Positions 1-64,000 of a stretch of 64,000 bases of DNA are shown here, piece by piece. The stretch covers positions 2,605-66,604 of the forward strand of contig CALWTF010000018.1 of NCBI GenBank assembly GCA_944384415.1, given 5' to 3'. Made by a program: the position numbers and the translations under genes. How positions within the stretch are numbered: position 1 is the stretch's first letter; each line of letters starts with the position of its first letter. Source of the stretch: an uncultured Clostridia bacterium (GTDB lineage Bacteria > Bacillota > Clostridia > Christensenellales > UBA1242). Under the pieces are notes generated by a model. It ran no database searches. It was given only the letters and a program-made list of their open reading frames with translations, and was not told where the DNA came from.

Positions 1-237
1 ATTATTGTGTAAATATGTTTTTTCAGTAATTATGCGAGCAAAACTTTTATAATAGTTATCAGAAGAAATTACTGCAACCTTTTTCCCCCAACAACCAAGT
101 TGTTTTGCAAGTCTTAAAGCGTTGAAACTTTTCCCTGAACATGAAGCACCAGCAAGTAAAATTATTTTTTTGTGTTTTTTGTGCTTTATTGCATTATAGA
201 TTTTTTTACTCCAAACATCAAAATTATAAAAATTCAA
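1..237 (-). CDS. Uridine kinase / PRK-family P-loop kinase, N-terminal part (gene runs off the left edge)
   Basis: Own minus-strand translation. GGAGGTG (248-242) is followed by TTG at 237-235, giving LNFYNFDVWSKKIYNAIKHKKHKKIILLAGASCSGKSFNALRLAKQLGCWGKKVAVISSDNYYKSF... The Walker A GASCSGKS and the SSDNYYK motif resemble uridine kinase N-termini. Not in the supplied ORF track. Confidence 0.45.
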   Translation of the reverse strand, partial: MNFYNFDVWSKKIYNAIKHKKHKKIILLAGASCSGKSFNALRLAKQLGCWGKKVAVISSDNYYKSFARIITEKTYLHNN

Positions 238-369
238 AACACACCTCCATATAAAAATAAGTATATTTTTTGTGCAAGTTTTTGTCAAGGATAATTGAGT
301 TATAAAAAGATTTTTAAAAATTATTTAAAAACTATATAAAAAAGAATAATTATATGTTATAATATAAAT

Positions 370-1008
370 ATGAAAAGTTTGGATAAACAACAAAAGATAA
401 AAACAATATTTGAAGAGCTAAATAAATTATTTCCTGAACCTTATTGTGAGTTAAAATATTCTAGTGATTTCGAATTGTTAGTTGCTGTTATATTGAGTGC
501 TCAATGTACAGATAAAAGAGTTAATCAAGTTACTAGTGAATTGTTTAAAAATTTTAAAACGCCAAACGATTTTGCAAATATTTCTCAGGAAACTTTGGAA
601 AAATATATTTATTCAACTGGATTTTTTAGAAATAAAGCAAAAAATATTATTAGTACAAGTAAAATTTTAGTGGAAAAATTCAATTCAGAACTTCCAAAAT
701 CATCTGCTGAATTAATGCAATTACCTGGGGTTGGTAGGAAAGTGGCAAATGTTGTTTCATCAATTATCAATAATGAATCGGTAGTTGGTGTTGATACACA
801 TTTTTTCAGAGTAGCAAATAGGTTAGGATTAGTAAATGCCAAAAATCCTTTGGATACAGAAAAGCAGTGGATAAAAAATTATCCAAACTATTTGAATCAT
901 CAAACACATTTATTATTGGTTTTATTCGGAAGATATTATTGCTCGGCAAAAAATCCAAAATGTCAATTATGTAAGTTTAAAGAATTATGCAATTATTATA
1001 AGGGGTAA
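370..1008 (+). CDS. nth: Endonuclease III (base-excision repair DNA glycosylase)
   Basis: 212-aa ORF. HhH-GPD motif LPGVGRKVANVV and C-terminal 4Fe-4S cluster C-x6-C-x2-C-x5-C (CSAKNPKCQLCKFKELC). Confidence 0.9.
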   Translation: MKSLDKQQKIKTIFEELNKLFPEPYCELKYSSDFELLVAVILSAQCTDKRVNQVTSELFKNFKTPNDFANISQETLEKYIYSTGFFRNKAKNIISTSKILVEKFNSELPKSSAELMQLPGVGRKVANVVSSIINNESVVGVDTHFFRVANRLGLVNAKNPLDTEKQWIKNYPNYLNHQTHLLLVLFGRYYCSAKNPKCQLCKFKELCNYYKG

Positions 1009-1010
1009 TT

Positions 1011-2288
1011 ATGTTTGTAGATAAAGTAAAAATTTATGTTAAGGCAGGTAATGGCGGTGATGGTGCTGCCACTTTTCGTCGTGAAAAATATGTACCCAAT
1101 GGTGGTCCAGATGGTGGAGATGGTGGAAAAGGTGGTGACATTATTTTAAAATCTGATTCATCTATAAATACTTTAGTTGATTTTAGATTTCAAAAACATT
1201 TTCGTGCTCAAAATGGTAGTAAGGGTTCAGGTTGTAATTGCACTGGTAAAAGTGGTGAAGATTTAATTATAACAGTTCCTTGTGGAACGGTTGTTAAAGA
1301 TTTTAAAACAAACAAGGTTATTGTTGATATGTTTGAAGATAATAAAACTTTTGTTTTATTAAAAGGTGGTTTAGGTGGAAAAGGAAATCAATGTTTTGCT
1401 AGTAGTAGGCATCAAGCACCAAGATATAGTCAATTAGGGCAAATTACTGAAGAACACGAGGTAATATTAGAGCTTAAAACAATTGCAGATGTTGGGTTGG
1501 TAGGTTTTCCTAATGTGGGTAAATCAACATTATTGGCTAGTATAACTGATGCAAAACCTAAAATTGCAAATTATCATTTTACTACACTTTCACCAAATTT
1601 AGGTGTTTTAAAACGATTTGATAAAACTTGCGTACTGGCTGATATTCCTGGACTTATAGAAGGTGCAAGTGAAGGGGTTGGATTAGGACACGAGTTTTTA
1701 AGACATATTGAAAGAACTCGTATAATTTTACATCTTGTGGATATTTCAGAAAGTGAAGGAAGGAAAGCTTTTGATGATTTTGAAGCTATAAACAATGAGT
1801 TGGAAAAATATAGTGAAATATTATCGAGTAGACCACAAATTGTAGTTTTAAATAAGGCAGATATGTTGTTAGATGAAAATCAAATTGATGAATTTAATAA
1901 AAAACTTAAAAAATCAAAATTTAGTAAATCAAAAGTTTTTGTAATATCTGCTCAAAACCATAAAGGACTTAATGAACTTGTAGATGCAATATTTGCTGAG
2001 CTTGATAATTTACCTCCAATTGAACAAATTGAAAGTGAAGATTTTGATTTTGATACTCGTGATACTAATTCAATAAAATACGAAAAAATTAATGATAACA
2101 CATACAAAGTAAGTGGTGGTAGAATTATTGAATTAAATCGACGCATACTGGTTTCTGATGAAGAAAGTTTGCTTTATTTGCAACGAAGAGTTCGTAAAGA
2201 TGGAATTATTTCTCATTTAAAAACAATGGGATTAAAAGCTGGAGATACTATTTTTATAGGCGATTTAGAATTTATTTATGAGGAGTAA
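1011..2288 (+). CDS. obg: GTPase Obg/CgtA
   Basis: Glycine-rich Obg fold (GGPDGGDGGKGGDII), G1 GFPNVGKST, G3 DIPGLIEGA, G4 NKAD, and a C-terminal extension. RBS AGGGGT lies upstream. Confidence 0.95.
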   Translation: MFVDKVKIYVKAGNGGDGAATFRREKYVPNGGPDGGDGGKGGDIILKSDSSINTLVDFRFQKHFRAQNGSKGSGCNCTGKSGEDLIITVPCGTVVKDFKTNKVIVDMFEDNKTFVLLKGGLGGKGNQCFASSRHQAPRYSQLGQITEEHEVILELKTIADVGLVGFPNVGKSTLLASITDAKPKIANYHFTTLSPNLGVLKRFDKTCVLADIPGLIEGASEGVGLGHEFLRHIERTRIILHLVDISESEGRKAFDDFEAINNELEKYSEILSSRPQIVVLNKADMLLDENQIDEFNKKLKKSKFSKSKVFVISAQNHKGLNELVDAIFAELDNLPPIEQIESEDFDFDTRDTNSIKYEKINDNTYKVSGGRIIELNRRILVSDEESLLYLQRRVRKDGIISHLKTMGLKAGDTIFIGDLEFIYEE

Positions 2289-2291
2289 AAA

Positions 2292-2600
2292 ATGTTAACA
2301 TCAAAACAACGCGCAGAACTACGCGCTCAAGCACAAAAAATTGATGCGATAATTCAAATAGGAAAAGATGGAATTTCTTTGGAAACAGTTCAAACTGCTG
2401 ACCAAGCACTTTATGCAAGAAAAATTATTAAAATTTCTGTTCTTGACAATAGTGGATTAGAAACAAAAGATGCAGCATATGAACTAGCTTCTAAAACAAA
2501 ATCTGATGTTGTACAAGTTATTGGTAATAAATTTGTATTATTTAAAAAAACAGATAAACAAACAAGAAGAGAAGTTAATAGATTGAAAAACAAAAAATAA
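2292..2600 (+). CDS. yhbY: YhbY/CRM-domain ribosome-assembly RNA-binding protein
   Basis: 102 aa. LTSKQRAELRAQAQKIDAIIQIGKDGIS is the typical YhbY N-terminus. RBS GAGGAG; lies directly after obg. Confidence 0.8.
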   Translation: MLTSKQRAELRAQAQKIDAIIQIGKDGISLETVQTADQALYARKIIKISVLDNSGLETKDAAYELASKTKSDVVQVIGNKFVLFKKTDKQTRREVNRLKNKK

Positions 2601-2607
2601 CATCAAT

Positions 2608-3420
2608 TTATGATGTTATTTTTTGTTTATGAGGCAAAATAATAGTTAATAATGCTATTATTATCATTATAGTACCAAATATTAAATAATATATTTTATA
2701 ATATACAAAAAAACTTGATATAATAAGAATTAATCCAAACAATAAATAATTTTTCATTCTTTTACGGTCAAATGCATATTTTAAAATTTGTTTAATATTT
2801 AACTTTGATATAGATGTATCAACTGTTTCATCAGGTAATAGATTTTTGTCTTTTATAAGTTTATTATAAGTTGTAAAACAATCCCAAATTTCAATTTTTA
2901 TATTTTTTATTTTTAAACTTAAATTTTTTACTTCTTCATCTGCTTGAATTCCAGAAATTATTAAAATGGAACAATTTTTTTCTTTTGCTATGGCATATAA
3001 TTGAGCTAAGTTTGTATTTTTAATTTTTTCAGTGTTAAATAATGGTGCAAATAAAATTTTTTGATTATTATTTTTTAGTATTAAAAAATTTGTATGCTTT
3101 GTAATGTTATAGTTGTTATTTAACAATTTTTCAAAGTAATTTATAGTTGATTTTTGTGTGCTAAAACTTAACTGTAATGCGCAATTTTGTGCTAGCTGTT
3201 TTTGTTTTTTTGATAACTCGGTTTTTTTAATTTTTTTAGATTTTACAAAAAAATATATAAAAATTAATAAAAAAGTAGCAAAAATACCTATCAAAATTGA
3301 CAATATTATGTTTTTAGTATAAAATTTTATCCAACTAAAAAGTAATATAAATACAAATAAAGTTATCAAAATACAATCAATAATATCTGAAAGTTTAGTT
3401 TTTGTCATAATATTCTCCAT
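2608..3420 (-). CDS. Hypothetical membrane protein (2 N-terminal and 2 C-terminal hydrophobic helices around a soluble core)
   Basis: Long ORF with clear hydrophobic segments (ILITLFVFILLFSWI, ILSILIGIFATFLLIFIYFFV, LLFGLILIISSFFVY, IFGTIMIIIALLTIIL). I recognise no family motif. Confidence 0.5.
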   Translation of the reverse strand: MENIMTKTKLSDIIDCILITLFVFILLFSWIKFYTKNIILSILIGIFATFLLIFIYFFVKSKKIKKTELSKKQKQLAQNCALQLSFSTQKSTINYFEKLLNNNYNITKHTNFLILKNNNQKILFAPLFNTEKIKNTNLAQLYAIAKEKNCSILIISGIQADEEVKNLSLKIKNIKIEIWDCFTTYNKLIKDKNLLPDETVDTSISKLNIKQILKYAFDRKRMKNYLLFGLILIISSFFVYYKIYYLIFGTIMIIIALLTIILPHKQKITS

Positions 3421-3469
3421 TTTTCTTTTTTAATTGTTGACATTTTTTAAATGTCTATGCAGTGTTTAT

Positions 3470-3498
3470 TTGACTTTTCAAGTTTTGGTTGATATAAT
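3470..3498 (+). promoter_or_regulatory. Sigma-A-type promoter upstream of rsfS (TTGACT-17 nt-TATAAT)
   Basis: TTGACT at 3470-3475 and TATAAT at 3493-3498, with a 17-nt spacer, about 70 nt upstream of the rsfS start. Confidence 0.6.
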
Positions 3499-3569
3499 TA
3501 AAAAGAATGAATATTAGCAGTTGGTAAATGCTGAAAGTAGTTCAAACAAATAATTAAGGAGTAATGTTT

Positions 3570-4121
3570 ATGAAAACAGAACAAATAAGTGAATATCGCA
3601 GTTTGGCAATTGATATTGCTAAAATTTTAGATGAGAAAAAGGCTTCTGATATTGTTATGATAAATGTTGCTCATTTAAGTAGTTTAGCTGATTGGTTTGT
3701 AGTTGCTACTGCATTAAACACAACTCACGCAAAATCTTTAACTGATGAACTTGAAGAAAAGTTAAAGTTATCAAACATTAAACCTTTTCGTCGTGAAGGT
3801 GTTGGTGAATGGTGTGTTTTGGATTATGGTGAAGTTATTGTTCATATATTTACACAAGAAACTAGAACCTTTTATCATTTAGAAAAGTTGTGGAATGATG
3901 GTAAAAATGTTTTTACTTTATCTGGCATAGATAAAGTTTTGGAAAAAGAAAAGAAAAAAGCAGAATTAGAAGAAAAGAAAAATTTAAAAAGTCAGATAAA
4001 ATTAAAACAGAAGATTGAAAAAGAAGGCGCAAAAGAAGAAAAAGCATCTAAAAAATTAGCTATAAAAACAGCGAAAAAAGAAAATAAAAAATCTGATTCA
4101 AAAAATTTTGAAGATAAATAA
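3570..4121 (+). CDS. rsfS: Ribosomal silencing factor RsfS (iojap family) with a Lys/Glu-rich C-terminal tail
   Basis: Motifs DWFVVATALNTTHAKSL, GEWCVLDYGEVIVHIF and FYHLEKLW. ATG 3570 is preferred over 3564 because AAGGAG (3555-3560) is better spaced for it. Confidence 0.85.
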   Translation: MKTEQISEYRSLAIDIAKILDEKKASDIVMINVAHLSSLADWFVVATALNTTHAKSLTDELEEKLKLSNIKPFRREGVGEWCVLDYGEVIVHIFTQETRTFYHLEKLWNDGKNVFTLSGIDKVLEKEKKKAELEEKKNLKSQIKLKQKIEKEGAKEEKASKKLAIKTAKKENKKSDSKNFEDK

Positions 4122-4142
4122 TATTAAGTAAAAAAGATAAGT

Positions 4143-4559
4143 ATGGAATTTATATCAAACAGTTTAGAAGATACGGTAAAATTTGCTAAAATTATAGCAT
4201 CAAAATTAAAGAAGGGTAATATTATCCTTCTTTTTGGTGATTTAGGTTCGGGTAAAACCACTTTTACAAAATCTTTAGCAAAAGAATTAGGTGTTAAAGA
4301 AATTGTTACAAGTCCCACTTTTACAATTATGAATGAATATGAAGGCGTGGTGCCTATTTATCATTTTGATATGTATAGGATTGAAACTTTATCTGAAATA
4401 GAAGAATTAGGGTTTAGTGATATTATAAATAGTGGTGAAGGTATTTGTATTATAGAATGGCCAGAGTGTTGTATTGAAATTTTACCTAGTGACTGTATTA
4501 AAATTAAAATTAGTACACTTGAAACAAATACCCGCAAGTTTGAAGTGGAGGGAATATGA
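4143..4559 (+). CDS. tsaE: tRNA t6A37 biosynthesis ATPase TsaE (YjeE)
   Basis: P-loop GDLGSGKTTFTK, SPTFTIMNEY and YHFDMYR motifs; 138 aa. Confidence 0.9.
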   Translation: MEFISNSLEDTVKFAKIIASKLKKGNIILLFGDLGSGKTTFTKSLAKELGVKEIVTSPTFTIMNEYEGVVPIYHFDMYRIETLSEIEELGFSDIINSGEGICIIEWPECCIEILPSDCIKIKISTLETNTRKFEVEGI

Positions 4560-5674
4560 AAGTTTTATCTTTGAACACCACAGGAATAGGTACACAAATT
4601 TCTTTAATTAATGATGGAAAAGAATTTTTTGTTGATGCTGGTTTTTCTAAACATAGCGAAACATTGTTTCCATTACTAGAAAATTTGCTTGTAAAAGCAA
4701 ATACAACTATAGATAATCTTGATTTTGTTGGAGTTGTTATTGGGCCTGGTTCTTTTACTGGTATTAGAATTGGTTTGGCAGTTGCTAAAACTTTTTGTTA
4801 TGTTAAGGGCTGTAAATGTGTTGGCGTAAACTCGTTGGAAGTTTTAGCATATAATATTTTTAATCGTAAAGATAAATGTGAAAAACCTGTTTGCTCAGTA
4901 ATCAATGCTGGTGCAGATATGGTTTATTATCAAATTTTTGAAAGCAAAAACAATAAATTGATAGCTATTTCTGAACCAATGTTGAGTAAGTTTAAACATT
5001 TTTCGGGTTATATACATTCTGTATATAGTGATGAAGTTGAATTTGTATATTGTAATAATAATGAAAAAAATAGTTGGGCAGATTTTATTGTAGAGTCAGA
5101 AAATTTTACACCTCAAAGTTTAAATAAATGTGTTTTAAACAAAATTGAGGAAAACAAATATGACACATTTGAAAATATTGCTCCTTTATATTTAAGAACT
5201 AGTCAAGCCGAAAAATTAATTTATAAAGAAGATGAAATAAAAATAATACAAGGAACATTAAATGATATTGATGTTTTATGCGAAATGGAAAGTCAAGATG
5301 ACCCAATTGATTTGCAATGGAGCAAAACTTCTTTAGAACAAAGTTTTGAAAATAAAAGTTATAAATGTTGGATTTTAAAAAGTAAAGAAAAAGCTTTAGG
5401 ATATGTTTCAATAATAGATTTAACTGATGAATATGAAATTTTACGAATAGTTGTTTTAAAAAATGCTAGGTTACAAGGGTTGGGAATGAAGCTTTTAAAT
5501 TTTGTGTTTGAACAAGCTCAAAACAACAATGTAAAAAATGTTTTGCTTGAAGTTAATGACCATAATTATCCTGCCTTATCACTTTATCAAAAAATGGGCT
5601 TTGAGAAAATTGGTGAAAGAAAGCAGTATTATTCCAAAAGAGAAAATGCAATTTTGATGAAAAAAGTTTTATAG
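4556..5674 (+). CDS. tsaB: Fusion protein: TsaB (YeaZ) N-terminal domain + RimI-like GNAT acetyltransferase C-terminal domain
   Basis: The N-terminal half carries VIGPGSFTGIRIGLAVAKTF (TsaB/YeaZ). The C-terminal ~150 aa is a GNAT fold (RLQGLGMKLLNFVFEQA, YQKMGFEKIG). One uninterrupted frame; the start overlaps the tsaE stop (ATGA). Confidence 0.8.
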   Translation: MKVLSLNTTGIGTQISLINDGKEFFVDAGFSKHSETLFPLLENLLVKANTTIDNLDFVGVVIGPGSFTGIRIGLAVAKTFCYVKGCKCVGVNSLEVLAYNIFNRKDKCEKPVCSVINAGADMVYYQIFESKNNKLIAISEPMLSKFKHFSGYIHSVYSDEVEFVYCNNNEKNSWADFIVESENFTPQSLNKCVLNKIEENKYDTFENIAPLYLRTSQAEKLIYKEDEIKIIQGTLNDIDVLCEMESQDDPIDLQWSKTSLEQSFENKSYKCWILKSKEKALGYVSIIDLTDEYEILRIVVLKNARLQGLGMKLLNFVFEQAQNNNVKNVLLEVNDHNYPALSLYQKMGFEKIGERKQYYSKRENAILMKKVL

Positions 5675-5681
5675 GAGTAAT

Positions 5682-6413
5682 ATGTTAGTTCTTCCAAAAA
5701 CTGATTTTTTAATAAAAGGTGAAGGGAAAATTGTTCTATTTCTTCATGGTTGGGGAAGTAATAAGGAAAGTTTTAATGGAGTTGTAAAAACTTTATGCAA
5801 TTTTTATAAATGTGTTTGCCTAGATTTTTGGGGATTTGGAAGAAGTGAAACACCTAATTTTGTTTGGTCTGTTGATGATTATGCAGAGGCAGTTTTAATG
5901 TTTTTAAACAAATTAAAAATTGAAAAATGTTATGTTGTAGCTCATTCTTTTGGTGGAAGAGTTGCAATAAAACTTTTGGAAAAAACTAATAAAATTGAAA
6001 AATTAGTGTTGGTTGACAGTGCAGGTATTAGAAGAAAGTTAAATATTTTTGAAAAAATAAAAATAAAACGCTTTAAAAAATTAAAAAATATGGTAAACTT
6101 AGGATATAAAAATCCAAAGTGTCTTGAAAAATTTGGTTCACAAGATTATAAAAATCTTAGTGGAGTGATGAAAAAAGTTTTTGTAAAAGTTGTAAATGAA
6201 GATTTAACTGAAAATATAAAAAAAATAAAAATACCTACTAAACTTATCTGGGGGAAAAATGATAAACAAACATCACTTAAAATGGCAAAACAATTTTTTA
6301 AATATATTGACAATAGTTCTTTAAATATAATTAAAGGTGGTCATTTTAGTTTTGTTGATGATGAAGTAAACTTTTGTAAAATATGTTTACAGTTTTGGGG
6401 GGAATATGATTGA
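5682..6413 (+). CDS. Alpha/beta-fold hydrolase
   Basis: HGWGSNKESF near the N-terminus and nucleophile elbow VVAHSFGGRVA. The 3' end overlaps the murF start by 8 nt. Confidence 0.7.
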   Translation: MLVLPKTDFLIKGEGKIVLFLHGWGSNKESFNGVVKTLCNFYKCVCLDFWGFGRSETPNFVWSVDDYAEAVLMFLNKLKIEKCYVVAHSFGGRVAIKLLEKTNKIEKLVLVDSAGIRRKLNIFEKIKIKRFKKLKNMVNLGYKNPKCLEKFGSQDYKNLSGVMKKVFVKVVNEDLTENIKKIKIPTKLIWGKNDKQTSLKMAKQFFKYIDNSSLNIIKGGHFSFVDDEVNFCKICLQFWGEYD

Positions 6414-8043
6414 ATTTTGGTCTGTTGAGAATGTGGATTTATGGATAGGGCTTGGCTTAGCAGTTATAAATGCTGTTCTTTTATGCTTTGAAGGATATAA
6501 ATTTATGCAAATAATTCAACTAAGTGGATATCATATTAGAGGATACTTTGATTGGTTAAAAAATACCAGAGCGAAATATTTTGTAAGATTAGTAATGCTT
6601 GCTTTATTGAGTTCTGCTGCTATGATTGTTACAAATGCCATATTTAATGCTCATTTGGATTATTTAGCATATATAGGTTTAATTGTTTATTTTGCATTGT
6701 CAATTTTTTTTATAAAAAATGTTTATTCCGCACCTAAAAAAACCCCTTTAAAAATGACCAATAGAATGACTCGTAGTATGATTTTACTTTTTGTAGTTAA
6801 CTTTATTGTGTCTTTTGGATTAATTATTTTATCCTCAATGTTTATAGATATTTATAGATTTGGTGCAGTTGCTTTAACTCCAATTGTATTACCAGTGATT
6901 GTTCCGTTTGTTCATTGGATTATGAAACCAATTGAAAATATGATAAACAAGAAATATATTTATCAGGCAAGAAAAAAATTGAAAGATTACCCAAAACTTA
7001 TAAAAATTGGAATTACGGGAAGTTATGGAAAAACAAGTGTTAAAAATTTTTTATACACAATTTTAAGTGAAAAATATAATGTTTGTGTAACACCTATGAA
7101 CTATAACACTCCAATGGGAATTACAAAAACAGTTATACAATTTTTATCTCCTGGACATCAGGTTTTGATAGCTGAAATGGGAGCAAGACAATTGGGGGAT
7201 ATTAAAGAGTTATGTGAAATTGTTGAACCTAAATATGGTATTGTTACTTCAATTGCCGAACAACATCTTGCCACTTTTAAAACAGTTGAAAATATAGTAA
7301 AAACTAAAAGTGAATTACCAGAATATTTAGGTGAAAGCGGTTTTTGTGTTTTTAATATTGATGATTCAACAATTTCTTCAATATATAAAAAATTTAAATG
7401 TGAAAAAACTTGTGTATCAATTTTAAATAATAGTAATGCAAGTGTTTGGGCTGATAATATTGTTACAACAACTGATGGAACAGATTTTTCATTGCATATT
7501 GAAAAAGAAAAAATTGATTGCCACACTAAACTTTTAGGAAAACATAACATTTCAAACCTTGTTATGTGTGTGCCTTTGGCTTTAAAGTTAGGATTATCGG
7601 TTGAACAAATTAAAAAAGGTATTGAAAAGTTAAATTCGGTGGAACATCGTTTGCAAATGATAAAAGCTGAAAATGATGTTACTATTTTGGATGATGCTTA
7701 TAATGCAAGCATTGAAGGAAGTACACAAGCATTAGAAGTTTTATCAATGTTTAAAGATAGAAGAAAAATTATAATAACCCCTGGATTGGTTGAACTTGGG
7801 AAAATTGAACGACTTGCAAACTATGAATTCGGTGAAAGAATGGCTTCTGTAGCTGATTTAGTTGTAATAGTAAATAAACAACATTATTTATCTATTAGGC
7901 AAGGATTACTAGATAAAAATTTTGATGAAAATAAAATTTTACAAGCACAAACTTTTCAAGATGCACAAAAAATTATATCTGAATTAATAATGAAAGGTGA
8001 TATTATTTTATGGGAGAATGATTTGCCAGATAATTACACTTAA
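6406..8043 (+). CDS. murF: MurF-like Mur ligase (UDP-MurNAc-tripeptide--D-Ala-D-Ala ligase) with a polytopic N-terminal membrane domain
   Basis: The ATP site GITGSYGKTSVKN only appears at residue ~200. The central and C-terminal Mur ligase domains include DDAYNAS. About five hydrophobic helices fill the first ~175 aa. RBS GGGGGGA; ddl follows. Confidence 0.7.
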   Translation: MIEFWSVENVDLWIGLGLAVINAVLLCFEGYKFMQIIQLSGYHIRGYFDWLKNTRAKYFVRLVMLALLSSAAMIVTNAIFNAHLDYLAYIGLIVYFALSIFFIKNVYSAPKKTPLKMTNRMTRSMILLFVVNFIVSFGLIILSSMFIDIYRFGAVALTPIVLPVIVPFVHWIMKPIENMINKKYIYQARKKLKDYPKLIKIGITGSYGKTSVKNFLYTILSEKYNVCVTPMNYNTPMGITKTVIQFLSPGHQVLIAEMGARQLGDIKELCEIVEPKYGIVTSIAEQHLATFKTVENIVKTKSELPEYLGESGFCVFNIDDSTISSIYKKFKCEKTCVSILNNSNASVWADNIVTTTDGTDFSLHIEKEKIDCHTKLLGKHNISNLVMCVPLALKLGLSVEQIKKGIEKLNSVEHRLQMIKAENDVTILDDAYNASIEGSTQALEVLSMFKDRRKIIITPGLVELGKIERLANYEFGERMASVADLVVIVNKQHYLSIRQGLLDKNFDENKILQAQTFQDAQKIISELIMKGDIILWENDLPDNYT

Positions 8044-8109
8044 AAGAAGCAATATGTAAACTATTTGCTTCTTTTTTCATATATCATTTTTAAAAGGGTG
8101 GTGAAAATT

Positions 8110-9234
8110 ATGAAGACAATAGCAGTAATTTTTGGTGGTAAATCAGTAGAACATGATATTTCTATAATCACAGGAATGCAAACAATTAAAAATTTAAGTC
8201 CCGCATATAACATAATACCTATTTATATTACCAAACAGGGGGAATGGTGGACTGGGGATAATTTAAAAAATTTGGAATTTTACGAATTATTTAATGCTAA
8301 AAAATTAAAGAACTGTTTTTTCAAAGCTCCACATTCAGAATTATTTATAGTTAATAAAATGTTTATAAAAAAAGTAAATATAAATGCAGTAGTTATGTGT
8401 ATGCACGGTAGCAATGGTGAAGATGGAAGTTTGCAAGGATTGCTTCAACTTTGCAATATTCCTTTTACAAGTTCGGGTGTTAGTGGTTCGGCAATTGCAA
8501 TGGATAAGGTTATTTGTAAAAGTGTTTTAAAAAGTTTAAAAATTCCAACACCTAGATTTTATTGGTTTTTTTCAAAAGAATTTGAAAATGATAAAAACAA
8601 ATATATAACTAACATAAAAAGATATGTCGGATTTCCAGTTATTGTGAAACCTGCAAGATTAGGAAGTAGTGTTGGTATTTCTAAATGCAAAAATGTTCAA
8701 GAACTTTTAGAAGCTGTTAATTTTGCAAGTCATTTTGATAATAAAATTATTGTTGAAAAAGCTATTGAAAATTTTTCTGAAGTGAATATAGCGTGTATTG
8801 GTGACGGTATTAAAATTGAATGTTCAATTTTAGAAAAAGTAGAAGTGAAAGGTGATTTTTTAAATTTTGATGATAAATACTTAAATAAAAAAGTAAAAAG
8901 GGAAATAGATTGCGAATTAGAAACAAATGTAAAAAATCAAATTGAACATTATGCTAAAAAAGCTTTTAAAGGATGTGATTGTTTTGGTGTTTTAAGAATG
9001 GATTTTTTTATAGACGATAAGGGAAAAGTATGGTTGAATGAAATAAACACAATACCTGGTTCTTTGGCTTTTTACTTATGGAGAAAAAATGGATACACTT
9101 TTGGAAGTATGTTAAATAAATTAATAAATTTGGCAATTATAAGAAGAGATGAAAGTTTGAAACTTGACTATGTTTTTAATACAAAAGCTGTTGTGGAATT
9201 TGCAAAAATTAAAAACAACAAAATGAATAAATAA
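8110..9234 (+). CDS. ddl: D-alanine--D-alanine ligase
   Basis: IAVIFGGKSVEHDISI, MHGSNGEDGSLQGLLQL, and the ATP-grasp motif LNEINTIPG. Start moved to ATG 8110 (RBS GGTGGTG) rather than the upstream TTG at 8065. Confidence 0.9.
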   Translation: MKTIAVIFGGKSVEHDISIITGMQTIKNLSPAYNIIPIYITKQGEWWTGDNLKNLEFYELFNAKKLKNCFFKAPHSELFIVNKMFIKKVNINAVVMCMHGSNGEDGSLQGLLQLCNIPFTSSGVSGSAIAMDKVICKSVLKSLKIPTPRFYWFFSKEFENDKNKYITNIKRYVGFPVIVKPARLGSSVGISKCKNVQELLEAVNFASHFDNKIIVEKAIENFSEVNIACIGDGIKIECSILEKVEVKGDFLNFDDKYLNKKVKREIDCELETNVKNQIEHYAKKAFKGCDCFGVLRMDFFIDDKGKVWLNEINTIPGSLAFYLWRKNGYTFGSMLNKLINLAIIRRDESLKLDYVFNTKAVVEFAKIKNNKMNK

Positions 9235-9239
9235 ACATT

Positions 9240-9566
9240 TTATGAATATTTATTCATATTTAATTTAAGTTTTTCAATTAATTCAAATATCATTTCATTT
9301 TTCAATTTAAAATTTTCACAAAGGTGCAATAAAAAACATATTTGCTGTTTAGTTAAGCATAAATTTTTAAAAGTAAAGTTTTTATCTATTATAATACCAC
9401 CATTTCTACCATTAACAGTAATAATAGGAAAGCCACACGCTGAAAGATAATCAACATAGCGATAAATGGTTCTTTTGCTTATTTCATATTTTTCTGCAAG
9501 GTGGGTTGCTGTTGTTTTTCCTTTTTGCATAAGTTCGAAAGCTATTGCGATGATAGTAAATGTCAT
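9240..9566 (-). CDS. Small HTH transcriptional regulator (YafY/DeoR-type HTH_11 domain only, no WYL domain)
   Basis: 108 aa. TATHLAEKYEISKRTIYRYVDYL is a typical HTH_11 helix-turn-helix. Confidence 0.6.
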   Translation of the reverse strand: MTFTIIAIAFELMQKGKTTATHLAEKYEISKRTIYRYVDYLSACGFPIITVNGRNGGIIIDKNFTFKNLCLTKQQICFLLHLCENFKLKNEMIFELIEKLKLNMNKYS

Positions 9567-9628
9567 TTGTTAATTTGTCCTTTATTTATTAATTTAAGAA
9601 TAATATAACACAATAAATTTAAAAAGTC

Positions 9629-9640
9629 AAACATATGTTC
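9629..9640. promoter_or_regulatory. Near-consensus LexA/Cheo-type box (GAACATATGTTT on the minus strand) upstream of the HTH regulator gene
   Basis: AAACATATGTTC at 9629-9640 differs at one position from the GAAC-N4-GTTC core. It lies ~65 nt upstream of the 9566 start. Confidence 0.3.
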
Positions 9641-9670
9641 TAATTTTTAATAATAAAAACAAGCATAATT

Positions 9671-10735
9671 TTATGCTTGTTTTTTTGTGAAATTGCATAT
9701 ATATTCAAAAATTTTTTGTAATGCATTTTCATTGGAATTTTTAATCATTGCTTCTTTGAATTTTTGTTTATTTTCAATTAAAATGTTTAGTTTATTTTTT
9801 AATAATGTATTTGTTAATTCATCTTCTAAAATTGCTAAACCATAATTATGTTTTTCAAAGTAAAGCGCATTTTGAATTTGGTCACCTCTACTAATTTTTT
9901 TACTTAAAGGAATTATTATCATAGGAATTTTCAAAGCAAAAAGTTCCCATATTGTGTTTGAACCTCCTCGAGTTATTGCAAAATCTGAAATATTGAAAAG
10001 TTCTTCTATTTTATCATAATATTCCATTTGAATGTAATTTTTTGAAGTTATACTTTTGTTTAGTTTATTTTTACCGGTTAAGTGTATAATGAAAAAATTA
10101 TTTGTAAGGTAATTAATGTTTTCCCAAACCATATTATTTATTTTTTCTGAACCCAAACTTCCTCCAATTATTAATAATATTGGAACATTATTTTGAATGT
10201 TTAGTTGTTCTTTAATTTTTGATTTATTGCATATAAAAATATTTTCTTTTACTGGAGACCCAACATAAATACCATTTTTTAATAAAGATGCGGTTTGAGG
10301 GAAGGTTGTTAAAATACAGTTTGCTTTATTTTTAGAAATTCTGTTTGCTAGTCCTAATGAAAAATCACTTTCATGCATAACTATTGGTATTTTATGTTTA
10401 CTTCCAGCCCAAACTACAGGAACACTTACAAACCCTCCTTTACTAAATATTACATTAGGTTTTATTTCTTTTATAAGTTTTTCAGCCTCTTTTATTCCTT
10501 TATGAAGTAAAAATGGGATTTTTAAGTTGCTTAATGTAAATTTTCTTGCAAATTTTACTGTTGTTATTGGATAAAACTCAATTTCTGGATAAGATTGTAT
10601 CATTTGTTTTTCCATTCCATTAAAACTGCCGATGTAAACAATTCTGTTAAAATATGTTTTTAGTTTTGGTAGAAGTGCAATATTAGGCATAATGTGTCCT
10701 GCTGTTCCACCACCTGTTAATATAATAGTGTTCAT
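9671..10735 (-). CDS. murG: Lipid II synthase MurG (undecaprenyl-PP-MurNAc-pentapeptide GlcNAc transferase)
   Basis: N-terminal ILTGGGTAGHIMPNIAL loop, GT28 size (354 aa), and a C-terminal RGGSNTIWE-type nucleotide-sugar region. Confidence 0.9.
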   Translation of the reverse strand: MNTIILTGGGTAGHIMPNIALLPKLKTYFNRIVYIGSFNGMEKQMIQSYPEIEFYPITTVKFARKFTLSNLKIPFLLHKGIKEAEKLIKEIKPNVIFSKGGFVSVPVVWAGSKHKIPIVMHESDFSLGLANRISKNKANCILTTFPQTASLLKNGIYVGSPVKENIFICNKSKIKEQLNIQNNVPILLIIGGSLGSEKINNMVWENINYLTNNFFIIHLTGKNKLNKSITSKNYIQMEYYDKIEELFNISDFAITRGGSNTIWELFALKIPMIIIPLSKKISRGDQIQNALYFEKHNYGLAILEDELTNTLLKNKLNILIENKQKFKEAMIKNSNENALQKIFEYICNFTKKQA

Positions 10736-10882
10736 ATTACTCCTTTAATAGTAAATTATGCCCAATTTTTATAAAATATTTTAAAAAGTTTATTAAAAAA
10801 GGAAATAATCTTTTTGATTTTTGTTGAAATTATGATAGAATAAAGTATATATTAGCAATTTTAAAAAGCGAGGTTTATTAAT

Positions 10883-12841
10883 TTGGCAAAACAAGAGAAG
10901 ACTTATGATTCAAAAGATATTGTTATTTTGGAGGGGTTAGATGCTGTTCGTATGCGCCCTGGAATGTATATTGGAACTACGGGGTTGAAGGGGTTACACC
11001 ACATTCTTTGGGAAATTGTTGATAATAGTATTGATGAAATTTCTAATGGTTTTGGAAACAAAATAACTGTAACTTTATATGAAGATGGTAGTGCTGAAGT
11101 ACAAGATGATGGAAGAGGTATTCCAGTTGATATTCACCCACAAATGGGTGTATCTGGTGTTGAGGTTGTTTTCACTCAATTACATGCAGGTGGAAAATTT
11201 GGTGATAATAACTATAATTATTCTGGTGGTTTACACGGAGTTGGTGCTTCTGTTACTAATGCCTTATCAAGATGGCTTGATGTTACTGTTTGTCGAGATG
11301 GCAAAAAATATGAAATGCGTTTTGAAAGTATAGAAAAGAAAGGTAAAATTAGCAGTGGTGTACCTGTAAAACATTTAAAAATGATTGGAGATACTGATGA
11401 GTTTGGTACAAAAGTTCGATTTTTACCTGATGACCGAGTTTTTGAAGATTGTACTTTTAGTGCTGAAATAATTTCAAAACGATTACGAGAATTGGCTTTT
11501 TTAAATAAAGGTATTGAAATTGTTTTTGTTGATATGACCAAAACTAGAAATGGAAATCCTTTTAAACAAGTATATAAATATTCAGGTGGTTTACGAGATT
11601 TTGTTATATATCTTAATACAAACAAAAATATTGAAAATGTTGAACCAGTTTATATTGAGGGTAAGTCTGATTTAGTTGAGGTTTCGTGTGCTTTTCAATA
11701 CACTGATTCTTATACTGAGAATGTTTTTAGTTATGTTAATAACATACCAACAAGTGAAGGTGGTACGCACGAAACAGGTTTAAAAAGTGCAATTACCAGA
11801 GCTTTTAATGATATGGGGCGTCGTTTTAATATTATCAAAGATAAAGAACAAAATCTTTTAGGTGAAGATTACCGTGAAGGTATGACTTTAGTTTTGGCAA
11901 TAAAAATGAGAAATGTTCAATTTGAAGGACAAACCAAAACAAAGTTAGGAAATCCAGAAATAAAAAATGAAGTTGAAAATATAGTTTACAATCAGTTGGT
12001 AACTTATTTTGAAGATAATTCTAATAAAAACACATTAGAATTGGCTTTAAAAAAAGGAAAAGCAGCAGCAAAAGTTCGTGAAGCTGCAAGAAAAGCAAAA
12101 GAAATAACTCGGCAAAAAAATAGTATTGAAAGTTATAATTTAGTTGGAAAACTTAGTAGTTGTACAGGTAAAACTGCTGAAAATAATGAATTGTTCATAG
12201 TTGAGGGTGACTCGGCTGGTGGAAGTGCAAAGCAAGCAAGGGATAGATATTTTCAAGCTATTTTACCATTACGAGGAAAGCCACTTAATGCTGAGAAAAA
12301 AAGGCTTGCTCAAGTTTTAGCAAATGAAGAGATAAGAACTATAATAAGCGCATTAGGAACTGGAATTGGAGAAGATTTTGATATTACGTCATTAAAATAT
12401 CACAAAGTTATTATTTTATCAGATGCAGACCAAGATGGTGCGCATATCAGAGCAATTTTAATAACATTCTTTTTCAGATATATGAAAGAATTGGTTACTA
12501 ATGGTCATTTATATATTGGTTTACCACCACTGTATAAAGTTCAAAAAAAAGAAAAAGTAGAATATGTTTATAGTGATGCTGAACTACCTGGGGTTTTAGA
12601 AAAATTTGGAAAAGGTTATAGTTTACAGAGATATAAAGGTTTAGGTGAAATGAATCCTGAACAATTATGGCAAACCACTATGAATCCAAAAGAAAGGTCT
12701 TTATTGCGTGTTACGGTTGATGATGCTGCAAATGCAGATTTAATGATAACTACCTTAATGGGTGATAATATTGAGGCTAGAAAACTTTATATAAGTGAAC
12801 ATGCAAACTTTAATAAGGAAGATAGCTTTACTGCAAATTAG
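10883..12841 (+). CDS. parE: Type IIA topoisomerase ATPase subunit, best read as topoisomerase IV subunit B (gyrB not excluded)
   Basis: GHKL N-terminus (LEGLDAVRMRPGMYIG, EIVDNSIDE) and Toprim (EGDSAGGSAKQARDR, SDADQDGAHI). TTG start. The ParE assignment rests on the partner subunit lacking a GyrA box. Confidence 0.85.
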   Translation: MAKQEKTYDSKDIVILEGLDAVRMRPGMYIGTTGLKGLHHILWEIVDNSIDEISNGFGNKITVTLYEDGSAEVQDDGRGIPVDIHPQMGVSGVEVVFTQLHAGGKFGDNNYNYSGGLHGVGASVTNALSRWLDVTVCRDGKKYEMRFESIEKKGKISSGVPVKHLKMIGDTDEFGTKVRFLPDDRVFEDCTFSAEIISKRLRELAFLNKGIEIVFVDMTKTRNGNPFKQVYKYSGGLRDFVIYLNTNKNIENVEPVYIEGKSDLVEVSCAFQYTDSYTENVFSYVNNIPTSEGGTHETGLKSAITRAFNDMGRRFNIIKDKEQNLLGEDYREGMTLVLAIKMRNVQFEGQTKTKLGNPEIKNEVENIVYNQLVTYFEDNSNKNTLELALKKGKAAAKVREAARKAKEITRQKNSIESYNLVGKLSSCTGKTAENNELFIVEGDSAGGSAKQARDRYFQAILPLRGKPLNAEKKRLAQVLANEEIRTIISALGTGIGEDFDITSLKYHKVIILSDADQDGAHIRAILITFFFRYMKELVTNGHLYIGLPPLYKVQKKEKVEYVYSDAELPGVLEKFGKGYSLQRYKGLGEMNPEQLWQTTMNPKERSLLRVTVDDAANADLMITTLMGDNIEARKLYISEHANFNKEDSFTAN

Positions 12842-12852
12842 GATAGGTGCTT

Positions 12853-15303
12853 ATGAAAGAAAATGATGAAGTAATGATTAATGATAATAAAAACAATGAA
12901 AAAGATGAAATTGTTGCTGGTGGAATTATTAGTAAATCTTTAGATGAAGTTTTGCATGATAGTATGATTCCATATAGTGAATATGTAATCTTAGACCGAG
13001 CATTACCTAGAATTGAAGACGGATTAAAACCTGTTCAGCGAAGAATACTTTACACAATGCTTGAATTAGGGTTAGAACCAGATAAACCATATAGGAAATC
13101 TGCTCGTATTGTTGGTGACTGCTTAGGTAAATATCACCCACACGGTGATACTTCTATTTACGATGCTATGGTGCGTATGGCTCAAACACACAATATGCGT
13201 GACATTTTAGTTCAAGGACACGGTAATTTTGGTTCTAACGATGGTGATGGTGCTGCTGCTATGCGTTATACAGAAGCTAAATTGGCACCATTAGCTATGG
13301 AATTATTGCGTGATTTAGAAAAAGATACAGTTAAATGGAGTTTGAATTTTGATGATACATTAAAGGAACCAGAAATGCTACCTGGTCGTTTTCCTAATTT
13401 GCTTGTAAATGGTTCAACTGGTATTGCAGTTGGCTTAGCTACAAACATTCCTCCACACAATCTTGGTGAAGTTATTGATGCTGTTGTTGCTTATATTGAT
13501 GACCCTAAAATAAGTTTAAATAATTTAATGCATTTTATAAAGGGGCCAGATTTTCCAACTGGTGCAAATATGATTTTAAATGAAATTGATAAAGCATATT
13601 CAACTGGTAAGGGAAAAATAACTTTAAGGGCAAAATATCATATTGAAGAATCGAAGGGCGAAAGAAAGAATATTGTTATAACCGAATTTCCATATCAGGT
13701 TAATAAAGCAAAATTATTACAAACAATTGTTGAGTTAAGAGAAGAAAAGAAAGGTGTTCTTTGGGACATTGCAGATGTTAGAGATGAAAGTGATAGGCAA
13801 GGTATTCGAGCAGTAATTTCGGTTAAAAAAGATGGTAATCCAAAAGCAATTATAGATATGCTTTTGAAATCAACAGATTTAGAGTGTTCTTTTGGTATAA
13901 ATATGGTTGTTATTGCTGGTGGAAAACCTAGGACATTAGGTCTTAAAGAAATTATAGCTTATTATGTTAATTATCAAAAAGAAATAATTTTGCGTCGTAG
14001 TAAATATGATTTAGCGGTTGCAAAAGACAGGTTGCATATATTACAAGGCCTATTAATTGCAATAAAAAATATTGATGAAGTTGTTGCAATAATTAAAAAA
14101 GCTAGTTCTCCAGTTGATGCAAAAGTTAAATTGAAAGATAGATTTATGCTTTCAGAAAAACAAGCACAAGCTATTTTAGATATGCGTTTAGCAAGATTAA
14201 CTAATTTGGAAGTAAATAAAATAACAAATGAAATTGCTGAATTGGAATTAAAAATTAAACATTTAACTGCTATTATTAACTCAGTTGCTTTACAACTTCA
14301 AATTGTAAAAGAAGAATTGCTTGAAATTAAAAAGAAGTATCGTACACCAAGAAAAACTCAAATTATAAGTCAAAAAGATACAGAAGTTTTAGAGACAATA
14401 GATTTAGATAAGCCAGAAGAAATTGTTGTTTGTGTAACTGCTCAAGGTTATTTAAAAGCAGTTGCTAAAAAAGATTATTCAAGCGCAAATAAAACCTTTA
14501 AAGAAGGTTCAAAATTGAGTCAGGTTCATACAATAATTTTAAATGCAATGACAGATGAAACTTTATTGGCATTTACTGATAAAGGTTATTGTATAAAACT
14601 TGATGCAAAGTCTATACCAATTTGTAAATATCGTGATAAGGGTATAAATCCAAGGGAGGTATTTGCTGAATTTGGATTAGATGAGCATATAATAGCTATT
14701 GTTCAAGCAAGGTTTGATAAACAAGATTTATTGTTCTTCACTCAACAAGGCTTTGTAAAAAGAACTGCTTTTAAAGATTATGATGTTCAAAAATCATATT
14801 TTCAAGCTGTTAAAATTCGAGATGATGACAAAGTTGTTGCAGTGGTGTTTGATGAAGAAGCTAGTGATATGATATTTGCTACTGAACAAGGTCAAGTTTT
14901 GTTTGCATTTAAAAATGATGTTCCAGCACAAGGTAGAATTAGTGGTGGTGTTAGAGGAATTAATTTATATGAAGGTGATAAAGTTATATATGCTGGAATA
15001 ACAAATGATGAGGGCGAACTTGCAGTTATCACTGAGTTGGGATATATGAAACGAGTTATTATTGCACAAATAGATAAATTACCACGGTATAGAAAAGGTG
15101 TGAGATTATTAACTATGGGTGCAAAAGATAAAGTTAAATTTGTTTATCATTGCACTTTCCCTGAAAATTTTGTTGTGGAAACAGAAAATACTTTATTTAC
15201 TTTTGATAGTGAATCTATTGCTATTGAAAACAGAGCTACAAAAGGAAAACAAATGTTTAAAGAAAAGGGAAAAATTATTTCTGTTTATAATAATAATGTG
15301 TAA
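12853..15303 (+). CDS. parC: Type IIA topoisomerase DNA-cleavage subunit, best read as topoisomerase IV subunit A (gyrA not excluded)
   Basis: [39 protein letters not shown] and the catalytic AMRYTEAKL. Where the C-terminal domain begins the sequence is [15 protein letters not shown], with no Q(R/K)RGG(R/K)G GyrA box. PVQRR rather than PVHRR also fits ParC (from memory). Confidence 0.85.
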
Positions 15304-15311
15304 ATTTGTTT

Positions 15312-15340
15312 AAAAAGAAGTTAAGAATAACTTCTTTTTT
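15312..15340 (+). terminator. Rho-independent terminator after parC
   Basis: GAAGTTA-agaa-TAACTTC stem, flanked by an A-run and a T-run. Confidence 0.75.
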
Positions 15341-15503
15341 ATTTTTAATATGTTCTAAAAACTGGCATTATTTCATAAAAATAAATAGGAGGCATAGTTT
15401 TCGACAAGAAACGATTTTTATTTAATTTTTATTCCAAAATATGTCGTTAATTTGCAACTATAATTTAAAAAAAATAAATTACAATTGGAGAGTAGTCCAA
15501 AAT

Positions 15504-16268
15504 ATGAAATTTTTAATATTAAAAAAAACTACACTTGCATTTTGTTGCGTGATTATAATTGCTTGTATTTTATTGGCTGTTCCAATGGGTGAAAATGTGG
15601 CAGCATCTGTATTTTTTGGCGATGATTTAAGGAAAGTACCTGTTTATTCTGTTCAAACTGAAGAAAAAACTGTAGCAATTTCTTTTGATGCTGCTTGGGG
15701 TGCAGATAAAACAGAAGGTATTATGGACATTTTAAAACAGTATAATGTAAATGCTACATTTTTTTTGGTTGGATTTTGGGTGGAAAAATATCCAGATATA
15801 GTTAAAAAAATTTATGATAATGGTTTCGAAATAGGTAATCATAGTAATACGCACCCAGATTTTACAAAGTTAAGCAAAGAACAGATAGAATTAGAACTTA
15901 CTACATGTAATGAATTAATAAAAAAAGTTGTAGATACTGATGTAAAATTGTTTAGGTCACCATTTGGTGCATACAATAATACAAGTTTAGAAGTTGCCAA
16001 CAATTTGGGGCTTTTACCAATACAATGGGATGTTGATTCACTTGATTGGAAAGGTATAAGTGCAAAAGAAATATCAAGTCGTGTTTTGTCGAAAGTTAAA
16101 AATGGCTCAATTATTTTATGCCATAATAATTCAGACCACATACTTGATGCGTTACCAATAATTTTGGATAGATTAATAATGCAAGGTTATAAAGTTACCA
16201 GCGTTGGGCAATTGGTAGCATTTGATAACTATGAAATTAATCGTGCCGGTGTGCAGATAAAAAAGTAA
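15504..16268 (+). CDS. Polysaccharide (peptidoglycan/chitooligosaccharide) deacetylase, NodB domain, N-terminally anchored
   Basis: NodB motifs SFDAAWG and GNHSNTHP. An N-terminal hydrophobic anchor is present. Start set at ATG 15504 behind GGAGAG. Confidence 0.85.
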   Translation: MKFLILKKTTLAFCCVIIIACILLAVPMGENVAASVFFGDDLRKVPVYSVQTEEKTVAISFDAAWGADKTEGIMDILKQYNVNATFFLVGFWVEKYPDIVKKIYDNGFEIGNHSNTHPDFTKLSKEQIELELTTCNELIKKVVDTDVKLFRSPFGAYNNTSLEVANNLGLLPIQWDVDSLDWKGISAKEISSRVLSKVKNGSIILCHNNSDHILDALPIILDRLIMQGYKVTSVGQLVAFDNYEINRAGVQIKK

Positions 16269-16287
16269 AATAAACAGGAGAGTAAAA

Positions 16288-16983
16288 ATGAATTTTGAAT
16301 TGTCTTTAAATAATAAGGTATATTTATGTGGCGAAGTGGTATGTGAGCCAGTTTTTAGCCATGAAATTTATGGAGAAGGTTTTTACGATATAAATTTAAA
16401 AGTGCAAAGATTATCTGAACAATCTGATATAATACCTATTACAATTTCTGAAAGATTGTTTGCTGAAAAAAATTTAACTGTAGGTTCTACAATAGCTGTT
16501 TTGGGACAGTTTAGAAGTTACAATAAAATTGTAAATGGAAAAAGTAAATTAATTTTAACAGTTTTTGTTCGTGAAATTTGTGAGCCAATAAAAAACTTAA
16601 ATTCTAATATAATTGAATTAACAGGTTATGTGTGTAAAGAACCAGTGTTCAGAACCACTCCATTTAAGCGTGAAATTTGTGATATGTTAGTTGCAGTAAA
16701 TCGTGCATATAATAAATCAGATTATCTTCCTTGTATAGCTTGGGGGCGGAATGCTCGTTTTGTAAGTGAGTTAAGTATTGGAGAAAAAGTTTATCTTACA
16801 GGAAGAATTCAAAGTAGACAATATCAAAAAAAAGTTGAAAATAATGAAATAGAAATCAGAACAGCTTTTGAAGTTTCTATTAATAAAATTTCGACCGAAA
16901 ATAATATTGAAAAGATATTAGATTTACCAATTGATAAATTAGATGTTGAAATGCCAGTTAATCATAATTATAGCGTTTTTTAA
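16288..16983 (+). CDS. SSB-like protein made of two tandem OB-fold halves
   Basis: Internal duplication is visible: VYLCGEVVCEPVFSHE...GSTIAVLGQFRSY versus IELTGYVCKEPVFRTT...GEKVYLTGRIQSRQY. There is no acidic SSB C-terminal tip. Confidence 0.5.
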   Translation: MNFELSLNNKVYLCGEVVCEPVFSHEIYGEGFYDINLKVQRLSEQSDIIPITISERLFAEKNLTVGSTIAVLGQFRSYNKIVNGKSKLILTVFVREICEPIKNLNSNIIELTGYVCKEPVFRTTPFKREICDMLVAVNRAYNKSDYLPCIAWGRNARFVSELSIGEKVYLTGRIQSRQYQKKVENNEIEIRTAFEVSINKISTENNIEKILDLPIDKLDVEMPVNHNYSVF

Positions 16984-17083
16984 TTAAAAAGTTCAGGTGA
17001 AATTTGCTTGGACTTTTTTATTTTTTATTGCGATTGTTAAATTTTAATGTTATAATACCTAAAAAATAAAAGAAGAAAAGATT

Positions 17084-19405
17084 ATGGAAGTTGAGTTGTT
17101 AGCACCTGCTGGAGATATGCAATCATTTAAGGCGGCAATATTTAATGGTGCTGATGCAGTATATTTAGGATTAAAAGATTTTAATGCACGGGCAAAAGCT
17201 GAAAATTTTACAACGGATAATATTGCTGAAGTGGTACAAATGGCACATTTATTTAATTGTAAAGTTTTTGTAACTGTTAATACACTAGTTAAAAATTGTG
17301 AAATCGAACAGTTTTTAAATATGGTAAAAAGTGCAGTATTAGCAAAAGTTGACGCTTTCTTAGTGCAGGATTTTGGTGTTGCAAAAATTTTAAAAAGTTG
17401 TTTTCCTAATATTTGTTTGCATTCAAGCACTCAAATGGGAATTCATAATTTGCAAGGTGCAAAGATGGCTGAAAAGCTTGGTTTTAGTCGTGTGGTGCTT
17501 TCTAGAGAAACAAAACTTGAAGATATTATTGATATTAAAAAGAATACAAATCTTGAAATTGAATATTTTGTTCAAGGTGCTCTTTGTGTTGCTTTTAGTG
17601 GCAATTGTTATTTTAGTGCTTTATGTTCAGGTGAAAGCGGAAACAGGGGAAGGTGTAAACAATATTGCCGTATGGTTTATAATTCACAGTTTAAAAACGA
17701 AATATTAAAGCAAGGCTATTTGTTATCTCCAGCTGATTTGTGTTTAATTAAAAATTTAAAATTATTGATAGATGCAGGTGTTAAAAGTTTTAAAATTGAA
17801 GGAAGATTGCGAAGAACAGGTTATGTTGCTCAGGCTGTAAAATCATACAGAAAAGCTATTGATTATATTTATAAAAATAAAGAATTAGATTTTGAAAATG
17901 AAATTTATAAATTAAAAAAAGTTTTTAATCGTGGTAATTTTAATTTTGAATCATACTTGAAAAATGGTGTACCTAATAATATAATTTATACATCTGTTCA
18001 AAATCATTTAGGAATACCTATAGGTACTGTTGAAGATGTGAAACCATTTAAGAATTTGTATAAAGTAATTATAAAAACAACACATCAAATTAATAATGGT
18101 GATGGGTTGAAATTTTTTGAAAACAATTTAGAGCAACTAAGCATTGGTGTGGGTAATGTTGATAAAATAAAAAATGATTTATATTGTGTGTATACAAAAC
18201 ATCAAATAAAACCTGGTTGGGTGGTTAATTTAATTTTAGATTTCAAAACAGAAGAAAACTTGATAAATATCAAAAAAGAAATTGGTTGCAATGTGAAGGT
18301 TTATGCAAAACAAAACAATGCTTTAAAAGTTGTAATACAAAGCGCTAATGTTACAATTGAAAAACAAAGTGAATTTATTTGTCAAAAAGCAAAAAATTGC
18401 GTTACTTCGCAAGATGAAATAATAACTCAGTTTAGAAAAACAGGGGATACATATTTTAATATTGAAACTTGTATTGTTGATACTGATGGTGTGTTTATTC
18501 CAAAATCTGTTTTAAATGAATTAAGAAGAAATGCTTTAGAACTTCTAAAGCAAAATATAATTAAAAATAATACAAGTTCAATAGCTACTTGTAATGATTT
18601 AATGATTGATACAATTACAAAAAAACAACCACAAAAAATGAAAAATAAATATAAAAATGTATATATTTTTGATAATTTTGAAATTTTTAATAAAAATATA
18701 ACTGTTCAAAATTCTGATTTGTTTGTATTTGCTCCATCTGAATTTAACAAAGATTTGGCTTTAAAAATAAAATCATTTCATAATAAAAACTTAAAAATAA
18801 ATTTAGGAATTTTATTACCTATAATTGCTAACCATAAAGATATTTTAATTATTGAAAAAATTATAAATTCAAACAAACATTTGGTATTAGTGGCTAACAA
18901 TATTTATGGTTTGTATTATTTAGAAAAAGGGTTTGATGTTTTTGTTGGAACTGGGTTAAATATGTTCAACAATTTTTCTGAAAGTTTTTTTGCTGAATTG
19001 GGTTGTTGTGGTGGAGTTGTTTCTGTTGAGCAATCAGTTAATGATTTTAATGTAAATGAAAACACAGTTTATTCTTTTGGTGATTTTGCATTAATGACAT
19101 TTTGCCATTGTCCTTTTAAAACTGTTTATAATAATACTTGTAGTAATTGTAGTTATAAAGAAAATTTGACTTATGTTGATAAAAATGCTAAATATAAAAT
19201 TCGTCGATATAAAATTTCTCAATGCTATTTTGAATTATTAAATAGCAACACTATTAACAACTTAGGTAAACATAATTATAATAAATATTTAGATTTAAGA
19301 AATTTTGACAATGAACAATTTAATATAATTGAATGCTCTAAAATAAATAAAGAGTTTAAATTAAACAATTCGGTGTTAGGTTGTATTTTTAACTCGGTAA
19401 AATAA
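17084..19405 (+). CDS. U32-family protein (peptidase U32 / Fe-S hydroxylase-type), long 773-aa form
   Basis: ELLAPAGD N-terminus and exact Fe-S motif C-x6-C-x15-C-x3-C (CVAFSGNCYFSALCSGESGNRGRCKQYC). The long C-terminal extension carries a further Cys cluster, FCHCPFKTVYNNTCSNCSY. Confidence 0.8.
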   Translation: MEVELLAPAGDMQSFKAAIFNGADAVYLGLKDFNARAKAENFTTDNIAEVVQMAHLFNCKVFVTVNTLVKNCEIEQFLNMVKSAVLAKVDAFLVQDFGVAKILKSCFPNICLHSSTQMGIHNLQGAKMAEKLGFSRVVLSRETKLEDIIDIKKNTNLEIEYFVQGALCVAFSGNCYFSALCSGESGNRGRCKQYCRMVYNSQFKNEILKQGYLLSPADLCLIKNLKLLIDAGVKSFKIEGRLRRTGYVAQAVKSYRKAIDYIYKNKELDFENEIYKLKKVFNRGNFNFESYLKNGVPNNIIYTSVQNHLGIPIGTVEDVKPFKNLYKVIIKTTHQINNGDGLKFFENNLEQLSIGVGNVDKIKNDLYCVYTKHQIKPGWVVNLILDFKTEENLINIKKEIGCNVKVYAKQNNALKVVIQSANVTIEKQSEFICQKAKNCVTSQDEIITQFRKTGDTYFNIETCIVDTDGVFIPKSVLNELRRNALELLKQNIIKNNTSSIATCNDLMIDTITKKQPQKMKNKYKNVYIFDNFEIFNKNITVQNSDLFVFAPSEFNKDLALKIKSFHNKNLKINLGILLPIIANHKDILIIEKIINSNKHLVLVANNIYGLYYLEKGFDVFVGTGLNMFNNFSESFFAELGCCGGVVSVEQSVNDFNVNENTVYSFGDFALMTFCHCPFKTVYNNTCSNCSYKENLTYVDKNAKYKIRRYKISQCYFELLNSNTINNLGKHNYNKYLDLRNFDNEQFNIIECSKINKEFKLNNSVLGCIFNSVK

Positions 19406-19406
19406 A

Positions 19407-19433
19407 ATAAGTTTTAGCTTATCTAAAACTTAT
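19407..19433. terminator. Bidirectional hairpin terminator between convergent genes
   Basis: Perfect 11-bp stem ATAAGTTTTAG-cttat-CTAAAACTTAT, with A/T runs on both sides. Confidence 0.7.
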
Positions 19434-19434
19434 T

Positions 19435-20106
19435 TTATTTTTCTTTAATTTGAACTGGTTCTGTTTCCTTTAAAAAATTATTAGTTTCTTTTATTAAACT
19501 ATCAACATCAACTTTATGAGGTTCTCGTAATATTTTTAAAATTTCATTATGACTTTTATTTTTTAACATATATCCCATAATTGTGTGAGCATAGCGATAG
19601 CAGTTTTTAATCTGATAAAAATTTTTTGTTAATTCTTCAGCGGTACAATCAATATGGTTAATATAATAAGGCTGTTTTGCAAGTTGTGTAGCTATTCCTT
19701 CCATAATTAATGCAGGCATTATATTTTTATTTAATAAAATTTCTTCATGACAAACATGAACAAATTCGTGCGTAATGGTTTTTAAATAGTCGTTAAAATC
19801 ACAGTTGTGGTGGTTGTCTGCTTGTTTATAAAGCTCTAACGATAAAATATGAACATTTCCCATTTCTGCGCTTGCAACATTCCAAGATTTATATCTTTGT
19901 GGATATTTACCATTTTTAGTGCGAAAATTAATAAAATCTTGTAAGTCGTGATAAATGATAATATTTAGTTTTTTGGATAATTTTTTAATTTCAAAAAAGT
20001 TTAAAATAGGTTTACTTATACTTTCTAAATTTTTTGTAATTTCATTTATTAATAATTCATCTTTTTCGTCATATTCAATTAAAAAATTATTACTTTCAAA
20101 CTTCAT
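19435..20106 (-). CDS. Putative zinc metallopeptidase (HExxH, peptidase MA-like)
   Basis: THEFVHVCHEE (HExxH) is followed ~20 aa later by MEGIATQLA. No signal peptide. Sits 33 nt downstream of the 611-aa SH3b gene, so probably the same operon. Confidence 0.5.
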   Translation of the reverse strand: MKFESNNFLIEYDEKDELLINEITKNLESISKPILNFFEIKKLSKKLNIIIYHDLQDFINFRTKNGKYPQRYKSWNVASAEMGNVHILSLELYKQADNHHNCDFNDYLKTITHEFVHVCHEEILLNKNIMPALIMEGIATQLAKQPYYINHIDCTAEELTKNFYQIKNCYRYAHTIMGYMLKNKSHNEILKILREPHKVDVDSLIKETNNFLKETEPVQIKEK

Positions 20107-20139
20107 TTTTTTATCCTTATTTTTTAATTATAATTTAAA

Positions 20140-21975
20140 CTATTCAACTAATTTGTTTTTATTTTTCTTATGAATTCTTGCTCCAATGCAAATTATAATT
20201 ATTGCAATTAAAAGGGTGGAAGCCATTAAAATTATTCCAATTAATTGCGTTGTTGAAAGTGTTCCGTCATTTAAATTTGTTGATTGAGTATATCCCACAA
20301 AAACAATATCATCATTAAGCCAATATATTTTTGAAACACCGTTTGTTGTACTTTCAATTTGAACTTTGGTGTTTTTATTTAAAGTGTAAGATTTTATTGA
20401 AAGAGAATAGTCTGAATATATTTGAATATCATTTTTGGTTTCAGCATTTCCTACAAAAATTCTATCAAGCGGTTTAATTAAAACATCAATAACTGAGTTT
20501 TTATCAACATAGCCTATAATATCCCCATATTGTATTGCGTAAAAATCAACATTATTATTATCCGTTGGATAAACCGTTGAAGATAAAACGGTAAAAATAG
20601 GTGGTTCATTTTGTGATATTTTTTTAATTGTTGTAATTATAACTTCGTTATCATTATCATTTAATAAGCTTGAAGGATATCTATATATTGCAGTATTTGT
20701 AAAGATTGGCGAAACTTGATTTGGTCCAATTTGTTTTTCTGTTGTTTTAGATACATCTTCTTTTAAAACATATCCAGTTAAATTTTTAGTTCCTAAACTG
20801 TTAATTAAAACAAAATCAAACATTGAGTTTTTAATTTCTTGAATCAATATCATATTACAGCTAATTTCAATTCCTGATTTGTATAAATTATTGTAAGGAT
20901 AAAGTGTAATAGAAGATTTTATTGGTGTTAAACAATCTAATGTTGATGTTAAAACAAGATTTTCCCAGTCTACTACATCTTGTAAATTTTTCATTTCATT
21001 TAAGAAATTATTATTTCCATAATATATTTTTATTTCAAAAATTTCATTATCGGTAAAAGTATAAATTATTCCATTTTCAAAATCTATTGCAAAACCGTTT
21101 CCTTTAATCTTATTTTCGTTATCGGTATAAATTAAAGGTTCATCTGTGGTATTACATTTAACAAATTGTATTTGACCTGTAGCTTTTTCTATGAATAAAA
21201 TCAAATTATCAAGATGGTCTGTTTTTATGTCAATTATTTGGTCATAATTTTCTAATTCAGGAATTTTGAAGCTATTATTAACAATTCCTTGTTCAATATT
21301 GTATTGAAAAATTTGGTTATTTATTGTGAACCATATATTATCGCCGTATATGTCGCAAACAATTCTGGATTTTGAATTTAATGTAAAATTTTTTAAAATA
21401 TCTGATTCAGAAAAATCTGTTAATAAATAAAACCTTTCAGATTGTGATGTTTTATAAACAATGATTGAATTATTGTTAGAATTTAAAGTTAAGGCGAAAA
21501 CTGTTCCATTCATACTAATTGCACAATCAAAAATGTTTTGCATTGAAATGGCATCGGCATCAGGTGAGTCATTTTGATAATAGTCTTTAAAATCAGTATT
21601 GCTATTAGCATTTTTTATTCCAAATGTTAATGAATCAGAAAAATAAAACTCTTTAGTGTAATAATTGTAAACTATATTTGTTGGATAATAGTTATCGTTA
21701 AGAAGAAGTTCATTATTGATGTCTGGATTATCTAAATCATAATATAAAATTTTACTAGGTAAGTTTTTGTCGGATACATATAAATTATTATTAACAATTG
21801 ATATATCTGAAAAACTTTCTTGACCAGTTGTGAGGTTGTTGTTGATTTCAAATTTTGTTACAACTGTTGAAAAATCATTATTTGCCAAAACTGGTGTTTG
21901 ATTTGGAGAAATTATTGTAAACAAAAACAATAAAAAAGCTGTTATTGAAAATAAATAAGTTCTTTTTATTACCAT
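20140..21975 (-). CDS. Large secreted, C-terminally membrane-anchored protein with SH3b-like repeats
   Basis: N-terminal signal-like helix (LFSITAFLLFLFTII). GYV...K..V SH3b-like motifs (LTGYVLKEDVS, IIGYVDKNSVI). C-terminal TM segment LIGIILMASTLLIAIIIICIG followed by ARIHKKNKNK. Start set at ATG 21975 behind AAGGGGTG. Confidence 0.55.
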   Translation of the reverse strand: MVIKRTYLFSITAFLLFLFTIISPNQTPVLANNDFSTVVTKFEINNNLTTGQESFSDISIVNNNLYVSDKNLPSKILYYDLDNPDINNELLLNDNYYPTNIVYNYYTKEFYFSDSLTFGIKNANSNTDFKDYYQNDSPDADAISMQNIFDCAISMNGTVFALTLNSNNNSIIVYKTSQSERFYLLTDFSESDILKNFTLNSKSRIVCDIYGDNIWFTINNQIFQYNIEQGIVNNSFKIPELENYDQIIDIKTDHLDNLILFIEKATGQIQFVKCNTTDEPLIYTDNENKIKGNGFAIDFENGIIYTFTDNEIFEIKIYYGNNNFLNEMKNLQDVVDWENLVLTSTLDCLTPIKSSITLYPYNNLYKSGIEISCNMILIQEIKNSMFDFVLINSLGTKNLTGYVLKEDVSKTTEKQIGPNQVSPIFTNTAIYRYPSSLLNDNDNEVIITTIKKISQNEPPIFTVLSSTVYPTDNNNVDFYAIQYGDIIGYVDKNSVIDVLIKPLDRIFVGNAETKNDIQIYSDYSLSIKSYTLNKNTKVQIESTTNGVSKIYWLNDDIVFVGYTQSTNLNDGTLSTTQLIGIILMASTLLIAIIIICIGARIHKKNKNKLVE

Positions 21976-22109
21976 TTTAAACACCCCTTTGTTACAAGGG
22001 TATTATAGCAAATTTTGTTGAATAATCAAACACTTTAAAAGTAAATTTATTATTTTTGCTATTTATTTGTAAATGTGACAGACTTTGTCAGTTTAATTTG
22101 TTTAAAATA

Positions 22110-22123
22110 AGAACATATGTTCT
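22110..22123. promoter_or_regulatory. Perfect LexA/Cheo-type SOS box palindrome AGAACATATGTTCT in the divergent promoter region
   Basis: GAACATATGTTC (22111-22122) matches the Gram-positive LexA core GAAC-N4-GTTC, including the favoured ATAT centre. It overlaps the -35 position of a TATAAT at 22143-22148. It lies 183 nt upstream of the regulator ATG and ~135 nt upstream of the divergent SH3b gene. Confidence 0.55.
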
Positions 22124-22200
22124 AAAATTAAGAATAAAAAGTTATAATTTAGAACAAAATTATTTTTGTAAAATATTTTTCAAAAATGTGTCGCAAGGTA

Positions 22201-22228
22201 TTGACAAATACAAAAATGTTATTATAAA
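22201..22228 (+). promoter_or_regulatory. Sigma-A-type promoter (TTGACA-16 nt-TATAAA) upstream of the regulator gene
   Basis: TTGACA at 22201-22206 and TATAAA at 22223-22228, ~78 nt upstream of ATG 22306. Confidence 0.5.
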
Positions 22229-22305
22229 ATGCAAGCAGTTGGTTAAATCCAATGGCTTGTTAGTGTTATGACTTTTTTACAAAAAAGATAAATAGGAGAT
22301 AAAAA

Positions 22306-22872
22306 ATGGAGAAAAAAATTTGGGCAAAAACTGTTTTACAAGCTTATAATTATATTGGCAGGATTTGTAGAGTAATTGATAAACAGGTTTTGGAACGAAG
22401 TGCTATGTCGCATTTAAACTCATATGGTTATGATGATACTATTGCTATAACAGAAAGTGTGATAGATTTAATTGAAAGGAAAAAAGCACTTTTAATTTTA
22501 AAATTTATGGTAGAGGATAGCGTTCAGTTCTTAGATGATAATTTAAGAAAAGTTCTTGTTTTATTCTATTTTGATAGAAGAACTGTTGCTGAAATTTCCA
22601 CAATGATAAAAGTTAGTCCTAGAACCGTTAATAGAATTTTGGATAAAGCGATTTTAAAATGTTTTATGCAGTTTGAAAAAAATGGATTTAATATTGATTC
22701 TTTAAAAAAATATATATTAACTGAACCTTGGTTGGTTGGTATTTATAACTCGATTGTTGAAAAATCTAGAAGACCTGATTTAAAAATTTCTTCATCTTCA
22801 AAAAAGAAAATAAATTTATATAGTATAAATACAATTTATTCAAGTAGTGTTAAAAATTATCTTTATCGTTAA
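22306..22872 (+). CDS. Sigma-70 region-4-like transcriptional activator (phage late-gene activator type: RinA/ArpU/Xpf-like)
   Basis: LRKVLVLFYFDRRTVAEISTMIKVSPRTVNRILDKAILK is a classic sigma region 4.2 HTH. No region 2 is visible. It sits at the head of the packaging/structural genes. RBS AGGAG. Confidence 0.55.
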   Translation: MEKKIWAKTVLQAYNYIGRICRVIDKQVLERSAMSHLNSYGYDDTIAITESVIDLIERKKALLILKFMVEDSVQFLDDNLRKVLVLFYFDRRTVAEISTMIKVSPRTVNRILDKAILKCFMQFEKNGFNIDSLKKYILTEPWLVGIYNSIVEKSRRPDLKISSSSKKKINLYSINTIYSSSVKNYLYR

Positions 22873-23671
22873 ATTCTAAAAATTGTTCCTGATTTTGAGG
22901 TAAAAGATTTGAGTTGTTATAAAGCTTTGCTTTTTTTGCTTTTTTGTTTGGTTTAAAAAGTAGAATTAAAATCAACAAAGCAAATATAACCAGAATTGAA
23001 ATAATAATTATATTACTAGGTTTTTGAATTTCTGGAGCTAATATTTCTTGTATAGGTGTAGAATTTGCTGGTGTAGATTCACTTAAATTTTCATTATTTT
23101 CTGGAATGTTAGAAACTAATGTAGTTAATGGCGCATATATATATCCGGAAATGATACCTTGTTCAAAGCTTGTATAAGTGCAATAATACCATTCATTGCC
23201 TAAATTAGGTAAAGCATTTTGACCTGTTATTTTACCCCAAAATAAAATATTTTCAGCATTGAAAGGTATTGTACCAATATATTTTGATGTGTTGTTAGGT
23301 TGAGAAAATAAAACTGCGTTAGCAGTTCCATTAAGTTTAAAGGTAACATTATTTAAATATGGTTGTTGTGGTGTTCCGTTTACTTTTATTACTTCACTTT
23401 TTTTTACATATCCAATTAAATTATTATATTCTACTTTATAAAAATTTTCGTTTGAATTATCTATTAATTTTACAAAATAAGTTTGTGGTAATTCAAAATA
23501 AAGATTTTCATAATTTTCATCAATATTTGCTGTTCTGTAAAGAAAAGTATTTGATGATACAATTCTCAAATACTCACTAGAACTATCAGCACAAACGAAT
23601 GATAAATTGTTACTATAAATAGAAACTAAAAACAAAATAGAACATAACATAATAATTTTTAAATTGTTCAT
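22850..23671 (-). CDS. Secreted, C-terminally anchored protein with two SH3b-like repeats
   Basis: Signal peptide (IIMLCSILFLVSIYS). SH3b-like YKVEYNNLIGYVKKSEVIKV and GIISGYIYAPL. TM segment IIIISILVIFALLILILLF followed by KPNKKAKKAK. The 3' end overlaps the regulator 3' end by 23 nt (convergent). Confidence 0.55.
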   Translation of the reverse strand: MNNLKIIMLCSILFLVSIYSNNLSFVCADSSSEYLRIVSSNTFLYRTANIDENYENLYFELPQTYFVKLIDNSNENFYKVEYNNLIGYVKKSEVIKVNGTPQQPYLNNVTFKLNGTANAVLFSQPNNTSKYIGTIPFNAENILFWGKITGQNALPNLGNEWYYCTYTSFEQGIISGYIYAPLTTLVSNIPENNENLSESTPANSTPIQEILAPEIQKPSNIIIISILVIFALLILILLFKPNKKAKKAKLYNNSNLLPQNQEQFLEFNDKDNF

Positions 23672-23697
23672 ATTACACCTTTAACTAAATATTATCA

Positions 23698-23731
23698 AAC
23701 AATAATTGTATTTCTATTTGCAATTATTGTT
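23698..23731. repeat. Perfect 11-bp inverted repeat (AACAATAATTG-12 nt-CAATTATTGTT) in the divergent region upstream of terL
   Basis: Read directly: arms at 23698-23708 and 23721-23731, followed by a T-run. Candidate operator or weak AT-rich hairpin. Confidence 0.5.
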
Positions 23732-23808
23732 TTTTAATGCAAAAAATAAACATAAAAAAATATAAAATGTTTTATTTTTTCGATTACAACTTCAAAAAAG
23801 GAGATAAA

Positions 23809-25275
23809 ATGAATGAACTTAAAAATTTGGTTCAGCTTAATAAAATACAAAATGAAATACTATCAAGATTGAAAAAAGATAAAATAAAAATGTACAACAG
23901 TGGTAAAATTATTCATAAAAAACAAATAGAGTTTCATAAATGTTGTAAAAGAAATAGGTGGGTTTTTGGTGGAAATAGAAGTGGTAAAAGTCAATGTGGT
24001 GCTGCAGAAGTTGTATGGATAGCAAGAGGTAATCATCCTTATAAAAAAATAGAAAAAGCTACCGAAGGTTGGGTTGTTTCTTTGAGTCATCAAGTTCAAA
24101 GAGATGTTGCACAAGAAAAAATATTGTCTTTTTTAAATCCAGATTGGATTGACAAAATTGTTATGATTAACGGAAGAAGCGATTCTCCTATGAATGGTGT
24201 TATTGATTACATTTTAATAAAAAATATTTTTGGAACTTTAAGTAAAATTGCTTTTAAAAGTTGCGACCAAGGTCGAGAAAAATTTCAAGGTACAAGTTTG
24301 GATTATGTATGGTTTGATGAAGAACCTCCTTATGATATTTATTTAGAATGTAGAATGCGTGTGTTGGATAGATGTGGACAAATATTTGGAACTATGACAC
24401 CGCTTAAAGGTTTAACTTGGGTTTACAATGAAATTTACTTAAATGAAAAAAACGATTTAGAAGTTTGGTGTATTCATATGGAATGGGCTGATAATCCTTA
24501 TTTGAATAAAGAAGAATTGATTGCTCTTACAAATTCTTTAAGTTCTGAAGAGTTGGAAAGCAGAAGATATGGAAAGTTTGTGTGTAATAGTGGAATGGTT
24601 TATAGTGAATTTGATGTTAATGTTAATGTGGTTGAACCTTTTTCTGTTCCTCGCGAATGGTTTGATAATATTAGTATAGACCCTGGATTACATAATCCAT
24701 TAAGTGCTCATTGGTATGCTGTTGATTATGATGAAAACATTTGGGTTATAGCGGAACATTATGCAGCATCAAAAACTGTTGAATGGCACGCAAAAGAAAT
24801 TAGAAAAAAATGTGAAGAATTAAATTGGCCATTAAAAAATGGTATGGTTAATGCACTTATAGATTCTGCTGCAAACCAAAAAACATTATCTTCAACAAAA
24901 AGCGTTGCTGAATTATTTTATGAAAATGGAATAGCAGTTAATACAAAAGTAAATAAAGATTTGTTTTCTGGAATTTCAAGAGTAAAAAGTTTACTAAAAT
25001 CATCATCTGGTAGAAGTAAACTTTTTATTTTTTCAACTTGTGTAAATATGATTAGAGAGTTTAAAAGCTATTGGTGGTCTGATGCAGATGTTCCAGTAAA
25101 AAAAGATGACCATTCTCTTGATGAACTGCGTTATTATGTAATGTCTCGTCCTGAGGCTCCTAATCAAACCATTGTTAAAACCGAAGTACAAAAACATAAG
25201 GAGAAATTGATGGCTAAAAATTTTATTAACAAAAACAAATATTTAAGTAGATATAAGATTAATAAGGAGATTTGA
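23809..25275 (+). CDS. terL: Phage terminase large subunit
   Basis: Walker A FGGNRSGKSQCG, Walker B LDYVWFDEEP, and a C-terminal nuclease-type region ending DHSLDELRY. Start set at ATG 23809 behind AAGGAG. Confidence 0.85.
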   Translation: MNELKNLVQLNKIQNEILSRLKKDKIKMYNSGKIIHKKQIEFHKCCKRNRWVFGGNRSGKSQCGAAEVVWIARGNHPYKKIEKATEGWVVSLSHQVQRDVAQEKILSFLNPDWIDKIVMINGRSDSPMNGVIDYILIKNIFGTLSKIAFKSCDQGREKFQGTSLDYVWFDEEPPYDIYLECRMRVLDRCGQIFGTMTPLKGLTWVYNEIYLNEKNDLEVWCIHMEWADNPYLNKEELIALTNSLSSEELESRRYGKFVCNSGMVYSEFDVNVNVVEPFSVPREWFDNISIDPGLHNPLSAHWYAVDYDENIWVIAEHYAASKTVEWHAKEIRKKCEELNWPLKNGMVNALIDSAANQKTLSSTKSVAELFYENGIAVNTKVNKDLFSGISRVKSLLKSSSGRSKLFIFSTCVNMIREFKSYWWSDADVPVKKDDHSLDELRYYVMSRPEAPNQTIVKTEVQKHKEKLMAKNFINKNKYLSRYKINKEI

Positions 25276-25282
25276 TTTAAAA

Positions 25283-25594
25283 TTGGATAATAAAATTGAA
25301 AACAAAAAACTTGCAAAAGCGCTTTTTAAAAAAGCTATGGGTTATTCTGTTGATGAAACTACTGAGGAATTTTTAGTTGATGAAAACGGAAAATTGTTTT
25401 TACAAAAGAAAAAAGTTACAACTAAACATATTCCTCCTGATATACCAGCAGCGCGTGCTTTATTAGAATATTTTTTTCAAAGTGAAAAAGATGATTTATC
25501 AAAATTGACTGATGATGAATTGTATGCTGAAAAAGCAAGACTTTTAAAAGCTATAAAACAGACCGATGAGCAAATTTTAAAATATAGCGAATAA
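25283..25594 (+). CDS. Small phage protein, possibly a truncated small-terminase-like protein
   Basis: 103 aa with a TTG start. AMGYSVDE...KKKVTTKHIPPDIPAARALL resembles, from memory, the ...K.vPPD..A.. segment of some Firmicute-phage small terminases. I see no N-terminal HTH. Confidence 0.3.
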   Translation: MDNKIENKKLAKALFKKAMGYSVDETTEEFLVDENGKLFLQKKKVTTKHIPPDIPAARALLEYFFQSEKDDLSKLTDDELYAEKARLLKAIKQTDEQILKYSE

Positions 25595-25689
25595 AATGCG
25601 AAAAATATTTAATTAAAAATAAAAAAATATATAATTTATATCAATTAATTATTAAATATATAAAATATTTTTTAAATTTTGGAGGTAAA

Positions 25690-27600
25690 ATGCGTAAAAA
25701 TATAAAAACATCTAAACAAAAAACAAAAGAAGAAACAGTAAAGTTGTTGTGGGAGGATTTTAAAAAAAGGCAGGAAGAAAGAAAGCCTTTTGAAACTCAA
25801 TGGCAACTTAATTTAAATTTTTTATTAGGAAATCAATATTGTGATGTAAGTGCGGACCAAATAAAGAATGATTATGAAAAACAATTTTTTTGGGAAGAGC
25901 GTGGAGTTTTTAATCATATAGCTCCTTTGGTTGAAACAAGGATTTCAAAATTAACAAAAGTAAGACCTGTTATGACTGTTGTTCCAGCTAGTGGTGATGA
26001 AGATGATTTAGGTAGTGCTAAAGTTAGTAAAAATATTTTAGATTCAGTTCAAAATAAGTTGAATATACAAAACCTAATTTCTTCTGCAACAAAATGGAGT
26101 GAAGTTTGTGGAACATCATTTTATAAAGTTGTTTGGAATGATAAATCGGGACAAATAATTGGAATGGATTCTGATGGAACTAAAATTTATGAAGGAGAAG
26201 TTGATGTGATTGTATGTTCTCCTTTTGAGATATATCCTGACAGTAATACTGCTGAAGATATTTCACAATGTAAAAGTATTATTCATGCTAAATCATATGA
26301 TGCTGATATTGTTGAAAAACTGTGGAATGTTAAAGTTGAAGGTTGTGATATGGATACAATATCTTTATCTAATGTTCAACAAAATGGTGGTTTTTCAAGA
26401 AGTTTTAAAACTGCAAAAATATTTAAAACATTAAAACATAATCAGGTAATGGTTTTGGAAAAATATGAAACACCATCTAAAAAATATCCAAATGGAAGAA
26501 TGTTGGTTGTTGCTGGTGATAATTTAATTTATGATGGAGAATTACCATATAAAAATTTAAAAAATGGTGAGCGAGGTTTACCTTTTGTTAGACAGATTTC
26601 TGTTGAACAACCTTCATTGTTTTGGGGAACTAGTGTTATAGAAAGAATGATACCAGTTCAAAGAGCGTATAATGCGGTTAAAAATCGTAAACACGAATTT
26701 ATAAATAGATTAAGTATGGGAATTTTAACGGTTGAAGATGGCTCTGTTGATGTAGATGTTTTGGAAGAAGAAGGATTGTCGCCAGGCAAAGTTTTGGTTT
26801 ATAGGCAAGGTTCAGCAACTCCTAAAATGTTAACACTAGACAATGTTCCAAGCAATTTTAGTGAAGAAGAAATTAGGTTGCAAAATGAATTTGAAAATAT
26901 AAGCGGAATAACAGATTTCTTTAATTCTTCATCAATAAATTTAGATAATTTGAGTGGTGTTGCTTTGGAATTAATTATTGAACAAGAAGATGCAAGAATT
27001 TCTTCAACTGGTGAAAGTATAAATTTTGCTGTTAAAAATATTTCACAACAGATTTTAAGATTATACAAACAATTTGCTGTTTATGAAAGAATGGGGCGAA
27101 TTGTTGGTAAAAATGGAAAAAGTGAATTTTTCTTTTGGAATAGAAGTGATATAACATCAGATGATATAGTGTTTGATACTGAGACTGAAGTTGGTCGTTC
27201 AATAGCGCAAAAAAGAACAATGATATTAGACCTTTTAAAATTGGGCATACTTGCAGATGAAAATGGAAAATTAACAAATTCAATGCGTAATAAAATATTG
27301 CAACTTTTAGGTTTTGGAATTTGGGAAGATGCATTAGATGAGCGTGAAATTCAAATTCAGAATGCAAGAAATGAAAATGTAAAATTTGCAACGAATGAAG
27401 ATGTTGAGGTTTTAGAAATTCATAATCATGACTTACACATACAAACCCACATTAGTTATATGTTAAGTGGTGATTTTGAAAAAGATTGTTCGCGCGATGT
27501 TTTGTTAAAAGAAAAAATGTTGGAACACATAAGAGAGCATAAAAGATTTAAAAAACTTGAAATCGAGTCAGAAAAACAATTGATAAATAATGAGGTGTAA
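25690..27600 (+). CDS. Phage portal protein (large, 636 aa)
   Basis: Sits between terL and the scaffold/MCP genes. N-terminal ...FETQWQLNLNFLLGNQY... is the portal-like W..N..F..GNQ pattern. Strong RBS GGAGG. Confidence 0.65.
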   Translation: MRKNIKTSKQKTKEETVKLLWEDFKKRQEERKPFETQWQLNLNFLLGNQYCDVSADQIKNDYEKQFFWEERGVFNHIAPLVETRISKLTKVRPVMTVVPASGDEDDLGSAKVSKNILDSVQNKLNIQNLISSATKWSEVCGTSFYKVVWNDKSGQIIGMDSDGTKIYEGEVDVIVCSPFEIYPDSNTAEDISQCKSIIHAKSYDADIVEKLWNVKVEGCDMDTISLSNVQQNGGFSRSFKTAKIFKTLKHNQVMVLEKYETPSKKYPNGRMLVVAGDNLIYDGELPYKNLKNGERGLPFVRQISVEQPSLFWGTSVIERMIPVQRAYNAVKNRKHEFINRLSMGILTVEDGSVDVDVLEEEGLSPGKVLVYRQGSATPKMLTLDNVPSNFSEEEIRLQNEFENISGITDFFNSSSINLDNLSGVALELIIEQEDARISSTGESINFAVKNISQQILRLYKQFAVYERMGRIVGKNGKSEFFFWNRSDITSDDIVFDTETEVGRSIAQKRTMILDLLKLGILADENGKLTNSMRNKILQLLGFGIWEDALDEREIQIQNARNENVKFATNEDVEVLEIHNHDLHIQTHISYMLSGDFEKDCSRDVLLKEKMLEHIREHKRFKKLEIESEKQLINNEV

Positions 27601-27601
27601 T

Positions 27602-28225
27602 ATGGAAGAAATAAAAGAAGGGGAACAACCTTTATTAAATGATGAAGGCTCCCCTGTAGGTAAGTTTAAAGATGTTGAAAGTTTAAAAATAGCATATGAA
27701 AATTTAGAAAAAGAATTTACAAAGAAAAGTCAAACTCTTTCGAATTTGCAAAAAAATTTTAAAAAAAATGAAAAAAACGATAACTTTATATCGACTTTTT
27801 CAAACAATTTGGAAAAGTCGATAAAAATTTGGGAGCAAGACGATTGGGATAATCAGGTTGAAAATTTTTTAAAAAATAATCCTAAAGCTAAAAATTTTTC
27901 AAAAGAAATTTGTGATTTGATTGTAAAAGATAAGGTTGTGCAAGAATCTTCTCAACCCCTTTTAACTGCTTGGACTAAATATTTAGAAAACAATTTTAAA
28001 TCTGATGATGAGTTTATAAATGATGAGAATAATTTTTTATCTATAACTCAAAATGAAAAAGTTAAAAAGGCTATTATAAAAGAATATCTTTCAGACTTGA
28101 AAAAACATGATTTTATTCCTCCTGTTTTTTCAAAAAATGATGGTAGTGGAATTTCGGAAACGAAACCATATTCACCAAAAACTTTAGAAGAAGCAAAGGA
28201 ATTAGTTAAACAAATTTTTAAATAA
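27602..28225 (+). CDS. Putative capsid scaffolding protein
   Basis: ~207-aa, acidic/lysine-rich, apparently helical protein located between the portal and major capsid genes. No protease motifs. Start at ATG 27602 behind GAGGTG; 27590 is an alternative. Confidence 0.45.
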   Translation: MEEIKEGEQPLLNDEGSPVGKFKDVESLKIAYENLEKEFTKKSQTLSNLQKNFKKNEKNDNFISTFSNNLEKSIKIWEQDDWDNQVENFLKNNPKAKNFSKEICDLIVKDKVVQESSQPLLTAWTKYLENNFKSDDEFINDENNFLSITQNEKVKKAIIKEYLSDLKKHDFIPPVFSKNDGSGISETKPYSPKTLEEAKELVKQIFK

Positions 28226-28236
28226 GGGAGATATAT

Positions 28237-29418
28237 ATGGTTACAATGACAACTGCCCAAAATGCATTAAAAGATATTTATTTAGATGTTGTAGCTAATC
28301 AACTTAATACACAAACTAATGCGTTATATAATCAAATAAAAAATTCTAATGCAGATGTTTATGGGCGTGAAGTACAAAAACTTGCACCATATGGAATTAA
28401 CGGTGGTGTTGGTGCTGGTGATGAGGGAGGAGTTCTTCCTAAATCGGCAGAAAATAAATATGTTCTTTTTACAAGTTCATTAAAAAATTTATTTGGTACT
28501 ATAGAGATTTCAGATAAAGCTATTCGTGCATCTGCTGATGATGCTGGTGCTTTTGTAAATTTATTAAATGCAGAAATGGAAGGATTGTTACAAGCTAGCA
28601 AATTTAATTTAGGTCGTATGTTATATGGAAATGGTTCAGGTTTGTTGGCTAGTATTTCTTCTGCATCAAGTACTACTAATTTAATAACTTGTAATAATGT
28701 TCAAAATTTAATTGAGGGTATGCTTATTGATATTTATTCAAGCTCTGGAACTCAAATTTCTGATTTTACTGGAATTAGAATTTTAAAAATAGATAGAAAT
28801 AATAAAACTATTCAAGTTTCAAAAAATATAACATCAACTTTTCAATCAGCTGCATCTGGGGCGCAAATATATGTTCAAAACAGTAAAGATAGTGAAATTT
28901 CTGGATTGGGTAAAGTGTTTGAAACAAGTGGTTCAATTTACGGTTTAAGTAGAACTTTATATCCATGGCTTAATAGTTATCAAAAAGAAAAAACCTCATC
29001 TGAAACTTTTAATGAGATTTATTTACAAACAGCTATTGATGAGGTTTCGTTAAGAACGGGAAATGATATTAATTTTTTAGTTACTACATCTGCTGTTAAA
29101 AGAAAATTTGCTTCAACATTATTATCAAATTCTAGAAATATAGATACTACAAACTTAAATGGTGGTTATCAATCATTATCATATAATGGTATACCATTGG
29201 TTAGTGATAGATTTGTTCCAGATGGAACTATGTATTTACTTAATACAAATGATTTTGTTATGCATCAGCTTTGTGATTGGGAGTGGTTGTGTAATGAAGA
29301 TGGTTCAATTTTAAAACAAAAGGAAGGATATGCAAGATATTTTGCTACATTGGTTAAATATGCCGAGTTAGTTTGTAATAAACCAGGCAGTCAATGTATG
29401 TTAACAAAACTTGCATAA
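28237..29418 (+). CDS. Major capsid protein, paralog 1
   Basis: 393 aa with RBS AAGGGAG. Position and size fit an HK97-fold MCP. Strongly similar to the next ORF at both termini. Confidence 0.65.
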   Translation: MVTMTTAQNALKDIYLDVVANQLNTQTNALYNQIKNSNADVYGREVQKLAPYGINGGVGAGDEGGVLPKSAENKYVLFTSSLKNLFGTIEISDKAIRASADDAGAFVNLLNAEMEGLLQASKFNLGRMLYGNGSGLLASISSASSTTNLITCNNVQNLIEGMLIDIYSSSGTQISDFTGIRILKIDRNNKTIQVSKNITSTFQSAASGAQIYVQNSKDSEISGLGKVFETSGSIYGLSRTLYPWLNSYQKEKTSSETFNEIYLQTAIDEVSLRTGNDINFLVTTSAVKRKFASTLLSNSRNIDTTNLNGGYQSLSYNGIPLVSDRFVPDGTMYLLNTNDFVMHQLCDWEWLCNEDGSILKQKEGYARYFATLVKYAELVCNKPGSQCMLTKLA

Positions 29419-29429
29419 AAGGAGGATTT

Positions 29430-30590
29430 ATGGTTACTTTATCAACAGCTAATGAGGCTTTAAAAACAATGTATTTAGATGTAGTTGCTAATCAACTTAA
29501 TACTAACACTCATCCATTTTTAGCAAAAATTGAAAAAACAAGTGTTGATGTTGTTGGAAAAAATGTTAAAAAATTGGTTCCTTATGGAGTTAATGGTGGT
29601 GTTGGTGCTGGAACTGAAACAGGAAGTTTACCTTCTAGTGGATATAATAATTATGTTTTGTTTACATCAACTTTAAAAAATTTGTATGGAACAATTGAAA
29701 TATCAGACAAAGCACTTCGTGCATCTTCTAATGAAGCTGGTGCGTTTGTTAATTTGCTTAATGCCGAAATTGAAGGTATGTTAAGTGCAAGCAGATTCAA
29801 TATGAGTAGAATGCTATATGGTAATGGAAGTGGTTTGCTTACAACTGGTGTTGCAACTAGTAGTGGTGGATACACTTTTACGGCTGAAAGCTTAAACAAT
29901 TTAATGGTAGGTATGAGTGTTGATATTTATGTAAATTCAGTTTTCTCACACACAGCAAGAATTTTAAGCTGGGATTATGAATTAAACACATTAACTTTTG
30001 ATGTTGCTGCAACTGCAGATATGGCTGATGAAGATAATGTAGTTTCTTTATATTTACAAGGAAGTAAAGACAAAGAAATTACTGGATTAGGTGCAATTTT
30101 TGGTGGTTCAAATTTGTATGGTTTGAATGTTTCTGACTATGAATTTTTAAAGCCAACAACAAAAACTGTTACATCTTCTAATTTTAGTATTTCATCATTA
30201 ATGGAAGTAATAGATGAACTTGATGAACAAAAAGGCGCAAAAATTAATTTTATAACTGGGTCATTTGATGCAAGAAGGAAATATCAATCTTTAATAGCTA
30301 GTTCAAAACTTAATTTAGATGTTATGAATTTGGAAGGTGGATATAAAGCTATTAGCTTTAATGGTATTCCATTTATAACAGATAGATTTGTTGAAAGTTG
30401 TGAGATTTATATGTTGAATAGTGATGATTTTAAACTTCATCAACTTTGTGATTGGGAATGGATTTCAAATGATAAAGGGCAGATTTTAAAACAAAAAGAA
30501 GGTTATCCAATACATACAGCAACTTTGGTTAAATATGCTGAACTGATTTGTGATAAACCAGGTGGTCAAGGTAAATTGACAATATCTTAA
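29430..30590 (+). CDS. Major capsid protein, paralog 2
   Basis: 386 aa from ATG 29430 behind AAGGAGG. Shares YLDVVANQLNT, NGGVGAG, GTIEISDKA, AGAFVNLLNAE, RMLYGNGSGLL, HQLCDWEW, ILKQKEGY and ATLVKYAEL with paralog 1. Confidence 0.65.
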   Translation: MVTLSTANEALKTMYLDVVANQLNTNTHPFLAKIEKTSVDVVGKNVKKLVPYGVNGGVGAGTETGSLPSSGYNNYVLFTSTLKNLYGTIEISDKALRASSNEAGAFVNLLNAEIEGMLSASRFNMSRMLYGNGSGLLTTGVATSSGGYTFTAESLNNLMVGMSVDIYVNSVFSHTARILSWDYELNTLTFDVAATADMADEDNVVSLYLQGSKDKEITGLGAIFGGSNLYGLNVSDYEFLKPTTKTVTSSNFSISSLMEVIDELDEQKGAKINFITGSFDARRKYQSLIASSKLNLDVMNLEGGYKAISFNGIPFITDRFVESCEIYMLNSDDFKLHQLCDWEWISNDKGQILKQKEGYPIHTATLVKYAELICDKPGGQGKLTIS

Positions 30591-30596
30591 CAAATG

Positions 30597-30627
30597 GGTG
30601 AGCTAAATATAGCTCACCTTTGTTTTT
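30597..30627 (+). terminator. Strong rho-independent terminator immediately after the second capsid gene
   Basis: GGTGAGCT-aaatat-AGCTCACC followed by TTTGTTTTT. Confidence 0.8.
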
Positions 30628-30642
30628 AAAAGGATAAATATA

Positions 30643-31020
30643 ATGTTAATAAAAATTTTAAGAGATGTTTTTGATATTGTGGAAAGAATTAAACAAATTG
30701 ATAGTGGATATTTTATTTGTTTTAATTTAAAGAAAAACAGGTATGAAGTTCATAATTATAAACAAGCAAATACATTTTGTTTGGTTGTTCCTTATAAAAA
30801 TTTAGATGCTAGAACTTTAAGTTTTGTTAGAAAAACAAAAAGAGAAAATTTTAAAAAACTTATTGCCGAAATAGATGAAAATAATAAAAAAATTGAAAAT
30901 GAGGCTTTAAGAGTAATAAAAGATAAATCTGAATGGAAGTTAAAAGAAATGTTTTCTTTTGCTAATCACCGAGAAGGTGATGTTAGTTTTAATGATGCCT
31001 ATTCAACAAAATGGGCTTAA
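30643..31020 (+). CDS. Hypothetical phage protein (125 aa)
   Basis: Good ORF in the structural operon; no motif recognised. The position suggests a head-completion or adaptor role. Confidence 0.4.
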   Translation: MLIKILRDVFDIVERIKQIDSGYFICFNLKKNRYEVHNYKQANTFCLVVPYKNLDARTLSFVRKTKRENFKKLIAEIDENNKKIENEALRVIKDKSEWKLKEMFSFANHREGDVSFNDAYSTKWA

Positions 31021-31032
31021 AAGGAGATAGTA

Positions 31033-31599
31033 ATGACTGTTTTAGATGTTTTAAAAATAACATGTAGAAATTTAGGACTTGAGGAATTTTTAAGTTTAAC
31101 AGAATTTGGCGGTAATGAGGTTGCAACTGATGAACAAGCTTTACAAATTGAGCAATTAATTGCTTGCGTTAATGATGTGAATCAGTCAATAGCATATATG
31201 TATTTGCCTTTGAAAACAATAGAAAACATAACTATTAATAATAAAAAATTTGAATATTCAAAATTTGCTAAAACATTAATAGAAATTTTATGGATAAAAA
31301 ATGCTTCAGGCTTAAAACAAAAACATACATGTTTTCCAACATTTCTAAGTTGTGAAAACGGTAGTTATACGGTTAATTATACATACGCACCTAGTTTTGT
31401 AAACAATGTAAATGATGTTTTAGATGTTCATTTTAAAATAGATGCAAGAACTATGGCTTATGGTGTTACATCTAGATATTATTTATTAAAAGGACTTTTT
31501 TCAGAAGCAAATGCTTGGGATATTAGATTTCAGCAATCTTTACTTGTGGCTTCTAGGCGTAATTCTAATATTAGAATGTATGACAGGGGGTGGTTATAA
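31033..31599 (+). CDS. Hypothetical virion protein (188 aa), adaptor / tail-tubular-A-like by position
   Basis: RBS AAGGAG. Its stop overlaps the next start (TAATG). Size and position are analogous to T7 gp11; no sequence motif is claimed. Confidence 0.4.
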   Translation: MTVLDVLKITCRNLGLEEFLSLTEFGGNEVATDEQALQIEQLIACVNDVNQSIAYMYLPLKTIENITINNKKFEYSKFAKTLIEILWIKNASGLKQKHTCFPTFLSCENGSYTVNYTYAPSFVNNVNDVLDVHFKIDARTMAYGVTSRYYLLKGLFSEANAWDIRFQQSLLVASRRNSNIRMYDRGWL

Positions 31600-33116
31600 T
31601 GTTTTATAATGATATACTTCCGGTTAGTAATCAAACAATTTTAAAAGTTAAGTTATCTAATTTTTCTTCAGGATTAAATACAAAAATTGAACAAAATATT
31701 TTACCTTTAAATGTTGCAACTTTGTCATACAACTTTGATTTTAATTCAGGGGCGTTAGTTCAAGGAATGGGTTTTAAGGAATTAACTATTGATGCTTATA
31801 CTGAAACTGAAAGCGGGGATAAACTGTATTTTGGAGAAAAAAACCTTAATGTTCCTAGCACTGTTTCTGAGGTGAAAGCTGTATATGTTTTTAGAAGGCA
31901 TCAACAGGAAAGATATAGTCCGCTTTTATTAATTTTTGCTGATAGTTATCTATATTACACATTATTTATGACTACACTAACTGAATTTATAAAAGTAAAC
32001 AATTATACATTTGAAAAAACACCGATTGGAATTAATATGTATTTTTCTGATGATTATAGAATGGTTTTTTGTAGTCAAGCAACTAATGATTCACTTTCAA
32101 GTGTAGATGGTTATATGAATTTGGTTAGATATAATACTGCTCCTAAATTTTTTTCTCTTGCCGAACATGCAGGAAGATTGTTTGCCGTTGTTGGAAAAGA
32201 AAAAGATGAGCTTTGGTTTTCTGATGACACTAATCCTTGTAATTGGGTTCCTGAAGTGTTTAATGGTGGTTACATAAAAGTGGTTGATGAAAGAGGTTGT
32301 ATTAATAACTTAATATCTCACAATAATTACTTATATTTGATAAGAGATTATGGAATTTCAAGATTATCGGGATTTGGTGATGAAACTGAGTTTGTAATAA
32401 AAAATTTATCATTATCTAATTCGCAAATATATGGTAAAACTGCAACTTTATGTGGTGATTATATTTTTATGTTGTGTAAAGATGGTATATACAATTTTGA
32501 TGGTTTAAATATTAATAAAATAAATTTGGGGTTTGAAAGTTTATTGGAAAATGCGCCAAACCAAAATGCTGTTGGTGCTTTTTTAGATGGTAAATATTAT
32601 GTTGCTTGTAGATTAAATTTTAAAGATAATGAAACTGTAGGCAGTGAAATTAATGAAGATAGCAAAAACAATTGCTTGATTGAATATGATATAAATTCTG
32701 GTGAATATTCAATTTTAAGAGGGGTAAATATCTGTAATTTAACTGCAATACAGTTTGAAACAATTCACAAGATTGTGGCTTGTTTTGCATCTGATTATAA
32801 AAATAAACTTGGTGAACTAACACACGATGGCTTGATTTTTGGTACTCCTACTAAAAAAGTGTGGAGTTCTCCTCAAACCGATTTGGGTTATCCTGATAAA
32901 ATTAAGGTATTAAAAAATTTTTATATAAACACTCAAGAAGATATTATATTAAAAATTAAAGCTGATGATACAACTCATACATATAAAATTAAAGGAAGTT
33001 CAAAACCAAGAAGATTAGCAACCGCTTTAAGAGCTAGTATTTTTAAAATTGACATAATTTCGGAAACTGCAAATTGTAATATATCTAATCCACAAATAGA
33101 AATCGCTTTGGTATAG
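31599..33116 (+). CDS. Hypothetical virion protein (505 aa), beta-propeller-like; nozzle / tail-tubular-B-like by position
   Basis: RBS GGGGGTGG. Blade-like motifs recur every ~40-50 aa (GRLFAVVGKEKDELWFSD, NYLYLIRDYGISRLSG, GDYIFMLCKDGIYNFDG, DGKYYVACR). Confidence 0.4.
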   Translation: MFYNDILPVSNQTILKVKLSNFSSGLNTKIEQNILPLNVATLSYNFDFNSGALVQGMGFKELTIDAYTETESGDKLYFGEKNLNVPSTVSEVKAVYVFRRHQQERYSPLLLIFADSYLYYTLFMTTLTEFIKVNNYTFEKTPIGINMYFSDDYRMVFCSQATNDSLSSVDGYMNLVRYNTAPKFFSLAEHAGRLFAVVGKEKDELWFSDDTNPCNWVPEVFNGGYIKVVDERGCINNLISHNNYLYLIRDYGISRLSGFGDETEFVIKNLSLSNSQIYGKTATLCGDYIFMLCKDGIYNFDGLNINKINLGFESLLENAPNQNAVGAFLDGKYYVACRLNFKDNETVGSEINEDSKNNCLIEYDINSGEYSILRGVNICNLTAIQFETIHKIVACFASDYKNKLGELTHDGLIFGTPTKKVWSSPQTDLGYPDKIKVLKNFYINTQEDIILKIKADDTTHTYKIKGSSKPRRLATALRASIFKIDIISETANCNISNPQIEIALV

Positions 33117-33124
33117 GTGATGGT

Positions 33125-34942
33125 ATGAATGATAATTTTAATAACAAATGGGGAAAAGAAGCTTACCTTTTGATTGAAGAGTTAGAAGAAAAAATTGAAG
33201 CTTTAAAAAACCTTTATTCTACATTAAAAAATACAATTGCAGATTGTAATGTTGATATTGAAACAATTAATGCAAATTGGTTATCTTTAAATAATGATAT
33301 TAGTGGTTTGGAAGCTGATGTTCAAATTATTCAAAATTCGTTAAACGATGTTGATAGTGACTATCAAGAGTTATTAACTTCCATTGAAAATATTAATGAA
33401 GATGTTAATACGATACAAAACAAGTTAACAACTGTTCAAGATGATATAACCAACTTAAATAATGAGTTGCAAGATGTTGAAAATTTACAAACTTTTAAAA
33501 ACATAAATTGTATAGATAATGAACTTAAAAGTATTCATACATATCAGGAAATAAATACTTTTTACAATATAGATGCCAGAATGACAGCTGATTCAACATA
33601 TAAAATAGTTAGTTTTAAATCTGATAAGGAATTTCCTACAAAAATTTATGTAACATTTTCTGCTAGGGCATATGTGCAAGGAGTTTATGGAAGTGCAAGA
33701 TTGGATTTTTATATAGATTCAAATTTAATATACTCAAAAGAAGTTTATTGTGAAGATGAAGAAGAGTTGTATTCGTTTGAATTTGATTTCTTTCCAACGG
33801 GTGAAAAACAAGATTTTAAAATGAAAATGACACATTTAAACCAGGTTTCGGGAACAAATGTTAGAATATGTATGCAATATATTCGGATAAAAATGTGTGG
33901 AAAAAGATGTTTTTTTTATGAAAATGAAGGTGGAATTATTGCATATGATTATCAAAACTCAAAAAGTATTGGTGTAGGCACTGCTTCAGTTTATCATTTT
34001 GGAAATTTTTGTAGATATTTGCGTTTATGGGAGCACGATGCTATAACCAAAAAATTGAAAGATTGGAACACTTCTGATTATAATGCAGTATCAAATGCTT
34101 CAATACCAACTTCGGGATTTATTGCTAATAAAAAAATTTGTATTAACAGATGTATAAAAGATGATGGAAGCCTTTTTTATGGTTTGAACTTTTATTATGT
34201 TACTGATTTAGGTGCTGTACAGGTTTTGTGGTTTAATGTTTATAATAAGGGTGATAAAATGAGTTGGTCTTTGGCATCAACATTAGGTATGGTGTCTATA
34301 ATTGCACCTGTTGAATTTAATAATTATGAAAATTTAATAAGTTACGGTTATAACTTAGGTGCAACAAGACGACCAAATCACACATTTTCTATGATATTAT
34401 TTTATAAAACTTATACTGATGGAGTATGGAAAACTGCATTAATTACAGATTATAGATACGCTACCGAAATTGCTTTGGTTTCAATACCAGAAACGGTAGG
34501 GAATGTTGTAGATGTTTTTACAACCTTTAACATTGGTAATAATTCACAACAATTTAGTTGTTTACCAATATTTTTAAATGATGATGACGATATTTATATT
34601 GTTCCATACAATTTGGATAAAACTAAAATATGTTTGAGTTCCGATGTTGAGTATTCGTTGCCAGAAAATTATTATTTAGTTCCAGTTGAAAATGAAACTT
34701 TCCCATTGTATGTAGGAAAAGGAATTAATCCATTTGCTTGTTACAAAGAAGATGGACAACTATATATCTATTATTCGTATATAAACAGAATTTACGAACG
34801 GATTTTTAATTTTACAAACAATAAGTTAAGTTTGCCAAGGTTTGTTTGTGATGGGCAATGGTATAGTGAAGGTGAGTTCGCTTATAATGTAAGAAAAAAT
34901 GGGGTTATGCACAGTGTATCAAAATGCGACATACAAAAGTAG
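33125..34942 (+). CDS. Tail fibre / receptor-binding-like protein (605 aa)
   Basis: The N-terminal ~120 aa form a heptad-like coiled coil (EELEEKIEALKNLYSTLKN..., VNTIQNKLTTVQDDITNLNNELQDVENLQ). An aromatic-rich, beta-looking C-terminal part follows. Confidence 0.4.
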   Translation: MNDNFNNKWGKEAYLLIEELEEKIEALKNLYSTLKNTIADCNVDIETINANWLSLNNDISGLEADVQIIQNSLNDVDSDYQELLTSIENINEDVNTIQNKLTTVQDDITNLNNELQDVENLQTFKNINCIDNELKSIHTYQEINTFYNIDARMTADSTYKIVSFKSDKEFPTKIYVTFSARAYVQGVYGSARLDFYIDSNLIYSKEVYCEDEEELYSFEFDFFPTGEKQDFKMKMTHLNQVSGTNVRICMQYIRIKMCGKRCFFYENEGGIIAYDYQNSKSIGVGTASVYHFGNFCRYLRLWEHDAITKKLKDWNTSDYNAVSNASIPTSGFIANKKICINRCIKDDGSLFYGLNFYYVTDLGAVQVLWFNVYNKGDKMSWSLASTLGMVSIIAPVEFNNYENLISYGYNLGATRRPNHTFSMILFYKTYTDGVWKTALITDYRYATEIALVSIPETVGNVVDVFTTFNIGNNSQQFSCLPIFLNDDDDIYIVPYNLDKTKICLSSDVEYSLPENYYLVPVENETFPLYVGKGINPFACYKEDGQLYIYYSYINRIYERIFNFTNNKLSLPRFVCDGQWYSEGEFAYNVRKNGVMHSVSKCDIQK

Positions 34943-35009
34943 AAATTTTATAACTTATTTTCTACATCAAAAAAAATATACAAATTATTTATATAATGGA
35001 GGAGCTTTT

Positions 35010-35822
35010 ATGGCACAAAAGTATAAAATTGAAAATATTACTAATAGTAATGTTAAAACTTCGTTGCCTGAAACTGTTCAAAATAAATTCAAGGAAATAG
35101 ATGAAAAATTTTCAGGTGAAGAACAAATTTGGAATGAAAGAAAAAACTATTATGATACAATTACAGATGTTGCAAAAGTTAAAGCAGAACAAAATTTGCA
35201 AGATTATAAAACACAAAATTTAAACAATATTGAAAGTGAATATCAACAAGATTTAAGAAATTTCAATTCTAATAAAACAGATGAAAAAAATAAATTGCTT
35301 TCACAGAAACAAGGTTTAGTTGATTCGGCTGAAAAAACAAAAGCTGATTTAAAACAACAAGCTTTAGAAAGTGGTTGGAGATATTCAAGTATATATGAAA
35401 ATGGATTAAAAGAGATTGATTCTAATTTACAAAAAGAAACTGAAATGTTAAAAGAAGACTTTTATGTTCAACAAAATATTTATAATTTAAAAAAGACATT
35501 ATTGGAAACTGAAAAAGAAAATGCTTTATCAAATTTTGATATTGCATATGCAAATAAACTAGAAAAAGAAATTCAAAATATAACAAAAGAAATGCAAAAT
35601 TCAGAAGAGATGCCATATTCTTTAAAAGATATTGAACAACAATTAAGTGACATTTCTAATCAAAAGCAAACTCAAAAGGCTCAAACATTGTTTAATTATG
35701 TTGGAAGTTTGAGCAAACAAGATGCACTAAACTTTTTAAATGATGAACAAAATTCTTTAAAAAACGAAGTGGGTCAAGATTGGTACAATAGCATTGTTAA
35801 CTGGATAAAGGTAAATAAATAA
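35010..35822 (+). CDS. Hypothetical all-helical Q/K/E/N-rich phage protein (270 aa)
   Basis: Start at ATG 35010 behind GGAGGAG. The upstream part of the track ORF overlaps the previous gene. No motif recognised. Confidence 0.4.
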   Translation: MAQKYKIENITNSNVKTSLPETVQNKFKEIDEKFSGEEQIWNERKNYYDTITDVAKVKAEQNLQDYKTQNLNNIESEYQQDLRNFNSNKTDEKNKLLSQKQGLVDSAEKTKADLKQQALESGWRYSSIYENGLKEIDSNLQKETEMLKEDFYVQQNIYNLKKTLLETEKENALSNFDIAYANKLEKEIQNITKEMQNSEEMPYSLKDIEQQLSDISNQKQTQKAQTLFNYVGSLSKQDALNFLNDEQNSLKNEVGQDWYNSIVNWIKVNK

Positions 35823-35823
35823 A

Positions 35824-36072
35824 ATGTTTGAACAAGCAATTGAAATGGCTATTTCTAATGGGATTTGGGCTGTTATGTTTTTAAGTTTATTAATATATTT
35901 GTTAAAAGACAGTTCAAAACGAGAAAAAAAATATATGTTGCTTGTAGACAATTTGACTCATAAATATGGTTTGCTTAAAAAAATTGACAAAGAATTAAGT
36001 GTTGTAAGTGCAAATGTTTTAACTATTAAAACATTATGTTTTGTAAAAAAGGAGGCTGCTAGTGCTTATTAA
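35824..36072 (+). CDS. BhlA/UviB/XhlA-type holin-like peptide
   Basis: 82 aa. MFEQAIEMAISNGIWAVMFLSLLIYLLKDSSKREKKY matches the family pattern: one N-terminal TM segment (..QG.FAVLF..LLFY..K) followed by a charged helical tail. Confidence 0.6.
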   Translation: MFEQAIEMAISNGIWAVMFLSLLIYLLKDSSKREKKYMLLVDNLTHKYGLLKKIDKELSVVSANVLTIKTLCFVKKEAASAY

Positions 36073-36376
36073 TTTTTTAGCTCAAATAAAAAGCTACAGT
36101 TTCTGGCTTTCTTTGGCAAGTGCCTGTTTATTGTTATTACAAGCGGTGGGTAAGCCTTTGGGGTTAGAAATAAATGAAGAAGTTTATATGTCTATAATAA
36201 ATGGTATTTTAGGAATTTTTGTTGTTCTAGGTATTGTTACATATCCTAATGTTGAACAAAATCAAGATAAAGATGATAATATAGATGTTGAGCAAGATAT
36301 TAACAAAAAAGATAACTTAAATGAACAACAATCAGAAAATTTATGTGATAATGAAAACATAAAAAACTTTGAATAG
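36062..36376 (+). CDS. Two-TM phage holin (XhlB/BhlB-like)
   Basis: GTG start behind AAGGAGG. TM1 FWLSLASACLLLLQAVGKPLGLEINEEV resembles the XhlB ...LGKSPLDIQEEQV segment. TM2 is INGILGIFVVLGIV. The tail is acidic. Confidence 0.5.
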   Translation: MLINFLAQIKSYSFWLSLASACLLLLQAVGKPLGLEINEEVYMSIINGILGIFVVLGIVTYPNVEQNQDKDDNIDVEQDINKKDNLNEQQSENLCDNENIKNFE

Positions 36377-36400
36377 AATTATAGTTACATATTTTAAATA

Positions 36401-36430
36401 AAAAAAGAGGTTGAAAAAACCTCTTTTTTT
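36401..36430 (+). terminator. Rho-independent terminator closing the phage-like block
   Basis: A-run, GAGGTT-gaaaa-AACCTC stem, then TTTTTTT. Confidence 0.8.
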
Positions 36431-36540
36431 ATTTAACTTGGAGTTGACAAAAATTTTTATGTGTGTTAAACTTTTATTCAACAGTAATTAGATAAAAACA
36501 ATATAAAGTAACTTTCCATTAAGTTTGTACAATAATTTGT

Positions 36541-36569
36541 TTGATTTTATTTTGCTTTTCTTATATAAT
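36541..36569 (+). promoter_or_regulatory. Sigma-A-type promoter (TTGATT-17 nt-TATAAT) for the downstream membrane-protein genes
   Basis: TTGATT at 36541-36546 and TATAAT at 36564-36569. Confidence 0.55.
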
Positions 36570-36612
36570 AATATAGAATAGTAATTTAATATATGTAAGT
36601 TGGGTAAGTTAT

Positions 36613-37431
36613 ATGGAAAATATAAAGTCTGTAACCAAATATTATTTAAAAAATTTTTGGGCAATTTTGCTTTTTGGAATTATTCCTTCAGTTTATATAG
36701 GGCTTTTACTTAATCCTTTCAAATCTATTGAACTTTTATGGAATTATTCTTCGTTATCGCTAAATAGTTTTGGTGATTTTTTTAATTATCTTTTCCAATT
36801 TAGTTGGACATCGGTTTTACTTTGGTTTTTAGGTTTAATAATAGTTGCTGTTTGTATCAGTATTCTTTATGCAAAAATAGAAGCTCATTTTAGGGTAGGC
36901 AAGTTTAATTTTAAATTGAATTTTGAAGCTTTAAATCAAAACTTTTTAAATGTATTATTTAGTTTTGTTTTAATTTCAATTGGTTATTTTATTTTAAATA
37001 TTATTAATTTGTGTTTAATGCTTTTAGTTCATTATGTATTTTTTACACATTTAAATGTGCTTGCATTAAGTTGGATATTAATTATATTTTTAACTTTAAT
37101 TAACTTGTTTGCAATGTTTTGGTTATTTGTGTTATTAGCAATAACTTGTGTTGATTCAATTATAATGGGCTCGCCATTAAACGCTGCAATAGGTGATGCT
37201 GTGCATGTTCTAAATAAGAACATAAAAGAAAATACTTTTTTAATATTAATTTTTTTAACTATTAGTTTAATGTTTACTTTGATTGGTTGTGCAATAAATT
37301 TAGTATTATTAACAAACTGCTTGATAATTTTGTTTATAATGCCATTTATTTGTATTTATGCAATGACTCTTGTTTTTAAAAGCAATGATATAAGCAGATA
37401 TGATAACAGGCAATATTATGATATTCGTTAG
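36613..37431 (+). CDS. Polytopic membrane protein, unknown function
   Basis: 272 aa with at least 6 hydrophobic segments; no motif recognised. Confidence 0.5.
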   Translation: MENIKSVTKYYLKNFWAILLFGIIPSVYIGLLLNPFKSIELLWNYSSLSLNSFGDFFNYLFQFSWTSVLLWFLGLIIVAVCISILYAKIEAHFRVGKFNFKLNFEALNQNFLNVLFSFVLISIGYFILNIINLCLMLLVHYVFFTHLNVLALSWILIIFLTLINLFAMFWLFVLLAITCVDSIIMGSPLNAAIGDAVHVLNKNIKENTFLILIFLTISLMFTLIGCAINLVLLTNCLIILFIMPFICIYAMTLVFKSNDISRYDNRQYYDIR

Positions 37432-37439
37432 GGGATTAT

Positions 37440-38390
37440 ATGATTTTAGATAATACTTTTAGGGTTTGTTTAAATCAACCCAAATTATTGTGGAAAGTTT
37501 TTTTATATCAAATTGTTTGGCTAATAATTGTTTTTGGTATTACTTTGGCTAGTTGTTATTCGTTGGTTGAACAATTAGTAGCAAATGGCTTTTTTGAAAG
37601 TGTGGGTAAATTTTTTACCGACAACATATTAAATATTAGGCTTGATGTTATTTTAGCAAATGTTTCAAGTTTGGTAGACCAATTGTGGTCTATAATCCTT
37701 GAAAACTCTGAACAACTTTTACCTTTGATTATTTTGTTTTTTATAATAGTTATAATATTGGGTGCATTTATAATTTCTTTAATGGAAATACCTTTAATTG
37801 AAACTGTTTATTGTTATATGGGTAGTTGCGTTAAGTTAAATTTTTTAGGTTGTTACATTTCTAATTTCAAAAGGTCTATAAAATATGCATTTGCTAGATT
37901 AGTAACAACTTTGCCAATTGATATAATAATTATTATAGCAACCATATTTTCACTTAAATTGTTTATTTTAGGTGGAATTGTGTCAATGATAGCTCCGTTT
38001 ATAATTGTGTTACTATTTGTGTTGCTTGTAAGTTTAAGACAAAGTTTATTTGCGTTGTGGACACCCGCAATAGTTGTAGCTAATTTGGGTGTTTGGCAAG
38101 GCTTAAAAGTTAATTTTAAATTAGTATTTAAAAATTTTAGGTCGATTTTTTCGGCTCACTTAATGGTTATTATTTTAGTTTTTGCTATAAATTTTGGTTT
38201 AGGCATATTAACTTGTGGAGTAGGTTTTATAATTTCAATGCCTGCAACTGTGGTTTATTATGGTATACTTTCTAATATATTATATTTCCACTATAACGGA
38301 TTAAGATATTATATTGATAAAGACCGTATTATATCTCCCAAAAAGATGGAAGAGCGCGAAAGAATAACCGATATAAAATTTATTGTTTAA
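37440..38390 (+). CDS. Polytopic membrane protein, unknown function
   Basis: 316 aa with multiple hydrophobic segments. RBS AGGGGA; 8 nt after the previous gene. Confidence 0.5.
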   Translation: MILDNTFRVCLNQPKLLWKVFLYQIVWLIIVFGITLASCYSLVEQLVANGFFESVGKFFTDNILNIRLDVILANVSSLVDQLWSIILENSEQLLPLIILFFIIVIILGAFIISLMEIPLIETVYCYMGSCVKLNFLGCYISNFKRSIKYAFARLVTTLPIDIIIIIATIFSLKLFILGGIVSMIAPFIIVLLFVLLVSLRQSLFALWTPAIVVANLGVWQGLKVNFKLVFKNFRSIFSAHLMVIILVFAINFGLGILTCGVGFIISMPATVVYYGILSNILYFHYNGLRYYIDKDRIISPKKMEERERITDIKFIV

Positions 38391-38438
38391 ATTAAATTAG
38401 TATATTTATTATTTAGTAAATAAAAGGAGAAGTTAACT

Positions 38439-40286
38439 TTGAATAATGAAAATAAACAAGTTTCTGGCGATAACCAGGAAGTTGTTTCTGTTGCTCCAAA
38501 TATAAAAAAGCGTATTTTTGGCAGAAACAACAATCAAAATCAAATGCAAAATAAAGCATTTAGTGATATTAATCAAAAAAATAAATCATCATTTAACAAT
38601 AATCAAAAACATTTTAATCACGCATTTAACAGAAATTCAAAAAATAAATTAAAAGTAATGTTTTTTGGTGGTGTTGGTGAAGTTGGCAAAAATATGACTG
38701 CTCTTGTTTACGGTGATGATATTTTAGTTATAGATTGTGGTGTAGCATTTCCTGAAGAGGATATGCCAGGTGTTGATTTAGTAATACCTGATATGACCTA
38801 TCTTAAAGAAAATGCATCAAAAATTAAAGGTGTAGTTATTACACATGCTCACGAAGACCATATAGGAAGCTTGCCATATTTTCTAGATACTGTTAAAGCC
38901 CCTGTATATGGAAGTAAGTTGTCATTAGCTTTTATTCAAAATAAATTGCGTGAATTTCCTAAACTTAAATTAAATGGAAAAGTTGTTAATCCACACGATG
39001 CTGTTAAAATAGGTTGTTTTCAAGTTGAGTTTATAAATGTAAACCATTCAGTTGCTGGTGCATATGCTTTGGCAATCACTACACCTGTTGGTTTGGTTTT
39101 TCATACAGGTGATTTTAAAATTGACTTTACACCTATTTCTGGTGAAACAACAGACCTTGCTCGTATGGGTGAATTAGGGAATAAGGGCGTGTTATTGTTG
39201 CTAAGTGAAAGTACTAATGTTGAATTTGATAATTTTTCTATGAGTGAACGAGTTGTTCGTGATACACTGGCAAGTATTTTTGAAACAAATAAAACAAAAC
39301 GATTAATAATAACTGTCTTTGCTTCAAATGTTCATCGTGTGCAACAAATTTTAGAATTGTCAAAAAAATATGGGCGTAAAGTAGCTTTTGCTGGTAGAAG
39401 TATGATTGGAAACCTTGAAGTTGCTATGAAAATAGGTGAAGTTAGATATGATAAAAATATTATTATTGATATGGGAGCAATAAAAAATTATAAAGATGAA
39501 GAATTGGTAATTTTAGGTACAGGAAGTCAAGGACAACCAACTACTGCATTAGCAAGAATGTCCAGAGGCGATTTTCCAGGGATTTACTTGGGGCCTAACG
39601 ATACTGTTGTGTTTTCATCTTCACCAGTTCCTGGAAATGAAAAAGCAGTTTCAAACCTTATTAATGAATTGATGAGTAGTGGTGCAAATGTTATTTACAA
39701 CGAACTTGCAAGTGTTCACGCATCAGGGCACGCGTGCAAGGGTGAATTTATGATAATTCACAAACTTCTAAAACCTCGTTATTTTATGCCTGTTCACGGT
39801 GAATTAAAACATCAAAAAAGCCACGAAAAATTAGCAATAGAAATGGGAATAAAACCAGAAAACATTGTTATTCCAGAAAATGGAATGGTAGTTGAAGTTG
39901 GCAAAAATGGAATAAGGAAGTGCGGTGAAGTTCAAGCTGGTGAAGTTTTAGTTGATGGTTTAGGAATGGGTGATTCAGATAGCATTGTTCTTCGTGATAG
40001 AATTCAAATGAGCGAAGATGGTATTTGTGTTGCTGTTATAGGAATAAATACTAAAACTGGAACAATTACATCAGAACCAGAGCTTTTGCCTAGGGGTCTT
40101 ATGTATCCACACGAAGCAAATGACCTTATAGAAGAAGGCAAACAGTTAATTTCAAACACTTTAAAAAATACTGACCTTAAAGGACAAGATATTTCAAATA
40201 TAAAAGCTATTATAAGAAAAACATTAACAGGCTTTTTCTTGAAAAAAACAAAACGCAGACCAATAATTATTGCGGTTGTTGTATAG
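38439..40286 (+). CDS. rnj: Ribonuclease J with an Asn/Gln-rich N-terminal extension
   Basis: Metallo-beta-lactamase motif ITHAHEDHIGSLPY, beta-CASP layout, and the canonical N-terminus FFGGVGEVGKN at residue ~75. TTG start behind AAGGAGAAG. Confidence 0.9.
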   Translation: MNNENKQVSGDNQEVVSVAPNIKKRIFGRNNNQNQMQNKAFSDINQKNKSSFNNNQKHFNHAFNRNSKNKLKVMFFGGVGEVGKNMTALVYGDDILVIDCGVAFPEEDMPGVDLVIPDMTYLKENASKIKGVVITHAHEDHIGSLPYFLDTVKAPVYGSKLSLAFIQNKLREFPKLKLNGKVVNPHDAVKIGCFQVEFINVNHSVAGAYALAITTPVGLVFHTGDFKIDFTPISGETTDLARMGELGNKGVLLLLSESTNVEFDNFSMSERVVRDTLASIFETNKTKRLIITVFASNVHRVQQILELSKKYGRKVAFAGRSMIGNLEVAMKIGEVRYDKNIIIDMGAIKNYKDEELVILGTGSQGQPTTALARMSRGDFPGIYLGPNDTVVFSSSPVPGNEKAVSNLINELMSSGANVIYNELASVHASGHACKGEFMIIHKLLKPRYFMPVHGELKHQKSHEKLAIEMGIKPENIVIPENGMVVEVGKNGIRKCGEVQAGEVLVDGLGMGDSDSIVLRDRIQMSEDGICVAVIGINTKTGTITSEPELLPRGLMYPHEANDLIEEGKQLISNTLKNTDLKGQDISNIKAIIRKTLTGFFLKKTKRRPIIIAVVV

Positions 40287-40298
40287 AAAGGGGAAATT

Positions 40299-40898
40299 TT
40301 GGATTATTTAGATGAAATGGAAGTTTTTGCAAGAAAAAACAAAATTCCAGTTATTTTAAAAGATACAAGAATTTTTTTAGAAAATTTATGTAAAGAAATA
40401 CAACCTAAAAAAATTTTAGAAGTAGGAATGGCAATTGGCTATTCTGGGGCGGTTATGTTAAAAAGTTGTAATGCTTTTTTAACAAGTTGTGAAGCCAGTG
40501 TACCAAATATAAAACTTGCTAAACAAAATTTTGAAAAATTAGGTTTAAGTGATAGAGTTGAAATAGTTGAAGGTGATTGTTTAAAAACTTTAACTAAATT
40601 TAATGACCAAAAATTTGATTTGATTTTTTTGGACGGTCCAAAAGGATTTTATTTAGAAATATTAAATTTGCTTTTACCATTATTAAAAAAAGATGGAATT
40701 TTAGTTGCCGACAATGTTTTGTTTCGTGGAATGGTTCAAGGTGAAAATCCTATAAAAGAACATAGATTTGAAAATACAGTAAAAGTTTTAAAACAGTTTA
40801 ATGAAACAATTTTAAATGATGAAAGATTAGAAAGCAAAATTTTAAATATTGGTGATGGTTTGGCTATTGTTAAATTTAAAAGGAGAAACGAGTTATGA
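40299..40898 (+). CDS. trmR: Class I SAM-dependent O-methyltransferase family 3, TrmR (YrrM)-like
   Basis: ILEVGMAIGYSG SAM motif, FDLIFLDGPK, and VADNVLFRGMV. Overlaps the downstream U32 gene (ATGA), as in the B. subtilis yrrM-yrrN-yrrO arrangement. Confidence 0.65.
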   Translation: MDYLDEMEVFARKNKIPVILKDTRIFLENLCKEIQPKKILEVGMAIGYSGAVMLKSCNAFLTSCEASVPNIKLAKQNFEKLGLSDRVEIVEGDCLKTLTKFNDQKFDLIFLDGPKGFYLEILNLLLPLLKKDGILVADNVLFRGMVQGENPIKEHRFENTVKVLKQFNETILNDERLESKILNIGDGLAIVKFKRRNEL

Positions 40899-42115
40899 AA
40901 TTTGAGCTTTTAGCACCTGCTGGTGATAAAGAAAAGTTAGAAACAGCTTTTTATTATGGTGCAGATGCGTGTTATTTTGCTGGTAAAAGATGGGGACTGC
41001 GTGCTTTTAGTGATAATTTTCAAAATGATGAATTAGAAAAATATATACAATATGCGCATAAACTTGCAAAAAAAGCATATATAACTGTTAATATTCAGGC
41101 ACATAATGATGATTTTGTGGGGTTAAGTGACTATTTGCAGTTTTTGGAAAAAGCAGGTGCAGATGCTATTATAGTATCAGATGCGGGCATTTTAAGTTTA
41201 GCCAAACAAGTTGTTCCAAATTTACCAATACATCTTTCTACTCAGGCATGTGCTTCAAATAAATATTCGGCAAAATTTTGGGCAGATGCTGGTGCAACTA
41301 GAATAATTTTAGCTAGAGAATTAAGTTTAAATGAAATTGCAGAAATTCGTGATTACATTCCAAAAGAAGTTGAACTTGAAGCATTTGTTCACGGAGCAAT
41401 GTGTATTAGTTATTCAGGAAGGTGCTTGCTTTCAAACTATCTTGCCAATCGTGATAGTAACAGGGGACAATGCGTTCAAGCTTGTCGTTGGCAATATAAA
41501 ATACGAGAAGTTTCAAGAAGTGAAGATAATGAACTTGAAATTCAAGAAGATAACAATGGTACTTATATTTTAAACAGTAAAGATTTATGTATGGTAAATC
41601 ATATTGATGATATGGTAAAAGCAGGAGTAACAAGTTTTAAAATTGAAGGGCGAATGAAATCAAACTATTATGTAGCAACCGTAGTCAATACATATAGAAG
41701 AGTATTAGATTTATTTGAAAAAGACCCGAAAAATTTTAAACCAAATTCTCAGTGGGTTGAAGAACTTGAAAAAAGCAGTCATCGTAAATTTACAACAGGT
41801 TTTTACCTTAACGAAGGTAATACCGAATTTTTAGAAAGTAGTTTGCCAGTTAGTACAGCAGAATTTATGGCTGTTGTTGTTGAAGATAGCGATAAAAATG
41901 GTTTTGCAACAGTTGAACAACGCAATAGGTTTAAAGTTGGTGATACACTTGAAATTTTGTCACCAGGTGAAAATTTTAACAAAACATTTATTGTAGAAGA
42001 AATGTATAATCAAAATAATGAACAAATTGATGATGCTTTAAAGGTTCAAGAACTTATAAAAATAAAAGTACCATACAAATTATCAAAAATGGATATGTTA
42101 AGAAAAATAAAATAG
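40895..42115 (+). CDS. U32-family Fe-S protein, YrrO/TrhP-like (tRNA ho5U34 pathway candidate)
   Basis: FELLAPAGD N-terminus and exact C-x6-C-x15-C-x3-C motif (CISYSGRCLLSNYLANRDSNRGQCVQAC); 406 aa. Confidence 0.75.
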   Translation: MKFELLAPAGDKEKLETAFYYGADACYFAGKRWGLRAFSDNFQNDELEKYIQYAHKLAKKAYITVNIQAHNDDFVGLSDYLQFLEKAGADAIIVSDAGILSLAKQVVPNLPIHLSTQACASNKYSAKFWADAGATRIILARELSLNEIAEIRDYIPKEVELEAFVHGAMCISYSGRCLLSNYLANRDSNRGQCVQACRWQYKIREVSRSEDNELEIQEDNNGTYILNSKDLCMVNHIDDMVKAGVTSFKIEGRMKSNYYVATVVNTYRRVLDLFEKDPKNFKPNSQWVEELEKSSHRKFTTGFYLNEGNTEFLESSLPVSTAEFMAVVVEDSDKNGFATVEQRNRFKVGDTLEILSPGENFNKTFIVEEMYNQNNEQIDDALKVQELIKIKVPYKLSKMDMLRKIK

Positions 42116-42230
42116 GGCGTAAAATTAACTCTTTTTGAAATTAGCATAATAAAAGAAAAGGAACTCTACACATAAAGTAAAGTCCCTTTTTTATATTAGT
42201 TTCAAAAATAGCAGACTAAAAGCCTATTTT

Positions 42231-43508
42231 TTATATAAAAGTTGTTTTATCAAAAACATCACTTATAGATGAAAGTTTGGCTTGTTTTATTTTATTAAGG
42301 CGTAATAACATTTGATATAAACTATTTGCTCGGTCTTCTGCAAACATCAAAGTTTTAGCAAACTCATCTTTCTCTGCTTTTATAACATCACTTTTTCTAG
42401 TAATAATAATACTGTTTGAAGAGTTATGAATAGAGGCAATTAATTTTTTATCATCTTTACAAGCTAAAACTTTTACATATGGTAAATATGGAATAGTATA
42501 AATTTTTTTAACAACATCAGCTCTAAGATTTAACATACAAGCGGTTACAATTCGTTGAATTCGGTTTCTAGTGTATCTTCTAGAACAGGTGAGCTCTAAA
42601 AATTGTTCATACGCAACACTTTCTCTTGCGCACGATATTAATTTATTTTCAATACCTTCAACAACATCATAATTAAGTTTTAATTCACCAGCCGAAGTTG
42701 TTCTTAATTTAAACAATGCAAACTGACCCCACATATCATAATCAGGTAAGTGATTTTGTTTTAAATGTTGACTAAAAATATAGTAACTATTTGGTGGAAT
42801 ATATTTTTTTAATTTACCAACTCGTTTTGTTTTTGTGAGTGAGTTTCTAAGGTAAGAAGCATCAGATAATTTAAAATCTAGTTCAGCATTATCATAAATA
42901 TTAAACGGATTAGCTCTTTTAATTGTTATAGGGGTTATTTTTTTATTTTTAATTTTTAATAAAGATTTTACATACTCAACTGCAAGTATATTGTTTGGTT
43001 TGGTTAAAAGTTCCATAACAACTTGTGGATTTGAAAAACACACTAATTTTTCTTGTATACTTTCAGCAAGTGCTTTTGTTTTTGATGCACCTAGTGAAAA
43101 ACCTTCTTTTAAATTTTCTTTTATTTTATTTTTAAAAAAGTTAGGTTCACTATATAAAAAGTTTGCTAATTCCATTATACTTTTTATGTCACCACATTCA
43201 CTACCAAATGAAATATGGGTAACATCATCAAAACTTGCTGCAATTTTAACAGCTGCTAATGCAAATATTTCGGCATTTGTTGTAGCGAAATATGTTGGTA
43301 TTTGAACAACAGCACTAGCACCACCAGCAATTGCCATTTCTGCACGAACTTGTTTATCAACAATTGTAGGTTCGCCCCGTTGGCTAAAATTACCATTCAT
43401 AATACAAATAACACCATCACATTGTGATTTTTCCAAACTTTTTTTTATGTGATAAGCGTGTCCATTATGAAAAGGATTATATTCACATATAACTGCGCAA
43501 AGTTTCAT
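42231..43508 (-). CDS. tmcAL: tRNA(Met) cytidine acetate ligase TmcAL (YlbM family nucleotidyltransferase)
   Basis: AVICEYNPFHNGHAYHIKK N-terminal HxGH-type motif and ~425 aa size. Start set at ATG 43508 behind GGAGTG. Confidence 0.8.
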   Translation of the reverse strand: MKLCAVICEYNPFHNGHAYHIKKSLEKSQCDGVICIMNGNFSQRGEPTIVDKQVRAEMAIAGGASAVVQIPTYFATTNAEIFALAAVKIAASFDDVTHISFGSECGDIKSIMELANFLYSEPNFFKNKIKENLKEGFSLGASKTKALAESIQEKLVCFSNPQVVMELLTKPNNILAVEYVKSLLKIKNKKITPITIKRANPFNIYDNAELDFKLSDASYLRNSLTKTKRVGKLKKYIPPNSYYIFSQHLKQNHLPDYDMWGQFALFKLRTTSAGELKLNYDVVEGIENKLISCARESVAYEQFLELTCSRRYTRNRIQRIVTACMLNLRADVVKKIYTIPYLPYVKVLACKDDKKLIASIHNSSNSIIITRKSDVIKAEKDEFAKTLMFAEDRANSLYQMLLRLNKIKQAKLSSISDVFDKTTFI

Positions 43509-43674
43509 TATGTTACACTCCAAAAATAATTCTAAAAATTATTATATAATAAAATGGCTAAAATTAGCAAACAAATAATTCAAATTAATATACAAATTTG
43601 AATAACATTTTATTTTATGTGTTTTGTAGTTTTGCTAAATAATTTTATATTTTAATGTTCTTAACAAAAAATTA

Positions 43675-43703
43675 TTGACAAAGCTAGTTAATTTATGTAT
43701 AAT
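43675..43703 (+). promoter_or_regulatory. Consensus sigma-A promoter (TTGACA-17 nt-TATAAT) upstream of rpmF
   Basis: TTGACA at 43675-43680 and TATAAT at 43698-43703. Confidence 0.65.
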
Positions 43704-43750
43704 TGATTTCGTAATTATTTTTACATATTAATTATGGAGGTTGAACGCAA

Positions 43751-43948
43751 ATGGCTGTTCCTAAATCTAGAACCTCTAAAGCAAGAAAACATTCACGATA
43801 TGCTAATTGGAAAATTACTGGTCCATCTATATCTGAATGTCCACATTGCCACGAACCTAAATTAAATCACCGTGTTTGTAAAAATTGCGGTTATTATGAT
43901 GGTCAAGAGCGTCTTGTTGTAGAGAAAGAAAAGAAAGAAGAGAAGTAA
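43751..43948 (+). CDS. rpmF: 50S ribosomal protein L32
   Basis: [13 protein letters not shown] start and zinc ribbon CPHC...CKNCG. RBS GGAGG. Confidence 0.95.
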
Positions 43949-44100
43949 TGTGGGCTTCTCTTTTTTTATTTACATTTAAGTATAAAAAACTTAAAAACCT
44001 ACTATTTTAGTGTGTTTTAGGGGTTTTTTTATTTATTTTAGTTGTGTTTAAGTTGGGGATATTGTATAATTAAATCAAATTTATTATTAAGGGATATATT

Positions 44101-45132
44101 ATGAAAATTATTATTGATGCTTTCGGTGGTGACAATGCTCCAACAGAAGTTATAAAAGCTACTTTGCTGGCTTTGTTTTCTGATAAAGATTTAGAAATTG
44201 TTTTAGTTGGTAAAGAAGAAGAAATAAAAGCTGAGTTAAAAGGAAAAGGTTATGACGAAAAAAGGTTGCAGATTGTTAATGCAACTGAAATAATTGATTG
44301 TAATGAAGCTCCTGTTGAGGCTATAAGAACAAAAAAAGATAGTTCTTTGGTTGTAGCCATAGAAAAATTAAAACAAGATAACCAAATTGTTGGCTTGATT
44401 TCTGCTGGAAGTACTGGTGCTTTGCTTTCAGGGGCAGTTTTAAAAATAGGTAGAATAAAAGGTGTTAATCGTCCTGCACTTGCCCCTATTTTGCCAACAC
44501 AAACAGGTGGTTCAGTTATGCTAACTGATTGTGGGGCCAATATGGATTGTAAGCCAATAAATTTGGCACAATTTGCACTTATGGGAAGCTTGTATATGGA
44601 AAAAATTATGGGAATACAAAACCCTAAGGTTGCATTGCTTAATGTTGGTGTTGAAGATGCAAAAGGAAATGAACTTGTTAAACAAGCATTACCATTGCTA
44701 AAAAAATTGCCAATAAATTTTGTTGGAAATATGGAAGCTTGTGATTTATTGTCTGGTAAATACGATGTTGTTGTATCTGATGGGTTCTCAGGAAATGTTT
44801 TACTTAAAGGAACAGAGGGTGCAATAAAAATTTTAATGAAATTGGTTAAAGGTAGTATCAAATCAAGTTTTACATCTAAAATAGGTGGATTGTTAATTAA
44901 AAAACCATTAAAAAATACACTGAAAAAATTTGACCAATCTAAATTAGGTGGCTCTCCATTTTTGGGTGTAAAACAATTAGTTGTTAAAGCTCATGGTTCA
45001 AGTAAGGCTGCCGAGTTTTATTCAACCATACAACAACTTAAAAAACTTGCATCATCAAATATAAATCAAACAATTGAGCAAGAACTTGAAAAAATTGATT
45101 TTACTGAATTTGAGGTTGTTAATGGAAATTGA
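44101..45132 (+). CDS. plsX: Phosphate acyltransferase PlsX
   Basis: IIIDAFGGDNAP start, SAGSTGAL, VVSDGFSGNVLLK, and KAHGSS motifs. Confidence 0.95.
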   Translation: MKIIIDAFGGDNAPTEVIKATLLALFSDKDLEIVLVGKEEEIKAELKGKGYDEKRLQIVNATEIIDCNEAPVEAIRTKKDSSLVVAIEKLKQDNQIVGLISAGSTGALLSGAVLKIGRIKGVNRPALAPILPTQTGGSVMLTDCGANMDCKPINLAQFALMGSLYMEKIMGIQNPKVALLNVGVEDAKGNELVKQALPLLKKLPINFVGNMEACDLLSGKYDVVVSDGFSGNVLLKGTEGAIKILMKLVKGSIKSSFTSKIGGLLIKKPLKNTLKKFDQSKLGGSPFLGVKQLVVKAHGSSKAAEFYSTIQQLKKLASSNINQTIEQELEKIDFTEFEVVNGN

Positions 45133-45847
45133 TGATTTTCAATTTGATATTGAAGATATAGAACAAAAGTTAGGGTATAAATTTAATAAAAAAGAACTTT
45201 TGATAACTGCTTTTACTCATAGCACATACGCAAATACTAAAAAACTAAAAAACAATCAAAGATTAGAGTTTTTGGGTGACTCGGTTTTAGGTTTATGTGT
45301 TGCAGAATGGTTGTTTTTGCACAGTTCTGAGCGTGAGGGAAAACTTAGCACAATGCGTAGTCATATGGTTAATGAAAAAAACCTTTATCAAATTATGAAT
45401 AATTTAGATGTTTCTAATTATATGTTTGTAAATAAAGGTAAAAAAGACCAAGAGTTAAAAACATTGCCAAGTGTGAAAGCCGATTTGTTTGAGGCAATTT
45501 TAGGTGCAATATATTTAGATTCAAACTATGAAAATGCTAAAAATTGGGTATGGTGTAAATTGGGTTTAAATAATGAAGATGCAACGGTAAAAATAGCAGA
45601 TTTATCAGTTCAGGATTATAAAACAATTTTACAAGAAATTTTGCAACGAAATCCAAAAAACATTTGTGAGTACAAAGTTATAAATGAACAAGGGAAACCT
45701 CACGAAAGATTGTACACAATTCAAATATTCATAAACAATAAAGGTGGTCCTGTATTTACTTGTTTAAGTAAAAAAGAAGCTGAACAACAAGTTGCAAAGC
45801 AAGCTATTGAATGTATTGAGAAAAATGAACTTGAAGTTTTGAAATAG
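45122..45847 (+). CDS. rnc: Ribonuclease III
   Basis: RNase III signature QRLEFLGDSVLG, plus DLFEAILGAIYLD and a C-terminal dsRBD. Start at ATG 45122 overlaps the plsX end. Confidence 0.9.
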   Translation: MEIDDFQFDIEDIEQKLGYKFNKKELLITAFTHSTYANTKKLKNNQRLEFLGDSVLGLCVAEWLFLHSSEREGKLSTMRSHMVNEKNLYQIMNNLDVSNYMFVNKGKKDQELKTLPSVKADLFEAILGAIYLDSNYENAKNWVWCKLGLNNEDATVKIADLSVQDYKTILQEILQRNPKNICEYKVINEQGKPHERLYTIQIFINNKGGPVFTCLSKKEAEQQVAKQAIECIEKNELEVLK

Positions 45848-45866
45848 ATTTACAAGGGGTAAATTA

Positions 45867-48800
45867 ATGAGTTTTAAAAGAATTGAAGTTTCGGGTTTTA
45901 AATCTTTTGCCGATAAACTTAACATAAATTTTGATAAAGGTGTTACAGCAATTGTTGGTCCTAATGGTTGCGGAAAAAGTAATGTTGCTGATGCAATAAG
46001 ATGGGTTTTGGGTGAACAAAGCCCAAAACTTTTGCGTGGTTCAAATATGCAAGATGTTATTTTTAAAGGAAGTGAAAGCAGAAAAAGTTTATCATATTGT
46101 GAAGTTTCTCTTGTGTTTGATAATACCGACCACACATTTAACACTGATTATGATGAAGTTGTTATTACAAGAAAATTATTTCGTTCAGGTGAAAGAGAAT
46201 ATGCTTTAAACAGAACGCCTTGTTTATTAAAAGATATTACTAATTTATTACACGATAGTGGAATAGGGCGTGATGGTTATTCGATTATTGGTCAGGGTAA
46301 AGTTGAAGAAATTATTAGCAGTAAGCCAGAAAATCGTAGGGCAATATTTGAAGAAGCTGCTGGTATCGCTAAGTTTAAAGCAAGAAAAGAAGAAGCAGAA
46401 AGAAAATTAGAAAGAACTCGTGATAATATAACCCGTATGCAAGATATAATGAGTGAAATTGAGCGTCAATTAGGGCCAATGAAAAAACAAGCAGAAGATG
46501 CTAAAAAGTATTTAACATATAAAGAAGAATTGAAAAATTTAGAAGTTAACAATTATATTTATCACTATGAAAGTGCAAATCAAGTTAAAGATGCTATACA
46601 AACAAAAATTAATGGTTTTAATGAGGAAGTGGCAATTAAAACTTCACAAATTGAAGATTGCAATGCAAGGCACGCTAAAAGTATGGAAAGTATAAAAGAA
46701 ATTGACCTTCAAATTAAAATGTTAAATGACCAAATTTTGACTTTAACTGTTGAGTTGGAAAAACAAGCTGGTGACCAAAGGCTTGCAAAAGAAAAAATGA
46801 CTTATATGCGTGAACAAATAGGAAGAATAACTCAAGAGTTAGAGGAAGAGCGAGCTAAATTTGAATCTATTAATAATATATTATTAGAAAAGCAAAACGA
46901 AAAACAAGAATATCAAAATTTATTAAATTCGTTACGAGCTAAAACTGATGAGGTTCAAAACATATACAGTCAAATTTGTGATGAATTACATATTGTTGAA
47001 AGTGAAGCTGATAATTCTCAAAAACAAATGTTTGACCAATTTGATAAAATTTCTGATATAAAGGCAAAATCTTCAAGATTAGATGCTGAAGCTAATTCGT
47101 TAATTGAAAGAAGTGATGAATTAGGGGCAAGAGAAGAATTGGTAAATGATAAGTTACAACTTTCTTTAAAGGCTGAAAAACAAGCACAAGAAGATAGGGA
47201 TAAAACTGAAATTGAGCGTAAGCAAGCAAATGATAAGTTATTAGCTTACAAGGAGAATTTAGCACAGGTTGTTGCACAAACAAAAGAAAAACAAATGCAA
47301 TTAGCTGATAATTTGAATAAGTTGGCTATTCTTCAAAGTCGAGAAAAAATGCTTAAAGAAATGCACGCAGAATATGAAGGCTTTAATGGAACGGTTAAGC
47401 GTTTGCTTGTAGATAGTTCAAAAGATTCGGTATTAAAACGAAATATAGTTGGTGTTGTTGCTGAATTAATAAAGGTTCCAAGTCAGTATGAAACAGCAAT
47501 TGAAATGGCATTGGGTTCAGGTGTTCAAAATGTTGTTACAAAAAGTGAAGAAGATGCAAAATATTTGGTTCAATATTTAAAATCAAAAAATTATGGTCGT
47601 GCAACTTTTTTACCTATTAATTCACTTAAACCAAGATACATACCTTCTCAACACTTAAGTTTATTAAATTCAAAAGGTTGCTTTGGTGTTGCTAACGAGC
47701 TTATAGAATATGACAAAAGTCTTGAGCCGGTTTTTAAAGGATTGCTTGGTTCAACTGTTATTGTGGATAATATGGAAACCGCTGTTTCAATGGCTAAACA
47801 AAGTTCTTTTTCATTTAAAATTGTTACACTTGAAGGGGATATTATTAACCCAGCTGGTTCAATAACTGGTGGAAGCAAAAAAACAGAAATTAATAATTTA
47901 CTTTCTCGTGAACGAGAAATAGAAACGATTGGTGATAAAATAAAAGAGCTTGCTAATAATGTTGAATTAATGCAAAATTCGGTAACAAAGCATCAATCTA
48001 AAATAGAAGAGCTTAATTTAAGCATTGAACAAATAGTTAACGAACTACACAATTGTGATGTTAACTTAGCAAATAAAGAAACTTTACTTGATAGTAAAAA
48101 GGAACTTAGTGCAGAATTATCAAAAGAACTTGCCGAAATAAAAGAAGAGCAGGCAAAACTTTTAGCAAAAAAAGAATTTATTGATTCTGAAATTGCAAAC
48201 ATTAAAACCTTGGAAAAAACAAATGGAATTGATGTTAAAAATACTGGTTCTTTGCGTTTGCAAAGGAATGAACAGCTTCGGGTTCAACGCGAAAAATTAT
48301 CTGAACAATTAACCGAACTTCGTGTTGAAATTGCAACAAAAGAAAGTGAAATTTCTTCCTTAGATGCAGACATTGTAAGGTTATTAAGTGAACAATCAAT
48401 GTTAAGTGATAGTATTGATGAAAATAACAGTTTATTAGCAAAAAACACTCAAACACTTGAAACTGCTATTCAGCTTGATGCTAATAAAGATATTGAGCGA
48501 ATGGGAAAAGATGAACAAGAAGTAGCAGATGTGCGAAATAAAATTGTTGAACTTGAACAAACAAAAGAAAAAATACACGCATTGTTAAATGTAATAGCAG
48601 AGGAGCGAGAGCGTATTTCTGTAGAAATGAATAAAGCACAAGAACGGGTTTATCAGGAAGAGGCAAAACTTAGTCAAATTGATATTAACATTGAAACAAT
48701 GAAAGATAAAATTTTTGAAGATTATGAATTAACATATAACACAGCACTTGATTTAAAAGTTGAAAATTATGATAATGTTGAGGGTCAAAAGCGAATTAAT

Positions 48801-49439
48801 GAATTGAAAAAATCTATAAGTGCACTTGGTTATGTTAATGTTAATGCAATTGAAGATAGTAAATTATTAGATGAAAGATATCAAGAATATACTGTTGGAA
48901 TGGACGATTTAACAAAAACAGAAAGTGATGTTCTTTCTATAATAAAAGAATTAAGTGAACAAATGACAGTTAAATTTGAAACTGAGTTTGAAAAAATTAA
49001 TAACAATTTCTCTCGAATTTTCCGTGAATTATTTGGGGGCGGTAACGCTAGATTAATTTTAACAGAAAGTGATGATATATTAACAGCTGGAATTGATATT
49101 ATTGCTGAGCCACCAGGAAAGAAACTTCAAAGTTTAAGTTTATTAAGTGGTGGTGAAAAAGCTTTAACAGCAATTGCAATTTTATTTGCAATTTTGAAGC
49201 TTCGTCCAATGCCATTCTGTTTATTAGATGAAATTGAAGCTGCATTAGATGATGCAAATGTTGAAAGATTTGCAAAATATTTACACAATTTTGCGCAAGA
49301 TACGCAGTTTATTGTTATAACTCACCGTAAACCTACAATGGAATTAGCAGATAGTTTGTTTGGTGTAACTATGGAAGAAAAAGGTGTAAGTAAGGTTGTT
49401 AGTGTTAAACTTAGTGATGCAATTCAAACAGCAAAATAA
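45867..49439 (+). CDS. smc: Chromosome segregation protein SMC
   Basis: 1190 aa. N-terminal Walker A GPNGCGKSN, long coiled coils, a hinge, C-terminal LSGGEKALTAIA signature, and Walker B CLLDEIEAALD. Confidence 0.95.
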   Translation: MSFKRIEVSGFKSFADKLNINFDKGVTAIVGPNGCGKSNVADAIRWVLGEQSPKLLRGSNMQDVIFKGSESRKSLSYCEVSLVFDNTDHTFNTDYDEVVITRKLFRSGEREYALNRTPCLLKDITNLLHDSGIGRDGYSIIGQGKVEEIISSKPENRRAIFEEAAGIAKFKARKEEAERKLERTRDNITRMQDIMSEIERQLGPMKKQAEDAKKYLTYKEELKNLEVNNYIYHYESANQVKDAIQTKINGFNEEVAIKTSQIEDCNARHAKSMESIKEIDLQIKMLNDQILTLTVELEKQAGDQRLAKEKMTYMREQIGRITQELEEERAKFESINNILLEKQNEKQEYQNLLNSLRAKTDEVQNIYSQICDELHIVESEADNSQKQMFDQFDKISDIKAKSSRLDAEANSLIERSDELGAREELVNDKLQLSLKAEKQAQEDRDKTEIERKQANDKLLAYKENLAQVVAQTKEKQMQLADNLNKLAILQSREKMLKEMHAEYEGFNGTVKRLLVDSSKDSVLKRNIVGVVAELIKVPSQYETAIEMALGSGVQNVVTKSEEDAKYLVQYLKSKNYGRATFLPINSLKPRYIPSQHLSLLNSKGCFGVANELIEYDKSLEPVFKGLLGSTVIVDNMETAVSMAKQSSFSFKIVTLEGDIINPAGSITGGSKKTEINNLLSREREIETIGDKIKELANNVELMQNSVTKHQSKIEELNLSIEQIVNELHNCDVNLANKETLLDSKKELSAELSKELAEIKEEQAKLLAKKEFIDSEIANIKTLEKTNGIDVKNTGSLRLQRNEQLRVQREKLSEQLTELRVEIATKESEISSLDADIVRLLSEQSMLSDSIDENNSLLAKNTQTLETAIQLDANKDIERMGKDEQEVADVRNKIVELEQTKEKIHALLNVIAEERERISVEMNKAQERVYQEEAKLSQIDINIETMKDKIFEDYELTYNTALDLKVENYDNVEGQKRINELKKSISALGYVNVNAIEDSKLLDERYQEYTVGMDDLTKTESDVLSIIKELSEQMTVKFETEFEKINNNFSRIFRELFGGGNARLILTESDDILTAGIDIIAEPPGKKLQSLSLLSGGEKALTAIAILFAILKLRPMPFCLLDEIEAALDDANVERFAKYLHNFAQDTQFIVITHRKPTMELADSLFGVTMEEKGVSKVVSVKLSDAIQTAK

Positions 49440-49465
49440 TTATTAGCTAATTTGTTGGAGAAATT

Positions 49466-50023
49466 ATGAAAATTATTACTAAGTTAAATAATTTAAAAAT
49501 AGAAACAGAAAAAACAATTATAAAATTATTTCAAACTTACCATATTAGTCAGATAGCCAAAATATGTAATAATCCAAATTTATCAAAAAATTTATTAAAT
49601 ATGCCTTATCCTTTTACAATTAAAAATGCTAAAGCTTGGGTTAAAAATTCTAAAAAATTATTGAAAATAGGAAACTCTTTAAGTTTTGCAATAATTGAAA
49701 AACACAACAATGAATTGATTGGTAGTATTGCATTAGAAAATTTAAATAAAACACATCGAAATGCTGAAATAAGTTATTGGATAGATGAAAAAAATTGGAA
49801 TAAGGGTTACGCAACAGAAGTTTTAAAAGCTGTTGTTGAATTTGGTTTTAAAAAATTAAATTTACATCGAATTATAGGAAAATGTTATGTTGAAAACATA
49901 GCAAGTGCTAAAGTGATGGAAAAGTGTGGTTTTGTGTTTGAGGGAACATTAAAAGAACATTATTTTAAATTAGATAAGTATAAAGATATAAAAATGTATG
50001 CAATAATAAATAAAAACTGTTAG
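49466..50023 (+). CDS. GNAT N-acetyltransferase (RimJ/RimL-like)
   Basis: AEISYWIDEKNWNKGYATE and NIASAKVMEKCGF motifs typical of the RimJ/RimL-type GNAT family. Confidence 0.8.
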   Translation: MKIITKLNNLKIETEKTIIKLFQTYHISQIAKICNNPNLSKNLLNMPYPFTIKNAKAWVKNSKKLLKIGNSLSFAIIEKHNNELIGSIALENLNKTHRNAEISYWIDEKNWNKGYATEVLKAVVEFGFKKLNLHRIIGKCYVENIASAKVMEKCGFVFEGTLKEHYFKLDKYKDIKMYAIINKNC

Positions 50024-50030
50024 GTGTATT

Positions 50031-50927
50031 ATGGGATTTTTTAGTAAAATAAAAGAAGCTTTTAAAAAAACAAAAACAGCAATAGACAATAAATTGCTTT
50101 CAGTGTTTTCAAAGGGAAAACTTGATGATGAATTTTTTGATGAACTTGAATTTGCTTTGATATCTGCTGATATGGGTGCTTCAACTTCTGAAGAGATAGT
50201 AAAAAAACTACGAGCAGTTTCTGCAAAGCGCAAGTTACGAAATCAAGAAGATGTAAAGCAAGTATTGCGTGAAATTATGGTTGAAATTTTAAATGAAAAT
50301 GAATTACCTGAAATTGAATATCCTTTAGTAATAATGGTGGTAGGTGTGAATGGTGTTGGAAAAACAACAACTATTGGTAAACTTGCTAATTATTATAAGA
50401 ATATGGGAAAAAATGTTCTTTTGGTTGCAGGAGATACATTTAGAGCGGCAGCGGCAGAACAGTTAACAGAATGGGCTAAAAGGGTTAATGTAAAAATCAT
50501 AAAAAACAACGAGGGTAGTGACCCAGCAAGTGTTGTTTTTGATGGTATAACAAGTGCAAAAGCCAAAGGTAACGATGTTGTAATTATTGATACAGCAGGG
50601 CGACTTCATAATAAAGTTAATTTAATGGAAGAGCTAAAAAAGATTTCTAAAATTGTATCAACAAAATGGGAAGATGTTTGTTATAAAAAATTTTTAGTAC
50701 TAGATGCTACAACAGGGCAAAATGCATTAAGTCAGGTTGAGTATTTTGATGAAGCTATTGATATTGATGGTTTAGTACTTACTAAACTTGATGGAACTGC
50801 AAAAGGTGGCGTTGTTTTGGCAATTTCAAAAGAATATAATGTGCCTGTTACATTTATTGGAACGGGTGAAGGTGTTGATGACATTGAACCATTTAATGCA
50901 GAAGAATTTATAAAAGCAATTATTTAG
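50031..50927 (+). CDS. ftsY: Signal recognition particle receptor FtsY (short form)
   Basis: GVNGVGKTTTIGKLA, GDTFRAAA, DTAGRLHNK, and TKLDGTAKGG motifs. Confidence 0.95.
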   Translation: MGFFSKIKEAFKKTKTAIDNKLLSVFSKGKLDDEFFDELEFALISADMGASTSEEIVKKLRAVSAKRKLRNQEDVKQVLREIMVEILNENELPEIEYPLVIMVVGVNGVGKTTTIGKLANYYKNMGKNVLLVAGDTFRAAAAEQLTEWAKRVNVKIIKNNEGSDPASVVFDGITSAKAKGNDVVIIDTAGRLHNKVNLMEELKKISKIVSTKWEDVCYKKFLVLDATTGQNALSQVEYFDEAIDIDGLVLTKLDGTAKGGVVLAISKEYNVPVTFIGTGEGVDDIEPFNAEEFIKAII

Positions 50928-50942
50928 TAATTAAATTAAAAA

Positions 50943-50970
50943 AGAGGGTTAAATTGTATCCTCTTTTTTA
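50943..50970 (+). terminator. Rho-independent terminator after ftsY
   Basis: AGAGGGT-8 nt-ATCCTCT stem (one G:U pair) followed by a T-run. Confidence 0.65.
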
Positions 50971-51079
50971 TTTTTTAGTATTATGCAAGTACTATGCAAA
51001 GTGCTATGCATTTTGATTTTGTGAATAGTTTTATGAATATAAAGGGCAAAATTGAAATATGTACTTTTTTAGTAAAATT

Positions 51080-51823
51080 TTAAATTTTTGGTTCAAAATC
51101 TTGAAAAATAATGTTATCAACAAATTTTACTTTATCTAAATATTGTTTTTGAGATTTTACTGTCCACCCTAGAAGTGGAAGATTTTTATATTTATTAACA
51201 AATCGATTAGGTAAATTTTCAATGTTATAAGATATAAAATTAGGTTTTGCATTTTTATTTAAAAACATCCGTTTTAAAATATATCTTCTAAACCACGATT
51301 TTGGTGTGTCTGGGTCATTTTTATTAAAAAATGAACTTAAAATTCCACGCCAATATTCGGGTGCATTTTTAGCAAACCAAGCAAGTGAAAATGGATTAAA
51401 AGATTGTATTGCTAACTCTCCCTTATATTCACGCATAAGTTTTAAAAGTTGTTTTTCTAATTTACAATCGTTTAATGAAAAATCTTTTATTTCTATTAAA
51501 ATTGGTGTTCTACCATTTACTAAATCAAAAACTTGCTTTAAAGTAGGAATGGTTTCATTTGATTTTCCTAGTTTATAATCTTTTAACTTTTCTAGTGTAA
51601 GATTTTTTGTATATCCATCTTTTCCTGTCATTCTACTTAATTCTTTATCGTGAAAAACAATTATGGTATCATCAGCAATTATATGAACATCAAGTTCAAT
51701 AGCATATCCTTTTTCAATTGCTCGTTCAAATGATTTTAACGAATTTTCAGGAGCATCAGAATAATTAAAAAATCCACGATGTGCAATTGGTTTATTAACA
51801 ATCCAACTATTAAAAATATCCAT
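51080..51823 (-). CDS. Glycerophosphodiester phosphodiesterase family protein
   Basis: AHRGF...APENSLKSFERAIEKGYAIELDVH is the GDPD catalytic motif. Confidence 0.85.
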   Translation of the reverse strand: MDIFNSWIVNKPIAHRGFFNYSDAPENSLKSFERAIEKGYAIELDVHIIADDTIIVFHDKELSRMTGKDGYTKNLTLEKLKDYKLGKSNETIPTLKQVFDLVNGRTPILIEIKDFSLNDCKLEKQLLKLMREYKGELAIQSFNPFSLAWFAKNAPEYWRGILSSFFNKNDPDTPKSWFRRYILKRMFLNKNAKPNFISYNIENLPNRFVNKYKNLPLLGWTVKSQKQYLDKVKFVDNIIFQDFEPKI

Positions 51824-51921
51824 TACAAAAACTCCAAATAATTTTATACCATAATTTTATCATTTCTATTTATTTATTGCTAGCAATTTAAATAACTTTA
51901 TATCAAATTATTTTAATTCTA

Positions 51922-51951
51922 TTGCAAAATTACCTTTTTTTTTGATATAAT
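51922..51951 (+). promoter_or_regulatory. Promoter upstream of lepA (TTGCAA-18 nt-TGaTATAAT, extended -10)
   Basis: TTGCAA at 51922-51927, TG at 51943-51944, and TATAAT at 51946-51951. Confidence 0.55.
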
Positions 51952-51979
51952 GTTGATACTAATTAAAAGGAAACTAAAA

Positions 51980-53779
51980 ATGACAGATAGGCAAAAATTT
52001 ATTCGCAATTTTTGTATAGTTGCGCACATAGACCACGGGAAAAGCACATTAGCTGATAGATTAATTGAAAAAACTGGTACATTACAATCTCGTGATATTA
52101 CAAATCAAATTTTAGATAGTATGGATTTAGAGCGTGAGCGTGGAATAACAATAAAACTAACTCCAACTAGAATGAAGTATAAAAAAGGTGAGCAAGAATA
52201 TATTTTAAATTTAATTGATACACCAGGTCATGTTGACTTTACATATGAAGTAAGCCGTTCTCTTGCTGCTTGTGAAGGTGCCATTTTGATTGTAGATGCT
52301 GGTCAAGGCGTTGAAGCTCAAACATTAGCAAATGTTTATTTAGCTTTAGATAATAACTTAGAAATTTTACCTGTTATTAATAAAATTGATTTACCAAGTG
52401 CTAATCCAGAAAAAGTTAAGCAAGAAATTGAAGAAGTAATTGGAATACCAGCAATGCACGCTCCTGAAATTTCGGCTAAAGAAGGAATAAACATAGAACA
52501 AGTTTTAGATGCAATTATTTCTGAATTTCCAGCACCAAAAGGAAATGAAGATGCTCCTTTAAAGTGTCTTGTTTTTGATAGTTATTATGATAATTTTAAA
52601 GGTGCTATATGTTTAGTTCGAGTATTTGATGGAAGTGTAAAAGTTGGTGATAAAATAAAGTTTATGCAAGGTGGAAATCGGTTTGATGTTACTGAGGTTG
52701 GCTATTTTACACCATCTCCTAAACCTACTAACTGCCTTATGGCGGGTGATGTAGGTTATATTGCCGCTAGTATAAAAACTGTAAGTGAAGCTCATGTTGG
52801 CGATACAATTACAAATGCAGATAATCCTACCGAAAAAGCGTTGCCAGGTTATAAGCAAGTTATGCCTGTTGTTTTTTCAGGGGTTTTTCCTGTTGATGGT
52901 AATAAATATGGCGAACTTAAGGACGCTTTAGAAAAACTTCAATTAAATGATAGTTCACTTGAATTTCAACCTGAAACCAGTGTAGCATTAGGATATGGTT
53001 TTAGATGCGGTTTTTTAGGTTTATTACATATGGAAGTTATTCAAGAAAGACTAGAGCGTGAATTTAATCTTGACATTATAACAACAGCACCTGGTGTTAG
53101 TTATAATGTTTATAAAACCGATGGTTCAGTTTTGCAAGTTAGCAATCCAAGCAATTTACCTCCTGCAACAGAAATTGAGTATATGGAAGAACCTTTTGTA
53201 AAGATGAGTATTTTTACACCTCCTGAATATATGGGGTCTATAATGGATTTATGTCAACAACGACGAGGTGTTAGTGTTGATGTTCAGTATTTAGATGATA
53301 AGCGAGTGAGAATGGAATATGAAATTCCTTTAAATGAAATTATATATGATTTTTTTGATAGCCTTAAAAGTAGAACTCGTGGTTATGCAAGTTTAGATTA
53401 TGAAATAAGCGGTTATAAGCAAAGTCATTTAGTTAAGCTTGACCTTATGTTAAATGGTGAAGTTTGTGATGCATTATCATTAATTGTTCATAAAGATAAA
53501 GCGTATGAGCGTGGAAAAGCAATTGCAGAAAAATTAAAAGATGTTATTCCAAGGCAACAGTTTGAAATTCCAATTCAAGCAGCTGTTGGTGGAAAAATTA
53601 TTGCAAGGGAAACTGTAAAAGCTGTTAGGAAAGATGTTTTAGCCAAATGTTATGGTGGTGATATAACAAGAAAACGAAAACTACTTGAAAAGCAAAAAGA
53701 AGGTAAAAAGAAAATGCGAATGCTTGGCACAGTTGAGGTTCCTTCTGATGCTTTTATATCCATTTTAAAAATTGATTAG
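51980..53779 (+). CDS. lepA: Translation elongation factor 4 (LepA)
   Basis: [29 protein letters not shown], and NKIDL. The LepA-specific C-terminal domain ends ...[13 protein letters not shown]. Start set at ATG 51980. Confidence 0.95.
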
Positions 53780-53834
53780 CATTTTAAATTAAACAAAAAT
53801 AAAAATTTTTTATATAAATTTAAAGGTTAAAATT

Positions 53835-54950
53835 ATGAAGGGAATTTCGCTTTATATACATATTCCGTTTTGTAAATCAAAATGTTCATATTGCAATTTT
53901 GTTTCTTATACTAATTGTGAAAAATTTTTTGATAAATATATTAATTCACTAATCAAAGAGATAAAAATTCGAAGTAAAGAGTGTAAAAATTGTGAAATAA
54001 AAACCATATATGTTGGTGGTGGCACACCATCAATTCTTCCATTAGGCAGTATTTCAAAAATTGTAAATAGCATCAAGAAAAGTTTTTTAGTTGTAGAAAA
54101 CGCTGAAATAACTGTTGAAGCTAATCCAAATTCTTTAACATTAGAAAAAGCTATTGAGTGGCAAAAATGTGGAGTAAATCGTGTTAGTGTGGGCTTGCAA
54201 GCATCTAATAAAAAATTATTGAAAATATTAAAAAGACCACATAATTATAAAGATTTTGAAAATGCAATATGTTTTTTAAAAAAGGCTGGTATTTATAATA
54301 TAAGTGCAGATATTATGATTGGGCTACCTAAACAAAATTGGTTTGATGTTAGGAAAACTTTAAAAAAAGTTTTTAAAAATTATGTAACACATATATCAGC
54401 ATATGGATTAATTTTAGAGGAGAATACACCATTATTTGATGAAGTAAAAAAAGGTAAATATAAAATGCCAAGTGATAATAAGTCAGTTATGATTTACAAA
54501 AAAACTTGCAAAAAACTTGAAAAAAATGGATTTTTACAATATGAAATTAGCAATTTTTCACAAAAAGGTTTTGAAAGTAAGCATAATTTAAACTATTGGA
54601 ACCGTGGAGAATTTATTGGTTTTGGTGTTGGTGCATTTAGTTTTTTTGATGGTGTTCACTGGGAAAATACTGAACAATTAAACCAGTATTTAAAAAATCC
54701 TAATAATAAATTAAATATAGAAAAGGAAACTTTGGATTCTGCAAAAAAAGAATTTATTATGTTGTCGTTAAGAACAACAAAAGGTTTAAATATTTTCGAA
54801 TACACAAAAAGATTTAAAACGCATTTTATTAAAGATTATGAAAAACAAATATTAAAACTTTTAAAAAACAGAAGCATAGTTGTGTTTGATGGTTATGTTA
54901 AAGTTTTAAAACCAGAAATTTTAAATTTAATTATTCAAGAATTTTTTTAA
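53835..54950 (+). CDS. hemW: Radical SAM heme chaperone HemW (oxygen-independent coproporphyrinogen oxidase-like)
   Basis: LYIHIPFCKSKCSYCNF radical SAM C-x3-C-x2-C motif, plus YVGGGTPS. Lies downstream of lepA as in many Firmicutes. Confidence 0.85.
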   Translation: MKGISLYIHIPFCKSKCSYCNFVSYTNCEKFFDKYINSLIKEIKIRSKECKNCEIKTIYVGGGTPSILPLGSISKIVNSIKKSFLVVENAEITVEANPNSLTLEKAIEWQKCGVNRVSVGLQASNKKLLKILKRPHNYKDFENAICFLKKAGIYNISADIMIGLPKQNWFDVRKTLKKVFKNYVTHISAYGLILEENTPLFDEVKKGKYKMPSDNKSVMIYKKTCKKLEKNGFLQYEISNFSQKGFESKHNLNYWNRGEFIGFGVGAFSFFDGVHWENTEQLNQYLKNPNNKLNIEKETLDSAKKEFIMLSLRTTKGLNIFEYTKRFKTHFIKDYEKQILKLLKNRSIVVFDGYVKVLKPEILNLIIQEFF

Positions 54951-55022
54951 TTAAAATTGGGTATTGATTTTTTTTAAAAACTATGATAGACTAACAGCAG
55001 TATGAATTTAAGGGGTGTTGTT

Positions 55023-55277
55023 ATGAGCAATAAAACAGAGCAAATTAAAGATTATGTTGAAACTATTGAAGATGTAAAAAATCATTATAGGTTTTCTTAT
55101 GTAAGGCCTTATAGTTCATTTGCTCCTGAAATGAAAAAGGTTAAACCAATTCCTCAATATGTTTCAAGTTTAAATTCATTTAAGCTTTATGTTCCGCCAA
55201 TCAGTAAAATTTCAAATATGGTAGAAGAAGAGGCATCTAAAAATTTAGAAAGTTCAGAATTATCAAAAAATATGTAA
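55023..55277 (+). CDS. Hypothetical small protein (84 aa)
   Basis: ATG behind AAGGGGTG. Own terminator downstream. No motif recognised. Confidence 0.35.
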   Translation: MSNKTEQIKDYVETIEDVKNHYRFSYVRPYSSFAPEMKKVKPIPQYVSSLNSFKLYVPPISKISNMVEEEASKNLESSELSKNM

Positions 55278-55312
55278 TGAACTTTTCGTACAATAAGTTT
55301 TAGCATCTAAAT

Positions 55313-55341
55313 AAACAAGTCTTTTTAGACTTGTTTTTTTG
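55313..55341 (+). terminator. Rho-independent terminator
   Basis: AAACAAGTCT-tttt-AGACTTGTTT followed by a T-run. Confidence 0.8.
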
Positions 55342-55389
55342 TTTATAAAAAAAATTTAAAAAAATTTAAAAAATTTTGGCATTTAGTGG

Positions 55390-55418
55390 TTGACAAATAA
55401 AAAAACGCATAATATAAT
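55390..55418 (+). promoter_or_regulatory. Consensus sigma-A promoter of the hrcA-grpE-dnaK-dnaJ operon (TTGACA-17 nt-TATAAT)
   Basis: TTGACA at 55390-55395 and TATAAT at 55413-55418. Preceded by an A/T-rich UP-like tract. Confidence 0.8.
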
Positions 55419-55419
55419 A

Positions 55420-55446
55420 TTAGCAGTCTTACCAAACGAGTGCTAA
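55420..55446 (+). promoter_or_regulatory. CIRCE operator (HrcA binding site)
   Basis: TTAGCAGTC-N9-GAGTGCTAA against the consensus TTAGCACTC-N9-GAGTGCTAA (one mismatch). Starts 2 nt after the -10 hexamer. Confidence 0.9.
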
Positions 55447-55479
55447 CAATAATAGTACAATTAGTGCTAAGGGGGGATT

Positions 55480-56574
55480 TTGGAAAAAGAAGAATACACA
55501 AATTTAAGTGAAAGGAAAAAGCGGATTTTAATTTCTGCAGTAGAGGATTACATTCAACAAGCAAGCCCTATAACAAGCAGTGCTGTACAAAACAAATTTG
55601 AAGAAAAAATAAGTACGGCAACTTTACGAAATGAATTGAACGCTTTGGAAGCTATGGGTTTTTTGCGTCAAATACACACATCAGGTGGTAGAGTTCCAAC
55701 AAGTAAAGGTTATAGGTTTTATGTAAATTCAATGATGGGTGATATTCCTTTGGATAAAAAAGCATTAGCTGACATACAAACTTTATTTAATAATCGAACG
55801 GTTTATTTGGGTGATATTATAAATGAAATTGCTTCTGTTGTTAGTAAAGCAACAAATTATCCATCTGTAGTAATGTTACACGGATTTGAAAAGTTGGTCA
55901 TTAAAAATATAAAAATAATTCCTTTATTAACAGGCCAAGCTTTAATTTTAATTGAAACAAACAGTGGTGTTATAAATAATACTATGGATATAAAAAGCAC
56001 AGTAGTTATGCAAACTTTTACTGATGCTAGCAATTTTTTAACTCAAACATTTGCAAACCAAACAATTGCAAGTATGATTAAAAATATGAACGAATATAAA
56101 CAGTCTATGAAAAAGGAATTGTTAGAGTACAAAGAAATTTTTGATGCACTTTTAAAAGCATTTACAGGTTTAATTGAGGCATTGGAAAACAATTCAAAAA
56201 TTATAAGTTCGGGTGAGTTGAAATTATTGGAAAATCCCGAGTATACCGAAAATCCGGAAAAAGCGAAAAAAATTTTAAATGTTATGCACAATTCTGAAGA
56301 AATGTCTCAAGCGCTTAAACATGAAGTAGATGAAAAAAGTGTTCGTTTTAAAATAGGTTCGGAAATACCTGTTGAAGATTTGCAGGAATGTGCAATTGCT
56401 ACAACAGATTATGAAGTTGATGGTGAAAGTATTGCAAGTGTAGGAATTATTGGACCTCAACGAATGGATTATGCAAAAATAGCAAGTGCATTAAAATTTG
56501 TTGTTGGCGAATTTCAAAATATGAAGACACTTCAAAACAATGTTAATACTGATGAAAAGAATGACAATGATTAA
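55480..56574 (+). CDS. hrcA: Heat-inducible transcription repressor HrcA
   Basis: LSERKKRILISAVEDYIQQASPITSSAV winged-helix N-terminus. TTG start behind AAGGGGGG. First gene of the dnaK operon. Confidence 0.9.
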   Translation: MEKEEYTNLSERKKRILISAVEDYIQQASPITSSAVQNKFEEKISTATLRNELNALEAMGFLRQIHTSGGRVPTSKGYRFYVNSMMGDIPLDKKALADIQTLFNNRTVYLGDIINEIASVVSKATNYPSVVMLHGFEKLVIKNIKIIPLLTGQALILIETNSGVINNTMDIKSTVVMQTFTDASNFLTQTFANQTIASMIKNMNEYKQSMKKELLEYKEIFDALLKAFTGLIEALENNSKIISSGELKLLENPEYTENPEKAKKILNVMHNSEEMSQALKHEVDEKSVRFKIGSEIPVEDLQECAIATTDYEVDGESIASVGIIGPQRMDYAKIASALKFVVGEFQNMKTLQNNVNTDEKNDND

Positions 56575-56595
56575 AAAATTAAAAGGAAGTGAAAA

Positions 56596-57171
56596 ATGTC
56601 AAAACATCAAAAAAAGAATATTGACCAGTTAGATACGGAAATGAAAATAAGTGAAGAAGAAAAGGCAACAATTGACCCGTATTTTGACCCAACTGTTCCC
56701 GAAGAGGGAGATATTATACCCCCCCAAGACTTAAATTTAAAGCTACAAATTGAAAAAGAAAACAGTTTGGCATTGACTAAGATGTTACAGCAACTTAAAG
56801 CTGATTTTGAAAATTATAAGAAAAGAAATTCAAAACTTGAGCTTGAAGCATATCAAAAAGGAATTTTTGAAGCAGTTAAGGTTTTGTTACCTTCTTATGA
56901 TGCGATTAACAGTGCATTAAAACAAGAGTTGGATAATGAAACTAAACAAGGGCTTTTAATGATTGAACGAGAATATTTGAAAGCCTTGGAAGGTTTAAGT
57001 ATTACACCAATAAAAGCAGTTGGTGAAAAATTTGACCATAACTTGCATAATGCTTTGCTAACTGAACAAGTTGAAGGTACAGAACCAGATATAGTTCTTG
57101 AAGAATTACAAAAAGGTTTTATATCACCAAATGGTGTTGTAAGATATAGTTTGGTGAAAATATCAAAATAA
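56596..57171 (+). CDS. grpE: Nucleotide exchange factor GrpE
   Basis: LQQLKADFENYKKR and FDHNLHNAL motifs; operon position. Confidence 0.9.
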   Translation: MSKHQKKNIDQLDTEMKISEEEKATIDPYFDPTVPEEGDIIPPQDLNLKLQIEKENSLALTKMLQQLKADFENYKKRNSKLELEAYQKGIFEAVKVLLPSYDAINSALKQELDNETKQGLLMIEREYLKALEGLSITPIKAVGEKFDHNLHNALLTEQVEGTEPDIVLEELQKGFISPNGVVRYSLVKISK

Positions 57172-57221
57172 AACTAACGCAAGAAATTGCTAAATATATT
57201 AAAATTAAATTAAGGAGATAA

Positions 57222-59054
<1,833 letters not shown>

Positions 59055-59082
59055 TATAAAATAAAAAAACGGAGATAAAAAA

Positions 59083-60237
59083 GTGGCAAAAAACTATTAT
59101 GAAACTTTGGGTATTAATAAATCTGCTAGTAGTGATGAAATAAAAAGCGCTTACAGAAAATTAGCAAAACAATATCACCCTGACCTTAACAAAAGCCCTG
59201 ATGCAGCCACCAAATTTAAGGAAATAAACGAAGCCTATGAAGTTTTAAGTGATGCCACTAAAAAAGCAAACTATGATAAATATGGCAACGCAAATGGACC
59301 AAATCCAAATGACTTTTTTGGTGGTGGAGCAGGTGCTTCAGGTGCTGGTGGATTTGGTGGCGGATTTGGAAATGGCTTTGGTAGTTTTGGTGGATTTGAA
59401 GACATATTTAATATGTTTTCTGGTTTTGGAGGAAGTAGTTCAACAAGGTCATCTGCGGTTGCTGGAAATACATTAACATTAAAATTGCAACTTAAATTTG
59501 AAGAAGCTGTTTTTGGTGTAAAACGAACAATAAACCTTGTAAGAACTGAAGCTTGTTCTCATTGTAACGGAACAGGTGCAAAAAACGGAACTGGTTTTAA
59601 TACTTGCCCTGATTGTGGAGGTTCTGGTCAAGTTCGATATGAACAGAATACTTTGTTTGGGCGTATGGTAAATGTTGGTGCTTGTAAACGATGTGGTGGA
59701 ACAGGTAAAATTGTTAAAGAAAAATGTGAACACTGTTCAGGTAAAGGTTATGCAAGAACTAACAGTTCAATAACAGTTGATATACCAGCTGGTATTGATG
59801 ATGGTCAAGTTTTAACATTGCGTGGTTATGGTGATGCTGGTTTGCGGGGCGGTCCTAATGGAGATTTACAAATTGTTATTTCCGTTGAAAATCATAAAAT
59901 GTTACAACGAGATGGCTTTGATATAAAACTAGATTTACCAGTGCCTTTCCAAATTGCTTTATTAGGGGGTAAAGTGGTTATTCCAAGCTTAGAAGGTAAG
60001 CTTGAACTTAATATCCCTGAAAACACTCAACCAAACACTATTTTAAAGCTTAAAGGCAAGGGTATTAAACATCTTAATAGGAATGTTTACGGAGATATGT
60101 ATATAAAGGTTTGTGTTGAACTACCTAAAAGCTTAGACAGAAAGAAAAAAGATATGATAAAAGAATTTTCTAATTTGTTATCAGAATCTAATTATGAACA
60201 ATATTCACGCTATTTAAGCAAGTTAAAATCGCTTTAA
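59083..60237 (+). CDS. dnaJ: Molecular chaperone DnaJ
   Basis: J domain with YHPD, a G/F-rich linker, and four CxxCxGxG zinc-finger repeats. GTG start behind GGAG. Confidence 0.95.
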
Positions 60238-60264
60238 AAATTCGCCTTAGTTAGGCGAATTTTT
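60236..60264 (+). terminator. Rho-independent terminator after dnaJ
   Basis: AAAATTCGCCT-tagtt-AGGCGAATTTT. Confidence 0.8.
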
Positions 60265-60344
60265 AATTTTTACTAATTTTTTATTTGTTGACTTTTAGTA
60301 TTTATAATGATAACATTAGTTAAAAATTTAATTAAAGGACTAAA

Positions 60345-61079
60345 ATGGCAAGAAGATTTTTTATAAATGAAAGTGATATAAATAATGATTATGTAACAAT
60401 TACAGGTTCGGAACATTTGCATTTAAGCAAGGTTTTGCGATGTAAAATTGGTGATAATATTACGGTTGGAACAATTGATGGGCTTGTTCTTGATTGTTGC
60501 ATAAAAGAAATAAACAAAAATAAGACTATAGCACAAATTCAGCAAAAAATTTTAATGGCTAAACCTAACTATAATATAACATTGTTTCAAGCAATTATAA
60601 AAGGCGAAAGAATGGAATGGGCAGTTGAAAAATGTACCGAATTGGGTGTTACAAATATTGTTCCATTTACAAGCAGTTTTACAACGGTAAAAGCAAGTGA
60701 TAATAAGCAAGCAAAACTAAACAGATTGGCAATAGAAGCTTGTAAACAATGTGGAAGAGTTTTTCCGCCAGTAATTGATAATGTTGTTTCATTTAATCAG
60801 TGTTTAAATCAATTAAAAAGCTTTTCACAAATATTTTTGGCTTATGAAAATGAAAATTCAAGTGCTAAAGATGTAATTAAGGGATTAAACATAAATGAAA
60901 ATATTGCATTAATAGTTGGTAGTGAGGGTGGATTTTCAAGTGAAGAAGTTGAAAAATTTAAAAATTTGGGTGCTAAATGTTTATCATTAGGGAAAAACAT
61001 TTTAAGGGCAGAAACTTCAGCTGTTGCTTTATCATCAGTTATTATGTACGAATTAAACCTGTGGAAAAAAGATTTTTAA
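60345..61079 (+). CDS. rsmE: 16S rRNA (uracil1498-N3)-methyltransferase RsmE
   Basis: MARRFFI start, PUA-like N-terminus, and SPOUT C-terminus (IVGSEGGFSSEEV, LGKNILRAETS). Confidence 0.85.
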   Translation: MARRFFINESDINNDYVTITGSEHLHLSKVLRCKIGDNITVGTIDGLVLDCCIKEINKNKTIAQIQQKILMAKPNYNITLFQAIIKGERMEWAVEKCTELGVTNIVPFTSSFTTVKASDNKQAKLNRLAIEACKQCGRVFPPVIDNVVSFNQCLNQLKSFSQIFLAYENENSSAKDVIKGLNINENIALIVGSEGGFSSEEVEKFKNLGAKCLSLGKNILRAETSAVALSSVIMYELNLWKKDF

Positions 61080-61146
61080 GTTATAGTTTAAACAAAAATT
61101 AAATTTTGTTATAATTTACTAAATAAAAAGATGTTTGGAGAAAAAA

Positions 61147-62409
61147 ATGAAAATTGCTATGTTAACACTAGGTTGCAAAGTTAACCAGTATGAAGCAGAC
61201 AGTATTGCAAAAATGTTTGTTGACAAAGGTTACGAAGTGGTAAATGATTTGGAAAGTGATTGTGACTTAGTTATATTATCTACTTGTGCTGTAACAAATG
61301 AGGCTGAGCGTAAGTCAAGACAAATGGTTTCAAAAATTAATAAAGCTTGTCCTAATGCAAAAATTTTGGTTTGTGGTTGTGCAAGTCAACATAATCCAAA
61401 TAATTTTGTTAATAAAAAAAATGTAGGAATAGTTTTAGGAACAAGCAGTAAACAATTAGTTCCTGATTTAATTAATGAAAAAGGTGCTTATGTTGTAGAA
61501 CCACCATTAGATTTTGAGAAAATGCCAACCCCAATAAAGCACAGGACAAGAGCATATGTAAAAGTTCAAGATGGTTGCAATAACTTTTGTTCTTATTGCT
61601 TAATTCCATTTTTGCGTGGTAGATGTCGTAGTAAAAGTTTGGAGGAATGTTTAGTTGAGTGTTTTCAAGTTGCGCGTCAAAGTCGAGAAATAGTTTTAAC
61701 TGGTATTAATCTTTCTGCTTGGGGGCAAGATTTTAACAAAGAGCTTAAAGATTTGCTTGCTTCACTTTCAACAATAAATGCAAGAATAAGACTAAGTTCA
61801 ATGGAAATGAATATTATAAACAATGATTTTATTAAAACAATAAAAGAAATGCCAAATTTTTGCGAACATTTTCATTTAAGTATGCAAAGTGGTTGTGATA
61901 AAACATTAAAAGATATGAACCGACACTATACTAGTGAACAATTTTTAGAGAAAGTTAAAATGTTAAGGAATGCTTTTCCAAACTGTAATATTACAACTGA
62001 TATTATTGTTGGGTACCCAACAGAAACCGAACAAGATTTTAATCAAACTTTAGAAACTGTTAAAAAGGCGAAATTTGGTTTTATACATATTTTTCCATAT
62101 TCTCGCAGGGGGGGAACTGTTGCAAGTAGGTTGCCATTAATAGAACCAGAAATTGTGGCTAATCGTGTTGAAAAAATAACAAAATTACGCGATGAGCTGG
62201 AAAAACAATTTTTACAAGAACAAGTAGGAAAGTATCACGAATTTCTTGCTGAACAAGAAAAAGACGGTTTTTGGATTGGACATTCAAGAAATTTTACGAA
62301 AATATATGTTCAATCAAATAAAATCAAATCGGGCGATATACTAACAGTTATTGTTATAAAATCTTTTAAAGATGGCGTTTTAGCAAATGTTATTGAAACT
62401 GTTGATTAA
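61147..62409 (+). CDS. mtaB: tRNA t6A37 methylthiotransferase MtaB (YqeV-like)
   Basis: UPF0004 N-terminal domain (TLGCKVNQYE), radical SAM CNNFCSYC, and a TRAM-like C-terminus. Follows rsmE as in B. subtilis yqeU-yqeV. Confidence 0.85.
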   Translation: MKIAMLTLGCKVNQYEADSIAKMFVDKGYEVVNDLESDCDLVILSTCAVTNEAERKSRQMVSKINKACPNAKILVCGCASQHNPNNFVNKKNVGIVLGTSSKQLVPDLINEKGAYVVEPPLDFEKMPTPIKHRTRAYVKVQDGCNNFCSYCLIPFLRGRCRSKSLEECLVECFQVARQSREIVLTGINLSAWGQDFNKELKDLLASLSTINARIRLSSMEMNIINNDFIKTIKEMPNFCEHFHLSMQSGCDKTLKDMNRHYTSEQFLEKVKMLRNAFPNCNITTDIIVGYPTETEQDFNQTLETVKKAKFGFIHIFPYSRRGGTVASRLPLIEPEIVANRVEKITKLRDELEKQFLQEQVGKYHEFLAEQEKDGFWIGHSRNFTKIYVQSNKIKSGDILTVIVIKSFKDGVLANVIETVD

Positions 62410-62424
62410 TAAGGAGAATATAAA

Positions 62425-62760
62425 ATGAAAGATTGTGTTTTTTGTAAAATTATAAATAATGAATTACCTTCAAAAAAGCTATATGAAGATGATGAGATGT
62501 TAATTTTTGAAAATATAAATAAAAGTGCTAAATTACATTATTTAGCAATACCAAAAAATCATTATGCTCATTTATCCGAGGCTTCTAATAAACAAGCTGA
62601 AGTTTTAGGTAAAATTTTGGTTAAAATTCCACAATTACAACAAATTTTACATATTGAAAATGGTTACAGACTTATAATAAATCAAGGCAAAGATGGTGGT
62701 CAGGAAATTGAGCATTTGCATATACATATTTTAGGTGGTGAAAAGTTACCAAGTTTTTAA
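62425..62760 (+). CDS. HIT-family (histidine triad) nucleotide-binding protein
   Basis: CVFCKII N-terminus and the HLHIHILGG histidine triad. Confidence 0.9.
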   Translation: MKDCVFCKIINNELPSKKLYEDDEMLIFENINKSAKLHYLAIPKNHYAHLSEASNKQAEVLGKILVKIPQLQQILHIENGYRLIINQGKDGGQEIEHLHIHILGGEKLPSF

Positions 62761-62789
62761 CATATAAATTTATTAAATAAAGGGAAAAA

Positions 62790-63344
62790 ATGAAAAATAA
62801 TTTAAACAATCAAGATAAACCGCAAAAACCACAAAATTTTGTGTTAGGTATAATATTAATAATTATTGGCATTGTATTATTCTTTAATTTTTTTGTCAGC
62901 TTTTTTATATCTGCCTTTTTAGGTTTTAAATTAACATTTTTTTTCAATTTACCACTTAATGTTTCAATGATACTACTTTGCGTAGCTTGGATATTGATTG
63001 CTATTGGTTTAAGGCTTATAAGAAATAATAATCTTAAAAAAACAAATAAATTAGAAAATTACAATAATAACAATGAAAACAATAATGTGGAACAAGATGT
63101 TGTGATATTAGGTGACAATGAAACATTATATATAAAAAAATGTTTATATTGTGGTGCAGAAAATAAATCTACATCTAAATTTTGTGATGCGTGTGGAAAA
63201 AAATTTGATGTTATAGTTCAAGAAAATAATAACGAATTACAAAATAAAAATGAAAAAGAATTAACAAAAAAAGTATGTCCAAATTGTAATTGGGAAAATG
63301 AACCAACAGATAAATTTTGTCGTAATTGTGGCGAAAAGATTTAA
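62790..63344 (+). CDS. Membrane protein with two C-terminal zinc-ribbon motifs
   Basis: Two or three hydrophobic helices, an Asn-rich linker, then CLYCGAENKSTSKFCDACG and CPNCNWENEPTDKFCRNCG. Confidence 0.55.
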   Translation: MKNNLNNQDKPQKPQNFVLGIILIIIGIVLFFNFFVSFFISAFLGFKLTFFFNLPLNVSMILLCVAWILIAIGLRLIRNNNLKKTNKLENYNNNNENNNVEQDVVILGDNETLYIKKCLYCGAENKSTSKFCDACGKKFDVIVQENNNELQNKNEKELTKKVCPNCNWENEPTDKFCRNCGEKI

Positions 63345-63414
63345 AAAATGTTGACATAATTATTTTTATGTGTTAAAATAAAAAAGATTTTTTAACGAAG
63401 GTGGTGAGAAAAGT

Positions 63415-63591
63415 ATGACAATGGTTGTTGTTGGTAAAGATGAAAGTCTTGACAGCGCATTAAAACGCTTTAAGCGTAAATGCCAAAAAGATGGCATTAT
63501 TGGCGACCTTCGTAAACACGAGGCTTACGAAAAACCAAGTGTAAAACGCAAAAGAAAAAGCGAAGCAGCACGAAAAAGAAATCGTAAATAA
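63415..63591 (+). CDS. rpsU: 30S ribosomal protein S21
   Basis: Own translation (58 aa, below the track cutoff): [77 protein letters not shown]...TAAAAT promoter lies upstream. Confidence 0.9.
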
Positions 63592-63596
63592 AAAAC

Positions 63597-63623
63597 AAAA
63601 CTGTTCAAAAGAACAGTTTTTTT
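63597..63623 (+). terminator. Rho-independent terminator after rpsU
   Basis: AAAACTGTTC-aaaa-GAACAGTTTT followed by a T-run. Confidence 0.8.
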
Positions 63624-63712
63624 ATTGATTTTTTTAAGGGAATACAAAGTTTGTTGATTTTTTATACACTTTTATGATATAACTAAATAATTAACAAAGT
63701 AAAAGGTAATTT

Positions 63713-64000
63713 ATGTTAGCAAAAGTTAAAAGTTTGGGGTTAGTTGGTATAAATGGGTATCAAGTGGTTGTAGAGGCTGATTTAAACAGTGGATTGCCAA
63801 AATTTGATATAGTTGGGTTACCAGATGCATCAATAAAAGAAAGTAAAGAACGAATTCGTAGTGCAATTAAAAATTCGGGCTTTGGTTTTCCAATGAATAA
63901 ATTAACAGTTAATTTAGCACCTGCTGATATAAAAAAGGAAGGTCCTGTTTTTGATTTACCAATAGCAGTAGCACTGTTAGTTTGCACTGGTGAAATTACT
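63713..64000 (+). CDS. comM: YifB/ComM-family Mg-chelatase-like ATPase, N-terminal part (runs off the right edge)
   Basis: Own translation: MLAKVKSLGLVGINGYQVVVEADLNSGLPKFDIVGLPDASIKESKERIRSAIKNSGFGFPMNKLTVNLAPADIKKEGPVFDLPIAVALL. This is the typical ComM/YifB Lon-like N-terminal domain. Confidence 0.8.
   Translation, partial: MLAKVKSLGLVGINGYQVVVEADLNSGLPKFDIVGLPDASIKESKERIRSAIKNSGFGFPMNKLTVNLAPADIKKEGPVFDLPIAVALLVCTGEIT

Follow-up and report, generated by a model that had tools for sequence, protein, structure and literature searches.

A chromosomal podovirus-like gene cluster of uncultured Clostridia, probably encoding GTA-like particles

Introduction

Is a set of phage genes that lies among housekeeping genes of an uncultured Clostridia bacterium a phage, the remnant of one, or a particle system kept by its host? 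The set, of about 14 kb, occupies positions 22306-36376 of a 64-kb window (the whole stretch of DNA analysed, 64,000 nucleotides) and is composed of phage-derived head, short-tail and lysis genes. A first-pass annotation, made from the letters alone, had taken it for a domesticated phage-like particle, an observation confirmed as real here and an interpretation that is supported, each of its testable parts having survived.

Results and Discussion

Content of the Cluster

The plus-strand ORFs were found where the first-pass annotation had placed them, and gene calling on a public contig of identical sequence gave products of 188, 488, 103, 636, 207, 393, 386, 125, 188 and 505 aa. The single-strand description did not hold entirely, a minus-strand gene for a 273-aa SH3b protein having been overlooked. 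Searches of 22306-36376 with Pfam, PHROGs and NCBIfam returned no match to integrase, recombinase, polymerase, primase or repressor families, nor to prohead protease, tape-measure, sheath, tube or peptidoglycan hydrolase families, which bears out the absences noted earlier; nor did an endolysin turn up anywhere in the 64-kb window, the cluster included. No att-like repeats or tRNA genes were found flanking the cluster, and the claim that this is neither an autonomous phage nor a mobile prophage, for want of integration, replication and lysogeny genes, is upheld. The flanks are housekeeping as stated, the remaining window carrying obg, murG, gyrB, gyrA, ssb, U32, RNase J, plsX, rnc, smc, ftsY, lepA, hrcA-grpE-dnaK-dnaJ and rsmE.

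Regulator Gene and Cis Elements

The first gene (22306-22872, +) encodes a 188-aa protein of sigma-region-4 type with an HTH (Sigma70_r4, 4e-7), as had been proposed. The profile of its family, which is always linked to TerL, matches SigF region 4 (E = 1.2e-5), and the protein is a putative late activator, the activator role being inferred. Membership of the Xpf family was rejected, the score being 17 bits against a cutoff of 136 for the Xpf model NF005385.

Two promoters precede this gene on the plus strand. P1 (22086-22128) is made up of a TGTCAGT upstream element, a LexA/Cheo-box-like palindrome, GAACATATGTTC, at 22111-22122, and a -10-like TAAAAT. The palindrome is conserved between -172 and -195, in the same place across orthologous loci, and the motif occurs only twice in 64 kb. 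P2 (22201-22230; TTGACA-18-TAAAAT, 11/12 match) has a conserved TGTGTCGC/TGTGTCAC element ahead of it, and alignment A8 shows no variation in its -35 TTGACA. The TG(G/T)CAGT promoter element was found at 46 of 50 loci and is common to the regulator gene and the portal module. Since the LexA-box-like palindrome is conserved in the regulator promoter, SOS control of the cluster is predicted; this is inferred from the site, without induction data.

The minus-strand gene (22850-23671) lies nested between the regulator gene and TerL, in convergent overlap with the 3' end of the former, and encodes a secreted protein in which a signal peptide and SH3b-like domains are combined with a TM helix at the C-terminus. 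The trio of regulator, SH3b gene and TerL is kept in all contexts. Just upstream of TerL an RNA hairpin with a U-run (23697-23738, +; dG -16.3 kcal/mol, z -5.9) is a candidate terminator or attenuator; in nine species its 3' arm and T-run are invariant, and A-to-G changes in the 5' arm face U.

Packaging and Head Genes

The large terminase TerL (23737-25275, +; Terminase_6N 2e-12, phrog_2) has a likely start at 23809, giving the called 488 aa. The 103-aa protein that follows (25283-25594, +), earlier listed without a function, can now be refined to a truncated TerS-like protein by phrog_309 (terminase small subunit), which matched 35 of 40 family members; the match shown spans only profile positions ~195-238 of 319. 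The 636-aa portal protein (25690-27600, +) is of P22/SU10 type (PF16510, P22_portal, 1.6e-24; phrog_156, 1.6e-36). A gene (27590-28225, +) for a charged, helical-looking protein of 211 aa (207 as called) separates portal from MCP, an arrangement also seen in related phages. The gene is there as described and its scaffold identity is supported by position alone; no family match was obtained, and the function remains putative.

Two major capsid protein paralogs follow on the plus strand, the first of 393 aa (28237-29418; NF033394 3.5e-67, phrog_14242 5e-57) and the second (29394-30590; called start 29430, 386 aa) 52% identical to it. Both score well above the cutoff of 80 bits for the NCBIfam model NF033394, capsid_maj_Podo (227 and 236 bits), and the duplication is confined to the nine closest species loci. 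A strong intrinsic terminator (30596-30619; 10-bp stem with 5 GC pairs and a T-run) stands directly after the second paralog and fits the terminator pattern on both strands.

Tail and Lysis Genes

All remaining genes are on the plus strand. The 125-aa product (30643-31020) is a conserved virion-module protein present in 58 of 67 covering loci, and it also follows the MCP in phage-like contigs (36-40% identity). The 188-aa product (31033-31599) is a putative head-to-tail adaptor by position only: its gene directly precedes, and overlaps, that of the nozzle, is found in 66 of 67 loci and is paired with the nozzle gene in the same way in phage Shocker.

The protein of 505-508 aa (31590-33116) is, on its structural model, confidently assigned as a podovirus tail nozzle or tail-hub protein. 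The AF2 model (pLDDT 90.6, pTM 0.90) gave Foldseek matches to the Pa223 tail (1e-20, TM 0.71), VP1, SU10, GP4, P22 gp10 and T7 gp12, the top matches being podovirus tails throughout, and the family profile matched SU10 tail-structure chain 7z47_G (3.5e-4). The earlier comparison of the 188-aa and 505-aa products with T7 gp11/gp12 stands by structure for the nozzle and by position only for the adaptor, and the podovirus-like, short-tailed character is borne out by this fold, the P22/SU10 portal and the Podo-type MCP.

The 605-aa protein (33125-34942), with an N-terminal coiled coil, is a putative tail needle, fibre or receptor-binding protein whose family matches were to coiled coils only. It is missing from most related loci and is 21-27% identical between species whose portals are ~60-64% identical to that of the window. 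The ORF first given as 270 aa is present and may alternatively be read as 307 aa (34899-35822), a variable accessory DUF7934 protein (PF25588, 2.5e-7) found in 13 loci and without a PDB match. The assignments of adaptor, scaffold, fibre and DUF7934 are positional or unknown and were counted against the main reading.

A BhlA/UviB-type holin-like protein (35824-36072; PF10960, Holin_BhlA, 2e-13) and a Phage_holin_1 family holin (36062-36376; PF04531 6e-7, phrog_297 3e-10) complete the gene set; family matches agree with the first calls for both, as for TerL, portal and the two MCPs. A terminator-like hairpin with a T-run (36405-36432), read directly from the sequence and not listed by the terminator pattern scan, closes the cluster, so that terminators exist both after the capsid genes and at the end as described.

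Distribution and Evolution

The cluster was found in at least 160 species-representative genomes, exclusively of uncultured Clostridia or Christensenellales; portal and TerL fall into at least 5758 and 4811 clusters, respectively (90% identity, E<=1e-5). Conservation of the chromosomal site extends to loci with as little as 45% portal identity: in the group of the window it is gyrA-pda-ssb ... RNase J, and in the other group dnaJ-rsmE ... ABC transporter / element / comEC-holA. In many species housekeeping genes separate the TerL module from the portal module. Of 49 loci with 9 kb or more of sequence upstream, 33 lack TerL; at one locus the regulator/SH3/TerL trio lies upstream of hrcA-grpE-dnaK, and at another TerL and portal share a contig 7 kb apart with pyruvate phosphate dikinase in between.

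Core genes are intact in 58-66 of the 67 covering loci, which belong to different species. Overall dN/dS is 0.01-0.2 (portal 0.01-0.06, MCP 0.03-0.11, TerL 0.04-0.05, nozzle 0.04-0.12), with 0.01-0.05 for DnaK and DnaJ at similar dS, and cluster divergence tracks that of DnaJ (Mantel r = 0.75, a value reached in 0 of 2000 permutations). The check on related genomes that the first-pass annotation had called for was met by syntenic sites, intact ORFs and purifying selection. Because the genes of active phages are also under purifying selection, the case for domestication rests on synteny, split modules and co-divergence with host genes. As the cluster is kept in the chromosomes of gut Clostridia across many species, it is most likely a source of GTA-like particles and not a prophage, in the absence of particle data.

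Alternative Explanations

The cluster might have been domesticated likewise for a function other than gene transfer, as a PBSX-like killer, an altruistic-lysis particle or another use of the capsid, with DNA packaging a by-product. We regard this as unlikely, and it is the alternative that survives best: control of SOS type together with holins is reminiscent of PBSX and of UV-inducible bacteriocin systems, and the putative receptor-binding proteins of 605 and 307 aa, very fast-evolving or, in most species, missing from the cluster, are in this like tailocin specificity determinants. The same possibility was left open for FpGTA of Faecalibacterium prausnitzii (PMC12946183). However, PBSX-type killing needs a contractile tail, which the cluster does not encode, and of all genes in the set TerL is the best conserved (identity still 64-78% over the top 120 clusters), which, with its low dN/dS, argues that packaging of DNA is itself selected.

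A cryptic, decaying prophage remnant without current function is very improbable. The integration, replication and lysin modules are indeed missing, and in one related genome (L183) the backbone gyrB-gyrA-pda-ssb ... SH3 gene ... RNase J lacks the regulator and the TerL-to-holin block; it retains a homologue of the 273-aa SH3 gene and a short ORF resembling the TerL N-terminus, followed by a terminator. This empty or deleted site indicates that the element can be absent or lost. Against decay stand nearly universal ORF integrity, constraint comparable to that of DnaK and DnaJ, the deep conservation of the site and the conserved promoters and operator-like sites.

Less credible still is a mobile satellite, such as a capsid-forming PICI-like island, or a helper-dependent integrated small phage. 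It would account for the compactness of the cluster, the predominance of head genes and the listing of cluster fragments as viral in IMG/VR, but only 157 IMG/VR contigs match, and the mappable ones (>=12 kb) are for the most part pieces of host chromosome, these flanks included. Neither an integrase nor a primase/replicase, an AlpA-type regulator, att repeats or a tRNA target turned up, the cluster has its own tail nozzle, and the sites are fixed, relatives having housekeeping genes between the modules. An autonomous minimal phage, e.g., a protein-primed phi29-like podovirus, fits the ~14 kb and short-tail parts superficially and can practically be dismissed, since no DNA polymerase B or terminal protein was detected, the only large unassigned ORF (605 aa) encodes a protein of coiled coil and beta structure without polymerase signal, and syntenic sites in the chromosome are where the cluster is embedded.

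Comparison with Known Systems

PBSX of Bacillus subtilis is a domesticated, DNA-damage-inducible phage-like element that packages host DNA and not the whole element; it is ~28 kb long, with a contractile tail (sheath, tube and tape measure), the XlyA amidase and Xre repressor control. A small sigma-like protein upstream of the terminase, a late activator in PBSX and putatively so here, and holin-type lysis genes are shared. Sheath, tube and tape measure are all absent here, no lysin was found in the cluster, and the operator looks like a LexA box. The PBSX-like logic first suggested stands as to the LexA-box-like site and the holins, and fails as to the regulator, which lies outside the Xpf family.

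RcGTA-type GTAs of Alphaproteobacteria, a group reviewed in PMC5721377, are siphovirus-like, with prohead protease, tape measure and an HK97-type head module, a TerS without sequence-specific DNA binding, several loci and a reported LexA link. Vertical inheritance, purifying selection, scattered genes and host regulation with lysis genes are similar, and the TerS property and the LexA link have their likely counterparts here in the truncated TerS-like protein and the LexA-box-like site; the differences lie in the phylum and in the gene families, which are unrelated. UviA/UviB-BCN5 of C. perfringens and TcdR/TcdE of C. difficile likewise combine a small dedicated sigma-type regulator with BhlA/UviB- or holin-type release, but export toxins or bacteriocins, not capsids; the likeness to TcdR is one of regulatory logic, and membership of its family was not shown.

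P22/SU10 podoviruses and phages of the Microbacterium phage Shocker type match in portal (PF16510/PF23899), MCP (phrog_14242) and nozzle fold, and in the order TerL, small protein, portal, scaffold, MCP ... adaptor, nozzle. In IMG/VR, phage-like contigs of 35-65 kb carry portal, MCP and 125-aa proteins 36-43% identical to those of the cluster. The phages differ in being replicating entities of 35-78 kb with large fibres, internal virion proteins, lysins and replication genes, and the TerL of the nearest phage-like contigs belongs to another PHROG, phrog_3717.

The closest described system is FpGTA (PMC12946183, Nat Commun 2026), a podovirus-like GTA of a Gram-positive gut anaerobe, and the earlier statement that no such element was described in low-GC Firmicutes is outdated, although the gene families differ. 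Its chromosomal operon of ~10 kb has the order TerS-like gene without DNA-binding domain, TerL (Terminase_6-type), portal, small protein, MCP and conserved hypotheticals; it lacks integrase and replication genes, is near-ubiquitous in the genus and relies on holin-based lysis (PMC12946183). The particles, ~40 nm, contain random host DNA of 8.4-8.9 kb, and the capsids were interpreted as T=3 with a capacity of ~8.5 kb (PMC12946183), so that a head holding more than 14 kb cannot be inferred from an MCP of ~390 aa, as had been done. Gene order, podovirus-like tail parts, lack of integrase and replication genes, holins and location in a gut-anaerobe chromosome are alike. In contrast, the FpGTA MCP is annotated N4-gp56, whereas the MCPs here are capsid_maj_Podo without an N4-gp56 hit; a Prp-like protein lies between its portal and MCP, and no Prp domain occurs here; its fibre, holin and endolysin are in a second operon 125 kb away, and the holins here are in cis; the host order differs; and no LexA box or sigma-region-4 regulator was described for it. 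Given the different capsid family and the Prp-like gene, the cluster looks like a separate domestication, judged on gene-family annotation without direct sequence comparison.

Proposed Mechanism

DNA damage would remove LexA from the box in the regulator promoter, SOS induction being inferred, and the sigma-region-4 protein would build up, possibly acting also on its own TG(G/T)CAGT-bearing promoter. It would then, in its inferred activator role, turn on promoters with this element, and the terminator-like hairpin would gate transcription into TerL. Small heads would form from portal, scaffold and capsid proteins and would be filled with host DNA by TerL and the TerS-like protein, whose usual N-terminal (DNA-binding) part is missing, in a headful manner presumed to lack sequence preference. 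Adaptor, nozzle, and fibre or needle would complete the short tail. Particle release, by the two holins and a host or distantly encoded wall hydrolase, and DNA delivery are likewise inferred.

Conclusions

GTA-like packaging of host fragments of 4-7 kb, not assigned to genes, is on record for Christensenellales MAGs (PMC12946183), and a link of the present cluster to these events is circumstantial. Experimental data on particles, packaging and transfer are lacking. The cluster is, in our view, probably a GTA-like element or "viriform": a set of particle genes that came from a short-tailed, P22/SU10-like phage, became fixed in the chromosome and is passed on vertically within a large clade of uncultured low-GC Clostridia (Christensenellales and their relatives).

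Gene Content of the Element

The + strand ORFs named in the first-pass annotation were all found at window positions 22306–36376. Their positions, the gene calls of an identical public contig (188, 488, 103, 636, 207, 393, 386, 125, 188 and 505 aa) and family scans of all ORFs against Pfam, PHROGs and NCBIfam confirmed that inventory, except that a 273-aa minus-strand gene at 22850–23671 had been overlooked. The 188-aa regulator (22306–22872, +) matched sigma-70 region 4 (PF04545, 4e-7), TerL matched Terminase_6N (2e-12) and phrog_2 (2.5e-28), and the portal is of the P22/SU10 type (PF16510, 1.6e-24). The two major capsid protein (MCP) paralogs, 52% identical in amino acids, matched NF033394 "capsid_maj_Podo" with 227 and 236 bits (cutoff 80) and also phrog_14242. 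One holin is of the BhlA type and the other belongs to Phage_holin_1. A terminator with a 10-bp stem lies 3′ of the second capsid gene, and a T-run hairpin closes the block. No significant Pfam, PHROG or NCBIfam match was obtained for the 211-aa putative scaffold (27590–28225), assigned by position.

The same three collections detected no integrase, recombinase, repressor, polymerase or primase among the block ORFs, and no prohead protease, tape-measure, sheath, tube or wall-hydrolase protein, which bears out the earlier claim that genes for integration, replication, lysogeny and endolysin are missing. The rest of the 64-kb window, all housekeeping, contained no lysin, and the window has zero tRNA genes and no att-like flanking direct repeats. 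As had also been stated, the composition of the block is that of its flanks, with a G+C content of about 28% across the whole window and no break.

The tandem duplication of the capsid gene (28237–30590, 1193-nt spacing) is confined to the nearest subclade (L001–L008 and L010), and all species outside it have a single MCP. T4 gp23 and gp24 are capsid proteins with split roles; by analogy, and as speculation only, the two copies may divide roles here. Two ORFs on the minus strand (19435–21984; 223 and 614 aa), located in the interval from the U32 gene to the regulator, gave no family match. The 614-aa ORF is kept in the closest relatives only, at about 28% identity, and has a short SH3-like stretch in common with the protein of the 273-aa gene.

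Tail and Other Hard-to-Assign Proteins

A structure model of the protein encoded at 31590–33116 (p505/508), made from an alignment of 67 homologues, reached pLDDT 90.6 and pTM 0.90. Its best Foldseek matches were all podovirus tail nozzle or hub proteins, namely the tails of Pseudomonas phage Pa223 (E 1e-20, TM 0.71) and Vibrio phage VP1 (TM 0.69), with further matches to SU10, GP4, P22 gp10, PhiM1 and T7 gp12; the sequence profile of the family also matched the SU10 tail-structure chain 7z47_G. The short tail inferred in the first-pass annotation was right for this protein, which has the nozzle fold by structure match. A P22-type portal, a Podo-type MCP of the HK97 fold and a beta-propeller nozzle/hub satisfy the criterion for a P22/SU10-like virion module.

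The assignment of p188 (31033–31599) as an adaptor of the T7 gp11/P22 gp4 type rests on position only, the gene overlapping the start of the nozzle gene (compare the 214- and 514-aa pair of Microbacterium phage Shocker). No test confirmed it: the family profile had no PDB match, hhalign comparisons of the p188 profile with Shocker gp32 and of the p508 profile with Shocker gp33 were not significant, and a single-sequence AF2 model (pLDDT 33) was unusable.

The N-terminal part of TerS is its usual DNA-binding region. In the family of the 103-aa protein (25283–25594), 35 of 40 members matched phrog_309, a PHROG of terminase small subunits, and because the displayed match covers just the middle of the profile (about 195–238 of 319), the protein is described as TerS-like without that N-terminal part. 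The TerS candidate of the Faecalibacterium gene transfer agent (FpGTA) is also devoid of a DNA-binding domain, a feature cited for RcGTA as well (PMC12946183).

In the 605-aa protein (33125–34942) the N-terminus is trimeric-coiled-coil-like and the C-terminus beta-rich. The protein is missing from most related clusters and shows 21–27% identity between species whose portals are about 60–64% identical to that of the window. Judged from its sequence, it would fit a needle, fibre or receptor-binding protein, not a polymerase. Its profile and that of the 307-aa DUF7934 protein (34899–35822) gave no specific match in the PDB, and PDB searches with single proteins returned only a weak match for the portal and nothing useful for the MCP or the nozzle.

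Distribution and Chromosomal Contexts

With each GTDB species represented by one genome, a scan revealed portal relatives in 160 genomes. The best 80 of these were all MAGs of uncultured Clostridia, Christensenellales or Eubacteriales from guts, rumen and digesters, with portals of 44–64% identity. In protein databases, at least 5758 clusters were counted for the portal and at least 4811 for TerL, almost none of them named. No gene of the set is better conserved than TerL, whose top 120 clusters are still 64–78% identical.

When the proteins of the window were mapped onto related loci, two conserved chromosomal contexts appeared. In the group of the window the order is gyrA, polysaccharide deacetylase and ssb, then, further along, the 614-aa ORF (−), regulator, SH3 gene (−), TerL, TerS-like gene, portal, scaffold and MCP, followed, after further genes, by the nozzle, fibre genes in some cases, holins, membrane proteins and RNase J. 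This order is kept in loci with as little as 45% portal identity. The larger group has a module of 7.5 kb, bordered on one side by an ABC transporter, located 3′ of hrcA-grpE-dnaK-dnaJ-rsmE, and on the other by comEC-holA-der; it is composed of the TerS-like gene, a small ORF, portal, scaffold, a single MCP, p125 (30643–31020 in the window), p188, nozzle and two holins. Of the 49 loci with enough upstream sequence, 33 have no TerL at a distance of 10 kb or less.

The separated parts were traced in several loci. In L081 the regulator, the SH3 gene on the minus strand and TerL form a trio between groEL and hrcA-grpE-dnaK; judged by synteny, the portal module is set apart from this trio by the heat-shock operon together with further host genes. 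In L083, TerL and the portal are 7 kb apart on one contig, with DUF421, DUF4363 and pyruvate phosphate dikinase genes between them. Three more loci carry inserts of 2.5–3 kb between TerL and the TerS-like gene, two of which encode a protein of the 750-aa class, one with surface-repeat motifs. A phage obliged to excise, replicate and package itself in one piece could not tolerate such an arrangement.

In L048 (17156–21586) and equivalent loci without TerL, all of the second context group, the holins are directly followed by comEC (Competence, DUF4131), holA and der. This adjacency was rejected as evidence of a functional link to DNA uptake, since comEC-holA lies beside lepA-hrcA-dnaK in Firmicutes as a general rule; the position of the holins next to comEC is probably ancestral Firmicute synteny.

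Selection, Inheritance and an Element-Free Site

The dN/dS values (Nei–Gojobori method, species pairs with 85–98% identical portals) were 0.01–0.06 for the portal, 0.03–0.11 for the MCP, 0.04–0.05 for TerL, 0.04–0.12 for the nozzle, 0.08–0.19 for p188 and 0.01–0.29 for the holins, as compared with 0.01–0.05 for the flanking DnaK/DnaJ; dS was similar in element and flanking genes. In 19 species with dnaJ adjoining the module, portal identity between species pairs correlated with DnaJ identity (Mantel r = 0.75; none of 2000 permutations reached this value), with mean identities of 77% for DnaJ, 73% for the portal, 83% for the MCP and 51% for the nozzle. The core genes are full length and present in 58–66 of the 67 loci covering the region. 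The same locus, intact ORFs and purifying selection in relatives, by which the first-pass annotation proposed to check domestication, were thus found.

A scan of metagenome contigs anchored on ssb, and so unbiased for the element, showed that two close relatives (L167 and L169) have it adjoining ssb. In more distant relatives it was not within 10 kb of ssb, which does not imply absence from the whole genome, as the element is elsewhere in many species. One contig, L183 (PPCM01000005.1, 899 kb), has at 10000–17500 the backbone of the window without the regulator or the TerL-to-holin block. The order is gyrB-gyrA-pda-ssb, a 270-aa ORF (−), a 623-aa ORF (−) and an SH3 homologue (−), then a 296-aa protein weakly similar to the first downstream membrane protein of the window, RNase J, an O-methyltransferase and U32. 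At the expected TerL start, a 28-codon ORF resembling TerL N-termini is directly followed by a terminator, which suggests, without proving, a deletion and maybe its scar. Since L183 lacks the element, the element is not indispensable, and the SH3 gene is able to persist alone. A decaying prophage would have been indicated by presence/absence polymorphism with att sites and pseudogenisation; absence was met in this one relative, the window has no att-like repeats, and the core genes are full length in nearly all covering loci.

Putative Regulatory Sequences

The palindrome GAACATATGTTC (22111–22122), which matches the core of the Gram-positive LexA (Cheo) box, is found about 195 nt 5′ of the regulator start. 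The window contains two GAAC-N4-GTTC motifs against 0.30 expected. Six related species have the GAACATATGTTC palindrome at −177 to −195, and a seventh has it at −317; L007 has the variant GAACAAATGTTC, and one-mismatch versions are present in three further species. Taken by locus, the palindrome stands at −172 to −195 of the regulator gene in L001, L002, L003, L004, L007, L008, L009, L011 and L013, and it is usually the sole such motif per 20-kb locus. It fills the spacer of a promoter starting with TGTCAGT (22086–22092); a second regulator promoter, nearer the gene, has an invariant TTGACA. SOS control of the element is predicted from these sequences alone.

In 46 of 50 stand-alone portal-module loci, TG(G/T)CAGT-N5-nTTGaaa-N18-TATAAT precedes the TerS-like gene (about 9400–9480 in L036). 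A sigma-54 reading of TGGCAG-N-TTG was rejected: the spacing is one off, a number of loci read TGTCAG instead, and an ordinary TTGaaa-N18-TATAAT comes next. The TG(G/T)CAGT upstream element is common to the stand-alone portal module and the LexA-box-bearing promoter of the regulator, and because both carry it a single small regulon is suggested; its being switched on by the sigma-region-4 protein would be the simplest reading, the function being inferred. Region 4 alone is detectable in this protein (residues ~66–125), with about 65 residues after it and no sigma region 2 detected, so the criterion for a full sigma-70 sigma factor fails. The Xpf model NF005385 gave 17.2 bits (cutoff 136), the alignment being limited to region 4. 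Scores so far below the Xpf and sigma-family cutoffs do not demonstrate a sigma factor, and the protein is better described as a putative HTH activator of the sigma-region-4 type.

A hairpin with a U-run is located directly 5′ of TerL (23697–23738; dG −16.3 kcal/mol, z −5.9). Among nine species its 3′ arm is invariant, and its 5′ arm shows A-to-G changes at three different positions, each facing U. A palindromic operator bound by a protein is less likely than an RNA hairpin, because it is only on the + strand that these substitutions still allow pairing, as G-U. The RNA hairpin is a candidate + strand terminator or attenuator, and possibly an antitermination point between the regulator and TerL.

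The 273-aa SH3 gene (22850–23671, −) encodes a protein with SH3b-like domains that carries a signal peptide and is anchored in the membrane at its C-terminus. The gene overlaps the 3′ end of the regulator gene convergently and is always nested in antisense between the regulator and TerL, with homologues at 9067–9753 (−) in L081 and 9081–9884 (−) in L083. In L183, where the element is missing, a homologue persists at 13487–14242 (−). A receptor, a wall-binding factor or transcriptional interference are candidate roles, and remain speculation.

Phage Relatives and Known Agents

A search of 50,697 phage records for near-identical DNA gave zero matches, and tblastn of the MCP against phages gave just four distant actinophage-type matches (22–28% identity). 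A profile scan of IMG/VR matched 157 contigs. Most of the mappable ones (≥12 kb) are pieces of host chromosome flanked, as in the window, by ssb, gyrA, pda or RNase J, many of them among loci L089–L165 (e.g., L093, L094, L097 and L115); these are false-positive "viruses". A few contigs of 35–65 kb are phage-like (L141, L144, L145, L146 and L138). They have the portal, MCP and p125 in common with the element at 36–43% identity, their TerL belongs to a different PHROG, and L141 encodes a 1394-aa tail fibre and, in the nozzle position, a protein matching phrog_511. On these similarities, the 35–65-kb contigs are probably living phage relatives of the domesticated element and likely mark its ancestral phage lineage.

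Among known agents, FpGTA comes closest to the element, being similar to it in logic and gene order. It is a 10.5-kb operon of Faecalibacterium with a TerS without DNA-binding domain, TerL, portal and an MCP named as of the N4-gp56 family, a Prp-like gene lying after the portal and before the MCP; its particles of about 40 nm, tail-less or short-tailed, contain 8.4–8.9 kb of random host DNA (PMC12946183). In contrast, the MCPs of the element match only NF033394 capsid_maj_Podo (NCBIfam, E ≤ 0.1), no Prp was detected between portal and MCP by Pfam, PHROG or NCBIfam, the holin genes lie in cis, and the host belongs to a different order. A domestication independent of FpGTA is likely but not proven, no direct sequence comparison having been made. 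PBSX resembles the element in its DNA-damage, late-activator and holin logic, and the position of the regulator 5′ of TerL is analogous to that of Xpf. However, PBSX has a contractile tail, whereas the element has a podovirus nozzle and no sheath, tube, tape measure or baseplate, and its regulator falls outside the Xpf family. Agents of the RcGTA type have the evolutionary signature in common with the element and none of the parts. Capsid-forming PICI or other satellites are set apart by an integrase, att sites and a replication module, not found in the element, and by their dependence on helper tails, whereas the element has its own nozzle.

Nature and Significance of the Element

The element satisfies three criteria for a GTA: structural and packaging genes without replication, integration or lysogeny genes; vertical inheritance, by site, purifying selection and co-divergence, with the caveat of one element-free or deleted relative; and dispersal among host genes under host regulation, the latter at the sequence level only. 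For a fourth, the packaging of near-random host DNA in pieces shorter than the gene set and its delivery to other cells, the evidence is merely indirect: the missing N-terminal part of the TerS-like protein, and the 4–7 kb packaging described for Christensenellales MAGs, to which no genes have been assigned. The evidence supports a domesticated, vertically inherited, podovirus-derived set of particle genes under predicted SOS control; transfer, killing and packaging are untested. The domesticated phage-like particle proposed in the first-pass annotation is upheld in this respect by synteny, selection, co-divergence and the split modules. Whether its function is gene transfer, killing or something else remains open.

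GTA-like packaging has been described in MAGs of the Christensenellales type, with sizes of 6.3 kb in QANA01, 4.1 and 7.1 kb in HGM11616 and 4.9 kb in UBA11524, and the genes responsible were not identified (PMC12946183). The element is an obvious candidate for them. If these sizes stem from it, its heads hold less than the 11–14 kb needed to encode the particle. The earlier argument from MCP length, that the heads would hold well over the length of the gene set, is to be dropped; heads too small for the gene set would, if real, satisfy the GTA criterion from the opposite direction. A joint reading would make the element the basis of the 4–7 kb packaging of Christensenellales host fragments seen in human stool viromes and an independent, order-wide domestication of a P22/SU10-like phage, with a control circuit undescribed for any GTA (LexA-gated sigma-region-4 activator, shared TG(G/T)CAGT promoter element, pre-TerL hairpin and antisense-nested SH3b gene). 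We regard this combination as a serious possibility, being slightly more inclined to doubt than to accept it as a whole.

To our knowledge few GTAs have been defined genetically, and we know of only two Gram-positive GTA-like systems that have been described, PBSX and FpGTA. The element explains host chromosome fragments labelled as viruses in viral catalogues, and the LexA-box-like site, the shared promoter element and the hairpin provide regulatory handles for experiments. Carried by at least 160 species of uncultured Clostridia, abundant in gut and rumen, the element offers a concrete, testable gene set for capsid-mediated gene flow, and a separate domestication of a short-tailed phage, as this appears to be, would show that the route was taken more than once.
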